DNA of 64,000 nucleotides. Origin: Pelagomonas calceolata (taxonomy: Eukaryota). The notes below the pieces were generated by a model, which saw only the letters and a program-made list of their open reading frames with translations, searched no databases and had not been told where the DNA came from. Location: positions 682,001 to 746,000 of the forward strand of contig CAKKNE010000001.1 of the NCBI GenBank assembly GCA_918797485.1, in the 5' to 3' direction. Shown piece after piece: positions 1 to 64,000 of this stretch (position 1 is the stretch's first letter; each line of letters starts with the position of its first letter). Position numbers and translations under genes: made by a program.

Positions 1-133
1 CTCAACTTCAAGTTGGTGAAGACGGCGTCAATGCGACGTTCCGACACCGTGACGCCGTCGACGTGGTCGTGAGAGAGTCTACGGGTCGCATGAGAGAGCT
101 GCGGCCGTGTCGCGACGGCGTCGTTCCGCGCAG

Positions 134-3100
134 GCCTCATGCTCGTCGGCCCGACGGGCGGCGGCAAGTCGCGCAACTTACACGTCCTAGAAGACACTTT
201 GGGCCAGCTCAAAGTCCTCGGCGAGCAGGGTTTTGCGTATGAGAAGGTGAAGATCTACCAACTGAACCCGAAGAGCATCACGATGGGTCCGCGACGCGGC
301 GTTGAAGTTGACCTTGAACTTGAACTTTTTGTGAGAGCGGCGATGGCGTCGTGGCATCGCGTCGACGCCGTCTTCATGATCATCAGAGCGTCGACGCGTC
401 TCGCGAGGGGAGTGTCGCGACGCTATCCATCAAACGCAGGTCAAATGTACGGCGAGTTCGATCCCAATACAAGAGAATGGCAGGACGGTATTATGAGCAC
501 GATGTACCGCCACGCCGCGACCTCGACGACTTCCGATCGGAAGTGGGTCATGTTCGACGGGCCCGTCGACGCGATCTGGATCGAGAACATGAACACGGTC
601 TTGGATGATAATAAGAAGTTGTGTTTGGTGAGTGGCGAGTCGATAAAGATGAGCAACGAGATGACGATGATGTTCGAAGTTGAAGATTTGCTCGTGGCGT
701 CACCTGCCACCGTTAGTCGTGTTGGTATCATCTACATGGAGCCCAAAGCGTTAGGATTGGACGTTTTACGAGAATCGTGGGTCACGAGAACTTTAAACAA
801 GTGCCCCTGCTTCCGGGACACGTCCTTCACAAGTATTATGGCCTTATGTTTTGATAGATATCTATTCACGGCGATCAATTTCATGCGGGGGCAGATGGCT
901 GAATTGCTGCCGACGATGGACAACAACCTCTGCGAAAGTCTCACGAGGCTGTTGGACTGTTTTTTGGAGCCGTTCTGCGACAAGGAGGGTCGGGATACTC
1001 CTAAGAAGGAAGTTGTGGCGAAGGCCGTGGCGCAGCTCGAGGCGCGGTTCATTTTTTCATTGGTGTGGAGCGTGGGCTGCACGGGGCCGAACGAATCTCG
1101 AGCTCGATTTGATTTATGGCTGCGGTTGCAGTTGGCGCAGTTCGGCATGAAAGATGCCTTTCCAGCTGAGGGATTAGTGTACGACTACGTGCGCGCGCGG
1201 CGTCCCGTGAGCGTGGTTTCTTCTTTGCTGAAGAGGCCGTTCGGACCGAACCGCGATGCGCCACGCATGGCGTGGTCGCCGCGATCCCACGAGAGTCCCC
1301 GCGAGACCGCGATGCGCCGCGCAGGTCTACGACGCCGACGAAAGCAGGTGGGCCGGCTGGATGGCCACGATCGACGACTACAAGGTCGACTCCAAATTAT
1401 CTTTCGCGGAGCTCATCGTGCCGACGCCCGACTCTGTCCGATCTACTTTTATCCTAGCTAAATTGCTACAGAACAGATACCACTGCATGCTCGTGGGCGA
1501 GACTGGTACTGGTAAAACGGTCAATATCTCGCAGTACTTGCAGGGCGTGTCGAAGTGCGAGGGCAAATCAGCTCCCTCAGAACTCATGCCGCTGACGATG
1601 ACGTTCAGCGCGCAGACCTCGGCCAACATGACCCAGGACACGTTGGACGGGAAGTTCGAGAAGAGACGGAGAGGCATCTTCGGGCCGCCGGCGGGCAAGT
1701 TTCAAGCGATCCACGTCGACGATTTGAACATGCCCAAACGGGAGACGTACGGCGCGCAGCCGCCGATCGAAATTCTGCGGCAGTGGTTCTGACTCAGTGT
1801 TTTTCTCGGAACGTTTCCGAACTTCAAGTTCGCGTCGATGGCGTCGGCGCGACGTCACGCCACCGCGACGCCGTCGACGTGGTCGTGAGAGAGTCTACGG
1901 GTCTCGCGAGCGAGCCTCGGGACCGCGGAACGCCTCGAAACGGCTCAAACTCGACAAAGAGACCACCCACGGCCTCGTCTGATGGAGACGACGCGCGTCG
2001 ATGGCGTGGGAACCGTTGGCGACGCCGTCGTTCCGCGCAGGTTCTCGCAGGGCGGCTGGTTCGACCGCTCGAATGATCTGGCTTTTCGGAAGATCATCGA
2101 CATCGTCTTCATCGCTTCTCTCGGACCTCCTGGGGGAGGCAGGCAGGACATGACGGCGCGGTTCGTGCGGCCGTTTAATGTTGTGGGGTTGGCGGAGATG
2201 AGTGATCAATCGAAGGCGGGCATCTTCGAGACGATCCTGGGCGACTTTCTGGCGTCGTTCACGCCGGAGATCTCGACGTTGTGTTCGGGGTTGGTCCAGT
2301 CCACTATTGATACGTTTAACAACGTCGTATCTTCCCTGTTACCGACGCCGGCCAAGAGCCACTATACGTTTAATTTGCGGGATTTAGCCAAGGTCTTCCA
2401 GGGGACGCTCATGGGCTCGCCGAAGTTCATCGAGCAACCGATCGGCATGGTGCGGACTCGGCGTCTGTTTCTGACGTTTTCTGAACTTCAAGTTCGCGTC
2501 GATGGCGTCAACGTGACTTCCCGTCACCGTGACGTCGTCGACGCGATCGCATGAGCGTCTACACGTCTCGTGTGGGAGCCACGGCCGTGTCGCGACGGCG
2601 TCGGTGCCACGCAGGTGCGGCTCTGGTCTCATGAACTGAAAAGAGTTTTTGAAGATCGATTGACTACTTCTGATGATCACGACTGGTTCGTTTCCCAACT
2701 TGAACAATGTGTTTCTGAGAAATTTGGCATGAAGTGGGCCGACATCGTGCGCACGGAACGTGCGATCTCGGCGTCCCGTCGTGTTGTGGTGTCTTCACTT
2801 CATTCAAACGACTCGTGTCCATCTCACTTCCATGAGAGTGGTTTCTTTTTCGATTCTGAGGCCCTTCGGACCGCGTCGAGCGACGGCCCCGCATCGCGGC
2901 CGAATGCACTCGAAATCAACAAAAGAAACCACCCACTTCATCATGAGGTGGACACGACGCGCTTCGACCGCCGCGACACCGCGATGCTCCGCGCAGGACT
3001 CTTGTATTGCGATTTCGTCGACCCGAACGCGGATCCTAGAGTGTATCAAGAGGTCGAGGACATCGACAAACTGAAACTCGTCGTGAACGACTTCCTCGAG

Positions 3101-6100
3101 GAGCACAACGCCGAGTCGAAGAGCCCGATGCCGCTGGTCATGTTTTTGGACGCGATCGAGCACGTCCTTCGCATTGCTCGCATCCTGAGGCAGCCCCAGG
3201 GCAACGCGTTGTTACTGGGCGTGGGCGGCTCGGGGAGGCAGTCCATGTCGAAGATGGCGACCTACATCAGCGGCTACGAGCTCTTCCAGGTCGAGATCGC
3301 CAAGGGCTACGGCGCGATCTCCGCGTTTTGAGGTGTAGAGTCACGCCATTGATCTCGTGTCCATCAGACGAGGTCGTGGGTCGTTTCTTTCTTGCTGAAG
3401 AGGCCATTTTGACGGAAATGCTCCGCGCAGGCATGGTCGAGTGGCGGGAAGATTTAAGGAGGTGCCTCTTGCAGGCGGGCGTGAAGGATACGCCCACCTC
3501 CTTCGTGTTCACGGACGCGCAGGTCGTCATGGAGTCGTTCCTGGAGGACGTGAATAATATACTCAACGCCGGGGTACGCGATCTCGGCGTCCCGCGGGGC
3601 TGCGGTGCCTTCACGCCATCGACGCGCGTCGTCCTCGAGAGAGGAGGTCGTGGGTGGTCGCTTTTTGGATTTTGAGGCCGTTCGGACCGAGTCGGGGGAC
3701 CACAATGCTCCACGCATGACGTGGTCGCCGCGACGGCGTCGACGCGATGCCGCGCCGCCTCGACGCCGTCTTCGTGGTCGCATGAGAGTCCACGCGTCTC
3801 GCGAGAGAGCCGCGGCGGTCTCGTGACGCAGTCGCTCCGCGCAGGACGTCCCGAACCTCTACGGCCCCGAGGAGATGGACGCCATCATGAGCGCGTGCCG
3901 CGTCGACTGCCAAAAAAAACAAATCACGCCGACGAAGACGAATATTTTTGCCCAGTACGTGGTGAGGGTCCGAAGGAACATGCACGTGTGCCTGTGCATG
4001 TCTCCTCTTGGTGAGACCTTTCGGGAAAGGTTAAGACAATTTCCATCTTTAGTAAACTGCAGCACGATCGACTGGTTTACCGAATGGCCGGCCGAGGCGC
4101 TAGAATCTGTTGGTCTTAGTGCGTTAGTGGAAGCCAATCAAGTCATCCCCGAGAACCGAAGTGGAGTAGTAAAAATGTTCAAGCAGATCCACCAGGACGT
4201 CGAGCGCAAGTCCCGGGAGTTCTACGACGTGCTGCGGCGATTTAATTACGTGACGCCTACGTCCTACTTGGAACTGCTGTCGTCGTTCGACACGCTATTG
4301 AGTTACAAGCGCGGCGAGGTCAAGACGAAGAAAGATAGATTAAAGATCGGCCTGGATAAAATAATTTCGACGGGAGAACTCGTCGAGGGCATGCAGAAGG
4401 TCCGTGACTCAGTGTTGAAGTTGAAGTTGAACTTGAACTGGTGGAGTCGTCGCGCGCTCCACGCCATCGTTTCGTGATTGTTCGTATCAACGCAGGAACT
4501 CGAGATCCTGGCGCCGCAGTTAGTTGTTAAAGGGAAAGAGGTCGACGAGATGATGGTTTGATGGCGGCGTCCCTTGATGTGCGTCGTGTCCATCTCACGA
4601 GGTCGTGGGGCGGTCTCTTTGTCGAGTTTGAGCTGTTTCGGATGACGCGGTCGCCTCGACGCGAGCACTCCCGAGAGAGAGCGCGAGAGCAATCTTCACG
4701 GGTCGCGGCGATGGCGTACCGGTGAGATCTATGGCTCGCCCCTGAAATCTACACCACGGCCACGCCGTCGACGCGACCGCACGAGAGTCTACGGACCGTT
4801 TCCGGTGAATACGATGCTCACACAGGTCGTCATCGACAAGGACAAGAAGGACGCCGCCGTCGTCAAGGAGAAGGTCCTGGTCCAAGAAGCGAGTGCCACG
4901 GAGATTTCGGAGCGAGCGGGGGCCATCGCGGCCGACGCGCAAGCGGATTTAGATAAAGCCCTACCTGCCCTCGCGGCCGCCGTCCAATGCTTGAAAGAAC
5001 TCAAGAAGGCCCATATTGATGAAGTGAAAGCGCTCAAGAAGCCTCCCGGTGGCGTCCGACTGACGCTAGAAGTAGCTTGTGTCTTTTTCGAGGTCGCGCC
5101 CGTGAAAAAACCGGACCCCGAGGACCCGTCCAAAAAAGTATTTGACTACGTGGAACCGGCCGGCAAAAGCTTGTTGAGCAACGCGGGCAAGTTCCTGGAA
5201 ATGTTGCAGGACTTCGACAAGGACAACATCCCGGACAAGGTGCGTTTTTTGAGGTCTTGCGGTGCCTTCACTTTGTTGCTGGGACTCGTATCATGTTGTG
5301 GGTGGTTTTATGTCTGATTTCGAGTGAATTCGCTCGACGCGGTCCGAACCGGTTCATGGAAGGACCAGAGACCACCTCCGGCACCGTGAGATGGAGACCG
5401 CGTCGCACGCGCGCAGGTCATCAAGAAGGTCGGCCCCTACATCGAGAACCCCGACTTCACGCCCAAGGCGATCGAAAAAGCCTCCGTCGCGTGCAAGGCC
5501 ATCTGCATGTGGTCCGACGCGGCGTGTTGAACTTGACCTTGAACTTGACGTCTGGTCGATGGCGTCTTCGCGAGACCGCGACGCCGTCGACGTGGCCGTC
5601 GGAGAGTCTACACGTCTCGCGACGGCGTCCGTGCCACACAGGGCGCACGCGATGCATACCTATCACTTCGTCGCGCTCGGGGTTGCCCCTAAAAAAGCTA
5701 AGTTAGCGGAGGCCCAAGCGGAGTTGGAGGAGGCCACTGGAGTCTTGAATGAGGCCCGGGCCAAGCTCGCGGCAGTCGTAGAAAAACTGGAGCGATTGGA
5801 GGAGGCCCTCCAGAACGCCGTGAACGAGAAGAAATCTTTATCTGATAAAGAACAACAATGTAAAGTACGGTTATCCAATGCTGATAAACTCATCGGCGGC
5901 CTCGGTGGGGAACGGGTCCGCTGGACGCAAACAGTAGCTGATTTAACCGTGGCGGTGGACAACTGCATCGGCGACATACTCATAAGTGCGGGATTCATCT
6001 CGTACCTAGGACCGTTTACCGCCGAATTTAGACAAGATGTCGGCGACTCGTGGAGAGATAAATTAATTGAATTCAAGATTCAGCATACGGAGGGCTGCGA

Positions 6101-9100
6101 CATCACGCAGACGCTCGTCGAGCCGGTCAAGCTGCGCATCTGGCAGATGTACGGCCTGCCGACGGACCCCCTGAGCACGCAGAACGGCATCATGCTCGAT
6201 AGAGCTAGACGATGGTCCCTATTCATCGACCCGCAAGGTGCTGACTCGGCGTGAAAATTGAACTTGAACTTGACGTCTGGTCGATGGCGTCTTCGCGAGA
6301 CCACCTCGACGCCGTCGACGCGGCCGCATGGGAGTCGACGCGCCTCGTGAGCGAGTCGCGGTCATTTCGTGACGGCGTCGTTCCCACACAGGACAAGCGA
6401 ACCGCTACATCCGGCGCATGGCCAAGGACAAGGACATCTGCATGAACGGCTTCGACGTCGCGAAACTGACCGATAAGAACTTTCTGCGAACGCTCGAGAA
6501 CGCGGTGCGATTTGGCAAGTGGGCGCTCTTGGAAAACATCCAGGAGACCTTGGACGCTGCTCTCGAGCCCATATTGATGCAGCAGACGTTCAAGCAGGGC
6601 GGCCAGGACATGATGAAGCTCGGTATGTATTGATGTTGAAGTTGAACTTTGATGTTGAACTATGTAGGCGAGAACACGATCCCGTACAACGAGGAGTTCC
6701 GGCTGTTTCTGACCACCAAAATGCCGAACCCGCACTACAGTCCGGAGGTGCAGGTCAAAATCAGTCTTGTGAATTTTACCGTCACGCAGTCGGGGCTGGA
6801 GGAGCAGCTGCTCGGCGCGTCGCGCGGCGTCCGAATCGAGACGAGTCGTATCAAGGAAGCGAGAGCGCCGCGACGCAGGCGCGACGGTCGAGCTCGAGAT
6901 GCCCGAGCTCGCGGAGAAGAAGAGCGAGCTCGTCGTCCAGTCGGCAGCCATGAACAAGCAGCTGTTTGATATTGAATCCAGTATTTTGAAACTGCTGGCC
7001 GAGTCGAAGGGCAACATCCTAGATGATACGAACTTGATCGAGACGCTCGCGCAAGCGAAGAAGACGTCCGACTCGGCGTCCGTTTCCTTCAATTTCCGAA
7101 CTTGAAGTTGCGTCGATGGCGTCGGCGCGACGCGACGCCACCGCGACGCCGTCTTCATGATCACCAGAGAGTCCTTGTGCCGTCAGAGAGCCTCCCGAGC
7201 GCGTCGCGACGGTATCAATCAACACAGGTCGAACGAGGTGAACATCCGCATGCAGGAGGCCGAGGTCACGGCGGTAGAAGTCAACAAGACGTCCGAGGAG
7301 TACCGGCCCGTCGCCAAACGCGCTAGTCTGTTGTACTTCTGCCTCGCGGACATGGCCAATGTGGATCCGATGTACCAGTACGCGCTGCCCTGGTTCAAGG
7401 CCCTCTTTGCCACTGGAGTCGGTAGAGCCCCAGCATCAAATGACATGGAACAAAGATTAGAGAACCTGAACGTCTTCTTCACGTATTTTGTGTACACGAA
7501 CGTGCGCCGTCAGTGTCGTGTAGAGGCGCCTTCACGCCGTCGACGCGACTCGGCTCCGTCAGAGAAGGCGCTGAGTGGTCTCGGGTCCGCGCAGGTGTGC
7601 CGAAGTCTCTTCGAGGCCCACAAGCTCCTCTTCTCCTTCCTGATGACTATTAAAATTATGATGGGCGATAATAGATTAGACGCGCTCGAGTGGCGCTTCT
7701 GCATTAGTGGACAGACGATCAAGCCGCTCGCCCTGGAAAATCCCGCGGACGACTGGATCGAGGCCAACACGTGGTCCGTGACTCGGCGCCGAAAATGACC
7801 TTGAACGTGACGTCTGGTCGATGGCGTCTTCACGAGACGGCGTCGCCTCGACGCCGTCGATGCGACCGTTTCGCGACGGCGTCGTTCCCACGCAGGACCG
7901 AAATCTTGGCGCTTGGGGGTCTCAGCGATGTCTTCAAAGGTCTGCCGCAAGCGTTCAAGGACAATCTGGCGGGCTGGCGCAAGGTCTACGACTCCGAGAC
8001 GCCGCAGTCGATCGGCTACCCCGCACCATATGATAAATTGTCAGGCTTGCAGAACTTGTGTGTCCTACGAGTGATACGACGGGACAAGCTCATGGACGGC
8101 GTCCAGAAGTTCGTCGAGGACGAGATGGGCGCGCTCGCGGCGTCCTGTTGTGTAGAGGCGCCTTCACGCCATCGACGCGTCGAGTCCGAACGGCCCCAAA
8201 CTCGAAAAAGAAACCACTCTCATGGAAGTGAGATGGACACGATGCCCCGCGCAGGTCGCAGATACACGGAGCCCCCGCCCTTTGACCTACCTGCATGTTA
8301 CGACGACTCCGAGAACGTGACACCTCTAGTATTTATTCTATCTACCGGCTCAGATCCAAATAAAGACATCCAGGAGCTCGCGCGGAACCTGTCCATGGAG
8401 GACAAGTGGACCTCTATAGCTTTAGGGCAAGGGCAAGGGGCCATCGCCGAGAAACTCATCGAGAAGAGCACGAAGGACGGCTCCTGGGTCCTCCTGCAGA
8501 ATTGTCATTTATGTGTATCCTGGCTACCGACGCTCGAGCGCATCGTCGAGGACTTCAAGCCGGACCAGGTCCACGAAAGTTTCCGGCTCTGGCTCACGTC
8601 GAAGCCGAGTCCGCACTTCCCCGTGGCGGTGATGCAAGTTTCTGTAAAAATGACGAAGGAGCCGCCGCGCGGTCCGCGACGCGGCGTCGTCTCCGTCAGA
8701 CGAGGTCGTGAGCCGTCTCGTCCCACGCAGGTCTCCGCGCGAACCTCAAGACGGTGTTCCTCAAGATGGACGACGACAAGTTGAACCGGTGCTGACTCGG
8801 CGTCTGAACTTGAACTTTGGGAAGACGGCGTCTTCATGAGACCACAGCGCCTCGCGACGGCGTCGTTCCCGCGCAGGACGAACAAGCCGGCGGACTACCG
8901 CAAACTACTCTTTGGGTTGTGCTTCTTCCACGCGCTGATTATTGAGAGAAAAAAGTTCGGCCCGCTCGGCTGGTCCGCGACGCAGCGTTGAAGTTGACCT
9001 TGAAGTTGAACTTGACTCATATCCACGCAGGAACACGGCCTACGCCTTCAACGAGACGGATTTAGACATCTGCATCTCGCAGCTCGAGCTCTATGTCAAC

Positions 9101-10582
9101 AAATTCGCGGAGATCCCCTTTACTGTACTCAGTATGCTCACGTCGGTGGTCAACTACGGCGGGCGCATAAACGACGATAAGGACATGCGGACGGCGGATA
9201 TCATCATTGCGGACTTCTTGACGCCGGACATTTTAGCTGACTCTTATAAGTTTAGTAGATCAGGCATCTACAAGACGATCAGTACGGATTCTCAGAAAGG
9301 GTATCTGGAGTATATTGACTCGCTACCGATGATGCCCGAGCCCGAGGTCTTCGGCATGCACGGCAACGCCATGATTACGTATGATCTGAACGAGTCGGAC
9401 TCGAACTGCGAGATCATCTTATCGCTCCAACCTAGAACGTCTGGTGGAGGAGGTGTGTCGCGGGAGGACGTCATGGGTGACGCGGCCCGGGACATGGAAA
9501 GTCGCTTGCCAGCTGTTTTCGACCCGGACGACGTGTATCTGCGGTATCCCACGGATTATAATGAATGTCTCAACACGACGCTTGTGCAGGAGGTGACGAA
9601 GTTTACGAGGCTCGAACGGGTCATGGTGTCTACTCTCGCATCCTTGCAGTTAGCCCTGAAAGGATTGGTAGTTTTGAGTTCAGAGCTGGAGGCCATGGGC
9701 AACGCGGTCTACGACGGGAAAGTACCCCTACCGTGGATGGGGAAAGGCTATCCCTCGCTGAAACCGCTGCCGCTATGGTATGCCGATTTACTTAGGAGGT
9801 TGGACTTCATGGAAGGGTGGATTCAGAATGGCACGCCGGACGTCATCTGGATTTCGGTCTTCTTCTTCCCGCAAGGTCCGGCTCGGTGTCTCGTAGCTTG
9901 AATTTGGGGGTCTGTGGCGCCTTCACTTTGTTGCTGTGACTCGTGTCCATCTTCTGATGAAGTTTGGGGCCGTTCGGACCGCGTCGGGACCGCGAACCGG
10001 TTCATTGAAGGACCAGGGACCACCCATCTTCATCATTGATGGAGACGAGTTCAAAACGCCGAGATCTCACTCTTATCAAACGCAGGCTTCATGACGGCCA
10101 ACGTCCAGAATTATGCCAGAAGAAAACAGATTCCGGTGGATACGGTGCAGTTCGGCCATAAGTTGCTGCGGGAGGAGCCCTCGGAACTTACGAGTAAGCC
10201 GGCGTCGGGCTGCTACATCTACGGCTTGTTCCTGGAGGGCGCGCGGTGGGACAAGAGGAACAACACGCTAACGGACCCAAAGCCCAAGGAGCTCTTCGCG
10301 CCCATGCCCGTCATCCACTTGGTGCCCGAGGTCGATCGGGCGCCCAATCCACCAGATGGTGGAATATATAGATGTCCGGTGTACAAGATTTTAACAAGGA
10401 CGGGTACTCTATCAACAACTGGTCACAGTACGAATTTCGTCTTTTGGCTCGAGGTGCCCTCGACGAAACCAACATGCTACCGGAATAGTCTGGTGAGCGA
10501 GACGAACGCCCAGATCAAGTTGTGCGACCAGAGCTACTGGATCAAGGCCGGCGTCGCGTGCTTCTGCGCGCTGAAGTACTAA
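134..10582 (+). CDS. Axonemal dynein heavy chain (inner-arm, DNAH1/6-like), 3' portion; 5' end lies outside the window
   Basis: Spliced model, exons 134-286, 440-1188, 1325-1785, 2041-2449, 2615-2759, 2997-3311, 3431-3573, 3845-4399, 4496-4555, 4826-5239, 5417-5511, 5642-6237, 6392-6622, 6668-6814, 6879-7065, 7228-7501, 7595-7773, 7896-8128, 8255-8671, 8731-8788, 8877-8972, 9031-9875, 10086-10582. Restores [72 protein letters not shown]. Confidence 0.95.
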
Positions 10583-10598
10583 GTATGAAAATTAGTCC

Positions 10599-11783
10599 TC
10601 ACGTCGCCCGCGCCGCGAGCCACTCCCGATACGCCGCCGCGCTCTGCGTCGGCGGCGTTTGTGGCAGCGGGCCGAGGGACGCGTCGGCGAAGCGCTTCCC
10701 GACGAGCTTCGTCGCGTAGTCGTAGAGCTGGAGGTCGTGGCGATTGTCGCTCCACAGGAGCTCTAGATCGTCAACGTCCGGCAACCAGGACGCCGGCCTT
10801 CGCGACGTATGTCCTCCGGCCGCGCGGCGCTTCGGGACGTGTATTGGTGGTTTCCCAGAGCCGTCCGCGAAGCAGAGCCGCCGGCCCAGCGCGCGCGCCG
10901 TGTGAGGACTACTCAGCCACTCCGTGATCAGCGGAAAGGCCGCATCTAACCACTCCTTGGCCGTTTCCAAGTGGACAAACGACAATTGGAGATGCTTGTC
11001 CACGACGACGCCGGCCAGCGTCTTCGTATACAGCTCGCTCGTCACGGACCAGAGCCGCTCGTTGCGATGGCCGGCATGAATTACTCTCTTCTGGCGCAGC
11101 CAGTCACCGAAGGAGATCTCCTCATCTTTCACGGGCTTCTTGAAGAGGCCCCAACGGCCCTCGAACCAGTACCTGCGTGGCACGCCATCGAGCAGGCACG
11201 GTCGCGTCGATGGTGTACGCAGGCGCTACAAGGACACCGGGTCGCATACCGAGATATCACGCGGTCGACGGGGTGCCGCAGTATCGTCAGGTGCAGGCAA
11301 CTCCCGAGCCGCGCGCACGCATAGGCCTCGCGCGTCGCTTTCGCCGAGCGCAGGCTCGAGCCCTCGATCACAAACGCGGTCTCCTCGCGGTAGTAGAGGT
11401 GGTTCAGGAGCTGCTCGCCGACCCTGCGCGGGAACGGATCCGGTGAGACGTGTGCGCTCGACGCCATCGACGCGACCCGCCATGAAGTCGACACTGGGCC
11501 AGCACCATTTCCCGCCCGTGCCGCGCATGTGCACGTGATACGCCCCACACGGCCTCGCGCAGCGCGGCGTCACGGGCGCGCATTGCCCCTTGCCCCGCCG
11601 CGCGACGACGCACGAGGCGTTGACGGAGCAGCTTGCACTTGCGGTGGCGACGAGCGCCGCATGAAGCACGTACCGCAGGAGTGAGCTACGTCTGCCCCGC
11701 TCACGAGAGGTCAGCAGCGGCAAGAGCCGCAGCGCAGGCGTCCGCGGGCGCGTCGCCGGCGTCCATGCTCGCGACGAGGGCAT
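10599..11783 (-). CDS. Sulfotransferase-family protein; start codon uncertain
   Basis: Introns 11424-11505 and 11173-11249 join YHVHMRGTGGKW (PAPS-binding-like) and TILRHPVDRVISRY to ORF 10599-11183. Nearest in-frame ATG (11783) overlaps the upstream ORF. Confidence 0.6.
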
Positions 11784-12252
11784 CCTCGAGCTTGCGCCGC
11801 GCCGCCGTCTCGGCGCCGCCGGCGACGGCGGCGCGGCCCGTGCGCGCGCGGCCGTCGGCGGTGACGGAGGCGACGGCGCCCGCGCCCGCGACCAAAACGT
11901 CGACGCCGAGCGACCGGTCGCCGGCGGCCGCCGCCGCGAAGCGCTGCGCGAGGGCCCGGGCCAGCCTTGATGGAGGCAGCGGCGCCGAGTACGTGGCTCG
12001 GTGCTCGAGGCACAGGATCGTCGCGGCTCTCGCGACGGCTCTCGCGTCGGCAGCGACTCCCACGGTCGCGATGGATAATCCGTCGTCGACGCGCCAGATA
12101 CGCTGCGCCGGGTAGGCGAGCGCCTCGTTTTCGATCGATGCGACCGCGAGGTGGGTGCTTTGCTCGAGGGAGGCGCCGACGGCGAGGGCGCGGGGCTCCT
12201 GCTTGGCGGCTGCAAGGCAGCACAGGCTCGCAGCGATGCTGGCCGAACGCAT
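11701..12252 (-). CDS. Divergent 20S proteasome alpha-type subunit-like protein with signal-peptide-like N-terminus
   Basis: RIWRVDDGLSIATVGVAADARAV...EHRATY...RSLGVDVLVAG resembles the proteasome alpha core; hydrophobic N-terminus MRSASIAASLCCLAAA. Confidence 0.65.
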   Translation of the reverse strand: MRSASIAASLCCLAAAKQEPRALAVGASLEQSTHLAVASIENEALAYPAQRIWRVDDGLSIATVGVAADARAVARAATILCLEHRATYSAPLPPSRLARALAQRFAAAAAGDRSLGVDVLVAGAGAVASVTADGRARTGRAAVAGGAETAARRKLEDALVASMDAGDAPADACAAALAAADLS

Positions 12253-12355
12253 GCGTCACGTACGCGATCAATGCGAGTGCGGGGCGCTCCAGCCCAGCGT
12301 CGTGCGCGGTTTTACGTGCGGTTCCAGGCGCCCGGCGCGAGTTAATCTCGATGGG

Positions 12356-12379
12356 GCTAGCGGCCTGTAAGGCACTAGC
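12356..12379 (+). repeat. 24-bp intergenic dyad element
   Basis: GCTAGCGGCCTGTAAGGCACTAGC. Confidence 0.9.
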
Positions 12380-12666
12380 CAGCACGCAGCGCCTACCAAA
12401 AATAGGTCGATTGCTAAGCTTGAGCATCGACTTGAGGGCTGGCAATAACGCCAGAGATTGCTTTCATCGCCCTACGGCTTGCCCTGAACGAACGCGTCAT
12501 CTCCCAGCGACGATAGCTCATTGGTCGCAGTCAGTGCTGCCACAGCTTTTCACGCGCAATAAATAGTCGCGCGCAATAAATACCGCGGGGGGCACACCCC
12601 CGCAACGAGACCGCAGCAATTACGCCGTCGACGCGCACGTGAAACCGTAACACACGTTCGACCGCA

Positions 12667-13722
12667 ATGCGCCGCCTCGCGACCCTCCTGCTCGCGCTGG
12701 CGACACACGCCTACAAGGACCCCGACGGCTTCGTCGTCGCCGGCTACCTGCCCGAATGGCGCTACGAGGGCGCGCACTGGGAGAGCCTGGCGACGCACCT
12801 CACGCATTTGATCTTCTTTTCGGCGGAACCGAAGCCCGACGGGACGATCACCGGCTTAGATCGCTTACCGAGACCCGAACTTTTGAAGGAAGCGAGAAAA
12901 GCCGCCGACGACAACGACCTGAAGCTCCTCGTGTGCTTCGGTGGGAATGGGAGAAGTTCGGGCTTCGCGGCGATGACCGGCTCCGACAAGTCGCGGAAGA
13001 AATTTGTGGAAAATCTCGCGAAGCTCCTAGAGAAAAAAAAATTAGACGGCGTCGACTACAACTGGGAGTACCCGGGCCACTCGTTCCAGACGGGTTATAG
13101 TGAGGCGCGCATTTCTCGCGAATGGCGGGGCTTGAAGTTACTCTTGGAGGAAACTAGGAGAGCGTTACCAAATGCCGTCATCAGCGTGGCCTACTATCCC
13201 GACGGAAGGCAAGAGAACTTGTTAGCGGCGGCCTCGGAGAACGCGGACGTGAATCACTACCACGCCATGGCCTACGACCAGCACGGCGAGCACCACTCGA
13301 CCTTTGGATTCGCGGAGCGGGTCGTCGAGAACGCCCTCAGTAGTAACTTGGATCCCTCGAAATGCACGCTGGGCTTACCGTTTTATGGGAGGCATGCTGA
13401 TGGCCGGTGGGAGACCTACGAAGATTTACTTAAAAGGGGTGCGGCGTATCATACGGATTTAGATAGTGTAGCACCAGCTAGAGACGGCGAGACGGGCGGC
13501 TGGGCCTTCAACTCGCCTTCCGCCATCGTCGCAAAAACAAAACTCGCGCGGCGGCGTCTCGGCGGCGTCATGGTCTGGGAAGCCGGTCAAGATTGCAGGT
13601 TGGGCGAGACGAGACATCGGACGTCGCGCGAGGTCCACGTCAGGACCTGCGGCAACGACGACGACAGCTTGTTGGTGGCGGTCGCGCGGGGGCGGGCCGA
13701 GTCGTCTTCGGGGGAGCTGTAA
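12667..13722 (+). CDS. Secreted glycoside hydrolase family 18 (chitinase-like)
   Basis: Signal peptide, VAGYLPEW, THLIF, DGVDYNWEYP catalytic motif, MAYD, LGLPFYGR, GGVMVWE. Confidence 0.9.
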   Translation: MRRLATLLLALATHAYKDPDGFVVAGYLPEWRYEGAHWESLATHLTHLIFFSAEPKPDGTITGLDRLPRPELLKEARKAADDNDLKLLVCFGGNGRSSGFAAMTGSDKSRKKFVENLAKLLEKKKLDGVDYNWEYPGHSFQTGYSEARISREWRGLKLLLEETRRALPNAVISVAYYPDGRQENLLAAASENADVNHYHAMAYDQHGEHHSTFGFAERVVENALSSNLDPSKCTLGLPFYGRHADGRWETYEDLLKRGAAYHTDLDSVAPARDGETGGWAFNSPSAIVAKTKLARRRLGGVMVWEAGQDCRLGETRHRTSREVHVRTCGNDDDSLLVAVARGRAESSSGEL

Positions 13723-13745
13723 TTTTCTTGTGGTTAGTCTTATTT

Positions 13746-14594
13746 CTAGGGTCGGCGCCAGTTCCCGAGCCACGCGTACTCGACGACCAGCCAGAAGCAT
13801 GGATCCGGCACGCCCACGGCCGTCGACGTGTCGAAGAGCCGCCAGACGACTAAGGTGGTCTCGGGACCGGCGCGCGCCCGTTTACGCGCGAGCAGCGACC
13901 GGAGGCGGAGCAATGCCATGTAGTCCTTCAGCACCCAGCGCTTGTAGCTGTGGCCGGCGAGGCGCGTGCCTTCGAGGATCGATGCCGATTCGGCATAGCG
14001 ATCGCCTCTTTCAGTCATGGTCTGCAGCCATTGCGATAGCGAGCCCTGGTCGGGCTCGCGATCAGCCACGTACTGGCGACAGTAGGCAGCTTCGGCGTTG
14101 GCGAGCTCTTCAAGAGTTCTATTACTAAAAACACCATCAAAACGAGCGGTGGTGAGAGCAACGCCAGCGGCCAATAGCATTCGCACGATACGCGGTTTTT
14201 CCAGATGTATTTCATAATAGATTATCCTTGGTCCATCTACTATTCCAGAAGTGTTGGCACCGCGAGCCAGGAGAAATTCGACGCAGTCAGCACTACGACT
14301 TGATACTGCCCACATGAGCGCGGTCCAGCCTGGGCTGTGCTCGCCTGCGGTGCAGGTAACGTTCACGTCCGCGCCGTGATCGACGAGGAGGCGCACGAGG
14401 TCGAGGCGGCCCATGCATGCCGCGACCATGAGTAACGTCGATCCTTGTGCGAAGGAGACATCGGTGCCGTGAAACACATGCGCAAGACCTTGATCCGGGT
14501 CGCCGCCCTGCGCGAGCCAATTTTTTATGGCGGGCTCACCATCGATAGCGCTTTCGAATACCTCCTCTAGTAGCAAGGGCTCGGATTCAGCCAT
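13746..14594 (-). CDS. Ankyrin-repeat protein
   Basis: GSTLLMVAACMGRLDLVRLLVDHGADVN and GWTALMWAVSSRSADCVEFLLARGAN; ATG chosen at 14594 (MAESEPL). Confidence 0.8.
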   Translation of the reverse strand: MAESEPLLLEEVFESAIDGEPAIKNWLAQGGDPDQGLAHVFHGTDVSFAQGSTLLMVAACMGRLDLVRLLVDHGADVNVTCTAGEHSPGWTALMWAVSSRSADCVEFLLARGANTSGIVDGPRIIYYEIHLEKPRIVRMLLAAGVALTTARFDGVFSNRTLEELANAEAAYCRQYVADREPDQGSLSQWLQTMTERGDRYAESASILEGTRLAGHSYKRWVLKDYMALLRLRSLLARKRARAGPETTLVVWRLFDTSTAVGVPDPCFWLVVEYAWLGNWRRP

Positions 14595-14817
14595 TCTAGG
14601 CGCAGCCGAGCGCTGCGCCTCAAAATTTAGCCGAAAGGGAGCGCAGCGAGTTGCCACTACTAGGTGGCCTTGTGGGCTCTGCGTAAATACCGCTTCCGAA
14701 GACCCCAAACCCCTGCAGTGGCTGGCGCGAGGTGCGTGGACAGCGATTCGTGACTCGCGTCGAACAAATCCAGCTTCTGCTCGGGAACGAGCAAAAACAA
14801 GAGCCGAGCCTGAGCGA

Positions 14818-14840
14818 GCTAGCGGCTGTAAGACACTAGC
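14818..14840 (+). repeat. Intergenic dyad element (23 bp)
   Basis: GCTAGCGGCTGTAAGACACTAGC. Confidence 0.9.
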
Positions 14841-15020
14841 AAGCAAGCGCGTTTCAGGATTACCCTAAACGGGACCGTGTCTCCGGTTGTCAGACGTCCC
14901 GGTATCTTCCAGAACCCGTTTTGTTCGACCCATGATATATCTCTAGTCTAGTAGCGTCGTGGTCAACCGGAGAATATATATCTGGTATATTTTTAATCGG
15001 AGGGGAAGCTAGGAGTCGAG

Positions 15021-16922
15021 TCACGTCCAGTTCAGCTGCGCGAGCTTGCCCGCGACCTTCGTCAGGTGGAAGTCGATGGCCTCGTCGTACATGTCCACGA
15101 GATCCCCGCTGTCGTCGGCGGCCCAAACTTGAGCGCGCCGCGCCGTCGTGCTGCCGTAGCTATGTTCGACGTTCGCGTCTAACTCGTTGTGGCGGTAGCG
15201 GTATTCGAGCCACGTGAGCGAGACCTGGAAGAGCGCGCCCATGGACTGGGGCACGATACGCCGGAACTCCTGGAACGCCTGGCGAGCGGTAACCTCGGCC
15301 GACCCGCCACCCACGGTCTCGGAATCGTCGCCCTCGTCTTCGGACGTCGGCTCGTTGTCCCGGCCCCCGTAGACGTAGGGTCCCGCTTCTCCCCTCGCGC
15401 GCGCGCGAGCGCACGACTCCGCACAAAGCACGTTGCAGTCGTGGTCCCACCGGTGCGCGACGCCCTGCCACTTCGGGCCGCTGTTCGCGCTGCAGCCCAA
15501 GTGGAGCCGACACTCGAGGCTTTCCGAGTCACCCCCCAGGGGCGCGACGCGAAAAAAGCACAAACCCGTGCACGTGTCTGCGCCGTACTCGTAGAAGCCG
15601 TCGTGTGGCCCGTTTGGACCTGTGGCGTCCATCAGGGCCTCTGGAAAGTGGATCGTGTGGCGACCCTCGGGACGCGGGTCGGGCAGCTTCGACCCGCGCA
15701 CGTCCACGATCTGACACATTTTCCCGTCGTTGTCGCGCACGGCGGTCACTACCAGCCGCCAGGGCCGGCACCACTCGGACGTGTAATCGTCCATGTACGT
15801 GTCGATCGGGACCGAGTGCGTGCGCATGACGCGGCCGCGGTCGTCGAGCGGCAGCAGCGCTTGCACGATGCCATCTTCGCTCGCGCGCACCGTCGCCGCC
15901 CAGAGCAGATTTTCCGTCTCGTCGCCGAGGTCGGTGGGGGCGTCGAGATGGGGCGGAGGGCCCCGAATGGCGAAATGCGGCGGACCGGCGAAGGCGTGCC
16001 GGAGCTCGTCCGTGACGAAGTCGCGCTGCTCCTCCCCGAGGTCCTCGCCCGGGCGAGGGTGCTCCTTCCAGTACTCGCGGTCCTTGTCGCGGCGGCGCCG
16101 GCTCTTGTCGACCTCGAACAGCTCGAAGATGAACGAGATGTCGGAGAGCGGGTGCGCTCTCGCGCCGGCGCTCAGCTCTGCATAGGGCGTCTTGCCCTCC
16201 TGGACCACCGTCGCGCACGTGAACTTCTCCCTCTCGTAGTGCTCACCACCGCTCTCCGCGGGCATCTTCCCGCTGATGCGGTACGCGGCCGCCGCGCGCC
16301 GGCCGGCGAGGCACCGCGAGCGGAAGAGCGCGCGGAAGGAGCACCCCGTCGGCGGGACCGGCACCCGGAAGGGCGAGACGATGGAGTCCGCGAAGTAGCG
16401 GCTGCGCCGCAGCAACGACGCGGCCGTCTCCTCGCCGCGGTCCTCCTCGTCCATAGGAACCACTTCCTCCCTAGACGGCGCGGTTTCCGGCGCCGGGAGC
16501 GGGCCGTCGCGGGCGCGGACGTGCGCCGGCGAGCACCGCAGGAAGAGCGCGCGCCAGACCGAGTCCTTGGCGGAGGCCTCCTGCCATTCCTTGCTCACCA
16601 GGCCGCACCCGAGGAGCGCTCGCCCCGCCTCGCTCGCCGTGTCGAAGGGGGCGTGTTGGACCAGGGCCGTGAGGATCTTTTCAATCACGTCGCCGGGGAG
16701 CGAGGACGCCGGCGACGGAGGACCGACGACCGTCGCGGCGTCATCGGCCGCCGGAGCCGCGGGGGCGCCCATCGTCCCGGGGCCTCTCTTGCACGGCGAG
16801 GTCTGCGGCTTGCCGGCGCCGGACGTCTCGCCCGCGCCGGACGTCTCGTCCTGTCTGCCGCCTCTGGTTGTAAAATTTGTCTCAGAGGCTTCCTGCGTCC
16901 GCTTTTTCTCGTCGTCTGCCAT
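15021..16922 (-). CDS. F-box domain protein
   Basis: LPGDVIEKILTAL...CGLVSKEWQEASAKDSVWRALF F-box-like motif; 633-aa intronless ORF. Confidence 0.65.
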   Translation of the reverse strand: MADDEKKRTQEASETNFTTRGGRQDETSGAGETSGAGKPQTSPCKRGPGTMGAPAAPAADDAATVVGPPSPASSLPGDVIEKILTALVQHAPFDTASEAGRALLGCGLVSKEWQEASAKDSVWRALFLRCSPAHVRARDGPLPAPETAPSREEVVPMDEEDRGEETAASLLRRSRYFADSIVSPFRVPVPPTGCSFRALFRSRCLAGRRAAAAYRISGKMPAESGGEHYEREKFTCATVVQEGKTPYAELSAGARAHPLSDISFIFELFEVDKSRRRRDKDREYWKEHPRPGEDLGEEQRDFVTDELRHAFAGPPHFAIRGPPPHLDAPTDLGDETENLLWAATVRASEDGIVQALLPLDDRGRVMRTHSVPIDTYMDDYTSEWCRPWRLVVTAVRDNDGKMCQIVDVRGSKLPDPRPEGRHTIHFPEALMDATGPNGPHDGFYEYGADTCTGLCFFRVAPLGGDSESLECRLHLGCSANSGPKWQGVAHRWDHDCNVLCAESCARARARGEAGPYVYGGRDNEPTSEDEGDDSETVGGGSAEVTARQAFQEFRRIVPQSMGALFQVSLTWLEYRYRHNELDANVEHSYGSTTARRAQVWAADDSGDLVDMYDEAIDFHLTKVAGKLAQLNWT

Positions 16923-17014
16923 GGTCGCCGGTAATAATAGAAAGCCTTGCGTCGACTGTCGCTACGTAAGCGCAATAATACGCCCTGGTAGCCGGGCGCG
17001 CTGGAAATCCGCGG

Positions 17015-17038
17015 GCTAGCGGCCTGTAAGACACTAGC
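17015..17038 (+). repeat. 24-bp intergenic dyad element (consensus)
   Basis: GCTAGCGGCCTGTAAGACACTAGC. Confidence 0.9.
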
Positions 17039-17087
17039 AAGAACGGACTCAAAACATAGGAGATATTAGGCCGAGGTCACACGTCAG

Positions 17088-19451
17088 TCACGCCTTCGTC
17101 GACCACGTATACCGCGGCGGAGGAGCAGAAGCCTTGACCTCGGGAGGCGGCGGCGGCGGCGGCCGCGCGCGCTGAGAATCGGGAACCCCGACGTCGCCCC
17201 GCGCGAGGCGCTCCCGCGCGTTCCTGACGTTCGTGTCGATCTGGTGGTGCACGGCCGGCAGTAATAACTGGGCCGCTTTTTCATATTTCTCCAGAGCTTC
17301 CTGAACTCGCCCGCGCGTCTCGAGGAAAAAACCGTAGTTGTTCAACACTTCGGGCGAGTCCGGCGCCACCTGCATGGCCCGCTCATAGAAGTCCGCCGTC
17401 CTTTGATCGTCTGATCCTTGATCACTTAGAATTGAGGCGGCATTCGCCAGACACTCCGAGCTCCCGGGAACTCTTTCAAGACACGCCTCGAAGGCCACCA
17501 GCGCACCCTGGTCGTCTTTCCGGCCTCGCCGCGCCAAACCGATCAAATTCAGACACGCATCCGCCTTGACCCATCGATCGGGATGTATGCCTTGCTCGCG
17601 GTACTGCTCCGACAGATTCCACGCGTTCACCGAAGAAATCTCGGCAGCTTCAAAGTCGTCGCGCTCGAACGCGATCGACGCGGCGGCCCAGTGCGTCAGG
17701 GGCAGCTCCGGGTCGCCCCGCTGGATGTGATCCGCGGCGAGGTCGATGAGCGACATTCTTAGTAATTGAATCTTGGGGTCATTCAAGAATTCCAGCGGTT
17801 TCGCTAACAACCACAGCTCCTGGCCGAGGTACGTTTCGATGCGTTGGTCCGTGCCTCCGGGTGTTGCTGTGAGAGCATCCGCGAAATCGCGAGCTGCGGC
17901 TACTCGTCTGTCTTCGAGATGATGCACCAAGCCCCGATTAAACAATGCGGAGGGGAACCCCTTGTAGGTCCCCAAAGCATCATCCAATAAAGCTCTAGCT
18001 CGCGGTAAGTCCCGCTGTTTTATTGTTTCGGCGTCATGGCCATTTAACAGAACTAAAGCTAGGTTGTTCAGGATTTTTAGACTGCGAGGACAGACATCCA
18101 ATGAAGCTTCAAACAGGGACCGCTCCGAGGACCAGGCTGAATTGCGATCGACGGTTCTGATAGAGCCCAGTAACAGTGCAGAGAGTAACGAGAGCTTCTG
18201 CGACCTTGATACGGCACCGCGACTCGGCACTATGGAAGAATACAAACCGGTGTCCGGAGCGCTGCTACAGACTTCATCTACTTTGAGGTAGCGACATAAG
18301 GCCGCGACGCCGATGCTGAAGCCGACCGACGGTAGATACAACAATCGCTCGCCGACGGGCGTGCCCACCGGTAATAAGATGTGGGCCGCGGGTAGGAACG
18401 GCACTAATCCTAACGCCAAAGCCAGTAAAACGTGGCGCTTTTTGTTAGAGAGGCCCTCGTATGCCATATAAGCTATAAACGAGTACAGTATCAAAGGGTA
18501 GGCGTTGCGCCGATCGTTTAAGTGGAGAATGTGGGGCAGGCAGGGGTAGCCATAATCATAACATAGATAACAGGGCGTTATGAGTTTGACGAAGTAGCGC
18601 CAGTGGAAGTGGGCATACGTTAGATAAGTGGCAAGTCGGTCATCTGCTAAATCAGCAGCCACGGAGTTTTCGAGGAGCGTCCACTTATAGAGTAGGTGTT
18701 GGCCGTGTCTCCTGGTATGTAGCCACAACACTCCAAGAACGCCGGTGAGGGCCGCTGTTGTTCTTAGAATAAACGCCTTGGATCTCGCGAGGCGTTTTCC
18801 GGCTTTCATTACTGTGGGAGAGGCACAGATCACGTCGACGACGTCGAAGGCCACAAATAAAGCGAACGTAGCGACGCCGACCTCCTTGGCGAGCGACGCG
18901 AGCAAGGCCACGACGAACGCGAGCATCGCGGCGAACCCGCCTCTTTGATAGAGTACAATGGCAAACAATGCGAGGAACCCCCCCAACACGTCGGCCCGGC
19001 CCACGACGGACGCGACGGGCTCGGAATGGGTCGGGTGCACAACGAAGATTAGCGTGGCGAGCCTCGCACTCGTCTCGTCCTTGCGGAAGGCGTTGCGCGC
19101 CACGCTCAACATCAATGCGCACGAGCAGGCATGGAGCAACACATTGACGAGATGGTACCCCAAAGGTGCATAGCCGTGGACCAGGTAGTTCATGCGAAAC
19201 GACCACGTCGCGAGCGGCCGCCAGGACTTGTGCGAGTCCGGCGCGGCCATGGGCTGGCCCCAGTAGTCGTGGTTCAGGTAGTCGGGGCCCGTGGCCACGT
19301 CCTTGTTGTAGGTCACTGACGCGCGGTCGTCCCAGACGACGCCGTTCCGCACGGAATTGACATGTAGCGCTAGCGATAACAAAAAGGCGGCTTTTCTAGG
19401 ATGGCGATCACACCAAACCAGCATCCTCGGTAGGAGGCCCCGGGGCTTCAT
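17088..19451 (-). CDS. TMTC: TMTC-type protein O-mannosyltransferase (transmembrane + TPR)
   Basis: WDD, HDYWG..SHKSWRPL, HPTHSEPV..VVGRADVL, GTPVGERLLYLPSVG, many TM segments, C-terminal TPR repeats. Confidence 0.9.
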   Translation of the reverse strand: MKPRGLLPRMLVWCDRHPRKAAFLLSLALHVNSVRNGVVWDDRASVTYNKDVATGPDYLNHDYWGQPMAAPDSHKSWRPLATWSFRMNYLVHGYAPLGYHLVNVLLHACSCALMLSVARNAFRKDETSARLATLIFVVHPTHSEPVASVVGRADVLGGFLALFAIVLYQRGGFAAMLAFVVALLASLAKEVGVATFALFVAFDVVDVICASPTVMKAGKRLARSKAFILRTTAALTGVLGVLWLHTRRHGQHLLYKWTLLENSVAADLADDRLATYLTYAHFHWRYFVKLITPCYLCYDYGYPCLPHILHLNDRRNAYPLILYSFIAYMAYEGLSNKKRHVLLALALGLVPFLPAAHILLPVGTPVGERLLYLPSVGFSIGVAALCRYLKVDEVCSSAPDTGLYSSIVPSRGAVSRSQKLSLLSALLLGSIRTVDRNSAWSSERSLFEASLDVCPRSLKILNNLALVLLNGHDAETIKQRDLPRARALLDDALGTYKGFPSALFNRGLVHHLEDRRVAAARDFADALTATPGGTDQRIETYLGQELWLLAKPLEFLNDPKIQLLRMSLIDLAADHIQRGDPELPLTHWAAASIAFERDDFEAAEISSVNAWNLSEQYREQGIHPDRWVKADACLNLIGLARRGRKDDQGALVAFEACLERVPGSSECLANAASILSDQGSDDQRTADFYERAMQVAPDSPEVLNNYGFFLETRGRVQEALEKYEKAAQLLLPAVHHQIDTNVRNARERLARGDVGVPDSQRARPPPPPPPEVKASAPPPRYTWSTKA

Positions 19452-19600
19452 TTCTTCGCTTGCTCCTTCGGCGGGGCAGCCCGCCGCCCTTTGAGAATGG
19501 CTGCCAGGGGCAGGTGCGTCTTGGCCTTGGCCAGGCGCCGCTGGAACTCCTTCTCCTTCTCGGCGAGGCTCTTGGCCGCCTCGGGTTTGAGGCCCTCCAT
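19448..19600 (-). CDS. 50-aa basic ORF whose stop overlaps the TMTC start codon (ATGA)
   Basis: MEGLKPEAAKSLAEKEKEFQRRLAKAKTHLPLAAILKGRRAAPPKEQAKK*; coding-like codon usage; below the ORF-track length cutoff. Confidence 0.45.
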   Translation of the reverse strand: MEGLKPEAAKSLAEKEKEFQRRLAKAKTHLPLAAILKGRRAAPPKEQAKK

Positions 19601-19635
19601 TTATTTGACGCGCGGCAGCGTCGTCTCCGCTGTAA

Positions 19636-19659
19636 GCTAGTGCGTGTGTGTACGCTAGC
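19636..19659 (-). repeat. 24-bp dyad element, arms conserved, core divergent
   Basis: Reverse complement reads GCTAGCGTACACACACGCACTAGC. Confidence 0.7.
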
Positions 19660-19715
19660 TCTACACAACTTGCAAACTGGAGGCTACGACGCTGTCGGGC
19701 TGCCCAACTTGCTGG

Positions 19716-20840
19716 ATGATCCTCACAAAATGCGCCGCCTGCGCCACCGAGCTTGGCTTATCCTTGGGCAAGAAATGCGGCCGCTGCAGCACGCGCTACT
19801 GCGGACCCGAATGCCAGGTGCAGCACTGGAAAGAGGGCGGCCACGACCAGCTCTGCAAACCAATAAAAAAGGCTGGTGGCGCGGAGCAATACAACGCAAA
19901 TAAGAAGTACGCGGAGGCCGTCACAGTCGCCGCGGAGGCGTGCGCGGAGGACACCAAGGGCCAGACGTGCTACATCTGCACGCAGGCGCTCCATTGGAAA
20001 ACAAAGGAGGGCCTCGTGCGCGGGTGCTCGTGTCGTGGGACGGCGGGTTTCGCGCACGTGTCGTGCTTGGCGGAGCAGGCGAAGATTTTGGTCGCGGAGG
20101 CCGAGGAGAACAATTCAGACGACTCGCAGTGGCATCGGTGGAACACGTGCAGTCTGTGCGAGCAAGAGTACCATGGGGTGGTGGTGTGCGCGCTTGGGTG
20201 GGCGTGCTGGAAGACGTACCTGGGTCGGCTGGAGGCGGACGAGCTTCGGATCGGCGCTTTGTCGCTGCTCGGGAACGGTTTATCTGATGCAGGACATAAC
20301 GAGGACGCGTTGCCCGTGAGAGAGGCCGAGTTGGCTATGAGGCGGCGCCTTGGCGCCTCAGAAGAAAACATTCTCGTCGTGCAGAGCAATCTTGCAATTA
20401 CGTATGGAGAGCTAGGAGACCTTGAGAGGGCCCTAAGCATGGAGCAAGAAGTATACTCCGGACGTTTGAAGCTCAACGGCGAGGATCACGAAGAGACCCT
20501 CATAGCAGCCAGCAACTACGCGACGTCCCTTGTTCGTCTTCAGCGCTTCGGAGAAGCCAAGTCGCTGCTGCGCAAAATAATGCCCGTGGCGCGGCGCGTT
20601 CTCGGAGAGAGCCATCAACTCACGCTCACGATGAGGTGGAATTACGCGATGGTGCTCTACAAGGACGCCAGTGCCACGCTCGGCGATCTCCGCGAGGCCG
20701 TGGAAACGTTCGAGGAGATTGAACGGACATCGCGGCGCGTGTTTGGTGGCGCGCACCCAAACACGCGAGGGATCGAGGTAGCCCTGCAGGAGGCGCGAGA
20801 AGCCCTTCGCGCCCGCGAGGCGCCGTCAGCGAGTGTGTAA
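19716..20840 (+). CDS. MYND zinc finger + RING-variant + TPR protein
   Basis: CAAC..CGRC..YCGPECQVQHW..H..C (MYND); CYIC..CSCRG..HVSCL..W..CSLC (RINGv); kinesin-light-chain-like TPR repeats. Confidence 0.85.
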   Translation: MILTKCAACATELGLSLGKKCGRCSTRYCGPECQVQHWKEGGHDQLCKPIKKAGGAEQYNANKKYAEAVTVAAEACAEDTKGQTCYICTQALHWKTKEGLVRGCSCRGTAGFAHVSCLAEQAKILVAEAEENNSDDSQWHRWNTCSLCEQEYHGVVVCALGWACWKTYLGRLEADELRIGALSLLGNGLSDAGHNEDALPVREAELAMRRRLGASEENILVVQSNLAITYGELGDLERALSMEQEVYSGRLKLNGEDHEETLIAASNYATSLVRLQRFGEAKSLLRKIMPVARRVLGESHQLTLTMRWNYAMVLYKDASATLGDLREAVETFEEIERTSRRVFGGAHPNTRGIEVALQEAREALRAREAPSASV

Positions 20841-20865
20841 GAAGGTACGTTAATCACTTTACTCA

Positions 20866-22563
20866 CTACATCCCCGCCAGCACGCCCTTGACGGACGGCA
20901 GGGCCCGCCGCCTTTCGGAAACCGGCGTCGCGGCCGCCGGTTTTGCGGGCGGCCGCTTTTCGGGAGGCGACGCGCGCGGCGCGGCCTCGCGCCACGAGGG
21001 CGACCGGCGCATCTTCGTCCGTTTACGCGTTTCCTCTTCACCGATTTGCGAGGAAGGCAGCCGTTTAGCTGCCGCCGCGAAGAACTCGACGACGGCGCGG
21101 TCCGCCCACGACCGCCCCCGCCAATCTAGGAAGGACAGGTGGCCCCCTAACAACGTCGTGCAGCACGCAATGAAGGGACTCAGGTTCACCAGCGTCGCGT
21201 CGGAGATGGCGTACTTGCCACAAAAGGGCACGACATTATCATCACTTGACTGCACACAAAGCAACGGACAACTCAACCGCCCTAGATCCGCAAACCCGTC
21301 GTTCGCCTCGTAGTAGGCCTCGGGGTTCGCGTGGCCCCAGGGTTTACAGATGACCGCCGCCTCGATGTCGTAGATCGACCGCGCAAAAAGAACGTCGCGC
21401 TTGCGGCCGCTCTTCCGTCCACTCAAGAACCAGCTTACTTTCAGGGGGATGGCTATGGCGAAGTTTTGTAGACGTGCCAAGGGACCGCTCCGCATCTGGG
21501 CGCTGCTCGCGGCGAAGGATCGCGGCGACGAGACCGTGCATGCAGCTGTCACGCGTGGATTTCTCGAACTCAGATACTTGGCCAGGATCGCACCACCTAA
21601 ACTTTGACCCACGAGAAACAAACGACATTTCGGGCCGACCTCCTTCCTTATATGCTCCAAGACTCCGTCGAAGTCGCGCCACGCATCAGCACTATAAGGT
21701 TTGGTCGATGTGAGCACCCCGGACGCGCCCGCACCCCGATAATCGTAGGCCACGGCGAGGAAGCCCGCACCATCCAACTGGGCCAGTAAGGACCGCACGA
21801 AGCCCGTCTCGCTCGAGTTGTTCAGGCCTGTGTGGAACTCAAAATTTTACGGCGTGCTGAATCGTCGCGTCGTCCTTCACGCCATCGACGCGATGCCTGC
21901 TCGATGGCGTGGCGATGCCGATTTCTCACCGCTCGACGGAGCCGGCACGGCCGCCTGATTTCCACACAGGTTCACGCCAGGGAAGACCACCGCGACGTCG
22001 GACCGCGACGTCTGGTGCGGGCAGCGCCACCAGGACAACGCCACGGTGCCTCCATCATCCAACTGCAAGCGTTCCACGTAGGGCGCCGTCAGCACGCCGC
22101 AGCCGGCGTAGGGCATCCTCGAACCGAGCTGTAACGTGGCGCTCGCTCCATTTAACGCGGTTACCGGGTGCGGCCAGTACCTTCTTCGTACAATGTCACA
22201 GTTGGCCAAAATGTCCTCCGTGACGCCTTTCCGCGACGTCAGCTTCGGCCGTCGCGCGAGCGCGACGTAGGCGCCGAGGTAGCCGACGCAGGCGCCGCCG
22301 GCCGCCCACTTCGCGCTTTGCGGTAATTTCGCGAAGTGATCTTTGATCGACCGGACCATCTCTGAAACCTTGGCGCGGAGGGCGTTGTCGGCGCGCGCGA
22401 GCACCATGAGCGCGTCGTGGCGCGACCGCAGGCGGAGCGTCCTCTCGAGGCACAGCATGAGCTGTGCTACCAGGTTAATGCGTGGCTGCAGCGCGCGCGC
22501 GATGACTACGATCACTACTCCCTTCGAGGCGGCGTCGAGGCACCAGGCGCGGACGCTGCGCAT
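20866..22563 (-). CDS. Alpha/beta hydrolase, ABHD1/3-like
   Basis: GC-AG intron 21828-21977 joins VVFPG|LNNSSETGFVR; GQSLG nucleophile elbow, SSDDNVV, GGHLSF. Start uncertain. Confidence 0.85.
21828..21969. mobile_element. Introner element with TIRs and 8-bp TSD
   Basis: CTGTGTGGAA...TTCCACACAG termini flanked by GTTCAGGC (21820-21827) and GTTCACGC (21970-21977). Confidence 0.9.
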
Positions 22564-22748
22564 TTAATGCTGCTACTGCAGCCTTCAGCCTGCAGTCCAG
22601 TGATTTTATCAGTACGCCGCCTCACGGCTCGAAAACCCTGTATATCGACAGCTCGCAGCCGTTCTTTGATCACGACGTAAGGATTGCAGCACTCGTGGTG
22701 CCAGCACTCGTGCGTGTGCAGCTCACGACTCATCAGCTTGTTGAGCTT

Positions 22749-22772
22749 GCTAGTGTCTTACAGGCCGCTAGC
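22749..22772 (-). repeat. 24-bp intergenic dyad element
   Basis: Exact reverse complement of 17015-17038. Confidence 0.9.
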
Positions 22773-22972
22773 GAGTCATCCTACAATTGTCTCCTACTAT
22801 TAAATGTAGTATGGACGACTTACGCTATCGTCGCGGGGGGGAAGGGCACAGCGGCATAACATTTGCGAGGTCTGCTGCAGCGTAGAATGGCGAACGCGGT
22901 GACCAGGCGCTGCTCCGGCCGCCATTATATAGCGTCGTCCTCAAAGAGCACGACGGTCGCGTCGCCGCCCAT

Positions 22973-23674
22973 CTAGAGGTCCCAGTCGACGGGCCCGCGG
23001 CTGATCTCCTCCAGGAAATCGTTGGCGGCCTTGAAGCACCCGGACCGCGCGAACGGCGCCGCGGTTTTGGTATAACCGAGCGGCGAGGGGTGCGAGGTCT
23101 TGATGACCTTGTGCTTGGCCTCGTTGATCAGGCCGGCGAGCTTGTGCGCTTTGTCCCCCCACAGCAGGAAGACGACGCCCTTGTCGCCCGCGTCGACGAG
23201 TTTAATGATGGCCTCCGTGAGCCGGCCCCAGCCGAGCTGCAGGTGCGACCCCGCCTTGCCGGCGCGCACCGTCAACGACACGTTCAGGAGCAGCACGCCC
23301 TGCTGCGCCCACGAAGAGAGGTCTCCATCGTCCTTCTCCGACGGCGCCGCGCCCGGGTAGTTGCGCTCGAGCTCGCTCATGATGTTCCGCGAGGTCGGAG
23401 GAAGTCGACCATCCGCGTCGGCCGCGTAGGAGAACGCGAGGCCGTCCGCTTGCCCGGGGCCGTGGTACGGGTCCTGGCCCACGATGACAATTTTCACGTC
23501 CTCGAGAGCCGTCTTATTCAGACAGGCGAACACATCCTCCTTCTTCTGCGGGCACACGGCGTCGGGACCGGCCTCGTACTCGCGAAGTACGGCGGCGCCG
23601 AGCCGATCGCGGTACACCTCCGAGAGCTTTCCCTCGAGCGCGTCGCGCCACGCCTGGGCGCGAATGAGGGCCAT
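22973..23674 (-). CDS. UNG: Family-1 uracil-DNA glycosylase domain (C-terminal module of the fusion)
   Basis: VIVGQDPYHG, GLAFS, WAQQGVLLLN, GSH..GW, VFLLWG, TSHPSPL all intact. Confidence 0.95.
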   Translation of the reverse strand: MALIRAQAWRDALEGKLSEVYRDRLGAAVLREYEAGPDAVCPQKKEDVFACLNKTALEDVKIVIVGQDPYHGPGQADGLAFSYAADADGRLPPTSRNIMSELERNYPGAAPSEKDDGDLSSWAQQGVLLLNVSLTVRAGKAGSHLQLGWGRLTEAIIKLVDAGDKGVVFLLWGDKAHKLAGLINEAKHKVIKTSHPSPLGYTKTAAPFARSGCFKAANDFLEEISRGPVDWDL

Positions 23675-25858
23675 GAGCTCGCCGCCCCTCTTGCGCGGCC
23701 TGTGTGAAGAGAGCTATTGCGGGAGACCTTCGTCGACCTCTAAGCCATCGAACAGACGCAGTACATCGCGTCGATGGCGTGCCGCGAAGCTTGTTTTCTA
23801 CGCCGCGCGCGACCGCTTCGAAGCGGGTCCGTCCGCGTCGTCCGCGTCGCCCGCGTCATCATACTCGTCGGCCAACGCCGCGCACGTCAGTCCCGGAAGC
23901 TTGTGACACGCGAACGTCCCTTCCTCAAAAGAGACGCCCGCCGGGAGCACCCGCCACGCGGCGCACTCCACGCAGCGCTCCTCCTGGACGCCGTTGTACT
24001 GCACGGCGATCAGGCTGTGCCGGTGACGCGGCCCTACCATTGGAGGCAGCGCCCAAGCCGGGATCGCGCCTTTGCTAGTGACGGCGCCGAGCGCCGAAAA
24101 GGACGCCGCGCAGAACCCACAGCACTCCTGGTGGAGCGAGACCGCCTCGAAGCCCGTCGCGCCGTCGCGCAACGCGACCGTGATGGCGGCTCTCTGCTCG
24201 GCGTGCCACCAAACACGCAAACTAGCCTCGGAGAACACGTGGTGCGCGACGCGTCTGTTCCGCCGCGAGCACGCGACGCGCGCCCAGGCCGCGGCGACTT
24301 CTTTACAATTATCGCCGAGGAAGTCGCGCACCTCCTCGTTCATGGGCACGCCGTCCTCGATAGCGTCCATCAAAGGCGCGACAGCTTCGGCCGTGAAGGC
24401 CTCTCTCTTGCAAGCGGCCGCGACGCACCTCAAAAAGATATGCGAGCCGACCGCGTCGGCCGCCTCGCGGTCTTTGGAGGACGCCACGACGACGGAGCGG
24501 TCCGTCAGGCCGGCGCCGAGGGGCCGAGCTATAGCAAACGTCCGCGTCGTGGCCTCGTGGTTCGCCTTCGGGAGTCCAACTGCATTCACGACATCGGCGC
24601 GTAGTTTGTTGATCTTCCGGGCGTGGTCCGCGCCCGCAAGAACCCTCGAAGCTTCTAAAGCTAAGTCACCCGACGGCGGGGCGCCATCATACAACACACC
24701 GCCAGACGTCGTGGCTTCGATCAGATCCGCGTCATCATCTAAAGGACGGAGCCGGAGCGCACCAGTCGTATCGACCCGGCGCTGGGGCGCGGGCGCCGCA
24801 GTCTGCGCGTCCAAAGCACAGCCCTTGCAGACGAGGTCAGGCAGACCCGGGACAAGGAAGCGTTCGCCCTTCAACGCGCTGTGGTCCGGGTCGCCGCAGA
24901 TGACACACCTCCACGCGTCGTGCCGGGCGGCATCGTCGCCGTTGACCGACGACACGCTCACCAAGCACTGCTCCTCGACATTCTTTGTCAACGCCTGCAC
25001 TATATGGCCAACTTTGAACTCAATTCTACCGAGCGCGCCCCTATAGTTGCGGCGCTGCTCGATGCGTTGGCCGACGGCGACGACTTCAGGCCGACCCACG
25101 CCCATTATCCGCTCGGCGACCGACCGACCGCTCGCTAATTTCGACGCCTCGGCGCACTCGTCGTCGTCGAGGACTTCGTCTCGGAACGCGGCCTCCGCGT
25201 CGGCCGCGTCGGCCTGGGCCTCCTCCTCCGCTTCGGCCTCGGCTTCGGTGGCGCGGAAGAAGTCTGCGCGGAGCTTCTCCACCTCGAGCGCCCGGGCCTC
25301 TATGGCCTTCGCTAAAGCAGCTTTCTTCGCCGGCGTCGGGCCGCCAAATCTTTCAACGCGCGCGGCGGACGGGGCGCCATATCTAGCCAAAGCTGAGCGG
25401 CAGGACTGGCAGCCGATGATCATCTCACCATTCCATTCAAAATTGCTGATCCTAATCCCTGGGTCCGCGTCCATCCCGCATCCACATTTGATGCAGTAGG
25501 TTGCGTCCGGAGGATCGAGGGGGTCCAGTCCTGCATTCCAGCGGTTGTGGCACGACCGGCACGCCGTATCTTTGCCATCAGGACCCAGGAAAAAAACGTC
25601 CGTAGGCGACGCGCAGCATAAACACCGGTCAGTTTTGCGCTCGTTCAACGGCGGCAAATCATCGTTTCGTCTCCTTTTGCAAGTATGGCAGACGCGGCCG
25701 CCCGCGACAAGAGCTGCGATCTTTGAGCCGTGAAATAGTTTGTCGCAGTCGAGGCACGTCCAGGCACCGACGACAGGTGTAGATTGCCAGCGGCCCGTCC
25801 CGCGCCGCGTCTCCGGCGTCTGAGTGCCCCCTACCAATCGGCCGAGTGCTGCAAGCAT
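22973..25858 (-). CDS. Fusion protein: CxxC zinc fingers + putative Zn-dependent deaminase + zf-CW + uracil-DNA glycosylase (~923 aa)
   Basis: Exons 25858-23814 and 23699-22973; GT-AG intron 23813-23700 carries the introner core motif and removes the in-frame TAG. HAE 24205-24197, CCGFC 24124-24110, CVECAAWRVLP..FAC..C (zf-CW), junction peptide KRPRKR. Confidence 0.75.
23700..23813 (-). mobile_element. Introner-type intron joining the deaminase/zf-CW exon to the UNG exon
   Basis: Starts GTCGCGCG CGGCGT, contains ACGCCATCGACGCG, ends TTCACACAG; first 8 nt match the next exon start GCCGCGCA at 6/8. Confidence 0.8.
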
Positions 25859-26324
25859 CTTCGCCGATGCCCTTAGGCCGCTCACGCCGTGGCGCGTTCC
25901 TATATGGCCTCAGTGGTCGAAGCGACAATGAGCCTCGCCCGAGGCTGAGGGCGACGTGTATTTTTTCTGAGCCGTTTGCAGTGGTCGTGACGCTCGCCAT
26001 GGTTACGATGATGTTAATGGTGAATGTGAGTTGTGATGATACGGCTTGTAGACGCCTAGGAGCGCCCGAATTAGCGTGAGAGCATGTTCGGAGTGCAGCA
26101 AAAACCCGTTTTGACGCTGCCGTGCTCGCTCGGGCATAGGGTTCTACACGAAATTTACTGTTAGCTACGCGACTTTTACTTGCCCGCTCGTCCACGGTCG
26201 AACTTCGTCGGGCGTTACTCCGAGTCGGCAGCGGCCCCGAGACAACAACTTGGGGGAGGGGTCGATCTTCGGTCTTCTTAGGTCTTGGTCGCGCGCGCGC
26301 GCGACGACGACGACGACGCCGGGA

Positions 26325-26879
26325 TCAGTCGTCGTCCATGGGGTCCGTGCGCTTCGAGGCCGTGCCGCCGCGCCCGCGGACGAACGGCGTCGCGCCGCCG
26401 GCGCCGGAATCGTCGGCGGGCAGCGTCTTCTTGAGGCGGTCGTAGTACTCGCCGAGCTCGCCGACGAAGCGGTCGAAACTCGGGTCGACGAGGAGCTCGG
26501 CGACGTAGCGCTGGACCTCGGGCCGGTTGAGATCCAGGGACTCGAGCGACGCGGCCGGCGTCGGGTCGCCGGTCGCCGCCGCGAAGGCCTCCGCCTCCGC
26601 GGCGGTCGCGAACTGGAGCGCCGCCGCGCCGTCTCCTACACTTACGTCGCGGCCGTCGACGGAGATGCCGCCGCCGAGCGCGAGCGCGACGCGGGCGGAG
26701 GCGTCCGTCTCGCCCGGCACCGTGACGCGCGCCGGCCGCGTGAGGACGAGCTTGAGGAGGCCCTCGGTCTCGCGGACGAGGACGGCGCCGTAGAGGCGGG
26801 CGGCGCCCTTCGTTATCTCCGCGCCGCCCTCGCGCTTCAGGGCGACGTCCGTCCAGCGCTGGAGGGGTACTTGGGGCAT
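26325..26879 (-). CDS. Hypothetical protein
   Basis: ORF from MPQVPLQRW with coding-like codon usage; no recognised domain. Confidence 0.55.
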   Translation of the reverse strand: MPQVPLQRWTDVALKREGGAEITKGAARLYGAVLVRETEGLLKLVLTRPARVTVPGETDASARVALALGGGISVDGRDVSVGDGAAALQFATAAEAEAFAAATGDPTPAASLESLDLNRPEVQRYVAELLVDPSFDRFVGELGEYYDRLKKTLPADDSGAGGATPFVRGRGGTASKRTDPMDDD

Positions 26880-27680
26880 GGCTACGGAACTCCGGCGCGG
26901 CGTCCGGTCGTAAATGTGTTGGCGTCCGGTCGCCTGGCTCCGCGTCGTCGCGCGCGGTGAGCAGATTTTCAAAAGCCAAGCTACTCGACGAGTTGAAAGG
27001 GTGCTAGCCGCAAAAGTTAGCCTCTCGGCGCTCGCGGCCCGGACGGGGCCCAAAATCGCGGTGACGCACGAGATTCGTACTACGTGGACGTGGTCAAGTG
27101 CGCGCCGCTGTCGACGACCCGCAGATTGCGCTGTGGAAAAGAGCGCGCCCCGAGGGCCTGGGGCCGTTTGAAATTTTTTTGCCGTGGGGCACCGTGTCCG
27201 ACGAGCTGGACCAAACGACGCGACCGCGAGAGACGCGAGGAAAGTTGTGGCCCTCGCGTGCAGCGGAAGGGGGCGTCGAGAGAGCACGCGCGGTCCGCGC
27301 CCCCAGGGGGTCTGACTCTACAACGCGGAGCTCATCTTCCACCGAGCCCGTCGCGACCACTGCGTTGACAGTACGGGGCACCAGAGCTATCCAGCGACGA
27401 GCCGATTCGCCCGACGGGCCCGACATCGCTACGCTGTTCCGCGCGCTGCTGCACGTCGGCCCTTCCTCGATATCAACCCGCGAGGATCGCCGTCGACGCC
27501 TTCATCGACGCCCTGAAGAGCCCCGAGCTGACGGCGATCCTCGCGGACACCGGCCTCAAGCGCCCGGACGGTTTCCCGCCGCCGTAGGCCGTACGAAGGC
27601 CGCCCCCCTTGCACACATAGCTAGCAGACCCTCCGACGCCTAAGTCTGTGACTCCCCAAAAACCTTACGCCGCACCCCAC

Positions 27681-28589
27681 CTAGGCCTGGATGTAGACCA
27701 CGGGCCGCTCGAAGATCTTGATCGAGTTCTCGACGTCGTCCAAGGCTTTATGCAAAGCCTCTTGATGTTTGCGAGCGCGCATGCTATTGACGTTCAGCGG
27801 TAATTTGAACAATTCCGCCTTGATCTCGGCCTTGCGTCTCTTCAAATCGTTCAACGACTGCAGCCGCTCCTCATCCGGCATGCGCGTCATGCCCTCGGGG
27901 CACTGCGGGTCCGGCAACAGGGCCTTCTTCGCCTCGGCCTCAGCTCGCAACTGCCGTTTCCGCTGATCTAAGTACGCGGGAACACTCCCAAAATTCTCGT
28001 GCTTTCTAGGTGATGCTTTGGCCACTTTCGTCACGCGAGCCTTCGGCTTCGGGGGTATCGGTTTTTGGGCGTCGACCCTATTCTGCTCGATGCGATCGAC
28101 CGGCTTATGGTGCTTGATCTCGCCTCTAGTTTTAGGTAAGGGCGCCTTCCGCGGCGTCCGCTCCTCGGGAGCTCTGGGCGACATGTTCAGAAATTGCAGC
28201 TTCGGCACCTGTTCTACGCGCTGCTTGTGCACGTCCGCCGGCTTCGGCATGCGCCGACCCGCACCTCGTTTCAAATAAGTAGCATCTTCTCGCGGCGAGA
28301 GCGTGGGGTTCTCCCACTTTTCAGCTTGTTGCACTGCCCTTGAAGCAACATTTCTAAATTGTTTCATCTTGTAGGGCTTTTTCACGGCGTTCGCGGCCTC
28401 CTCCTTCCGCTGGCGATTCTCCCTTTCCGCTCGTCTGATCGCCAGGACATTTTCCCTAGCATGGTCGCGGGCCGGCCGGCCCTTCCTCCGCAACGCCGCT
28501 TGGCGCTCGTTCTCGGTCCCGGGGTGTAAGAGCGCGCCTATACTATCGGCGTTGGCGCGGCTGCGGAATCTCGCGGCGCACTCGGCCAT
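27681..28589 (-). CDS. Enkurin domain-containing protein (ENKD1-like)
   Basis: FGSVPAYL..RK, CPEGMTRMPDEERLQSL, DDVENSIKIFERPVVYI C-terminal enkurin domain. Confidence 0.8.
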   Translation of the reverse strand: MAECAARFRSRANADSIGALLHPGTENERQAALRRKGRPARDHARENVLAIRRAERENRQRKEEAANAVKKPYKMKQFRNVASRAVQQAEKWENPTLSPREDATYLKRGAGRRMPKPADVHKQRVEQVPKLQFLNMSPRAPEERTPRKAPLPKTRGEIKHHKPVDRIEQNRVDAQKPIPPKPKARVTKVAKASPRKHENFGSVPAYLDQRKRQLRAEAEAKKALLPDPQCPEGMTRMPDEERLQSLNDLKRRKAEIKAELFKLPLNVNSMRARKHQEALHKALDDVENSIKIFERPVVYIQA

Positions 28590-28912
28590 CTTTGGTTGTT
28601 GAGCGGTCGCGGCGGCGTTCGGCGCACGCAAATTTGCTGGTGTGCTGCTGGGGCTGTCTGTAGCTCCGCAGCTACGTAACGCTGGCCGATGCGCTTGCAG
28701 CTACAAAGTCTTGGCAGCACGGCTGGGGCCTACGTCGCTTGACGAGTCCTGTGTAGGCTCGAGAGACGCGCTATCGGCCGTACAAAGTCGCAGCGGTTGT
28801 AAACCTGTTTTAACTCTGAGCTAAAATTTGCAAGGCTCGAGCCGCCGTCAGAACCCTCATGGCATCCTTCTCGGAGCCCTCTCAGTACCGACCCGCAGAG
28901 GAGTACCACGGT

Positions 28913-28936
28913 TCTAGTGTCTTACACGCCGCTAGC
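28913..28936 (-). repeat. 24-bp intergenic dyad element
   Basis: Reverse complement reads GCTAGCGGCGTGTAAGACACTAGA. Confidence 0.9.
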
Positions 28937-29169
28937 TTCGGGTGAGAGCCGGCGCTTTTTTTGCGACCGCTGGCGGCGCCTACGCGTCTTTGCGACAGCG
29001 TTTCTCCATTTCACGGTTCCCACCTAGCACTTGCGCCGAAAGCCGCGCGCGACAAGAGCCCTCAGCCGGTGCACACAAGCAGAGAGCTGCAGAGGCAAAA
29101 AGCTCCCGCAGCGCTCGCGACCGCCGTCGACGCCGTCGACGCACAAGCAGAAGCTAGACAAAAGCAACC

Positions 29170-29946
29170 ATGGGTCGCGGCCGAGGCAGGGGCCGGGGCC
29201 GCGGCAAGCGCATGGTCACGAGCGCTGAGGACCTCGCGCTACGAAATGAACAGCAGGCCGCCTACCAGCAGAAGCGCGCCGCGCGGCGCGGCGAGGACGG
29301 CGAGGACGGCAGCGAGAGCGACGAGGAGGACCTGCCCGAGTTTGACGCGGAGGCCGCCGAGGCGATGCGCGCCGCGCGCGACACTTCAGAGAAGGCCCCG
29401 AAGAAGAAGAGCACTACCGAAGGCCTCATCAAGACCGCGAACCCGAACGCGCCGCAGAAGCAACACCTCAAAATGTCCCAGCTCGATGGATCGGCTCCGA
29501 AGCCGGAGCTGACAAGAAGAGAGCGCGAGGAACTCGATCGACAGAGGCGAGCGGCAGCATATGCCAAGAAGCATGCTGCCGGCCAGACCGACGAAGCGAA
29601 GGCTGATCTCGAGCGACTGCGAGCCGCGAAAGCTAGGAGAGAGGCCGCCGAGGCCGCTCGGTCAAAAGAAACGGAAGAAGAAGCAAGGCAGAAAGCCCTC
29701 GCGAAGGCCCAGATGGAGATGATGCAGGGCGCGCAGACGCTCGACAAGGTCGGCACGGAGCTCGCGAAAGAATTAGGAAAAGGTTCTTTTTTCGAAGTGG
29801 CCGACGAAGCCCCTCCAAAACTCGACAAGCGCAAGGTCAAGAAGATGAAGCCTGCCCAGCTCAAGGAGGAGCTGAAGTTGAGAGGGTTGTCCATCCAGGG
29901 CAACGCGAAGGAATTGGTGGCGCGGCTGACGGAGGCGGCTTGTTAG
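29170..29946 (+). CDS. PDAP1/PP28-like phosphoprotein with C-terminal SAP domain
   Basis: EGLIKTANPN, ELTRREREEL, G.TDEAKADLERL..R..RE.A; KMKPAQLKEELKLRGLSIQGNAKELVARL (SAP). Confidence 0.8.
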   Translation: MGRGRGRGRGRGKRMVTSAEDLALRNEQQAAYQQKRAARRGEDGEDGSESDEEDLPEFDAEAAEAMRAARDTSEKAPKKKSTTEGLIKTANPNAPQKQHLKMSQLDGSAPKPELTRREREELDRQRRAAAYAKKHAAGQTDEAKADLERLRAAKARREAAEAARSKETEEEARQKALAKAQMEMMQGAQTLDKVGTELAKELGKGSFFEVADEAPPKLDKRKVKKMKPAQLKEELKLRGLSIQGNAKELVARLTEAAC

Positions 29947-30049
29947 CTGCTGCGCCGATGGCGTCACGCGAGGGTTAATATATTAGTTGAGATGCGCCAG
30001 ACGTGGGCCTGAGGCCCAACGCGTCCGCCAAACTCGCACGGCATTCGAT

Positions 30050-30072
30050 ACTAGCGTCGTATGGACACTAGC
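30050..30072 (+). repeat. Intergenic dyad element (variant)
   Basis: ACTAGCGTCGTATGGACACTAGC. Confidence 0.75.
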
Positions 30073-30353
30073 AGGATCATCCGCGCAGCTTTGGTCTGCG
30101 TCCGCGCTTCACACCGCTGCTCGCCCGTTTCCAGCGAGAAACCCGCAGCGCTGCGCTTACCACTGGTTCTCAGCGAAGCGCGCGAAACCAGGCCGCCGCG
30201 CGCCGTCGCTGCGCCGAGAGCAGGGGAGACGCTTTTTGAAAGCAAAGCAGAGCCGCGCGCCCGCGGCGTCGTGAGCCTCACCGCTCGCGCCGCACGCGAC
30301 CCACCAGACAGATAGAAATCAAAACCGCGAAACCGGAGCCCCACTGAGCAACC

Positions 30354-33300
30354 ATGTCCCAGATCGAGAAGCTCGCCATACGAGGCATCCGCGCCTTCTC
30401 GCCGGACAGAGAACAGGCCATCGAGTTCGAGTCGCCGTTGACGATGATCGTCGGCGCGAACGGCTGCGGCAAGACGACCGTGATAGAATGCCTCAAGTTC
30501 GGCACGACGGGCCAGGCCCCACCTGGTTCAGCGAGTGGTAAGGCCTTCGTGCACGACCCGAAGGTGACGGGTGTTTCTGAAGTGAAAGCTCAACTCAAAC
30601 TAAGGTTCAAGAACTATGGAGGGCAACGCATGGTCGTCGTCCGGTCCATGCAGTTGACACAAAAAAAAACAACAGCCACCTTCAAGCAGCTCGACGGCGT
30701 GATTCGCGCGACGAAACCCGACGGTTCCAAGACGTCCTACACGCACAAGTGCGGCGAGCTCGACAAGACGGTGCCCATCATGATCGGCGCGATCTCCGCG
30801 TTTTGACGTGTTGCGGGGCCTTCACTTTGTTGCTGGGACTCGTATCATGTCGTGGGTGGTTTCATTTTTTGATTTTGGGGCCGTTTCGCGCGCAGGCGTC
30901 TCGCGAGCGGTGCTGGAAAGTGTCATCTTCTGCCACCAGGAGGATTCGAGCTGGCCGCTGCAGGAGGGCGCGGTGCTCAAGAAGAGGTTTGACGACATTT
31001 TCGATTCGGCGCGCTACACGAAGGCTCTGGACGTGCTGAATAAACAAAAAAAAGGTCTGGCCTCGAAGGCGAAGGACATTTCGGGCGATCTGAAGGGTCT
31101 GCACGCCGACAAGGTGGCCGCCCAGGACCACCTCAAGCGCAAGGCGTCCGCCGAGAAAGCTATACAAAGTGCGGATGCGTCGATAAAGGCTTGTGACGAT
31201 AAACAAGGATCATTGCGAGATGAGAAAAGTCGTATTAATGATAAATTGAGAAAGCTGCAAGCGCAGGAGCAGGGCCTCCAGGAGTGCCGGGCGGAGGTCG
31301 ACGGGCTCGAGCGGTCGCTGAAGTACCTCGAAGAGAGACTAGCTGATAGCGCGCTGATGGACGAGGACGACGACGTCCTCGCGGCGACGGTACTGATTGC
31401 GGCGTCCTTGATGTGACTCGTATCTCACACACGATGACGTGACGTCGCACGCAGGCGGCGCGCTTGCAGGAAGAAGAAGATTCCCAGTTCGACATCATTC
31501 GTAAGTTGGAGCGGGAGGAGGGGAAGCATCGGGAGCTGGCCGAGCAGGCGCGGAAGGAGGCTTCCAGGGTTGACGGCGAAAAAGGGTCCGCCGAGGCGGA
31601 AAAACGGCGCGGCGAGGCGGAAGTGTCGGACCTGCGCGACGCGCTGGCCGACGCCAAGGGCGACCTCGACGACACCTCCGATGCGTATGCTAGACTATCG
31701 CAAGCTCTGAGTAGTTCAGAACCGCTGGATCGCGACGTGGCCGCGCTAGTCCAGAAAACACTAGAAACAAAAGGTGAAGAACTTGCGAAGGAGGAGGCGG
31801 AGACCGAAAAACAGGCCGACGAGGCGTTGAGGAGGGAGGAAAGTGTCGTCGCGGAGAAGCGCAACGCCGTCGAGGGCGCCGCGGACGAAGTGGCCGCGCT
31901 TGCGCCGAAGGTACTGATCTCGGCGTCCCGCGGTGCTGCGGCGCCTTCACGCCATCGATGCGACTCGCCTCCATCAGACGAGGCCTTGGGTGGTCTCGTT
32001 TGTGATTTTGAGCGCATTTCGGGCGAGATCGTGACTCGATACATATCACACAGGTGGCCGACGCCGAGCGCGCGCAACGCGAGGCCGACGACCAGTTAAG
32101 GAAGCTGCGGAACGCCACCGACGCCTCATTAACCCAAGCGAAGAAGAAGGTCGAGGACCAGGAGAAGAGGTTAAGTGACTTCCGTTCAGAGAGAGGTGCC
32201 AAGACGCATGATACGGTCATCAAGAAGTGCGTGGAAGATGAACGGCGCCTGGCTGATGAAATCGAGGAGACGAACCGGAGTCTGGGCCTGCTCGAGGGCA
32301 ACGAGGACGACGAGCGCGAGCTCGGCGTGCTCGAGCACGCGGCGACGCAGGCATGCTCGCGGCGTCTCTTCATGAATCGTCTCCGGGAATGATGGACGTG
32401 GGTGGTCTCGTTTTCGATTTTCGAGCGACCGCGATGTTCCGCGCAGGCCCTCGATCGCTTCTCGGAGGCCTACTCGCGGGACGCCGCGGACCTGCGAGAA
32501 GCCGCCGAGGACTACGAGCAGGATGGCGGGAGCGGCGCCGTCGTGCCGGAACCTCCACCCGTAGAGGATGGCCCGGAGTTCGCCGATCGCCTCAAAAGTC
32601 TCATTTCTTCGGCTAAATCGCGGTTGGACGACGCGTCGAAGACCGCTTCCCAGAGGAACGCGTCGACGACGGCCGACGAGCGCTCGGCGCAGCAGGCGGA
32701 AGCGTCCGCCCGCGCTTCACAGAGAGAAGCGTCGCGCGCGGTCGATGCCTTACCGTCCGACACGCGTGCCAAGCTAGCCGCCATCAAGAAAAAATGTGCA
32801 GCTCTGCGAGATGCGGAGAAGGACGCCGCGCAACACCTCGATGAGGATGCGGAGACCGAGGACGACGTCAAAGCTGTCGACGAGCTCTACAAGGCTGCCG
32901 AGGATTTAAATGTCTTCGAGTGGGCGCGCATCGACAAAGGGGACGACGACCTGGCCTTGGAGACGCTCGTCGCGACGCCCCTGGCGCAGAGCAAGCCGGA
33001 CGCCTTCCAAGCGACGGCGACCTTCGTCCGAGGCATCGCTAGTGTCGTGGCGCGTCGGAAGGAGTCCGCGACGCTGCTGCCGGGAGCCATGGAGTATCTC
33101 CTCGACAAAGTGCGCACGAAGCCGAACAAACACACGGGCTGCAAGATGTGTCCCGTGCGGTGTGGAAATCAACCAGTGCGTCGGGTGCCGGCATCGCCAC
33201 GCCATGAACGCGCCGTAAAATGTTGATGTCCACGCAGGTCCCGTCTGCAAGCGCGACTTCGAAGATAATGAAGAGGCCCAGAAGACGATCGACCGCCTCG

Positions 33301-35536
33301 ACAAGGTCGTGAAGAAGCACGCGCAGGGCGTCGGCGCCGCTTTTACGGATCTCACGACGTCGTGCGCCGAGATCCAAGGTGAGTTGGACGCGCTCGAGCC
33401 GCAGTGGCGCGCCTGGGTCGCGACGCTGCAGAAGAAAGTTTTAGCTGAAAAAGATGTGGACGACAAAAGAAGTGCCGCTTCTTCCGCTTCGGATGCGGCC
33501 AAGGATGCCGCTAATTCTTTGAGGGATGCGGAAGCATCATCAGTGAAGGCTTCCTCGAGCTACGACAAGGCGTGCCACTTGGCGGATCTCGGAGCGAGTT
33601 TGCGCGACGCGGTCCACGCGCGCGACGCAAAAAAAGAAACTTTGGATAGGGTCGCGCAGGACGCCGGGACCGGTGGGAGGCGGTCTCGCAGAGATATTAC
33701 CCGAGATTTGAAACGCTTGCAAGATGAAAAGGAGGCGGCGGTGAACAAGCGGGCGCAGGTTACACTCGGTGTCTGTTAACTTCGCGTCGATGGCGTCGCG
33801 TCGACGGCGCCCGGCGCCACCCGCACGCCATCGCCGCGACGCACCACAAATGACACCGTAACTACACATAGGCCGAAAAGGACAAGGCCGAGGGCCTCCA
33901 GCAGGAGAACGCCATGATCTCGCGCAAGGCCGAGGCGTCCAAAGCTGTAAGTGATCTCGAGCAGCAGCTCGCCGAGAAGCGGCGCTGGGAAGCTTCCCGG
34001 GACGACGCCGCCAAGACGAAGCGCGACTGCGAGAAGCGCGAGAAGGACATCAAGGCCGACGCGCCCCAGCGCAAAGCTGCCTTAGATAAGGCTAAACGTG
34101 ATCAAGAAGAGGCCACTTCCCAATGGACGGCGCGGAAGAAGAAGGCTCGTTCCAAAACGAACGGCGCGAAAGCAGCTGCGTACGCCGTGAAACAAGCCGT
34201 CGCGCAAGCCTCGAGGGGCGACAAGCGCATCGCCGACGCCGAGAAGACCCTGGCGGAATTACAAGAGACGAAGGCGCGCTTCGAAAGAGACGTGGCGGAG
34301 GCGGAAGATGCGGCCGCGGACGTCAACGCCCAAATCGCCGACGCGTCGAAGTCGGAAGATACTAGGATGTTGGAGAAGAAGGAGGTCGAGGGTGCGTGAA
34401 CAGTGTGGAAATCAAATTTCGATGCGATGTTGTGACTGCGTCGGCTCGATGGCGTCGACGCGTGTCGCGACGCTTCCGTTCCCGCGCAGGCGTCCTCGAG
34501 TATAGAGCCCAGCAGAAGAAGAAGGAGGCCTGCGAAGAGAAATTGAGGCGGGCCAAGGACCAGGAACCTGATCAGGATGATGAATTTGCCGGTCGATCGC
34601 AGCAGGACCTTAGTCGTCGGTTATCGAGGATCACGCAAGAGCTGGAAAGGGTCGCGGCCGAGAAGGGCGAGCACGAAGGGCAACGGAAGCAGGCGCGCGA
34701 AGTGGCGCGCGAGCACGCGAACGACCTCGCGACGGCGCGCTACAAAGGTGTGGAAGAGCGGCATAGAAGGGCCATGATCGACAAGGAGACGACCGAGATG
34801 GCTTGTAAAGATGTGGATCTCGGCGTCCCGTTGTGTAGAGATGCCTTCACGCCATCGACGCGACTCGTGTCCATCTCACGATGACGTGGGTGGTTTCTTT
34901 TTCGAGTTTGAGGCCGTTCGGAGACCGCGATGCTCCACGCAGGTCGAGCACTACTGGACGGCCCTCGACAAGGCCCTGGGGTCCTTCCACCGCTTGAAAA
35001 TCGAAGAAATTAATCGTATTATTAAGGAGTTATGGTCGGTCACGTACATGGGCGAAGATATAGATACGATCGAGATTGTTTCGGGGGAGGACAACGGTTC
35101 TAAAAGAGCTGCTCGTTCCTATAACTATCACGTGCGCATGCGCAAGCAGGGTGCTGCCTTAGATATGAAGGGGCGGTGTTCGGCCGGGCAGCGGGTGTTG
35201 GCTTCTATTGTTATTAGGTTGGCTTTAGCTCAGACGTTCTGCATCAAGTGCGGCATTCTGGCGTTAGACGAGCCGACCACAAACCTAGACGAGGCCAATC
35301 GCCGAAGTTTAGCGCATGGTCTTTCGAGGATCATCGCGGACCGCGCGCGGCAGTCGAACTTCCAGCTCGTCGTGATTACTCATGATGAAGAATTTATCGC
35401 CACGCTACGCACGGAGATGGCGGCCCAGGCGGGCGCGTCCATGCCCGAGCACTACTGGCGCATCAGTCGGGAGGAGGTCGGCCAGGGCAAGTTCTATAGC
35501 AAGATCGACAAGATCCCCATGGACCAGCTGCAGTAG
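30354..35536 (+). CDS. RAD50: DNA repair protein RAD50
   Basis: [21 protein letters not shown], zinc hook [31 protein letters not shown]. Introns 30787-30895 (GC), 31390-31454, 31911-32053, 32351-32446 (GC), 33150-33237, 33759-33871, 34392-34489, 34813-34942. Confidence 0.95.
33158..33237. mobile_element. Introner element in the RAD50 zinc-hook codons
   Basis: CGGTGTGGAAATC...GTCCACGCAG flanked by GTCCCGTG (33150-33157) and GTCCCGTC (33238-33245). Confidence 0.85.
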
Positions 35537-35654
35537 TAGGTCTTTCCTATATCCCTGTGTAACGAAACGTGAAACTAGGTCTACTACTCCCCCCCCCCCG
35601 CCTGGGGTCTCTCCAGGAGAGAGAGAGAGAGCACATAAGGTCCTCTCCAGGACT

Positions 35655-37535
35655 CTACTCCAGGACGGGCCGCAGGCGCAGGAGCTGGTCGACGTCGACG
35701 TTGGCGAGCTGCTCGCCCTTGACGCGCACGTAGACCGAGTTCAGCGGGCTCGCGGACTTGTGCTGCTTGTTGAAGCCGAAGGTGTTCAGCTGGCGCTGGA
35801 ACGACGAGTAGTGCTGGTGCCGGAAGTAGCTCGGGAGCTTGGACTCGAGCTTGGCGGGATCCGGGATGACGATGGTGCCCTCGCGCGTCCAACTGATCAC
35901 GTCGGGCTCATCCCGGATGAGCTGCACGAGCTTCACGAGGAAGGGGATAGGCTTCTCTGGCCGGGGCTTATATTTGCGCTTCGGCTTCGGCGCAGGACCC
36001 GGCGAGACGGCCGCCCTGCGGCGCGCCGGTTTCTTGGCTGCGGGCTTCTTAGGCGCGACGGCCGGGGAGGCGTCGTCTTTGTCGGCCCAGTTCGTGTACG
36101 AGCGCTTTGGCTTTCGACCCGAGCGGCGCGGGGCATCATCGGAAGGACCACGGTCGTCGGCCGGCGGGCCGGCCATGGGAACATCGTCGTCAACCGGCCA
36201 GGTCGGCGATCTCACGCCGGTCTTGACGTTGTAGTAGTATATTTTGTCCGAGAGCGGGTCGGCGAATTGCGCCCAGTCCCCGTAGGCTCTCGAACGATCC
36301 GATGGCGGAGTATTCGCCGGGAACGTGTTCGGAAAGCGCGGCCTTGGGGCTTGTTGCTGGCCGCGCCCTGTCTGGCCGCGCGGCTCGGCGTTGACCTGGC
36401 CTCGTACCTGCTCTCGTAAATGGTCTGGTACTTCGATCTTGTCCTCTTCCGACAGGAAGGTGTTGAAGCCGTGTAGTAATTCCCCGTAGCCCTGGAAGAG
36501 CGTGCTGACCCTACGTATGACGCCGGGCATGTCGGTCTGTTGGCTCGTACAAGACTTCATGATCTCCAGGAACTCGTTGTAGATCTCGGGCTTGTCGCCG
36601 AACTCGGCCTTGACCTGGTCGAGGTAGCTAAGCGAGTGGACGGTGTCCGCCGGCGCCGGCGGTGCAGGCGCGGGTGCAGGTGACGGCACTGGCGGCGCGG
36701 GCGGCGGCGGCACCGCGGGCGTTGCGGCGGCCGCGTGGAGTGCCGTGGCCGCTGCCCGGGCCGGAGTCGCGGGCGGCGCGCGAGTAGCCTTGGCGGCCTT
36801 TCCTTTGGTGCGAGCCCGCTTCGCTGCGGGTGTCGACCGGGGCCCCTCGTCGATGCACTCCTGCCGCCGCTTGGCGGGAAGTTTCGGAGAAGGCGTCGCC
36901 GGCGCGACCGGCGAGGCCGGGCGCGTCTCCTGGCACACGTCGCACGCCGCATAATGGTCCTTGTTAAGGAAGGTGCAAGCCGGGCACGCCCACTTTGGCG
37001 CCGTCTCGCCACTATCGTCGTCGTCGTCGTTGACGTGCTCGTCGGGCGGCTGGGGCGGCCGCGCCGGCGGTGCGGCGGTCGCGGGAGCTGCCAGGGGAGA
37101 TGGCGGCGCCGCGGGCGGCGGCCGCGTCTGCTCCGCGACGACCGGCGATTGCCGGGCCGCCGCTGGCGCCGGAGGTGGGACGGCCGCCGGGGCCGGAGGC
37201 GGGACGGCTGCCGGGGACGGCGGGACGGCCGCGGGGGCCAGCGACGGGACGGCTTCGCCCCTCAGCCGTCGCCATCCCCGTAGGAAGCGCGCGCGCGCGA
37301 TCGGCGACCAGGATTGAAAACCTGTGAACGCGTCGAGGTCTTCGAGCGTAGCTATAGCTTGGAAGTCCCCGATGGCATCTGCCTGTCTACAGACAAAGCG
37401 CCGCCTCTCCTCACCGCTGACGTGGTCTGCGACCCACGCGTCTCTGGCTGCGGCATCTGCGGAGGCCATGGCAGCCAAAAGGGCTGCCTCTTCCCCGCGC
37501 GGCTGCTTTGTCTCGAGCCGAAGCCAAAAGGGCAT
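35655..37535 (-). CDS. Multidomain regulator: SAM-like, RanBP2 zinc finger, PAH (Sin3-type), WW, HSF DNA-binding domain
   Basis: WACPACTFLN..CDVC; SYLDQVKAEF..YNEFLEIMK..LLHGFNTFL; WAQF..YYYNVKTG; PFLVKL..ISW..YFRHQHYSSFQRQLNTFGFNK. Confidence 0.85.
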   Translation of the reverse strand: MPFWLRLETKQPRGEEAALLAAMASADAAARDAWVADHVSGEERRRFVCRQADAIGDFQAIATLEDLDAFTGFQSWSPIARARFLRGWRRLRGEAVPSLAPAAVPPSPAAVPPPAPAAVPPPAPAAARQSPVVAEQTRPPPAAPPSPLAAPATAAPPARPPQPPDEHVNDDDDDSGETAPKWACPACTFLNKDHYAACDVCQETRPASPVAPATPSPKLPAKRRQECIDEGPRSTPAAKRARTKGKAAKATRAPPATPARAAATALHAAAATPAVPPPPAPPVPSPAPAPAPPAPADTVHSLSYLDQVKAEFGDKPEIYNEFLEIMKSCTSQQTDMPGVIRRVSTLFQGYGELLHGFNTFLSEEDKIEVPDHLREQVRGQVNAEPRGQTGRGQQQAPRPRFPNTFPANTPPSDRSRAYGDWAQFADPLSDKIYYYNVKTGVRSPTWPVDDDVPMAGPPADDRGPSDDAPRRSGRKPKRSYTNWADKDDASPAVAPKKPAAKKPARRRAAVSPGPAPKPKRKYKPRPEKPIPFLVKLVQLIRDEPDVISWTREGTIVIPDPAKLESKLPSYFRHQHYSSFQRQLNTFGFNKQHKSASPLNSVYVRVKGEQLANVDVDQLLRLRPVLE

Positions 37536-37827
37536 GCCAACCCGAACTTTTGGATGCCTCCGCGAAGGCTATTCGAAGGCGCACAATCGTCAACAGACGG
37601 CGCCTTACATGTGCGCAAACGCGAAGCGCCACTGCTGGGGCGCGTAATTTGAAATGACATCGCGCGTGTGTCGGAGCGTCGCGGCGATGGCGTAGGACGC
37701 ACCGGACGCCATCGACGAGTATGTCATTTTTTATTTTCTTGGGGGAGGGGATCGGCGACGGGCTGCTCGACCAGCTTTATCACGAGCGGGGAGATGCTTT
37801 CCAGATCTTCTGCCGTCACGGTCATTA

Positions 37828-38679
37828 TCAGCGCTGGAAGCTCCGGCGACCGACCGGCTCCTGGTGCTCCGTCAAGAGCATGACCTCGGTCCATCCGGGC
37901 GGGGGGTCGTTCCCCGGGCGGAGCGCGGCGTGGCCGTAGGTGCGCATGGATTTCAGGAGCATGAGCGACTCCGGTAAAGGATTTCTCATAGATCTCACGA
38001 AGCTCCGCTGCTGCGCCAGCACGTCGGCGTAAGTACAAAGAAGCGTCAAAAACCGCCCGTCGGGCGTCAGGAACCATTCGAAATCAAGGAGGTCCGGATC
38101 GGAGCGCGCGTTTTCTTGCCGCACGCGTATGTCTTCATTAATGGCCTCGAGATCGCCCACGACCTCCATCTCGTAGATCACGCGCTCGGGCGCACAGACC
38201 GGGCGCGGGCGGCGGTGCGGTTGGCCGAGGGGCCCGTGGACCTCCAGCACGATGCCGTCCGCGGTGCGCGTGAAGGCGTCGGCCGTCCGTGCGATCTCGA
38301 CGAGGTCGTCATCGTAGCGACCGTATTGAATGACGCGGACGACGCGGCACAAGCGCCACAGGCGCCGACCGATGCCGCTCCCGACCCACGCCTCGGCGTG
38401 CTGCTTCGCCGCGGCCTCGCTGCTCGCGTACGTTTGGAAGAGCGTCAGCTCGCGGCCGTCGCGGAACCACTCTACCTCGAGAACACCAGCGTTTCGCCGG
38501 CTCGCGATCTGGAGCTCCTCGCAGATGGTCGCGAGCGACGGGTCGTCAACGATTATCTCCAACTCGGCGCGTGTGACGACGTGTCCCTGGCGCGACGTGG
38601 CCGACGGGTCTTCTATCTTTTTGCCGGCGACACTTGTGGGAGAGTCCAGGGTCTTGCTGTGAGCACTGGCTGCGAGCAT
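37828..38679 (-). CDS. Protein with two ABM/dimeric alpha-beta barrel-like repeats
   Basis: Internal repeat GVLEVEWFRDGRELTLFQTYAS vs DLLDFEWFLTPDGRFLTLLCTYAD. Confidence 0.55.
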   Translation of the reverse strand: MLAASAHSKTLDSPTSVAGKKIEDPSATSRQGHVVTRAELEIIVDDPSLATICEELQIASRRNAGVLEVEWFRDGRELTLFQTYASSEAAAKQHAEAWVGSGIGRRLWRLCRVVRVIQYGRYDDDLVEIARTADAFTRTADGIVLEVHGPLGQPHRRPRPVCAPERVIYEMEVVGDLEAINEDIRVRQENARSDPDLLDFEWFLTPDGRFLTLLCTYADVLAQQRSFVRSMRNPLPESLMLLKSMRTYGHAALRPGNDPPPGWTEVMLLTEHQEPVGRRSFQR

Positions 38680-38978
38680 TGCGAGTGAATTGACTGCTGG
38701 ATTCGCGGCTGCAGTGGAAGCCTCTCAGAGTCTCAGTGAGAGCCTTGGAACTTTGCGTAAACGTAGGGCGAGAAGCCGAGGAGTCGTGAACTAGTATTCA
38801 CGAGACGTTTAGGTTGTAGAAGAATCGGCACTGGTTTCCCCCTCCTCACCGAGTCTAGAGCAGCACTGCTCTCAGAGCCAATGCCTGTGCTTTTGCAGCT
38901 TCCTAGAGCTCTAGAGCGCGCGGGTATATCGCCGCGCTGCGGAAGGCTCTGGAGCCCTGGGGCACCTCCTAGCTTACA

Positions 38979-39449
38979 CTAGTAGATTTGCGCAAACGCG
39001 TACCGCCACTGCTGGGGCGCGTCTTCGGGCGCGAACGGCGGCGCGCCGTCTCCTACGAAAGGCTCGTCGCGGAACGCGTGGAAGCACGCCTCGCCGTCGT
39101 CGTAGAAGACGCGTAGCTCGTGATCCCGCTGTGTCGTGACGCGCCCCCGGTACCAACGGCCATCTCCCGGCCAATACACCTCTACCCAGCGGCCGACGCG
39201 CGCGTCGCGACGAGCGCGCGCGACGGGCTCGCCCCTTAGCTCCCGCAGTGCCGACAGGAACCGTAACCTAGGAATCGCCGGCCAACTGCTCAGGTCCGTG
39301 GCGAACTCGATGTGGGCGAGCGGCGCCAATCGCAGGTCGTCCAGGCAGTCGACGGCCCGGCGCACGCGGGCCCGCCGCGTCGCGTTTGGAACGTGCAGCC
39401 CCAACCACGCGTCCAGGGCGGCCGTGAGCGCGTCGAAGGGCAGGGCCAT
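38979..39449 (-). CDS. Small SAM-like + Tudor domain protein
   Basis: VGRWVEVYWPGDGRWYRGRV..RVFYDDGE Tudor signature. Confidence 0.7.
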   Translation of the reverse strand: MALPFDALTAALDAWLGLHVPNATRRARVRRAVDCLDDLRLAPLAHIEFATDLSSWPAIPRLRFLSALRELRGEPVARARRDARVGRWVEVYWPGDGRWYRGRVTTQRDHELRVFYDDGEACFHAFRDEPFVGDGAPPFAPEDAPQQWRYAFAQIY

Positions 39450-39586
39450 GGTACCAGAACGCGAATTTACCAACCTGGAGACGGGCCGATCAATCAGCGG
39501 CCCGAGGTTCGTGAGCGGTCCACGAGGTTGCCCCTCGCGCCTCCTTGCCCTGCGTGAGGGGCCGGAAACCTTGACCCGAAAATAGC

Positions 39587-39610
39587 GCTAGCGTCCTGTA
39601 AGACACTAGC
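39587..39610 (+). repeat. 24-bp intergenic dyad element
   Basis: GCTAGCGTCCTGTAAGACACTAGC. Confidence 0.9.
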
Positions 39611-39749
39611 CAACAAGCAAGCAAGTTTTGCGGCGCCCAATCGTCGGCGCTGAGATCCTATCGATCGCTAGGCTAGGTGCAAAGGAGCTCTCACAGCACG
39701 ACGTCGCCGCGAGCGCGGGTTGCATCAATCGCGAAGCCGCGTTGCAGCC

Positions 39750-41668
39750 ATGCGCCTCCACCTCCTCACATGGCTGCTCGCCGCAGCGACTGCTGTTGAC
39801 CTCGGCAAGACGACATACAACCTCAATTTGATCGTAGAGGCCGGCAAAACCACCTATGAAGCGACGCGCGACGACGCCGACGCTCTGCTGAAGCATGCGG
39901 TGGATAACGGCATGGGCACGAGCGTGCAACTATTGCTGCGGTCGGCGGCGGACAAGGTGCGCCGTTCACTTCTGGAATTAGAAGCAAAGCAAGCGACGGA
40001 GAGCAAGCTCTCGGAGACGAAGGACGAGGGCCCGCCCCAAACGCTCACGAACGCGACGGTCGGCGTGCGTGCTCTCAAATCCACGTTCGCCAAGCCCAAG
40101 AAATCCAACGCGATGAAGCGCATGACCGTGGCCGACTTTGCGAAGGCGGTCGAAGACGGCAAGGCCGCCTCTTTACTAAAAAAGCCTCTGATCGTCGAGG
40201 GCGGCGTCGGGGCGCTCGACGAGCTCCGCTCCCTGCTGAGCGCCGAAGCGCTCATGGGCCATGCAGGCGTCACGCTAGAATACTTCACGCCGGCCGTGTC
40301 AAAGCAGAAGCGCACCTTCGAGGAGAACCAGCAACCGCAAGAATGGGAGCACAACGACGTGTCCGTCGAGCGGTACTTCGTAAACTGTTTCAACCTACGA
40401 GCGAAGCCGGACTTCCGCAAGAGAGGCGGCGCGCAGACGGAACATTGTGAGCAAGACGTCGCGTGGTCAACCTTCTTCGGCGGCAACGCGACGGGCCTTC
40501 TGACGGAGTCCCTGGAGGTGGCGGGCGCGGCCCTCGACGCCGACCTCGGACGGACGCGGTTCCTGCTGAAGGCGGTTTCAAATGGCGTGGACGCGGCGAA
40601 GATGGCATTGAAGAGCGCGTCGACGCGGCTCGTGGTCGGTCCCGCCGGCGCGGGCGAGCACCTGCGCCAGCAGCCGACGCCGCTGCTCGACGGCCTTGTG
40701 CACGGGGAGCGGCGGTGGTTCACGATGCAGCCGGACACCTTCATGAAATTACGGAGCAAGGCCGAAGCCTCCGGGGCCTTGGAGCCGTCGTCGGCCTTCG
40801 TGTTTTTTGAATCTCAGCTCGAGGAGCTCGTCGAAGATTTGGATCTGGGGGCGAAGGGGCTGAGCTACCGGGAAGGAAGTCAAAAGCCGGGCGACGTCGT
40901 ATTTATTCCCCCTTCCACTATATTTACGTCGCTGACGTACGCGGACGCGGCGTCGGTGCGCGGCACGCTTGGGACTGCCGGCGACGCGCTGTGTGGAATC
41001 TACACGCAATCGAGCAGATGCAGTCCCGGGGATGACGTCGCGTCGCTGGCGTGGGGCGTCCGAAATTTGATTCCACACAGGCGACGCGGCGAACGCGGTA
41101 GATGCAAAGCTCTGGGCGCCGGAGGGCGCGCGGATTCCCGACAACGTCGCGGCGGCCGCGTGCTACGGCGACCACTTCGACGCCCAGCAGGCCCAGTCCT
41201 CGGCCGCGAGCGCCGGCGCCCGCATTTCGCAGGCCGGCGCGCAGGTCGCGATGATGGCGCAGCAAATCCTGCCGCAGATCTTTCCGACGGCCGCACACCG
41301 TGATTCCCTCGCTCTCGGAGCCCTCGCCGACTGCGCGGGCTTCCGGAGCGTGTCTGGTTCGTTAGCTGGGTCGCAGTGCCGGGCTGTGTGGAAATCAAAT
41401 TTTACGGCGCGTTCGCGCTGAATCGCCGCGTCGACCTCCACGCCATCGACGCGACACCTGCTCGATGGCGTGGCGATGCCGGTTCCTCACCGCTCGACGG
41501 AGCCAGCACGGCAGCGTCATCGCCGAGAAATGACTTAGTGAAGAAAGAATTTTCGGGTGCACCCGACACACTGGTTGATTTCCACACAGGTGCCGGGCAC
41601 ACGCGAGGCCGTGCGCGCGGACGCTCGGCATCGCGGGCGAGGACTGGGTCGCGGGCGTGCTCGCGTAA
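39750..41668 (+). CDS. Signal-peptide-bearing JmjC/cupin-like protein
   Basis: LVVGPAGAG..LVHGERRWF..QKPGDVVFIP; introns 40981-41080 (GC-AG) and 41376-41589 keep the frame to TAA 41666-41668. Confidence 0.7.
40989..41080. mobile_element. Introner element with perfect 8-bp TSD
   Basis: CTGTGTGGAATC...GATTCCACACAG flanked on both sides by GCGACGCG. Confidence 0.92.
41384..41589. mobile_element. Full-length-like introner element with perfect 8-bp TSD
   Basis: CTGTGTGGAAATCAA...TTGATTTCCACACAG flanked on both sides by GTGCCGGG. Confidence 0.95.
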
Positions 41669-41764
41669 TCAAGCTAATTGTTAAGTGGCCTAGTAATACT
41701 TCGGCTGCTGCTTGCTGGAGCCGCGTAGTACTAGTAGTAGAGCTATTTGTCAAATGCGAGTGGC

Positions 41765-42241
41765 CTAGTAATGCTTCGGCTGCTGCGCCTGGACGACGAC
41801 TCCGGGCTGCGGCTGCTGAACCGTCACGACGGACTGCTGCTGCTGCGGCGGGTAGACGGACCGTTCGTCGCAGGGCACGCAGAACGGGATGAGACAGCAT
41901 GGCCAGACTCCGCAGATGAACAGGACCCCGGCGATACTAAGAGAGACGACCCCAACGAATTTCTCCCGATGCGGCCCGGCAGGCTGCGGCTGCTGGACCA
42001 CGACGGCGGGCGGCTGCACGGCCGCCGGCGCCTGGTAGACGACCTGGCCCACGGGTTGCTGCTGGTCGTACACGACCTGTCGCACGGGCTGTAGACCGGG
42101 CTGCACAACTGAAACGGCCGCGGGCTGCACGACGACCGTGCCAACAGGAGGTTGTTGTTGTGCCATGGCAGCGGCCTCGGCGCCCGAGACGTGGCCCGGG
42201 GGCATCGCCTCGCGCTCACCCTGGTACTGCTCTCCTTGCAT
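41765..42241 (-). CDS. Small Pro/Gln/Val-rich protein with a Cys-rich transmembrane segment
   Basis: VVVQP repeats; hydrophobic segment ending WPCCLIPFCVPCD. Confidence 0.65.
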   Translation of the reverse strand: MQGEQYQGEREAMPPGHVSGAEAAAMAQQQPPVGTVVVQPAAVSVVQPGLQPVRQVVYDQQQPVGQVVYQAPAAVQPPAVVVQQPQPAGPHREKFVGVVSLSIAGVLFICGVWPCCLIPFCVPCDERSVYPPQQQQSVVTVQQPQPGVVVQAQQPKHY

Positions 42242-42614
42242 TTTCGTCGAGCTGGCTTTTTTCGATGCAGAGCCTCTGGAGAGCCCAAGCTCGCGCGCAC
42301 GCGGTGATCGACGGCAAGGCTGCCCCAGCAGAGAGAAGTAGGTAAGAAGAGAGACGCGATGTGCGGGAGTGAACCCCTGGGAGCGCTACCCAGACACACC
42401 ACGCACGAAGCGCAGACTAGCTAGTTCAATGACACACTAGGATCAATGGGCTCTCCGGCGATGAGATGAAAATTATCGTCGGTAAGGCCGAAAAGATCGG
42501 GCGGGGGTTGGCGAAGGCTGCGGGCGAGTAAGAGTGTGAGAGTCAATGTGCAGTCCGCGGGCGACTATTCTTTTTGTATGGAACTTACTGAAGTAGGCCC
42601 ACTTAGTATGGTTC

Positions 42615-43127
42615 CTAGCCCCTCGATCCGGCCCGCGCCGCGACGAAGGAGGCCGCGACCGAGCGCGCGACGGAGACCGAGCTCGGGAAGACGTCGCCGG
42701 AGCCGAAGCCGTCGGGCATCTGCAGAGCAGCGATCGTCGCCGCGTCCGCGACGTCGTTCCACGCGATCGGCGCGTCCTTGTCCTGGTAGATGTCGTGCGC
42801 GCGGTCGGGCAGGGACTGGGCGAACTGCATGAGGATCCGCGGGATCTCCGCGTCGGGCGTCGTCGCGTCGGCCTCGGCCTGCTCGACCATGGACACGAGC
42901 GTCCGGCGGAGCGGCTCGCCGAGCTGCTCGCGGCGCCGCATGACCGTGTCGATCCAGCCCGCCATCAGCGGCGGGAACTGCGGCGGCCAGGCGCGGATGT
43001 CCCAGGCGACGGGGACGCGGTTCGGGAAGAACGCCTGGAGCGCCGCCTCGCCGCCGCCGCCGAGCACGTGGGGCCGCGCCTTGGCCAGGCGCGAGAGGAA
43101 GTCGACGGCCTGGTACACCATGAGGAC
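42615..43127 (-). CDS. Hypothetical protein, last exon; 5' structure unresolved
   Basis: Coding-like frame VLMVYQAVDFL... preceded by an introner-like segment ending CGCGCAG at 43128. Confidence 0.45.
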   Translation of the reverse strand, partial: VLMVYQAVDFLSRLAKARPHVLGGGGEAALQAFFPNRVPVAWDIRAWPPQFPPLMAGWIDTVMRRREQLGEPLRRTLVSMVEQAEADATTPDAEIPRILMQFAQSLPDRAHDIYQDKDAPIAWNDVADAATIAALQMPDGFGSGDVFPSSVSVARSVAASFVAARAGSRG

Positions 43128-43918
43128 CTGCGCGAGAGCACGTCGCGACTCGCGACGACGTCGCGTCGATGGCGTGGCGGCCGACGCGATGGCTCCAGCA
43201 CGCCGTCGACGTCGGATCAATAGTAGAGACCGTAGCGCCCGTAGCGACCGTCGACGCGCGTCGAATTGTGATTTCCATCCGTTCATCGCGAGGAACGGCG
43301 CGGGCACGAAGCAGAACCGGCCTTTCGGCGAGCCATCCGTCAGCGCTGCGTGGGGCGTCCGCTCGCGTCGACGCGGCGCGGTTTATCTTTGCACGGCGAC
43401 GCACAGGAGACCAGCAGGCAGTAGTGTGAAAGGTTAGGGTCGGCGGCGCGGAGCAATTCGAGCGCGGCGAGCCGAAGCAACATTAAATTGCTGAAGTCCG
43501 GCATCGTTTTACGTAGTTTGTCGATCCATTTTGCTATGACTACGGTTTTTTCGAGCTATCGACCTCGATTTTGCAAGTCGATTTTGCGGTCTCGCACATC
43601 GAAGCCAATGTACTCATTTGTCTGACCGTCCCGCGGACGCGTTCTGGAGCTCTTAGAGAGGCGCTCTATGATTCCCGGAGGCGCGGCCCCGCACGATGAG
43701 CCTGGCTTTTTTGCCCAGCCTCCCCCGCTCGCTCGCGCAGTCTTTCCGCAGCGAAGGACCCGCCGGAGGACCCTTACGGTTCCTCTCGAACAGCCTGCAC
43801 CGATTTCGAGCATCGCTGTTGCAACGACAGCGTCGCTGCATTGTGCTTTGCTACCCTCCTGGCTAGCCTCCGCGTCGCCGCGGCACACCGCTGGTCGAAA
43901 GAGTGCGAAAATACGACA

Positions 43919-45959
43919 ATGGAAGCCGCCCGGCCGGGCAGCCCAGTTCACTTCGACGACGCCACGCTAAATTTCGTAAAAGGCGGCCCGCCGCCGCCGC
44001 CGTCCGAGACGTCGACCCGCTTGCAGCCTCAATGGAACGAGGCGTTCATGCGGCTGACCCAGAAGGCCAGGGAGAAGCAGGCGTCCCGTGCTATGTCGAC
44101 CAAGGAAGCTCTCGACGCGTTCAAGGGCAAATTCGGCGAGTCCGCTTTCGTGGAGGCCTTCGGCGACGAAGACAAATACTTGAAAAGTATTGTGCGGCCG
44201 GTGACGGTTACAGGCACTTCGAGCAAGCTCTGGCATCTCGGCCCACGCGAGTATGTCAGCAAGTCGGAGCACGCTCAGGAGATCCAGGCGACCGCCGCGC
44301 AACGAACTGGTGCTGCGGTTTTAGCTCCGTCGGGCGCGGGCGGCGTGGTAGCTTTGGAGGGCGAGGACGACGCGAGACGGTGGGCGGGCCTGACGCTCGT
44401 CTCTTCGTCGGCTGAACGCGATGGCGATTTGAACTACTGGGAGGGCTTCGTTAATTCCGGGGCAAAGCCCTTCCAGACGTTGTTGCACGGCGGGGACTGG
44501 TCCGGCGCCGAGGTACTGCCCGAGTGGGACGACCTCATCAAAAGTCCGAGTGGAAGGAAACCTCCCAACCGCCCGCGTGGTTGGTACCGCGGGCCCTTAG
44601 CACGAACTGTGACATCTCAGTCTGCTATGACGAAGGATGCGTGCGGGAACGACGCGACGATGCTCGACCACTGGGACCGCGCGACGTTTTACGCGCAACG
44701 GTTGGCCGCGATCCTTAAAGAGGAGCGCAAAGCCTTCGAGGCCATGCGCGACATGGGCAACGCGGGCGGTGGCCGCGCGTCGCGCGCCCCGCGGCAGTCC
44801 TACCGCCCTGAGGACGACAACGCTGCGCTGACGCGCACGAAGACGGAGGAGTTGAGACAAAACAACCCGACGTTGTGGCATGAGCGCCACCATGGGGCGT
44901 TGAAGGACTGGCTCTCGCGGAACGAGGAGCTGCTCGAGGCCATCGCGAAGGAAGTGGACGTGCCGCGGAGCGTGCTCACTGGTCTGGATAAAGATGAGAG
45001 AGCCTACGTGCTCGCGCCGTTCATCAAGGTGGATCTCCCAGGCCTCGGGCCCAACCTAGTGAAGACGAACTGGGACCATGTAGCGTTACGTTGGATTGAC
45101 GGTCAGCGGGCGATTTACTTGCTTGGACTCCGAGGGCTGATCTGGGGGAAGTTGAACAAGATGTTGCCCGGCTACGAGTGGTATATGGCGCGAGCCGCCG
45201 AGCGGACTTACTTCGAAGGCTACTTGAAGCGTGCTTTGTGCTTCGACTCGTCCATCGGCAAGCACTGGGTGTTCGAGTTTCCTGTCGAGGACGAACCGAA
45301 GTGGTGGCGCCGGAATGTCCAGAGGCAGCAGCAGAAGGAGATGTATTTTATTATGAAAGAACTCAAGGGCGTTCTGCTGGGCGCGACACAGACAGGTGCC
45401 GACGCGGCGTGGAACTCTTCAACGTGACACCGACGCCATCGACGCGACGCCGCCCTCCCGGTGGCCGTGTCTAGTCGATGGCGTCGGTGTCGTTACGCCA
45501 CCGTGACGCCGTCCACGCACAGGTCCCGCGGCGACGGGCCGGGACGCAGAGCGGCTGCGCCACCTGAGAGAACGGTTTGGCGGCAAGACGCTGAAGTTTG
45601 TGCGCGCGCCGTCCAACGGGGAGTCGACGACGGCCGATAAGATAAGGGGCCGGTTCTGGGCGCCCGACTTCATGGGCCGCGAGACGTATTTTGACCTCGA
45701 CCACATCGCGCTCGGGTGCGTGCGGCGCGAGGGCGTGCTCTACCGCATCGTCGGCGTCCGCGGGCTGCTGCCCGGGGACATGAATACCTTCGCTTCGGGC
45801 TACGAGTTCGTCAAGGCCCTCGGGCTGGAGACGTGGGTCGAGGAGTACCGGAAGAACGCCTACTGCGAGGCGGGCGTCGGCGGCCTCGACAAGTCCAAGG
45901 CCGTGTACGGTTACCGGCCGAGAGTGTTCGATCAAGGAGCCATGCGGCGCGGCGGGTAA
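43919..45959 (+). CDS. Hypothetical protein, two exons
   Basis: Long ORF joined in frame to ORF 45600-45959 by intron 45396-45522 (GTGCC...GCACAG, with core motif). Confidence 0.65.
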
Positions 45960-46254
45960 GAATCTCTTTGTTGTAACAGATGAGTCCCAGCTAGAGTAGT
46001 AACATACTAATATTACCGGGGCGCGGCAGCGACGGCCGTATAAAACAATAGCATCGCACCAGTGGACAGAGCATACGTCCGTGAGCCCTTTGCGCTCCAC
46101 CAGCATGGGTCTGAACGATACGCCGTCGCCGTGCGGCGTAGCCTCTGCATAAGGACTCCAAACCAGACACCTCGCCGCACACTGCCCGCACACGCGCGCG
46201 ACGGCGCCCCCGCACAACTGACGAGCCGACGACGCACGCGACGACGACGCAACC

Positions 46255-49046
46255 ATGGGCGTCCCCGCCTTCTTCCGCTGGCTCGCGAACCGCTACCCGT
46301 GCGTGATGTTGGACTTGCTCGAAGGGAAGGAACGAGGAGAATTTGATAGGAGCACGAACGCTTCATTAGTCAAGGAGACGAGCGGCGACTTCGCGCGCTG
46401 GGTGCAAGTAGACAACCTGTTTATAGACTGCAACGGCGTCGTGCACCCGTGCTGTCACCCGGAAAACGGCGCGCCGCAGCCTAAAAGTGAACGGGAGATG
46501 CTCGACAACGTCGGCAAGTACTTGGATCGACTCGTCGCCGCGGTGCGACCTACGAAGTTAGTCTACCTGGCTCTGGACGGCTGCGCGCCGCGCGCGAAGA
46601 TGAATCAACAGCGCGAACGTAGATTCTGTAGCGCGCGGGAAGCCGAGGAAAGTGAGCGGGCCCTGGGCTTGTTACTGAAGAGGCAGGGGCACAAACCGTC
46701 CACAAAACAACGGTGGGACCACAACGCGATCACGCCCGGGACCCCGTTCATGGATTCACTGGCGTCGTATTGTCGGACGTGGGCTGCAAAGGCGGTGGCG
46801 CGGCAGCCTTCTCTTAGAGTTATTATAAGTGACGCGTCGACGCCGGGCGAGGGCGAGCACAAGATCATGGACCACATCCGGCGGTGCGGCGGCGAAGAGG
46901 AAAGGCACGCGGTGTGCGGTCCGCGACTCAGTGTTGTGAATGGACTTGAACTTGATCCGGTGGCGGCGATGGCGTCCCACGTCGCAGCGACGCCGTCGGC
47001 GTGGTCGCGTGGTCGCGTGGTTGCGTCGATGGCGTCTTCGCGAGACCACGCCGCCTCGGCGCCGTCGGCGCGGTCGCGAGAGCGTCGACGCGTTTCTGTG
47101 CCATCTTGGCGTCGCGTCGACGCCGTCGAGGCGCGCGCCAGAGCGTGGGAGAGCAGGACAGGCACGCCATCGTGCCGTCAGGGCGAGCGAGAGAGAGAGA
47201 GCACGCCAAGACGCCAGGGCGCGAGCACACGACAACAAAAAACAACGCAGGCCAGGACGCGGACCTCATGTTCCTGTCGCTAGCCTTACATGCGCCGCGA
47301 GTTTATGTGTTGAGGGAACGAGTACAGACGGGTCGAAGCAAGTCCACGGGCCCGCCGCGACTCCAGTACTTATCGGCCCAGAGGTTAAGACATTGCTTAG
47401 TGAGGGACCCGGGCATCAACGGCCTGTGCACGCAGCAACTAGATCCGCGGAACAAACTATCGAGGTTCGAGCGCGACGACGAGCGTTTACTGGATGACTT
47501 CGTACTGCTCTGTTTTTTTGTGGGAAATGATTTCTTGCCGCAGTTACCGTGTCTCAGCATACCGGACGGTGGTTTAGATTTGTTGCTAGCGTTGTACTCG
47601 AGAGCTTTACCGCGAAGCTTGGGGGGCTACCTCACCGACGACGGCGGCGAGCGCGGCTACGCCTGCGGCGCCGGCCGGGTCCACGTGAAGCGCGTCGCCG
47701 CTCTACTAGCTGTCATTGCGGACCTGGAACCGGAGATTTTGAGGAGGCGCGCGCGGAGGGACGCGCAAAGTTCGTCCAAACCTCGAGAACGTTCAGATGC
47801 GAAAAAAGACGCGCTGGTCGAGATGGCGGCGCGCGCCTGCGGTAAATTTGATGCTCTCTCATTGGATGATGATGAGTTGCGAGAACCATCACCACAGGAA
47901 GCGGCGTCGACGAAACACTTGGCGGAGCGAGCTATACAGAAGCACGCGGAAAAGCTCTTGAAGGAAAGCGACTTGAATGATCCCTGTATTGGGCAAAAAG
48001 GGTTCCGGGAGCGGTACTACCGGAAGGTGCTGAAGCACGGCCCGGTCAAGCGGGAAGGCGTTACTGATCGCGAGTCGGCTATCAGGGATTTGTCAGTGGA
48101 GTATTGGAGAGGTGTCAGGTTCGTGGCCGAATATTATCACCGAGGTTGTGCTTCTTGGTCGTGGTGTTATCCGTGGCACTACGCGCCTCTAGCGAGGGAT
48201 CTGGCTCGTGTAGCCTTGGAGCCTGGTGAAGGTCTTCGCAAGTGCTGCACGCGCTTTGAAAGAGGAGCACCCCTACCACCCTTGCAGCAGTTGATGTGCG
48301 TGTTACCACCGGCGTCGGCGCATTGCTGCCCGCGGGCCGCCCAGCGCCTGATGACCGATCAACACTCGCCGCTGGCCAAGTACTATCCTCGGGACTTTCC
48401 GCTCGATCCCAACGGCAAGCCCGCCAATTTGAGATGGTTGTGGGTCGCTCTCGTTCCTCCTATTGATGTTCAGGTGGTGGCGTCGACCTTTGCCTCACAA
48501 ATCCAACCTACTCTGACACCCGACGAGCGGCGGCGGAACAGAAATGGCCCGGCCGAACTCGTTTGTGCCATCCCGCCGAATGCTGGTAGCAATTGGGTGG
48601 CCCTGGCCGAGTCGGACCCGTTGCAAGGTTCGGTCCGACTGTTGGACCACGTGAGGGTGGCCTACCGACCGCCCGAAATGGCGCCGAACGAACCGCCCTA
48701 CCAATTTGGTGGAGACGCCACCGAAGATCTACTGGCCGACCCGCGACTCTACCAGAACCAGGGCCGGGCGCCGCGCCTGCCCATCGGGGACGAAGCGTTT
48801 CGGAAGGCCATGGCGGATGTGGACGCCATGAGCAGGAGAGGCGGCCGGCCGCCGGCCGTCCCGGTGCCGCACAAGGTCGTGCCCTGTCGCTACTTCCTGC
48901 AGGGGAAATGTCATAGAGGTGCGGCGTGCACCTTCAAGCACGTCCGGCCGGACGGCACCGAGGTCTGCGCGCCCGTGAAAACGGCGCCTCCACCTCCTGT
49001 GGTCAAGGTGCTCAAGAAGCCTCAACCGCCGCCGGCTGGTCCCTAG
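46255..49046 (+). CDS. XRN: XRN-family 5'-3' exoribonuclease with C-terminal CCCH finger
   Basis: MGVPAFFRWL, DNLFIDCNGVVHPC, DGCAPRAKMNQQRERRF, PGEGEHKIM, G|QDADL after intron 46919-47250, FVGNDFLP, YPWHYAP; CRYFLQGKCHRGAACTFKH. Confidence 0.93.
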
Positions 49047-49152
49047 TCTCTCTCGTTTTATGGATAATTTAGTTCATGTTTCAATCACGTTGTTACTTGG
49101 TGCTCTAATTTATAGACTCGGATGAGGGATAGGTTAGGATTCGTCCGTCGGG

Positions 49153-50052
49153 TCACCGCGCTTCGCACGCCCACATCTCCGGGTACCGGTACCTGTGGGC
49201 CTGCTTGATGCGCACCTCATCCCCGAGCGGTACGCCTAGGTCGGCCCACTCCTTGCGCGTGAGCGCCGGCATCGCGACCACGTCAATCTCGTTCTCGGGT
49301 CGCGTGAAGACGTCGAAGTAACGGAGGAGGCTCACCTCGAAGAGCAGGTCGGCGACCTCGTCCTGGCGGGCCACCCGCCTTGCATGCTTTTCTATCTCCT
49401 TCTGCTGCGCCGGCGACCAGGCTGGTCTGGGCTCCCAAGACGGCCGCTTCGTGACGACGCGGCAACCATTCTCGCCCATCATTTCCTGACGAACACCAGT
49501 TATGTCGGGCCAGGCGACGTAGTAGGTGGTCTCACCTCCCGGCAATTTTGTTTCGTGCACGACGGTGCCGTAGCTGACGGCGTCGTAGGGCTCGTGGGGC
49601 TCGATCCGAGTGACGTGCTGTCCGGCGACGAGGATCGCATGGCCAGACCCGGGAGGCTTCTCCTCGAGCCTTGCTCGCGCCACCACTCGTCCGTCGATGT
49701 CCTCGTGGCCGTCTACGGTGAGAGGGTCAAACCCGGCGCCGCAGCGCATATGAGTAGTCTGCTCCACAATTTTCGTGTTACCGAGGCGCTCGACGGCCTC
49801 GAGATAATTGAGCATTGAGGAAATGGTCTTTTCGGGCACGAGATACATGGTACCCCATGGTCTATCGTAGTCTATGAACGCGGCGACGCCCCGCGCCCGC
49901 GCCACGCGATCGGCGAGGCACGCAAAGAAAGCCGCATGACGCGGGTCGTCTTTCCGTGACCACTGCGATGCGGTTCCGCTCAGACGCGCCAATTCGCGCG
50001 CGCAGAGCAGGTCACAGATAGAGTAATGAGCTGCACGAGGCAAGCGGAGCAT
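49153..50052 (-). CDS. F-box-like + SAM-like domain protein
   Basis: N-terminal LPRAAHYSICDLLCARELARLSGTASQW; C-terminal VSLLRYFDVF..EID..LTRKEWADLGVPLGD. Confidence 0.55.
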   Translation of the reverse strand: MLRLPRAAHYSICDLLCARELARLSGTASQWSRKDDPRHAAFFACLADRVARARGVAAFIDYDRPWGTMYLVPEKTISSMLNYLEAVERLGNTKIVEQTTHMRCGAGFDPLTVDGHEDIDGRVVARARLEEKPPGSGHAILVAGQHVTRIEPHEPYDAVSYGTVVHETKLPGGETTYYVAWPDITGVRQEMMGENGCRVVTKRPSWEPRPAWSPAQQKEIEKHARRVARQDEVADLLFEVSLLRYFDVFTRPENEIDVVAMPALTRKEWADLGVPLGDEVRIKQAHRYRYPEMWACEAR

Positions 50053-50473
50053 GGTTGCCCGGCTTCCGCGCAGCCCGCCGTGCACAGCACAGCAAGGCGC
50101 TCCCGTGGGCTCGTTTCTTGCCCCCGCGGTGCCTTGCGCCCGCGCGCCGACGACGCGCAAATGACCCTCTCGCAGTCGAGGCCTTCTCGCAAGCGGCCAC
50201 GAAGAACGCGTGAGTTGACGGTACATAGCTGTCCATCGAGACGTCCGATACGGATAGGGGCACCTGCGGGCCTCCGGGCTAGTGGGATTCGCGCGACTGG
50301 AGCAGCCATCCAGCGCCGGCCAATAAAGAGCTGGGCACCGCCGGCACCGCCAGCGAAAGAGCCACAGGGCCCACGACGCCGTCGCCGCGGCGCCCAGTCC
50401 TGCCCGGTCCCGGAGACACGGGGAGCCGACACGCGTTCAAGGAGCCAAAGCTAAGGGCAGCCCTTAGTCCACC

Positions 50474-51742
50474 ATGCGCGGCTTAAGCATGGGCGCGTCC
50501 ATGCTGGACAAGCTGAAAGATGCGGGCATGACAAGAAAATCAAGACAGTCTTTAGGGAGTGCGGCGTCCGGGGGTGATCGGAGAAATAGTCTGCGGGACC
50601 GCTTGATGGGCCGGAGCTCGCAGCGCAGTTCCTTCGCGGAGATCGTCCTCAAGAAGTGGACGGCGCCCCGCGAGGCGCCGCGCCAGGCCATGATTGGTGG
50701 GGTGGAAGGGTCGCTGCGAGCCTTTGACCTGCATGTGCACCTGCTGCTCTGGAGACACGTGTCGAAGCGAGGCAACCGCATCATCGAGACGGTCATCAAC
50801 GCGTTACATGATTGTGACATGGCGTTGAGGGTTAGAAGGATGGGCTTGATGGAGGGCGACCACACGGCTGTGTTGACGGATCCCGAATGCGACGCGACGA
50901 TGGTCTGCGTTTTAGATGATTTCGACGTGTTGCTCTTAGATCAATATGCTTCTACGTTAGTTGAGGTGCTGAAGGGGCGGAAGGATTTAACAAATGTAGA
51001 GCAATTAGCGAAGGAAGGGGCGAGAGTTACTTTAGCTCTGGAGCGGCCGCAAGCAGCACGCAAGGTGACGATCATCTTCACCGGACATTCTGAAGATGAG
51101 GAGGCGACGAAGGAGGACTCCTTGTACTACCCGTACACGTTTGCTTGCGGCGTCCCGTTTATACGCCATCAGAGCGACGCGCCATCCCCACGCGCTGTCG
51201 CCGCGACCCCATCGCCACGAGGATCGCCGCGATGGCGTGCTGGTGGTAGACGTACTCTCGAGAGCACTCGATCCGAGTCGCGTCACGCCCCACGCCGTCG
51301 ACGCGTCGCGCTGACGCCATCGCCGCGCCGCAGGTGCGCGAAACGCCGAGAATACATCGCGGACCAAAAAACAAAGAACACGGGCCTCCACGAGGCCGTC
51401 GGCCACGTCATGAAGCTGTGCGAGAAGCACGGCGCCAAACCACCGGCCTACGTCGTCGAGTTACTATGCGTCCAGGAGTTCCAGGACGCCCAGGAGTGGA
51501 AGGGTAGAGGGGGGGCCGGTCGATCGAGAGCGAGCGCGGCTTCCAATGGTGATGGGCCTGGATTGTCGTTAGAAGGCGCCGAGGGCATGGAGGGCGCCGA
51601 CGCGGAAGCGCTCGCGCAGCGGATCTTGAGTCATCAACTCCAGGCGGACCAGCACTCGCTGCTGTGCCCGGTGACGCACACGCATGTGTTATGGGACGAG
51701 ACCGTGGCGGCGAAGATGTACCAGGCGGCGGCGAAGGATTGA
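50474..51742 (+). CDS. Hypothetical protein with a probable in-frame intron 51139-51333
   Basis: 422-aa ORF; 195-bp segment starts GT, carries ACGCCATC motifs and ends CCGCAG. Confidence 0.6.
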   Translation: MRGLSMGASMLDKLKDAGMTRKSRQSLGSAASGGDRRNSLRDRLMGRSSQRSSFAEIVLKKWTAPREAPRQAMIGGVEGSLRAFDLHVHLLLWRHVSKRGNRIIETVINALHDCDMALRVRRMGLMEGDHTAVLTDPECDATMVCVLDDFDVLLLDQYASTLVEVLKGRKDLTNVEQLAKEGARVTLALERPQAARKVTIIFTGHSEDEEATKEDSLYYPYTFACGVPFIRHQSDAPSPRAVAATPSPRGSPRWRAGGRRTLESTRSESRHAPRRRRVALTPSPRRRCAKRREYIADQKTKNTGLHEAVGHVMKLCEKHGAKPPAYVVELLCVQEFQDAQEWKGRGGAGRSRASAASNGDGPGLSLEGAEGMEGADAEALAQRILSHQLQADQHSLLCPVTHTHVLWDETVAAKMYQAAAKD

Positions 51743-52036
51743 GGCTTGTTTTCGTTCGCGCGTAACTTTTCCTGGCTCGCGAGTAGGTTGGTTGGGGCGC
51801 GCCGGCGGCGTTTGACGCGCGTTGTTAGGATGCCTACGCTGCGGCCTGGACACTCGTACTGCACTCTCACATGTTACCTTGACCTCGGCGTTGACGTCGG
51901 CGCGGGACCAACGCCCTGCAGACGCACCGGGCGGGCGAGGGATCAGTCCCAGGCCACGCTGTCGCCGCGACACCATAACTACAAAAACACTTGGTATAGA
52001 CGTCGGGCGGGGAGGGGTAGATCAGCAGGCCGTCTC

Positions 52037-53203
52037 TCAGGCGCGCTCAGGCGTCACGACGGCCACTTGCTGCGCGCCATCCTCGGGCAGCTCGATGGAC
52101 GGACGCGACTCGTTGTACCACTTGACGAGCTTGGCGATGCCTTCACTAAAAGGTGTCTTCGGATCGTAGCCGAGCAACTCGCGCGCCTTCGAGATGTCCG
52201 CGCACGTTCTAGGAACATCACCAGGCTGCTCTGGCATAACATTTATAATCGCTTGTTTCCCGGAGTGCTCTTCGACCAATCTGATAAAATCATTCAGTCG
52301 CGTCGGTCGGCCGTTCCCGAGGTTATAGATCTGGTATCCTAGAGGTGTATCTAAGGCCCTAATAACGCCGTCCACAATGTCGTCGATATACGTATAGTCC
52401 CGCGACGACGACCCGTCGCCGTATCTATCGATCGGGAGACCTTTCGACACCTTGTCCACAAATTTGAGGGGGGCCATGTCCGGTCTCCCGCGCGGCCCGA
52501 AGACCGTGAAGAACCGGAGGCCAGCAACATTCATGCCGTATAAATGATGGTAGGTGTACGCTAGTAACTCACAGGCTTTTTTGGTGGCCGCGTACGGGCT
52601 GACCGGAGCGTCCACCGCATCCGTCTCGGAGAAGAGCTGCTTCTTGCTGCCACCGTAGACACTGCTGGAGGAGGCGAAGACGAACTTGGCGTCGTTGCCA
52701 TGCGCTTGACCTGCTAGTTCTAAGAGTCTGGTCGTCCCCTCGACGTTGGAGTGGACGTAGACGAAGGGGTCGTCTATCGACGGGCGGACGCCCGCCCTCG
52801 CGGCTAAGTGGATAACTCTCTTGGGAAATTTGCAACTCTTCTCGACCTCGGCAAGGAAGGCCTTGTCGCAGATGTCACCCTTGAAGAAGCGGAAGTTCCT
52901 TCCACCTAACTGTTCTAAGAGTTGTATGTTGGCTCTCTTCTTACTGACGTCGTAGTACTCATTAAGTTCATCGATGACTAAGACCTTCTCGCCCCGCCTC
53001 AACAAGTGTTCGGCGACGTGGGAGCCCACAAAACCGGCGCCGCCCGTCACGAGGACCGCTTCGTCGGCGTTCCAGACTTCTGGGGTGGCGACGGTCGCGG
53101 CGTCGTCGTCCGAGCTGTACAAGGTTGAGGACGGGCTGCGCGGGCCCGTCGCCGTCGTCTCGCTGGCGGTGTCGCTGAGGGAGAGGCCGATATTCGATGC
53201 CAT
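52037..53203 (-). CDS. GAE: UDP-glucuronate 4-epimerase (NAD-dependent epimerase/dehydratase)
   Basis: VLVTGGAGFVG, HLAARAGVRPS, ASSSSVYG, YAATKKACE, LRFFTVFGPRGRPDMA, RDYTYIDDIV. Confidence 0.92.
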   Translation of the reverse strand: MASNIGLSLSDTASETTATGPRSPSSTLYSSDDDAATVATPEVWNADEAVLVTGGAGFVGSHVAEHLLRRGEKVLVIDELNEYYDVSKKRANIQLLEQLGGRNFRFFKGDICDKAFLAEVEKSCKFPKRVIHLAARAGVRPSIDDPFVYVHSNVEGTTRLLELAGQAHGNDAKFVFASSSSVYGGSKKQLFSETDAVDAPVSPYAATKKACELLAYTYHHLYGMNVAGLRFFTVFGPRGRPDMAPLKFVDKVSKGLPIDRYGDGSSSRDYTYIDDIVDGVIRALDTPLGYQIYNLGNGRPTRLNDFIRLVEEHSGKQAIINVMPEQPGDVPRTCADISKARELLGYDPKTPFSEGIAKLVKWYNESRPSIELPEDGAQQVAVVTPERA

Positions 53204-53755
53204 CTTGCCCTGGTTGTTGCGACCGCGTTTGAGTCAGTGGTCAAACTGATGCTGGCTTGAATGTGCTTGTTTTGCAGTCTGCGCGCGTCGAAATGCAATG
53301 GAAGTTGCGGAGCGTGGCAAGGAAGCAACGGGCACAATGTACGACAGCGCTGCGATGCGATGGCGGCGCTCGTGCGTGTGTGCTACAGAGATGACAATGA
53401 GGCGACCGGCCAAGCTGGTTCGCCTGAGGTCAGCGCACGAGGCCCACTGAAAACCCCCAATTCAGAGCTCAGTGGCTTCTCCAGACCGCTCCGTACGCCT
53501 CCCGACGCCTCCGAGCAAAAGGCCGATGCTGACCTGGAGAACGCGCCGGCCAACTCAAGCGTCTCGCACGTGTCACGTCGATGGCGTAGAGGCTGACGAC
53601 CCCTCGGCTCTAAACGACACCCTGACGCTGCCAATGCGGCGACGGTAGTCCTCTCCACGGCCGCCGCGCTCTACCGCCGCGCGTGCACGGCACCCCAGAC
53701 AACAAGACGAAGCACGCGATTACGCAACCCCAAAAAGAAACTCACATATATCAAG

Positions 53756-54574
53756 TTAGTCGTCGTCCAGGTCGTCCAAGTCGTCCAAGTCGTCGTCGTC
53801 GCCATAAAGCGCCGCGTCGACCTTGACGCCGTCCACAGACACTGCTGGCCTCTCCGCGTCTTCGATCAAAGCGCCGTTCTCGTCGTACAACTCGTCGCCC
53901 TCCTCGGCGACGACCTGCCGCGTGTAGTCCTCCGTCGCCTCGGCGTCGTCGACGAAGACGTCTTTTTGGACGAGATACAAATCTCTGCCAGTCAAGACGG
54001 ACTTGCCCTTCTTCTTGAGCGTCTCGGCCTTTTGCAACGCCATCTTCTCGGCCAACAAGCGTTTCGCCTTCTTCTCTTTCCACGCTTTAAAGGTTTCGGG
54101 GGTCACGGGCGTGCCCTTGACGCCCTTGTCTCGGAGCTCCTGGCGCTTCTTCTCGATGCGCTGCTCGAGCGTGAGTTCGGTCGACCCGCCCGCGGCCTGG
54201 GCCTTGGCCAGTTCGCTCTCGGCCCAGTTCTCGTCGTAGTAGTCGCCCGCGCCCCCGCCGCCGCCGCCGCCCTGCTGCGCCTTCTTCTTGTGCAGGTCCT
54301 TCTTCTTGACCGTGATCGAGAGACCTTCCGAGAATAGGGCTTTGAGCTCCATTTCTTGTTGTAATTTCGCCAATTTAGTCATCTTTTTTTTCTTCTTCGA
54401 CTCCGCATCAATTCCTTTGTTCTTGTTTTGCGTCTCTTGCACTTGTTTGCAGAACTGCTGGACCTTTTTCGACTTATTTTTGTTTTTTAACCCAAAGGTC
54501 TTGTCCACCACAATACCCTTCTTGCCTTCCTTCTGCATCGCCTTGAGCTTGTCGAGCTTGCTCGAGCCGCCCAT
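53756..54574 (-). CDS. Tma46/ZC3H15 (DFRP1)-like protein lacking CCCH fingers
   Basis: DKTFGLKNKNKSKKVQQF, TLEQRIEKKRQEL..TPVTPETFKAWKEKK, LTGRDLY. Confidence 0.8.
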   Translation of the reverse strand: MGGSSKLDKLKAMQKEGKKGIVVDKTFGLKNKNKSKKVQQFCKQVQETQNKNKGIDAESKKKKKMTKLAKLQQEMELKALFSEGLSITVKKKDLHKKKAQQGGGGGGGAGDYYDENWAESELAKAQAAGGSTELTLEQRIEKKRQELRDKGVKGTPVTPETFKAWKEKKAKRLLAEKMALQKAETLKKKGKSVLTGRDLYLVQKDVFVDDAEATEDYTRQVVAEEGDELYDENGALIEDAERPAVSVDGVKVDAALYGDDDDLDDLDDLDDD

Positions 54575-54848
54575 GGTGCTCGGCGCGCGCGCGGCGGCGG
54601 CGTGCGGCCTCCAATCTCACGGCGCGGCGTCCGCGCTGCTACCGAACGCTGGAGCCGTGCCGCGTCGCCTCGCGCCGGCGCTTGTTGCTGCAAAGAGGCC
54701 TAGAGAGGCTCTCCGGCTCGGGGAGCACGCGGCGACGGGCGAGCTGTGCTGGGCGGCAGGCCGCTCCACTGATGAAGCTTACAGTGTCCGAGGAGCGGTG
54801 CTGGGGTCAGGTGGTCCTCAGCGGCCTGGGCTTGCAAAAACTCGCCGA

Positions 54849-54872
54849 GCTAGCGGTATGTAACATACTAGC
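54849..54872 (+). repeat. 24-bp intergenic dyad element (variant)
   Basis: GCTAGCGGTATGTAACATACTAGC. Confidence 0.8.
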
Positions 54873-55070
54873 AGACCCAACCCAAGCCCAAAAACAGCCG
54901 CGCATCCCCTATACATGCGATACGGGCCGCCGAAATCAAGCTGCGGAGCACCGCTCGTCCATACGGCAACGCGCACGGACGCTTAGAGCAGCTGGCCCGC
55001 CGCGCAGACAGAGCAACAGCCTGACCCACCTCCAGGCCGCGCGCGACGCCATCGACGCGACGGGACAGTA

Positions 55071-56147
55071 ATGTCGAGCCCAATCGACTTAACGGCCGAG
55101 GACTCCGACGTCGAGGTCACGGGCCCCCCGGTCATCGACCTGACGAAGGAGACCGCGCCGCCGAAACAAAGGAGGAAGCGCCCGCGCGACTCCGTGCGGA
55201 GCAAGGGCACGCCCATCGAGGGCGACCGCCGCCCGCGCAAGCGCCACGACGTGAGGGGAGCGACCGAGCGAGCGACGCGGAAGAAAAGGTCGCCCCCGGA
55301 CGACGGTAGAAAGCAGATGAAGCGGGACGCCGACAGCGCTTTCAAGCGGCGCGCCTTCGACGAGGCCGGGACCCTTTTTGTGAACCTCGCCGCGGCCCAC
55401 GAGGAAGCTGGTGATGATGAGGGAGCAGGCCGGGAATTAGGGAATGCGGCGGCGTGCGCCCTGAACGAAGGCAAGGAACTGGCCGCCGATAGACTATGCA
55501 CCGATGCGTTGAAACTCGCGCCGGACAATGCTGCGATTCTCCTGAGGCGAGCTCGAGTTAGAAGGGCCATGGGCAAGGATGCCGCGGCCAAGAGGGACGC
55601 CCAAGCCGCCTTCACGAAAGCCACGCCCCTCGACAAGTCTCGTACAAGTTTCATGCGCGACCTCCAGGCCTTCGGCATCGATACTTCACCAAAGGACCCC
55701 TGGGCGTCGATCCGAGTAGCTCGACTGAACGCGTCCAAGGCCTGCAAGGCGCTTGGAGTGTCCGTCGAGCGAGACGGCGAGGAGATCACGCCGCAGGCGG
55801 CGCGGGCGGCCTTCCGGAAATGCGCCGTGCGCTACCATCCCGATAAATTGCAGCAGAACAACATTACTGGGAAAGAGGCCGAGGCGGCCAAAGAAAAATT
55901 TCGCGAGTGCCGCGAGGCGGCGGATTTGTTCGCGGATGCGTCTCGCTCCAGACAGTTCCACTACAATTATGCTGTTATTGGCACTCGATTGCCAGATAAT
56001 ATCTCCGAGGAGGTCCTGGGCTACGATTCCGACCGGGACGCTCATAGAATCAGAGACCGGGCGTCGTGGCTCGAGTCGACGCGGCGGCTGCGCGTGCAGG
56101 CTCTTGGGGGGGCGGCGCCGGCGCCGCCCGCGCGTCGACGGCGTTGA
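55071..56147 (+). CDS. TPR + DnaJ domain protein
   Basis: TPR-like helix GNAAACAL..CTDALKLAPDN..LLRRA; J domain AFRKCAVRYHPDK. Confidence 0.8.
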   Translation: MSSPIDLTAEDSDVEVTGPPVIDLTKETAPPKQRRKRPRDSVRSKGTPIEGDRRPRKRHDVRGATERATRKKRSPPDDGRKQMKRDADSAFKRRAFDEAGTLFVNLAAAHEEAGDDEGAGRELGNAAACALNEGKELAADRLCTDALKLAPDNAAILLRRARVRRAMGKDAAAKRDAQAAFTKATPLDKSRTSFMRDLQAFGIDTSPKDPWASIRVARLNASKACKALGVSVERDGEEITPQAARAAFRKCAVRYHPDKLQQNNITGKEAEAAKEKFRECREAADLFADASRSRQFHYNYAVIGTRLPDNISEEVLGYDSDRDAHRIRDRASWLESTRRLRVQALGGAAPAPPARRRR

Positions 56148-56382
56148 GGCGGGTAAGTGTCTGTTTTTGTGAAGCAATGAGCTCACGAGAGGATCAAAAC
56201 CCGCGAGAATAGGCAGGGCGCTCTCCGACTTGGTTAGCCTGGTGCACAAGTACCCACAGTGATCTAGGCTACCTGAACGTCGGGCGTATAGTATCCTTTC
56301 GCACGGATCGCGCCGTAATCGCACACTCAACGAGAAACACGTAGAGACAATAAACAAACACCAAGACTGCTCTCCTTGCAAC

Positions 56383-57546
56383 ATGCCAGAGACCCAGATG
56401 CTCCTGAAACACATTGGGCTGAAGCCAGGCCAGTATAGCCCACTGAGCAAACTCAAATTGGCGTGCACGATCGGCGACGTCGAGGCGGTCAACAAGCTAC
56501 TTGCGTCGGGCACGGATCCGCTGGCCACCGGCGCGCCTGTTGATTGGCATCACGATACTCCAGCGATCCACCATTGCATCGTTCACGCTCAACCCGCGTG
56601 CCTCGAAGCGCTTCTGGCGACCGGGAACCTGGAACTGCTCGAGCAAGTTACATTTACGGGTGTCACGCCACTCCGCAGGGCAATTGATAATATCCGGCAC
56701 GAGAATTACTGTTGTTTGAAATGCGCGTGCAAAATATTTGAATGTGTCGAAATCTTACTCGAAGCCGGCGCTGAGATTGGTAGTGTGCCTATATGTCACT
56801 ACGAGTATGCTTTCGATCTCGAACTCGAAAGCATGCTCGAGGACGCCGCGAACCTGCGCTTCTCGCGGCTAACGCACCAACAGTTCCCGCAACCCGCGCG
56901 AATCTTCGCCGGGGAGACGCTGCGACTCGGGTACCAGATCGCGTCCACGATCGGATCTGGAGCTCTGCCCGCAGTCTGGGAGGAGCACGTCATGCCGTTC
57001 CTGGTAGATAGAACGAGTCGCCCGATGGCGTACGCGTCGGACCTCGAAGCGAAGGTAGAATATCGCAAGAACGAAGTAGCAATCAAGAAAGCGACGAGGA
57101 ACACTATTGTTAAAGACGCGTCTCTGCGCTCCGCGATGGTCGACGGGTCGCTGACGGCCCGGGCGGTTCGAGCGGCGGTGGTCGCGCGGCTGAACTTATC
57201 GGCGGACACCGCCGCGCAGCTCAAGACCATGTACCGAGACTGCATCAAGGCCGAGATGCTCTCGGTGCGAGAAGCGTTCCAAGAGTGTCTAGGGATCTGG
57301 TCCGACGTCGTCGAGGTGATATCAGTCGACGACGTCGGCTCCACTCGCGGGTTCGAGCCCGGGCTTGTGTGCCAAGCGGTCGTCAAATCCTCGTGCGGTT
57401 CAATTTACCGATTGAGGACGACCAAGAAATGCCACCGTCTCTCGGTGTTTCCGGGGCTACGAGAACCCCTTTTATTACGGATAGGTCCGGGTTGGCACGT
57501 GCCTCCTTGGGACGGCCGTGTTCCGAAGAAACGCCGCCGCTCGTGA
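56383..57546 (+). CDS. Ankyrin-repeat protein
   Basis: LACTIGDVEAVNKLLASGTDP, GVTPLRRA, ECVEILLEAGAEI. Confidence 0.7.
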   Translation: MPETQMLLKHIGLKPGQYSPLSKLKLACTIGDVEAVNKLLASGTDPLATGAPVDWHHDTPAIHHCIVHAQPACLEALLATGNLELLEQVTFTGVTPLRRAIDNIRHENYCCLKCACKIFECVEILLEAGAEIGSVPICHYEYAFDLELESMLEDAANLRFSRLTHQQFPQPARIFAGETLRLGYQIASTIGSGALPAVWEEHVMPFLVDRTSRPMAYASDLEAKVEYRKNEVAIKKATRNTIVKDASLRSAMVDGSLTARAVRAAVVARLNLSADTAAQLKTMYRDCIKAEMLSVREAFQECLGIWSDVVEVISVDDVGSTRGFEPGLVCQAVVKSSCGSIYRLRTTKKCHRLSVFPGLREPLLLRIGPGWHVPPWDGRVPKKRRRS

Positions 57547-57571
57547 GCATGAGTAAGAAACTTAAACAACA

Positions 57572-60500
57572 TTAGTACAGCACGGATCGACTAGGCGCCG
57601 TCCGCGGCCGCCGCGAAGCCCCAATGTTCGACAAAGCCCCGCACCCGGAGAAAGTTGGCCGCCCGACGCCATGCGAACCGACGACGATCTTGTGGCCGTC
57701 GGGCACGTCGCTCCCGAGCTTGTGCATGCACCGGCCCCGCAGCGACGGCAGATGCACCGGCGCCCTTCTAGTTTGACGGTAGGCTTCGTTTGGCGACGAT
57801 GCTGACGCCTCGTAGGCGTAGGGCCGCAACCCGCGGGCCGACGACGGCCTACGCTTTTCCCGTAGCCCGACGGGCGCGGTCCGCGGCCGTTTCTTCCGCG
57901 ACTTTTGTAAATCTGGCAACGGCGCGAGGTCGTCGCGAAACGACGGGTTCGGTCGATGGAGCTCGTGCTTGCGCTGATGGAACGCGTGGTGGTCCGCCAT
58001 GATTTCGTGGGAAGGTGTTTTCGCATTGATCCGATCCTGGACGTCCGCGTGGACGGGTCGTTCGTTCCACGTACTACGAAGCATGCGGCCCTTCCATTTA
58101 TGAAAAGCGCCTTCTAGCGTGTGCGGGTCATGGCATAGCGTTTCACAAGTCTCGATCAACCTCCTGCATAAATTTTCGTCCATGACGCCCCGGAGGTCGT
58201 CGGACGCCTTCGCCACGGCCCGTCGCTGCTCGTCCGCCTTTTTTAGTTGTTCATAAACGAAGCCAAAGTCCTCTCTGAACAAAGGACACCAGTCGGCAAA
58301 AGGTCGTGGATCGGGATAGTGGATGGCACCTGTGTGGAAATCAACTAGTGTGTCGGGTGCACCATGACGCGGCCCTTCTGGCTCGGCCGAGCGGCGGCAT
58401 CGCCACGCCATCGAGCAGGCGTCGCGTCGATGGCGTGGAGGTCGACGCGACGATTCAGCACGAACGCGCCGTAAAATTTCCACACAGGATCGCACAGTAA
58501 TCTTCAATCTGCTCTTGCCACCGCTCCTCCGGCGCGACCCCGTACATCTGGCGCTTCATCCACTTTCTTATTCCGAGTCGCGGCTTCGGTTTTAGGATGG
58601 GGAAGCGGCGTTGCGAGCCATCGGACAGCGGAGACAGGTTCGCCGAGTAGGCCGAGGACGACGACACAGAGGAAACTTCCGACTCGGAGCCCCAGGACGG
58701 CCGGATGTTCAGGGAAGGTGGCCGTCTTGTCGGGACGTCGTCCGTGAAGAAGACGCGTTTCGGGGAAGTAGGACGCGCGCCCGGCGGGAGCGGCGGCGTC
58801 GAATCGTCCGACACCACCGTGATGGGCGACACGGGCGCCTCCGTGAACGCGACGCGCTTCGGCGACCGTGGGCGCGTCGGCGACGACGAGCGCGCGGCGG
58901 GCGAGGCCGGCGGGATGCCATCGGAGAAGGCGACGCGCTTCGGCGACCGTACAGAGTGCTCCTCCGAGCCTTCCGAGACCTCCGAGATGTGGCTGAGGCG
59001 CCTTGAATGAACCCTGGTAGCATCGGCCGCGGCCGGCCCGCCAAGCGGCGCGAGCCGTCGCGGCGCCCGGATGGCGTCGGGCGCGGCCGGCCCGCCCGCC
59101 GGCGCGACTTTTTTGGTTTTCTTCGAGAAGATCCGCTGGTACCACGGCTTCGGGGGCGGCTCCCTCCGCAACCGCAGTCTACGTGTAAGGTCGAACCAGT
59201 ACCGGTCCCCGAAAACACGCCGTCGCAGGGCCGTTTGATATTTGTGCCCGAGCGCCACGAACACCAAAGATTTCTCACAAAAATTCCGAAATTCTTCAAA
59301 CGATATACCGCCCGACGCGTCCGCATCGATATACAGCCCAATCTTGATTGCTCTTTTTTTTTGCGCCGCGACGTAGTCGGCATCCTGTTTTGTACTGTCG
59401 TAGCTTCTATGTAATAAAAAAGCTTCCAAGTCCGCCACGTCCAGGCATCGTTTCCTCAAGAACTTTTCAGGTTTGTCATCGCAATACCGCGACAGTAACC
59501 GAAACGCGAACTTCTCACTACTCAACCGATCGCACTGGCAGCACTCCGCGCAGCTCCTCAGGAACTCGACGAAGCCGCAGGAATCATTGCCCTTGTTGCG
59601 GAACATGTTCCAACATCGCTTCCCATAGGTATCATCTGGTAGACGAAAGTACTCAGAAAACTCTGTCCTATCAACAGCCATGGACTCGTCAGCATCGACC
59701 TCGAGCCACTTGTCCTGCCACTTCACTCGTTCATACGGATCGTCGATCCCCAACTCATCGAAGGCCTCGTCGACCCTCCGACCGCCGAATTTGCCTCGCA
59801 GGTAATCAATCCGGTCAATAGGCTTTGTGATGACAAGACCAAAGGACCACGCCATCGATTGTATGATACTCCATAAACATCGTGATAATCGCTGCCTTAG
59901 GGTCAAGTCCGTCCGAGGCGGCGGCGTGCCGTCGCCGACTCGCGCCGCGGCGTCGTCGCTATTCGCCAGTTGCGCCTGCCGGAACTTTCTCATTATATGT
60001 CTTCTATGTAGTTTGTCTATAGCTATCGCTGCGAGCAAGACTAGGACAATACCAAGGATCGCTGCCACAGGTACACCTCCCACAGACCCACCAGCAGTAG
60101 CGGTAGCAAAGCCGACGCCCTGCTGGAACTCGTCCGTCGTCTCCTCCTCGAAATCATCACCATAAACCACGGTGATATTCTCGGCGATGGGCCACATGGT
60201 GGGCTTCGGAGTTGGTAGTTTCGTCGGCCGCCGCGTCTGGTCCGGCTGGCACGTCGCGCAGCACTCGATCCGCAGGTCGTACTGCCACCTGCGCGTGGAA
60301 AACGTCGCGTCGATGGCGTGGAGGTGGCGTATTTTCCCCGCCAGCACGCCATCGCCGCGACCGTGGGACGCCGGGGCGCACATCCAGCCGCTCAGCTCGT
60401 CGACGGGCGGCCCGCAGCCGTACCGGTCGACGGCCGCCTCGCACTCGTAATTGAATTTCATATCACTGTCATAGTAAGTATGGAACTTGAGCGAATCTTC

Positions 60501-60725
60501 GCAGTAATTATCTAAATTCCATCGAGCTTCGCCGGCCGAATTCAGGCAGCACGGCCCATAATAATTCGTGAACTCCGTCGGACAGGGGTTGGAGCAGCTC
60601 CAGCCGGGCCGCACGGTACTGATCGGTTCGCCCGTGACCGGGTCGTAGGGGACGGTCATGGGGCCGTCGGCGCGGTAGTCGTCGTCGGCCGTGACCACCG
60701 CGAGGAGGGGGAGGAGGCGGCGCAT
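57572..60725 (-). CDS. Membrane protein: signal peptide, Cys-rich ectodomain, TM helix, cytosolic EF-hands
   Basis: Introns 60289-60381 and 58330-58495 join two ORFs (EDYC-AIHYPDP); EF-hand loops DADESMAVDRTEF and DADASGGISFEEF. Confidence 0.7.
58330..58487. mobile_element. Introner element with TIRs and 8-bp TSD
   Basis: CTGTGTGGAAAT...ATTTCCACACAG flanked by GATGGCAC (58322-58329) and GATCGCAC (58488-58495). Confidence 0.9.
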
Positions 60726-61175
60726 GGCGCTGGGCTGCCTGTCGCGGCGCCTCGCGGGGCCGGCGCGCGCTGTCGCGTTATGAGCTGTTCTGACGCGTCG
60801 TCTCGCGCATGATTCCGGCTGCCCCGCTGGCCGTTCGCTCGGCTCTCGAGGCTTTGCTCCCCCCGGAGAGCATGTCTGCGCTGCTGCTTAGCGCCGGGCG
60901 ATAGTGCCCTATTCTTATTGTTCCCGGGCTTACCTGTCGAGGGAGGCATCGCTGCGACGGGTGGGGTGAGAGCTGTGACCGAAACCCGATTTGCAAAACG
61001 ACGATGTCCAAGTCAGCCGTCACCGGTGCGCTGCGAGGAGACTTCGGCAAGTAGACGTCAGAGACCCGTTGTAACGCACAAATAACATCCATTCCCAGCG
61101 CTGTGAAGAGATTTTGAGAAGCGCCGCTCGCCTACAGGGGCTAAAAACTATTCGATTCAGTGAGCTGCACAAAAA

Positions 61176-61622
61176 ATGCGTTGCCGTACTCTCGCCCTCT
61201 GCGCGTTGTCAGCGCCCGCCGCGGCCCTGGTCCACCACCAGTACAACTCGGTGCCCGACGGCCCGATGCGCACGAAAGCGACGGCGACAACCACGACCAT
61301 TGCGCCGCCGCCCGCGCCGTCCTACATGAAAGCCTTTCTAAGGGAGCGCCTCGGCTACACCGACGACCAGATCGCCGAGACGGCCGGGCTCTTGGAAACG
61401 ATCCCGCCGCCCGCCGCCGTCGCGGCGCTGCCGGAGCGGTGCGCGCGCCTCGCCCGCGCGAACATGGCGCTCACGCCGGAGCGCATGGCCCGCGCCCTCG
61501 AGGCCACCGACGAGGACTGGCACGATTTGTTGATGGAGCTGGCGCGGCAGCAGGTCGCGGCCCAGGGGCCCATCGCGGTGCCGCCGCCGTCGCGGCCCGC
61601 CGACGGCGGCGACGAATTCTGA
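61176..61622 (+). CDS. Small hypothetical protein with a signal-like N-terminus
   Basis: 148-aa ORF, MRCRTLALCALSAPAAA. Confidence 0.55.
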   Translation: MRCRTLALCALSAPAAALVHHQYNSVPDGPMRTKATATTTTIAPPPAPSYMKAFLRERLGYTDDQIAETAGLLETIPPPAAVAALPERCARLARANMALTPERMARALEATDEDWHDLLMELARQQVAAQGPIAVPPPSRPADGGDEF

Positions 61623-61688
61623 ACCTTCACGAAGTAAGCCTGTGTTTCTGTAGTTGACCTTGGACTCCAAGAGCTGCGCAAGACGTGG

Positions 61689-61710
61689 CCTAGCGGCCAA
61701 AGACACTAGC
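61689..61710 (+). repeat. Intergenic dyad element (22 bp)
   Basis: CCTAGCGGCCAAAGACACTAGC. Confidence 0.8.
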
Positions 61711-61910
61711 AAGCCTCGGCCTCGAGGCTGCTCGACTCGATCCTGGCTCACGCAGAGCCACACGTGCTGGCTTTTTGAGCACAAGACGTCTGATCAATCG
61801 TCTGCGGACCGCGACGCCATCGCTGCGGCAGCGAGAGTGCAAACTGAGAGCTGTGGAAGCCACACACTGTAGCCACTGTGCAGCCACTGTGCCACAGATC
61901 CATCGCAGCG

Positions 61911-63002
61911 ATGCATTTATACGCCCTACTGCTGGCAGGAGCCACATCGCTCAAACCACTCACCGGCCGCGTCGCATTGGTGACGGGCGCATCTAGGGGA
62001 ATTGGCAAGGGCATCGCGCTGGAGCTCGGCGCCGCCGGTTGTACAGTATACTGCGCCGCGCGGTCGTCTCGACAGACGGGTTTTGTTTCGGATGATCGAC
62101 CCGTCGCGGCGAGCGTCGGTGAATTGACGGTGGAGCAGACGGCCGAGGACGTCACTTTGAATGGTGGCAAAGGCATTCCAGTGCCCTGCGACTGCTCCGA
62201 CGAGAAGGCCATCGAGGAGGTCATCGCGAGGATACGTAGTGATGAAGGGAGACTCGATGTCATTGTCCCGTCAGCGTTTGCCACACCCCCGAAACTAGCC
62301 GATGCCGCATTTCGTGATGATTTTTGGAAGCAGGGCATGGAGATGTGGGACTGCTGCCACGGGGTCGGTTTAAGGGGCACCTACGCTACTCTGCTCAAAG
62401 CGACACCGTTGCTCATCGAAACCGCACAAAAATACGATACAAGGCCGCTCGCTTGTTTAATCTCTTCCTTCGGCGGCCAGGCGTACACGTTCAACGTGGC
62501 CTATGGGGTCGGTAAAGCGGCTACGGACCGATTAGCGAGGGATGCTTCCGCTCAATTATCAAAACATGACGTCGACACGATATCCTTGTATCCTGGTGTT
62601 GTTGCAACTGAAGGCAACCTCGAGATGGAGGAACGCGGCGAGTGGGCCGCCGCGTCGGGTGGCTTGGATCTGGCGAAGGCCGAGTCTCCTAGATTCTCGG
62701 GGCGGGCGGTCGTCGCATTGTTGCGACAACCGGAGTACTGCTCCGAAAACACGGGGTCGTACCAGGTCGTGTCCGAGCTGGCGTCGCAGTTTGATTTTAC
62801 GGATGTGGATGGGCGGCGGGCGCCGTCCATCAGGTCGCTGCAGTATTTGGTACCGAACTTCCTGCTGACCGACGCGAAGATTGCTGACATGCCAGCGTGG
62901 CAGCGGGGGTTGGCTCGGCGGTTCCGGGACGAGTGGACGCCCGATTATTTGCTGCCCTGGGGCGTGTTCTCCGGGGGGCCGCCGCCGGAGAAGACGTCAT
63001 AA
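61911..63002 (+). CDS. Short-chain dehydrogenase/reductase, DHRS1-like
   Basis: VALVTGASRGIGKG, ISSFGG..YGVGKAATDR, SLYPGVVATE, AESPRFSGRAV. Confidence 0.9.
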   Translation: MHLYALLLAGATSLKPLTGRVALVTGASRGIGKGIALELGAAGCTVYCAARSSRQTGFVSDDRPVAASVGELTVEQTAEDVTLNGGKGIPVPCDCSDEKAIEEVIARIRSDEGRLDVIVPSAFATPPKLADAAFRDDFWKQGMEMWDCCHGVGLRGTYATLLKATPLLIETAQKYDTRPLACLISSFGGQAYTFNVAYGVGKAATDRLARDASAQLSKHDVDTISLYPGVVATEGNLEMEERGEWAAASGGLDLAKAESPRFSGRAVVALLRQPEYCSENTGSYQVVSELASQFDFTDVDGRRAPSIRSLQYLVPNFLLTDAKIADMPAWQRGLARRFRDEWTPDYLLPWGVFSGGPPPEKTS

Positions 63003-63449
63003 GTTTATGTTTAGGTTACTTGTGGGCTTGTCGTTCACGGCGCCGCGGGGCCTTTTGCGTCTTGTGGCTCGCGGCGACGGCGTGCGCGGCGGGGCTTACT
63101 CAGGCGGCGTGATCTTTTGAGCACCGGAGTGCTGCGAGAGCTCCGGAGACCGCCGGGACGCCTAAAAGCGCAAAAAAGGAGCTGCTAAAAAATGCTAAAA
63201 CGCAACTGCGGGTGTCGAAACGACGCCGCTGCGCTCGCTACGGACAAACCAGTCGTCTCACAGCGGCACCACACCGCAGCGGTCGCGATCTAGCCGCAAA
63301 GCGGGCCGAAATCGCCGGCACAGCGGCTGAGAACGACGCAACAGCGGCCCGAACATTCAGCGCCTCTAAAACGCACCGTTGGGCCGCACGGACGTACAAG
63401 ACGCAACCCAAAGCGCTGCCGCAGCGCGCACACCCCACCAGTAACAAAA

Positions 63450-64000
63450 AATGGCCGGCGACCCGCTCGCCGCGCGCCTAGCCGAAATCGCGGTCGCGCC
63501 GGACGCCGAGAGGCACCGCCTCCGCCAGCGCTGCGTCGAAACGTTCGCGGCCGACGCGCGTTATAGGGGAGACGAGCGCTTCGCCCGCGTCTGGCTCGCG
63601 CTCGCGGCCGCGAGCCCCGACCCCGGCGCCGTCTTTGACGCGATGGCGCGGCATCGAGTGGGAGAGAGCCTCGCGCTCGTCTGGGTCGCGCGGGCCTTCG
63701 TGGCCGAGAAGGCGAAGAAATTTGCGGAGGCGGACGCGCTGTTCGCGCGCGGGCTGGAGATGAAGGCAGCTCCACAGGATTTATTAGTGAAGCGGCGGCG
63801 CGAGTTCGAACGGCGCATGCGGCGCCACTGGCTCAACCAGCAACAGGCGCCTCCGGAGCCGCCGACGCCGCCGCGTGTTGTTGATGAGGATGCTACGGCC
63901 ACTGCAACTCAAGTCCTCGCGCTGCACAAGGCCACAGCACAACCGTTCGCCATCTTCGACGAGGCGCCGGCGCCGGCCTCATCGTTCGCCATCTTTGATG
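63450..64000 (+). CDS. BUB1: BUB1/Mad3 spindle-checkpoint protein, 5' part (runs off the window; absent from the ORF track)
   Basis: RCVETFAADARYRGDERFARVWL..F..M..HRVGESLALVW..A...E...FAEADALF..GL...A.P TPR domain; ABBA-like FAIFDE motifs near the window end. Confidence 0.85.

What the first reader, a model, noticed from the sequence alone, without database searches (positions are those of the whole stretch)
12356..61710. A ~24-bp dyad element (GCTAGCG-N10-CACTAGC) upstream of many unrelated genes
Seen: copies at 12356, 14818, 17015, 19636(-), 22749(-), 28913(-), 30050, 39587, 54849 and 61689, plus degenerate ones at 42420 and 45990. All are intergenic, one per region, in either orientation and within about 35-325 bp upstream of a predicted ATG. 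Five lie between divergent gene pairs; I saw none in convergent gaps or modelled exons. The inverted CTAG arms and their spacing persist even when the core changes (19636), and several copies are followed by AAGC. Inference: a site for a dimeric DNA-binding protein (general promoter, insulator or nucleosome-phasing element), a recombinase-type site with an asymmetric core, or the terminus/footprint of a very small mobile element. I do not recognise it as described.
Basis: partly seen in the sequence, partly recalled or inferred. Interest (0 to 1): 0.8.

Follow-up and report, generated by a model that had tools for sequence, protein, structure and literature searches.

The report
Pelagomonas CTAG promoter-boundary DNA element
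A 24-base near-palindrome with two CTAG arms recurs about every 5 kb between the genes of this stretch of the ocean alga Pelagomonas calceolata, right beside where RNAs begin; it is likely the docking site of an unidentified protein that would mark gene starts across the genome.

Summary
The element is real. All 12 listed copies are present and intergenic; CTAG pairs 16-18 bp apart number 11 against 0.67 expected. The host is Pelagomonas calceolata. An ocean-metagenome scan gave 121 loci with unrelated flanks: 0 of 117 matches lie in a predicted ORF, and 79 of 105 called neighbours face it with their 5' end. All 7 copies with RNA data lie 5-22 bp outside an RNA contig end (six 5', one 3'), on either side; one copy starts an antisense RNA. 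The arms are constrained: left arm intact in 20 of 20 copies found without it, adjacent core changed in 14. Spacing is less fixed than claimed, the consensus is no stable hairpin, and one perfect copy fires in neither direction. New: 16 of 121 copies carry a fixed 6-bp insert, in either orientation, behind the right arm only, like excision scars of a targeted transposon. Best reading (0.6): a general-regulatory-factor-type site for a dimeric protein, possibly spread by copying. Binding, the protein and chromatin effects are untested. I found no description in the searched papers, nor a prior note in this scan.

The parts
12356..12379 (+). Element copy, 1 difference from consensus; divergent gap proteasome subunit / GH18 chitinase
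   Evidence: RNA contig begins at 12395, 16 bp beyond the right arm
14818..14840 (+). Element copy with 1-bp core deletion; tandem gap upstream of an ankyrin gene
   Evidence: RNA contig ends at 14801, 17 bp beyond the left arm
17015..17038 (+). Perfect consensus copy; tandem gap between F-box gene head and TMTC gene tail
   Evidence: TMTC RNA contig ends at 17043, raw 3' piles at 17059 and 17070; F-box gene has no reads in X21/X22
19636..19659 (-). Copy with intact arms and 18-bp spacing but replaced core; divergent gap TMTC / TPR-MYND
   Evidence: RNA contig edge 19630, raw 5' pile 19595
22749..22772 (-). Perfect consensus copy; tandem gap; a + strand RNA antisense to the UDG gene starts beside it
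   Evidence: contig edge 22789, raw 5' piles 22812 and 22840; UDG ORF on - strand
28913..28936 (-). Element copy; divergent gap enkurin / PP28-SAP gene
   Evidence: RNA contig edges 28942 (6 bp away) and 28789 (124 bp away)
30050..30072 (+). Degenerate copy, 17-bp spacing; tandem gap upstream of a Rad50/SMC-type gene
   Evidence: lies in the RNA-free gap between contig edges 29993 and 30094
39587..39610 (+). Element copy (T8 variant) with AAGC repeats; divergent gap
   Evidence: no RNA data
42420..42441 (+). Degenerate copy, 16-bp spacing, extra CTAG at 42417; tandem gap
   Evidence: no RNA data
45990..46011 (+). Degenerate copy with broken right arm (CTAA); divergent gap upstream of XRN exonuclease
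   Evidence: (sequence); weakest copy; no RNA data
54849..54872 (+). Copy with 4 core changes, arms and spacing intact; divergent gap DFRP / DnaJ
   Evidence: no RNA data
61689..61710 (+). Copy with 2-bp core deletion, followed by CAAGC; tandem gap upstream of a short-chain dehydrogenase
   Evidence: no RNA data

Best explanation
The element is likely the binding site of an abundant, still unidentified dimeric DNA-binding protein that would act as a general regulatory factor at about half of the promoter-containing gaps of Pelagomonas calceolata. Shown: it is a 22-24-bp pseudo-palindrome, GCTAGCG(G/T)C(C/G)TGTAAG(A/G)CACTAGC, often followed by AAGC; it lies between genes in either orientation, just outside the RNA of the neighbouring genes; its two CTAG arms are conserved more strictly than its core. 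Inferred: each subunit reads one CTAG-centred half site; the bound protein keeps a short open stretch of chromatin from which RNA polymerase II starts some tens of bases away on either side (antisense RNA where no gene faces it), and may stop incoming transcription as yeast Reb1/Rap1/Abf1 do; gene-specific signals decide whether a side fires. Inferred separately: a cut-and-paste transposon is or was targeted to the right arm and leaves the 6-bp insert with a duplicated CTAG when it excises.
For: Not chance: 11 CTAG pairs at 16-18 bp against 0.67. Outside ORFs: 0 of 117 matches after dropping 6 duplicate or allelic loci (about 40 of the loci hold 300 bp or less per side). Facing gene heads: 79 of 105 called sides (of 234), against a length-weighted expectation of 0.60, p=0.0013; Pfam-supported subset 37 of 49, p=0.029; 1 of 30 two-sided loci convergent, p=0.024. 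RNA: 7 of 7 copies in 11.5-31.4 kb have an X10 contig end 5-22 bp outside them, joint chance about 1e-4 under random placement in the gaps; raw-read 5' piles lie 40, 41 and 68 bp from two copies; only 14-19 raw reads per run lay on the consensus copy at 22763, nearly all from other copies, while DNA contigs sum to depth 1490 there against about 5 on single-copy pieces (suggestive only). Arm constraint: found by the core alone (<=1 mismatch), 9 of 10 copies have both arms perfect and the tenth has a displaced intact arm; found by the right 11 bases alone, the left arm is intact in 20 of 20 while the 7-bp left core is changed in 14 of 20, p about 0.002. A degenerate copy is identical in three alleles whose surroundings match at 90-91% (L016, L037, L127).
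Against: No binding, chromatin or mutation data exist here, and no candidate protein was identified. The perfect copy at 17015 has no RNA leaving it on either side in X21/X22, so it is not sufficient for transcription. Twelve of 24 head-containing gaps have no copy. Spacing varies (16-19 bp; 18 in 7 of 12 window copies), which a rigid dimer would not tolerate well. About 30 bits of information (13 copies, arms ascertained) against 13.4 needed for 6000 sites, and linkage of the T8 and G10 variants across unrelated loci (p=0.0012), point to spread by copying, which a plain factor-site model does not need. The RNA-edge result rests mainly on assembled contigs of one run whose RNA nature is a guess, and contigs cannot prove a start; five of 12 copies have no RNA data. 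The genome is so compact that any untranscribed sequence lies near an RNA end. The head bias over the length-weighted null is modest (75% against 60%), and that null comes from one hand-curated window.
Confidence: 0.6

Rival explanations
1. The element is a mass-produced transposon footprint or minimal mobile repeat: a duplicated CTAG target around a 14-bp remnant, planted in open promoter DNA and now without function of its own.
For: CTAG is self-complementary, so the arms read as a target-site duplication; conservation stops at the element's edge; 81 of 118 pattern matches are one identical string (selected by the pattern); excess information and linked variants suggest copying; the same CTAG-filler-CTAG geometry is seen in the 6-bp inserts, one of which is polymorphic between alleles that are 99.3% identical (L004/L053).
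Against: Neutral decay should hit arms as often as core; instead the arm is intact in 20 of 20 while the core is changed in 14, and many core changes are substitutions, not junction deletions. The inner 14 bp have no terminal inverted repeat (3 of 7 positions). The distal CTAG of the 6-bp inserts is intact in only 6 of 16 beside a perfect element, so true scars do decay here. No longer parent element was found next to any of 121 sites. This reading may still explain the origin of a site that was later co-opted.
Confidence: 0.2
2. The element is mainly a recognition or attachment site for a site-specific recombinase or transposase that integrates at the right arm, and its place at promoters is secondary.
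For: 16 of 121 matches carry GCATCC or GGATGC directly after the right arm, none at the left arm, and none after a CTAG unrelated to an element among 1452 strand positions; L114 seems to carry two successive inserts where its allele L024 has one; the site is a pseudo-palindrome with an asymmetric core.
Against: Variable spacing; thousands of sites kept under selection would need a host benefit; no occupied site among 121; no match in viral contigs; the searchable 88% of the published gene table lists one Tc1-like transposase and no tyrosine recombinase.
Confidence: 0.1
3. The element is a landmark for replication or recombination (origin, fork barrier or double-strand-break hot spot) that sits in promoters only because they are open.
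For: Orientation-independent, untranscribed, constrained; scars at the arm and clustered indels beside it in three allelic pairs. Yeast general regulatory factors also bound Okazaki fragments (PMC5052057, abstract).
Against: One copy per 5 kb is dense for origins (own knowledge); the pooled flank-divergence test showed no excess near the element (0.14 per base at 0-30 bp against 0.11-0.16 farther out); it does not explain RNA starting on both sides.
Confidence: 0.07
4. The element acts as a single-strand hairpin (REP-like repeat, Helitron 3' end or small RNA).
For: Arms can pair; the core-replaced copy at 19636 folds better than shuffles (z=-3.0).
Against: Consensus copies fold no better than shuffles (z +0.2 to +0.9; 1 of 6 folds below -1.3); T follows the right CTAG in 2% of sites; no shared upstream body; no Rfam match; nearly absent from polyA reads.
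Confidence: 0.03

Closest known systems
Yeast general regulatory factor sites (Reb1, Abf1, Rap1; PMC5052057 abstract and outline seen; PMC5880240 and 10.1101/331793 search listing only)
   Same: One motif at many unrelated promoters, either orientation, next to starts, at the border between transcription units, with a possible roadblock for incoming transcripts.
   Different: Different sequence; a much longer, pseudo-palindromic, information-rich site (about 30 bits); RNA edges lie within tens of bases; binding and nucleosome effects are not shown here; arm-specific insertion scars.
Staf/ZNF143 binding site of human bidirectional promoters (PMC3082894, abstract and outline seen)
   Same: A long site enriched between divergent genes, with initiation on both sides, including non-coding RNA.
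   Different: ZNF143 is a zinc-finger array on an asymmetric site (own knowledge); here two symmetric CTAG arms carry the constraint, which suggests a dimer.
Oomycete core promoter motifs INR, FPR and DPEP (PMC3599244, abstract seen)
   Same: Stramenopile promoters without a TATA box that carry lineage-specific motifs of 16-19 nt.
   Different: Those motifs lie at or downstream of the start and are directional; this element lies outside the RNA and works in both orientations.
Pelagophyte introner elements (PMC9481584, passages and supplementary note 3 passages seen)
   Same: Repeats of the same genome; copies occur in this window.
   Different: About 140-210 bp, inside genes, with terminal inverted repeats and an 8-bp duplication; unrelated to the 24-bp element.
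Promoter-targeted transposons guided by host factors (Tf1 by Sap1, Ty3 by TFIIIB; recalled, not read) and Tc1/mariner excision footprints (recalled)
   Same: A host-factor site directs insertion to one fixed position; excision leaves a duplicated target with a few terminal bases in either orientation.
   Different: No full element was found; the 6-8-bp filler is longer than the usual 2-3 bases; the insertion point is within the site's own arm.

Membership tests
General regulatory factor / bidirectional promoter site | Many copies upstream of functionally unrelated genes | tested here: met
   12 window copies, 121 loci, 79 of 105 sides face a gene head, diverse Pfam families
General regulatory factor / bidirectional promoter site | Close to transcript starts, in either orientation | tested here: met
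   7 of 7 tested copies 5-22 bp from a contig end; raw 5' piles at 40-68 bp for two copies; one region, few runs
General regulatory factor / bidirectional promoter site | Position-specific sequence constraint | tested here: met
   Arm intact 20 of 20, core changed 14 of 20
General regulatory factor / bidirectional promoter site | Bound by a protein in vivo, with a nucleosome-free region | not testable with these tools
   No ChIP, ATAC or MNase data
General regulatory factor / bidirectional promoter site | Needed for expression of the neighbouring genes | tested here: inconclusive
   Not sufficient (17015 silent on both sides); necessity needs mutation
Non-autonomous DNA transposon (MITE) or its footprint | Target-site duplication | tested here: inconclusive
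   CTAG at both ends can be read so, but no empty allele was seen; the 4 allelic pairs were selected for presence
Non-autonomous DNA transposon (MITE) or its footprint | Terminal inverted repeats and a shared body inside the duplication | tested here: not met
   3 of 7 inner positions match; no parent element among CTAG-bounded inverted repeats
Non-autonomous DNA transposon (MITE) or its footprint | Even, neutral decay | tested here: not met
Tyrosine-recombinase site (loxP/dif type) | Fixed spacing between inverted arms | tested here: not met
   Spacing 16-19 bp among copies
Tyrosine-recombinase site (loxP/dif type) | Cognate recombinase in the genome | tested here: inconclusive
   None among 4 'integrase' text hits in the held 88% of the gene table; chromosome 6 mostly unseen
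REP repeat / Helitron 3' end | Stable GC-rich hairpin; for Helitrons CTRR followed by T and a shared body | tested here: not met
Introner element | Intron of about 200 bp with splice sites and terminal inverted repeats | tested here: not met
   All copies intergenic and 22-24 bp
Oomycete INR/FPR/DPEP core motifs | Located at or downstream of the start, directional | tested here: not met
   Outside the RNA, both orientations; motif sequences not compared base by base (abstract only)

The most novel reading that the evidence does not exclude
P. calceolata has replaced much of the standard core-promoter code with one operator-like 24-bp site, spread to thousands of promoters by transposon activity and read by a lineage-specific dimer that starts transcription both ways, perhaps in place of a lost or unrecognisable TBP/TFIIB (neither is annotated in the 88% of the gene table seen), while a transposon still homes to one arm of that same site.
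Probability: 0.1. Interest if true: 0.9.

Novelty: new variant of a known kind. Interest (0 to 1): 0.64.

Why it matters
[quoted passage not shown] A single conserved site at about half of the promoter gaps (about 6000 copies if the window's density of 12 per 64 kb holds for 32.4 Mb) would give a direct handle on its transcription: a bait to find the master factor, a marker for gene starts in annotation, and a part for genetic tools. Its operator-like length and information content would test whether very large populations evolve bacterial-style long sites. The arm-specific scars point to an undescribed targeted transposon.

Tried and rejected
No whole genome is held for this window, so genome-wide numbers are extrapolations. 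Viral contigs: 0 matches for the 23-bp and 17-bp patterns. Prokaryotic genomes: 1 match in 596 billion bases; it lies in a short eukaryote-like patch of a bacterial contig (CTAG-rich first 3 kb, 1 CTAG in the last 57 kb), and two more CTAG pairs sit at contig ends of that bin, one identical to a copy in L016/L037, so I treat them as chimeric assembly. Rfam: 0. Hairpin function: rejected. Mutation hot spot in the flanks: seen by eye in three allelic pairs but not in the pooled count, which was also spoilt by pairs that stop being homologous; not claimed. A CTAG pair at 31746 (15-bp spacing) lies inside the Rad50 gene span and was left out as probable chance; a half site at 50279 was left out too. 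Search for a full transposon between CTAG sites returned only pairs of the element itself. The low-GC gene beside the element in L027 is CoiA-like, with no sign of transposon ends. One orphan Zn2-Cys6 gene is annotated, but that family reads CGG triplets (own knowledge), so it is not favoured. Literature: exact-sequence search 0 papers; term searches gave no description in their listings; term look-ups in PMC9481584 (main text, and 5 supplementary files, one scanned file not searchable and the gene table cut), 10.1101/2024.10.30.620910, PMC13284251 and 10.1101/2025.04.21.649811 found no promoter motif. The two Huff and Zilberman papers on Aureococcus were not held, and figures and bioRxiv supplements could not be seen, so a mention there is not excluded. 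Earlier scan notes: none for this genome or sequence.
Full report
1. Observation. The strict pattern with up to 2 mismatches gives 12 strand matches at 7 sites, against 0.63 in shuffles. A flexible search finds the other listed copies as shorter forms: 14818 and 30050 (arms 17 bp apart), 61689 and 42420 (16 bp), and 45990 (16 bp, right arm CTAA). CTAG is rare in the window (119 times, against 262-524 for GATC, AGCT and TCGA), and pairs 16-18 bp apart number 11 against 0.67. On a hand-curated gene map all 12 copies are intergenic: 6 of 10 divergent, 6 of 14 tandem and 0 of 10 convergent gaps. The last is not significant alone (p=0.10), since convergent gaps are short.

2. Organism. Proteins next to the element in metagenome loci cluster with proteins named Pelagomonas calceolata (3 of the 6 clusters found, of 10 asked, show such a name among the members listed). 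One of these lies on a contig of 6,277,007 bases, the length also given for three window proteins. The published genome has six contigs, 32.4 Mb and 16,667 genes (PMC9481584, passages). No whole genome was available.

3. Spread and limits. Conservation ends at about -3 and +5, so the element is not the end of a longer repeat. Viral contigs gave 0 matches and prokaryotic genomes 1, in a chimeric patch. Whether other pelagophytes have it could not be tested. Allelic pairs among the loci are 88-99% identical.

4. Relation to genes. With a codon model trained on window genes, 0 of 117 matches fall in an ORF (6 duplicate or allelic loci dropped; about 40 loci have short flanks). Of 234 sides, 105 have a called gene within 700 bp: 79 heads and 26 tails. 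Of 103 such ORFs 47 have Pfam hits, from unrelated families, giving 37 heads and 12 tails (hand count). Against the length-weighted expectation of 0.60, p=0.0013 and 0.029. The right (CAAGC) side faces a head somewhat more often than the left (44 of 53 against 35 of 52, p=0.07; not significant).

5. Relation to RNA. Two raw polyA runs and two contig sets were laid on 11,501-31,400. Known genes fix the strand (first mate on - means RNA on +). Contigs of X10 end at 12395, 14801, 19630, 22789, 28942 and 30094 (5' sides by the raw-read strand) and at 17043 (3' side). These are 16, 17, 6, 17, 6, 22 and 5 bp outside the seven copies; random placement in the same gaps gives about 1e-4. Contigs cannot prove a start, but raw 5' piles at 19595, 22812 and 22840 lie 41, 40 and 68 bp from two copies. 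Starts occur off both arms. At 22749 the RNA leaving the element to the right is antisense to the uracil-DNA glycosylase gene and to a Cys-rich ORF. Against a simple activator, the perfect copy at 17015 has no reads over the F-box gene on its left and none leaving to the right. Few raw reads lie on the element at all (14-19 per run at 22763, nearly all with another copy's letters), whereas DNA contigs pile up there; this suggests that the element is kept out of transcripts genome-wide, but depth is no copy number. The five copies beyond 31.4 kb have no RNA data.

6. What is conserved. To avoid circularity I masked the scan's own hits and searched 276 kb of loci plus window with parts of the motif. 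By core alone (<=1 mismatch, about 0.7 expected) there were 10 hits, 9 with both arms perfect and one with a displaced intact arm. With one arm plus core, the other arm was intact in 12 of 12 and 15 of 15. By the right 11 bases alone, the left arm was intact in 20 of 20 while the 7-base left core was changed in 14. The left 11 bases alone are not specific (17 hits, 11-22 in shuffles); they revealed one dead copy (L012:1336) with a 6-bp core insertion and a broken right arm. The 13 unselected 18-bp copies hold about 30 bits (arms ascertained), against 13.4 needed to mark 6000 sites. The T8 and G10 variants are linked across loci (p=0.0012). The consensus is not a stable hairpin and matches no Rfam family. 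So selection acts on the two CTAG words in double-stranded DNA, and the shared core reflects weaker selection, spread by copying, or both.

7. An unexpected feature. In 16 of 121 matches (15 loci, as L024 and L114 are alleles) the right arm is followed by GCATC(C) or its reverse complement GGAT(GC), in 6 cases closed by a second CTAG. No left arm has it, and no unrelated CTAG among 1452 strand positions. L004 and L053 are 99.3% identical and differ by exactly this 10-bp unit; L114 seems to hold two rounds. The filler does not copy the variable outer flank. A fixed filler in both orientations inside a duplicated target is what excision of a cut-and-paste transposon leaves (own knowledge); whether the duplication is TA, TAG or CTAG cannot be told. 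The distal CTAG decays while the element's arm does not, which again shows constraint on the arm. No occupied site was found. The searchable gene table lists one Tc1-like transposase.

8. Mechanism. Shown: position, orientation, RNA edges in one region, arm constraint, arm-specific inserts. Inferred: a dimer binds the two CTAG half sites, keeps promoter DNA open, lets polymerase II start on either side and may block read-through, as described for yeast Reb1, Rap1 and Abf1 (PMC5052057, abstract) and, for two-way initiation, human ZNF143 (PMC3082894, abstract). I give this 0.6, a functionless footprint 0.2, a recombination or integration site 0.1, a replication or break landmark 0.07 and a hairpin 0.03. 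A transposon origin and a present role as a factor site do not exclude each other.

9. Comparison and novelty. It works like a general-regulatory-factor or bidirectional-promoter site, but binding and chromatin effects, which define that class, are untested. It fails the tests for MITE, recombinase site, REP/Helitron end, introner and oomycete INR/FPR/DPEP (PMC3599244, abstract). An exact-sequence search found 0 papers, and term look-ups in four Pelagomonas or pelagophyte papers found no promoter motif; two Aureococcus papers, figures and some supplements were out of reach. One lead raises the ceiling: no TBP and no TFIIB proper are annotated in the held part of the gene table (chromosomes 1-5 and 91 genes of chromosome 6, about 88%), though Brf1 and several TAFs are; they may simply lie on chromosome 6.

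10. Verdict. Real and apparently undescribed; a new variant of a known kind of element, with a second, unexplained layer of targeted scars. Interest 0.64.

Noticed in passing
window 22789-~26100 (+): PolyA RNA on the + strand (depth 16-50) covers the uracil-DNA glycosylase gene (22973-23674, -) and a 686-aa Cys-rich ORF (23798-25858, -), whose sense strands have 0-4 reads: long antisense transcription starting beside the 22749 element.
   Followed up: partly
loci L004/L053, L024/L114, L025, L066, L079 and others, right arm of the element: Fixed 6-bp insert in either orientation inside a duplicated CTAG, right arm only (16 of 121); looks like the scar of an unidentified targeted transposon.
   Followed up: partly
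window 42417; loci L063, L098, L105, L118: Tandem CTAG-CTAG duplication at the left arm without filler (4 of 121 loci matches plus one window copy).
   Followed up: no
window 21828-21969 and 41384-41589: Introner-like elements with ends CTGTGTGG...CCACACAG and 8-bp target duplications; other repeated intron families crowd the dynein heavy-chain gene at 1-10 kb.
   Followed up: partly
published gene table of P. calceolata (PMC9481584, supplementary file 4): No TBP (PF00352, K03120, IPR000814) and no TFIIB (K03124) in the held 88% of rows, while Brf1 and TAF1/5/6/7/13 are present. They may lie on chromosome 6.
   Followed up: partly
L027:1228-2983: A low-GC CoiA-like gene (family also seen in giant viruses and bacteria) and an AT-rich spacer sit between two back-to-back elements whose right arms each face a gene.
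   Followed up: partly
L012:1336: Dead copy with a 6-bp core insertion that is the reverse complement of adjacent core bases, and a broken right arm, about 600 bp from a perfect copy.
   Followed up: no
L123:1760-3800, L127 end, L128 end (G001): Bacterial bin contigs carry short eukaryote-like patches with the element, probably chimeric assembly.
   Followed up: yes
window 15021-16922 (-): F-box-like gene with no polyA reads in X21 and X22 despite a perfect element 93 bp upstream.
   Followed up: no

What the first reader, a model, noticed from the sequence alone, without database searches (positions are those of the whole stretch)
24050..24700. Putative deaminase domain with toxin-deaminase-like zinc-site spacing
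Seen: His at 24205 and the first Cys of CGFC at 24121 are 28 residues apart, with a CCxxC variant in place of PCxxC and a short hydrophobic strand (FEAVSL) before it. From recall, the dsDNA deaminase DddA uses HVE...CGFC with similar spacing, and OTT_1508-like clades use HAE with CxxC. Inference: a nucleic-acid rather than free-nucleotide deaminase, possibly derived from a toxin or mobile element and of biotechnological interest.
Basis: inference. Interest (0 to 1): 0.75.

Follow-up and report, generated by a model that had tools for sequence, protein, structure and literature searches.

The report
Algal deaminase paired with private uracil-glycosylase
A common ocean alga carries an unannotated gene for a likely DNA-mutating deaminase, flanked by predicted zinc fingers and set in frame just ahead of a duplicated uracil-removing repair enzyme, so the two would likely act as a mutate-then-excise pair, and in cultured cells the locus is transcribed almost only backwards.

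Summary
The motif is real: HAE (His 24205) and CCGFC (Cys 24121) lie in a 686-aa minus-strand ORF identical to the N-terminal part of Pelagomonas calceolata CAH0364052.1, published only as a uracil-DNA glycosylase. A CDA fold is likely (about 0.88): the motif region is the most conserved stretch against the single relative found (45 of 51 residues versus 304 of 497), language-model neighbours are deaminases, and a model guided by an OTT_1508 alignment matches only deaminases at Z 5 or more. Neither DddA/SCP1.201 nor OTT_1508 signatures are met; no bacterial or viral source was found. The context is the real finding: four Cys4 fingers, a CW-like finger and a basic tail surround the domain, and 126 nt downstream, in frame, lies a duplicated UNG that lacks the targeting tail of its paralogue. 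The published model splices both into one protein; this is untested, because poly(A) reads cover the locus almost only antisense. Wild sequences show rearranged forms that lose the deaminase together with the UNG N-terminus. Best reading: a normally silent DNA C-to-U-to-abasic module (0.4). Activity and substrate are inferred.

The parts
23798..25858 (-). 686-aa ORF (ATG to TAG): Cys4 fingers - acidic helical linker - deaminase - CW-like finger - basic tail
   Evidence: P0003; first 681 aa identical to CAH0364052.1
24053..24667 (-). predicted CDA-fold deaminase domain: helix 1, strands 1-2, about 85-aa helical insert, HAE helix, strand 3, CCGFC helix, short strand 4
   Evidence: guided AlphaFold2 model; VIA matches over model residues 47-212
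24197..24205 (-). HAE: predicted zinc His and catalytic Glu
   Evidence: kept in P0002
24110..24124 (-). CCGFC: predicted zinc cysteines (24121 and 24112)
   Evidence: kept in P0002
25679..25756 (-). Cys4 finger 1 (CxxC-x18-CxxC); weak XPA_N / treble-clef matches below cut-off
   Evidence: E 0.00087, 19.7 bits against cut-off 27.1
25550..25624 (-). Cys4 finger 2 (CxxC-x17-CxxC); GATA-like spacing by recall, no Pfam match
25400..25495 (-). Cys4 finger 3 (CxxC-x24-CxxC)
   Evidence: no Pfam match
24818..24907 (-). Cys4 finger 4 (CxxC-x22-CxxC), kept in P0002
23864..23983 (-). CW-like zinc finger, below Pfam cut-off; 31 of 40 residues kept in P0002
   Evidence: (E 0.0027, 18.1 bits against 27.5)
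23801..23827 (-). basic tail PASKRSRAA, candidate nuclear localisation signal, identical in P0002
   Evidence: function inferred
23700..23813 (-). 114-nt GT-AG intron of the published gene model, holding two in-frame TAG stops (23800, 23716); pyrimidine-rich acceptor; splicing neither seen nor testable in the reads at hand
22973..23674 (-). UNG2: family-1 uracil-DNA glycosylase catalytic domain, in frame with the deaminase ORF, duplicate of the host UNG, no N-terminal targeting tail
22812..26250 (+). about 3.4-kb RNA in poly(A) libraries, no splice joint listed, antisense to both ORFs; sharp end at 22812 read as its 5' end; far end approximate

Best explanation
The 686-aa protein is likely a nuclear, zinc-dependent DNA cytosine deaminase, and the duplicated UNG encoded in frame 126 nt behind it is predicted to be its dedicated partner, so that together they would turn C into U and U into an abasic site. 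Steps: (1) shown: motif, domain order, in-frame UNG duplicate, antisense RNA. (2) Predicted: CDA fold with a helical cap between strand 2 and the HAE helix. (3) Inferred: the Cys4 fingers and the CW-like finger bring the enzyme to DNA or chromatin; the UNG part is made from the same transcription unit, probably by the 114-nt intron (one 923-aa chain) with a deaminase-only form when the intron is kept. (4) Inferred: the abasic sites damage or mutate foreign or selfish DNA, as in the APOBEC/AID plus UNG route (own knowledge). (5) Inferred: because this is genotoxic, the locus is held off by an antisense transcript that starts beside the neighbouring gene's promoter, and it is lost or rearranged in part of the wild population.
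For: Core conservation 45/51 against 304/497. ESM Atlas feature neighbours with a family: OTT_1508 0.84, Toxin-deaminase 0.78, MsddA-like 0.75, all ten best named hits in one family or clan (weak by the tool's own scale). Of 18,950 NCBIfam models one touches the domain, cytidine deaminase PRK09027, on residues 152-194, the motif itself (E 0.24). Guided model: pLDDT 69-80 over residues 51-70 and 161-200, deaminase element order; 11 of 48,161 PDB representatives reach Z 5 and all 11 are CDA-fold deaminases, best Z 6.2, rmsd 3.0, 72 aligned. UNG2 keeps GQDPYH, GVLLLN and HPSP, passes TIGR00628 (212 bits against 185.75), and is sister to the UNG1 group (97/95). UNG1 types carry 71-172 residues before the catalytic domain, with a PIP-like and a basic motif in 3 of the 4 checked; UNG2 has 8 residues in 3 of 3, so it needs targeting from elsewhere, and the spliced join reads KRPRKR. 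P0002 and the UNG2 variant P0006 both have a longest contig of 8,442 nt, which suggests the pair stays together in a diverged lineage. Six database proteins join sequence from upstream of the deaminase directly to UNG2 residue 57 or 59, so the rearranged forms lose the deaminase and the UNG2 start together. Precedent for a DNA deaminase with a linked uracil-processing gene: YwqJ-EndoV (PMC13648612).
Against: No activity data. The unguided model failed (pLDDT 40), and the second model was steered by an OTT_1508 alignment, so its fold match is partly circular; mean pLDDT 60.8, Z under 8 is middling, Foldseek gave nothing at E 0.001 in PDB or viral libraries. No Pfam deaminase model hits. Zinc geometry could not be measured. 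The only OTT_1508-type enzymes whose activity I read of edit adenosine in RNA (PMC12754623). Sense transcripts are almost absent (depth 0-1.2 against 3-157 antisense), so neither expression nor splicing is shown. Six in-frame donor/acceptor pairs exist in the gap, so joinability is not rare. Co-location of P0002 and P0006 rests on equal contig length only. The rearranged forms were found through a UNG search, which favours in-frame joins. None of 106 fetched loci, about half of them bacterial OTT_1508 loci with 1.5-2 kb flanks, holds a family-1 UNG. The species has at least five UNG models, so adjacency by chance is not negligible.
Confidence: 0.4

Rival explanations
1. Toxin plus repair antidote: the deaminase attacks DNA as above, but UNG2 is a separate protective protein that cleans up the host's own uracil, as in a selfish killer-rescue locus.
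For: Same linkage evidence; joint loss of both genes in rearranged forms; YwqJ-EndoV precedent; near silence of the sense strand.
Against: UNG2 has no targeting tail of its own and only 126 nt separate it from the deaminase stop; the same paper notes that Ung makes deaminase damage worse in E. coli.
Confidence: 0.17
2. A-to-I RNA editor like fungal OLD: it would edit UAG to UIG, possibly the two in-frame UAG stops between itself and UNG2, giving a conditional read-through fusion.
For: Layout resembles OTT_1508 (insert before the HAE helix, CCxxC); OLD enzymes correct UAG stops in a neighbouring gene (PMC12754623); both stops in the linker are TAG and in frame.
Against: GxxK absent; profile score within motif-fixed shuffles; the first UAG is paired or partly paired in 2 of 3 local folds, no consistent hairpin-loop setting; an intron explains the same two stops; no edit at those sites, though those reads are antisense or unstranded.
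Confidence: 0.15
3. A CDA-fold enzyme with another substrate (free nucleoside or nucleotide, tRNA); UNG2 is an unrelated neighbour merged by gene prediction.
For: Top structural rows include guanine, cytidine, blasticidin and dCMP deaminases; only HMM hit is a cytidine deaminase; the annotation pipeline included ab initio models; other UNG models in this species are also joined to unrelated domains.
Against: Four Cys4 fingers, CW-like finger and basic tail are not expected on a salvage enzyme; structural ranks are tied within 1 Z and include the dsDNA deaminase DddB (Z 5.9, rmsd 3.9, 90 aligned); a housekeeping enzyme should be expressed and widespread, whereas this one has one detectable relative.
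Confidence: 0.13
4. Not a deaminase: a cysteine-rich zinc-binding protein with a chance motif.
For: 1.2% of shuffles give the motif; no significant sequence or Foldseek hit; unguided model all-helical at pLDDT 40.
Against: Peak conservation exactly on the motif segment; independent language-model and HMM hints point to the same clan; element order fits over 165 residues.
Confidence: 0.12

Closest known systems
OTT_1508-like deaminases (PF14441), incl. fungal OLD-1/OLD-2 of the OLD-ZAO system
   Same: HAE, CCxxC, long helical insert between strand 2 and the HAE helix; sporadic, fast-evolving eukaryotic members, some fused to chromatin domains (PMC3239186); zinc fingers nearby and conditional expression (PMC12754623).
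   Different: SxxQ in place of GxxK, no conserved His after strand 4, no PF14441 hit; fingers are in the same chain; linked partner is a UNG, not a transcription factor; stramenopiles are not in the listed range of the clade.
Bacillus subtilis YwqJ-YwqK-EndoV operon (PMC13648612)
   Same: DNA cytidine deaminase with a linked, housekeeping-derived uracil-processing enzyme.
   Different: Bacterial secreted toxin with immunity protein; EndoV nicks without making an abasic site; here a eukaryotic nuclear locus with a glycosylase, possibly in one chain.
AID/APOBEC with UNG in vertebrates, and engineered APOBEC-UNG C-to-G base editors (both recalled, no call)
   Same: Deaminate-then-excise logic giving abasic sites.
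   Different: Natural AID and UNG are unlinked genes; AID is a weak structural match here (5w0r Z 3.9, rmsd 3.4, 83 aligned); the editors are artificial fusions.
DddA / SCP1.201 clade (PF14428) and DddB (BaDTF3)
   Same: His-to-Cys spacing near 28 and CGFC (DddA motif recalled); insert before helix 2; DddB Z 5.9, DddA Z 4.2.
   Different: HxExR instead of HxEx[KQ], no Asn at the end of strand 3, no Pfam hit; no secretion or immunity context. Most tested SCP1.201 members act on ssDNA, not dsDNA (bioRxiv 2023.05.21.541555).
Gene model Pca_1p04010 / CAH0364052.1
   Same: Same locus and sequence.
   Different: Annotated only as uracil-DNA glycosylase; no deaminase or finger is listed in its row.

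Membership tests
CDA-fold zinc deaminase superfamily | HxE in helix 2 and CxxC at the start of helix 3 | tested here: met
CDA-fold zinc deaminase superfamily | alpha/beta core: helix 1, strands 1-2, helix 2, strand 3, helix 3, strand 4 | tested here: inconclusive
   present in the guided model with 11 of 11 top VIA rows deaminases, but the model was steered by an OTT_1508 alignment; unguided model failed
CDA-fold zinc deaminase superfamily | His, Glu and two Cys cluster around zinc | not testable with these tools
   no coordinates returned; the 33-40 column motif segment superposes on cytidine deaminases at rmsd 1.9-3.7 but at E 8-10
CDA-fold zinc deaminase superfamily | deaminase activity | not testable with these tools
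   needs assay
OTT_1508-like (PF14441) | GxxK just before the CxxC motif | tested here: not met
   SLHQ at the same gap-free positions in both sequences; definition from PMC3239186 Table 1
OTT_1508-like (PF14441) | polar residue (usually His) and aromatic-x-x-Pro after strand 4 | tested here: inconclusive
   WALP in P0003 but GLLP in P0002; no His
OTT_1508-like (PF14441) | [quoted passage not shown] | tested here: met
   about 85-aa helical insert
OTT_1508-like (PF14441) | profile match | tested here: not met
   no Pfam hit to E 10; hhalign score 27.7 against 38 members, motif-fixed shuffles mean 25.1 and 95th percentile 34.1 of 200; strand 1-2 profile finds nothing
SCP1.201 / DddA-like (PF14428) | [HD]xEx[KQ] in helix 2 | tested here: not met
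   HAEQR; definition
SCP1.201 / DddA-like (PF14428) | Asn at the end of strand 3 | tested here: not met
   FEAVSLHQ/V; definition
SCP1.201 / DddA-like (PF14428) | secretion domains, immunity gene | tested here: not met
   neighbours are algal nuclear genes
Free-nucleoside CDD/CDA clade | PCxxCR in helix 3 | tested here: not met
   CCGFCA / CCGFCE; NCBIfam 10.7 bits against cut-off 153
zf-CW (PF07496) | profile score above 27.5 bits; four Cys; Trp cage | tested here: inconclusive
   18.1 bits, E 0.0027; four Cys and WR kept in both sequences, the Trp before the first Cys (cage residue, recalled) is absent
UNG family 1 (downstream ORF) | GQDPY, pocket Asn, HPSP motifs; curated cut-off | tested here: met

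The most novel reading that the evidence does not exclude
The locus makes one 923-aa chain, DNA-binding fingers + cytosine deaminase + chromatin-reading CW finger + UNG: a natural single-polypeptide base-editor that writes abasic sites into targeted DNA, founded on an orphan deaminase lineage, held off by an antisense RNA and segregating as present/absent in a globally abundant alga.
Probability: 0.22. Interest if true: 0.85.

Novelty: new variant of a known kind. Interest (0 to 1): 0.62.

Why it matters
Deaminase-plus-UNG DNA processing is known (own knowledge) from vertebrate AID/APOBEC, with unlinked genes, and from engineered editors; a linked deaminase and uracil-repair gene was described only in 2026, in a bacterium (PMC13648612). 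A eukaryotic microbe with both activities in one locus, perhaps one chain, would be a new route to programmed DNA damage or antiviral defence in phytoplankton and a new deaminase scaffold with built-in targeting fingers. Five full-text searches found no paper holding the term sets for this combination; subscription journals are largely outside that library. The locus is directly testable: the species is in culture and both ORFs are short.

Tried and rejected
Relatives of the domain: word search found only P0002 among 7,996 candidates of 377-1201 aa and none among 7,997 of 117-384 aa; phmmer over 1.84 billion representatives gave one 38-residue hit at E 9e-4 outside the motif, judged spurious; metagenome, viral and genome contigs gave 0 confirmed of 143, 444 and 96 pattern matches; a UNG2 N-terminal DNA pattern gave 0 in metagenome contigs; UNG2 gave 0 of 12 in viral contigs; PDB sequences 0; PADLOC 0; second Atlas search no usable hit. 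AlphaFold2 on two sequences was useless. Sequence assignment to OTT_1508 failed its controls: the HMM ranked the ORF at E 9.2 among 292 sequences. Viral structure library: nothing at E 0.001. A protein-coding reading of the plus-strand RNA is unlikely: first ATG gives 29 aa, and the 276- and 287-aa plus ORFs have no Pfam match; Rfam gave two sub-threshold rows. Splicing as the cause of the rearranged proteins: neither junction has GT-AG ends on either strand in this window's sequence. Mobile-element origin: none of the repeats listed (20 of 41 direct families, 25 of 42 inverted pairs shown) falls between 22,400 and 30,700. The gene id was not in the supplements of PMC12054182. Earlier scan notes: nothing relevant. 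No complex prediction was run, as binding is not claimed. No whole genome was held, so paralogues of the deaminase in this genome rest on the database searches only.

Full report
OBSERVATION. The finding lies in a minus-strand ORF, 23798-25885, 686 aa from the ATG at 25858. His at 24205 and the first Cys of CGFC at 24121 are 28 residues apart, preceded by FEAVSL. It is the only such motif in the window's six-frame ORFs, and 124 of 10,000 shuffles of the protein contain one.

SETTING. The window is eukaryotic. The exact protein is on record from JGI/MMETSP, and its first 681 residues are identical to NCBI CAH0364052.1 of Pelagomonas calceolata, a 923-aa model that continues into a uracil-DNA glycosylase. 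By gene order this is Pca_1p04010 in the published table, annotated only as UNG (PMC9481584: passages; supplement file 4, searched and part 11 read; the file is cut, file 5 unreadable).

ANATOMY. From the N-terminus: three CxxC-pair fingers with spacers 18, 17 and 24, an acidic helical stretch, a fourth finger (spacer 22), the putative deaminase, a CW-like finger (E 0.0027, under cut-off) and a basic tail. Finger 1 weakly matches XPA_N and treble-clef models, all under cut-off; fingers 2 and 3 match nothing. 126 nt after the stop, in the same frame, starts a 233-aa family-1 UNG with intact catalytic motifs.

IS IT A DEAMINASE? One relative exists in the collections searched, P0002, 63% identical; all other searches were blank. 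Against P0002 the 51 residues holding HAE and CCGFC are the best-conserved window, 45 of 51 versus 304 of 497 (p 4e-5). The ESM Atlas gives OTT_1508, Toxin-deaminase and MsddA-like clusters as the named neighbours, at scores under 0.9 that the tool calls leads. One of 18,950 NCBIfam models touches the domain, a cytidine deaminase, on the motif, at E 0.24. AlphaFold2 on two sequences failed. I fished bacterial loci with a motif pattern: 38 of 79 matches were in frame and all 38 hit PF14441 at E 0.01, 29 above cut-off. With 45 OTT_1508 rows (36 of those 38, plus 9) the model reached mean pLDDT 60.8, 69-80 in the core, with the order helix, strand, strand, helical insert, HAE helix, strand, CxxC helix. 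All 11 of 48,161 PDB representatives at Z 5 or more are CDA-fold deaminases, tied between 5.2 and 6.2; DddB 5.9, DddA 4.2, AID 3.9. This is partly circular, the Z values are middling, and Foldseek found nothing significant. I put the fold at about 0.88.

WHICH CLADE? None passes. By the definitions in PMC3239186 (sections 10 and 16 read; passages), SCP1.201/DddA needs HxEx[KQ] and an Asn ending strand 3; both fail. OTT_1508 needs GxxK; the protein has SxxQ. The hhalign score of 27.7 beats 100 full shuffles (max 16.5) but not 200 shuffles with the six motif residues fixed (mean 25.1), and a strand 1-2 profile finds nothing. It is laid out like a long-insert OTT_1508 enzyme but is an orphan lineage by sequence.

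THE UNG PARTNER. In a tree of 36 chosen UNG rows (of about 150 fetched; midpoint root) the 13 neighbour-type rows form one group (100/100) sister to six rows of a second type (97/95), with Chrysophaeum further out: a duplication of the host gene, not a viral import. The second type is likely the housekeeping one: reads from another locus ending at 23494 encode its ALDACKLDDV segment on the sense strand, and 3 of 4 checked carry a PIP-like and basic N-terminal tail (motif consensus recalled), whereas UNG2 has only 8 residues before its core. P0002 and UNG2 variant P0006 share a longest contig of 8,442 nt, suggesting retained linkage; UNG2 is 91% identical between the two lineages against 64% for the deaminase protein. 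Five database proteins begin with LDPPDATYCIKCGC (window 25519-25478) joined to UNG2 residue 59, and one begins with the homologue of 26000-25959 joined to residue 57; in window terms 1,977 and 2,452 nt are missing. One, P0145, carries a Tara scaffold label, so at least that form is likely genomic. These may be alleles or decayed paralogues.

ONE CHAIN OR TWO? The published model uses a 114-nt GT-AG intron, 23813-23700, similar in length to introns seen in reads nearby (98-130 nt), with a pyrimidine-rich acceptor, and removes two in-frame TAGs; the join reads KRPRKR. The pipeline mixed transcript, protein and ab initio evidence, and six in-frame joins are possible, so the model is plausible, not shown.

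EXPRESSION. Four raw poly(A) runs of one sample label cover 22812 to about 26250 continuously with no splice joint listed. Controls in one run fix the strand: RAD50 (plus, GT-AG introns on plus) reads as first mate minus, the TMTC-like and enkurin genes (minus) as first mate plus. The locus reads first mate minus, so its RNA is plus-strand, antisense to both ORFs. Depth is 3-157 antisense against 0-1.2 sense within the ORFs. The sharp end at 22812 is of the same kind as those about 150 nt upstream of two control genes, so I read it as the start, divergent from the neighbouring hydrolase gene. The missing splice joint therefore says nothing about the sense intron. Seawater metatranscriptome contigs span the gap unspliced (X15, X17), strand unknown.

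MECHANISM. Best reading (0.4): a nuclear DNA cytosine deaminase with its own UNG, producing abasic sites in foreign or selfish DNA, kept off by antisense transcription. Rivals: UNG2 as antidote (0.17; YwqJ-EndoV precedent, PMC13648612 abstract and discussion read); OLD-like A-to-I editing of the two UAGs (0.15; PMC12754623, part 1 of 3 read; the primary OLD paper not read); other substrate with an unrelated neighbour (0.13); not a deaminase (0.12). Against coupling: no UNG beside any of 106 fetched loci and at least five UNG models in the species.

NOVELTY. Five searches returned no paper for this organism or architecture; the genome paper's main text has no occurrence of 'deaminase'. New variant of a known kind: known fold and known two-step logic, undescribed lineage and arrangement. 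Interest 0.62; 0.85 if the single chain is real.

Noticed in passing
published table, Pca_1p23220: Another gene model in the same species joins a CW finger, a SNF2 domain and a family-1 UNG; Pca_5p02790 joins HhH-GPD and UNG. CW-UNG may be a recurring module, or these are merged models.
   Followed up: no
P0135: A protein with the housekeeping UNG N-terminal half and the UNG2 C-terminal half, switching at the shared GQDPY segment: recombinant or assembly chimera.
   Followed up: no
window 25659-26000 (-): An out-of-frame ORF from ATG 26000 overlaps the deaminase start; its first 14 codons are kept in P0138 (11 of 14 identical). Possible upstream ORF damping translation.
   Followed up: partly
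window 26325-26879 (-) and 27681-28631 (-): A 184-aa ORF without Pfam match and an enkurin-domain gene (E 7.7e-20); the published table lists only one model between the UNG and SAP genes, so one appears unannotated.
   Followed up: partly
window 1-10000, 30800-34950, 41400-41600, 46900-47200, 58300-58500, 21850-21960: Dispersed 100-200 nt repeats, several inside introns, consistent with the introner elements described for this alga.
   Followed up: no
window 22770-22812: Apparent bidirectional promoter: minus-strand RNA below about 22770, plus-strand RNA from 22812.
   Followed up: partly
L018, L024, L046, L060, L072 (Herbidospora) and L039: OTT_1508 domains with long helical inserts inside 500-700 aa open frames in several actinomycetes; context not examined.
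   Followed up: no
window 23450 (UNG2 residue 77) and residue 95: This UNG2 has QADGL and PPTS where P0006 and UNG1 have QAHGL and PP[TS]L; effect on activity unknown.
   Followed up: no
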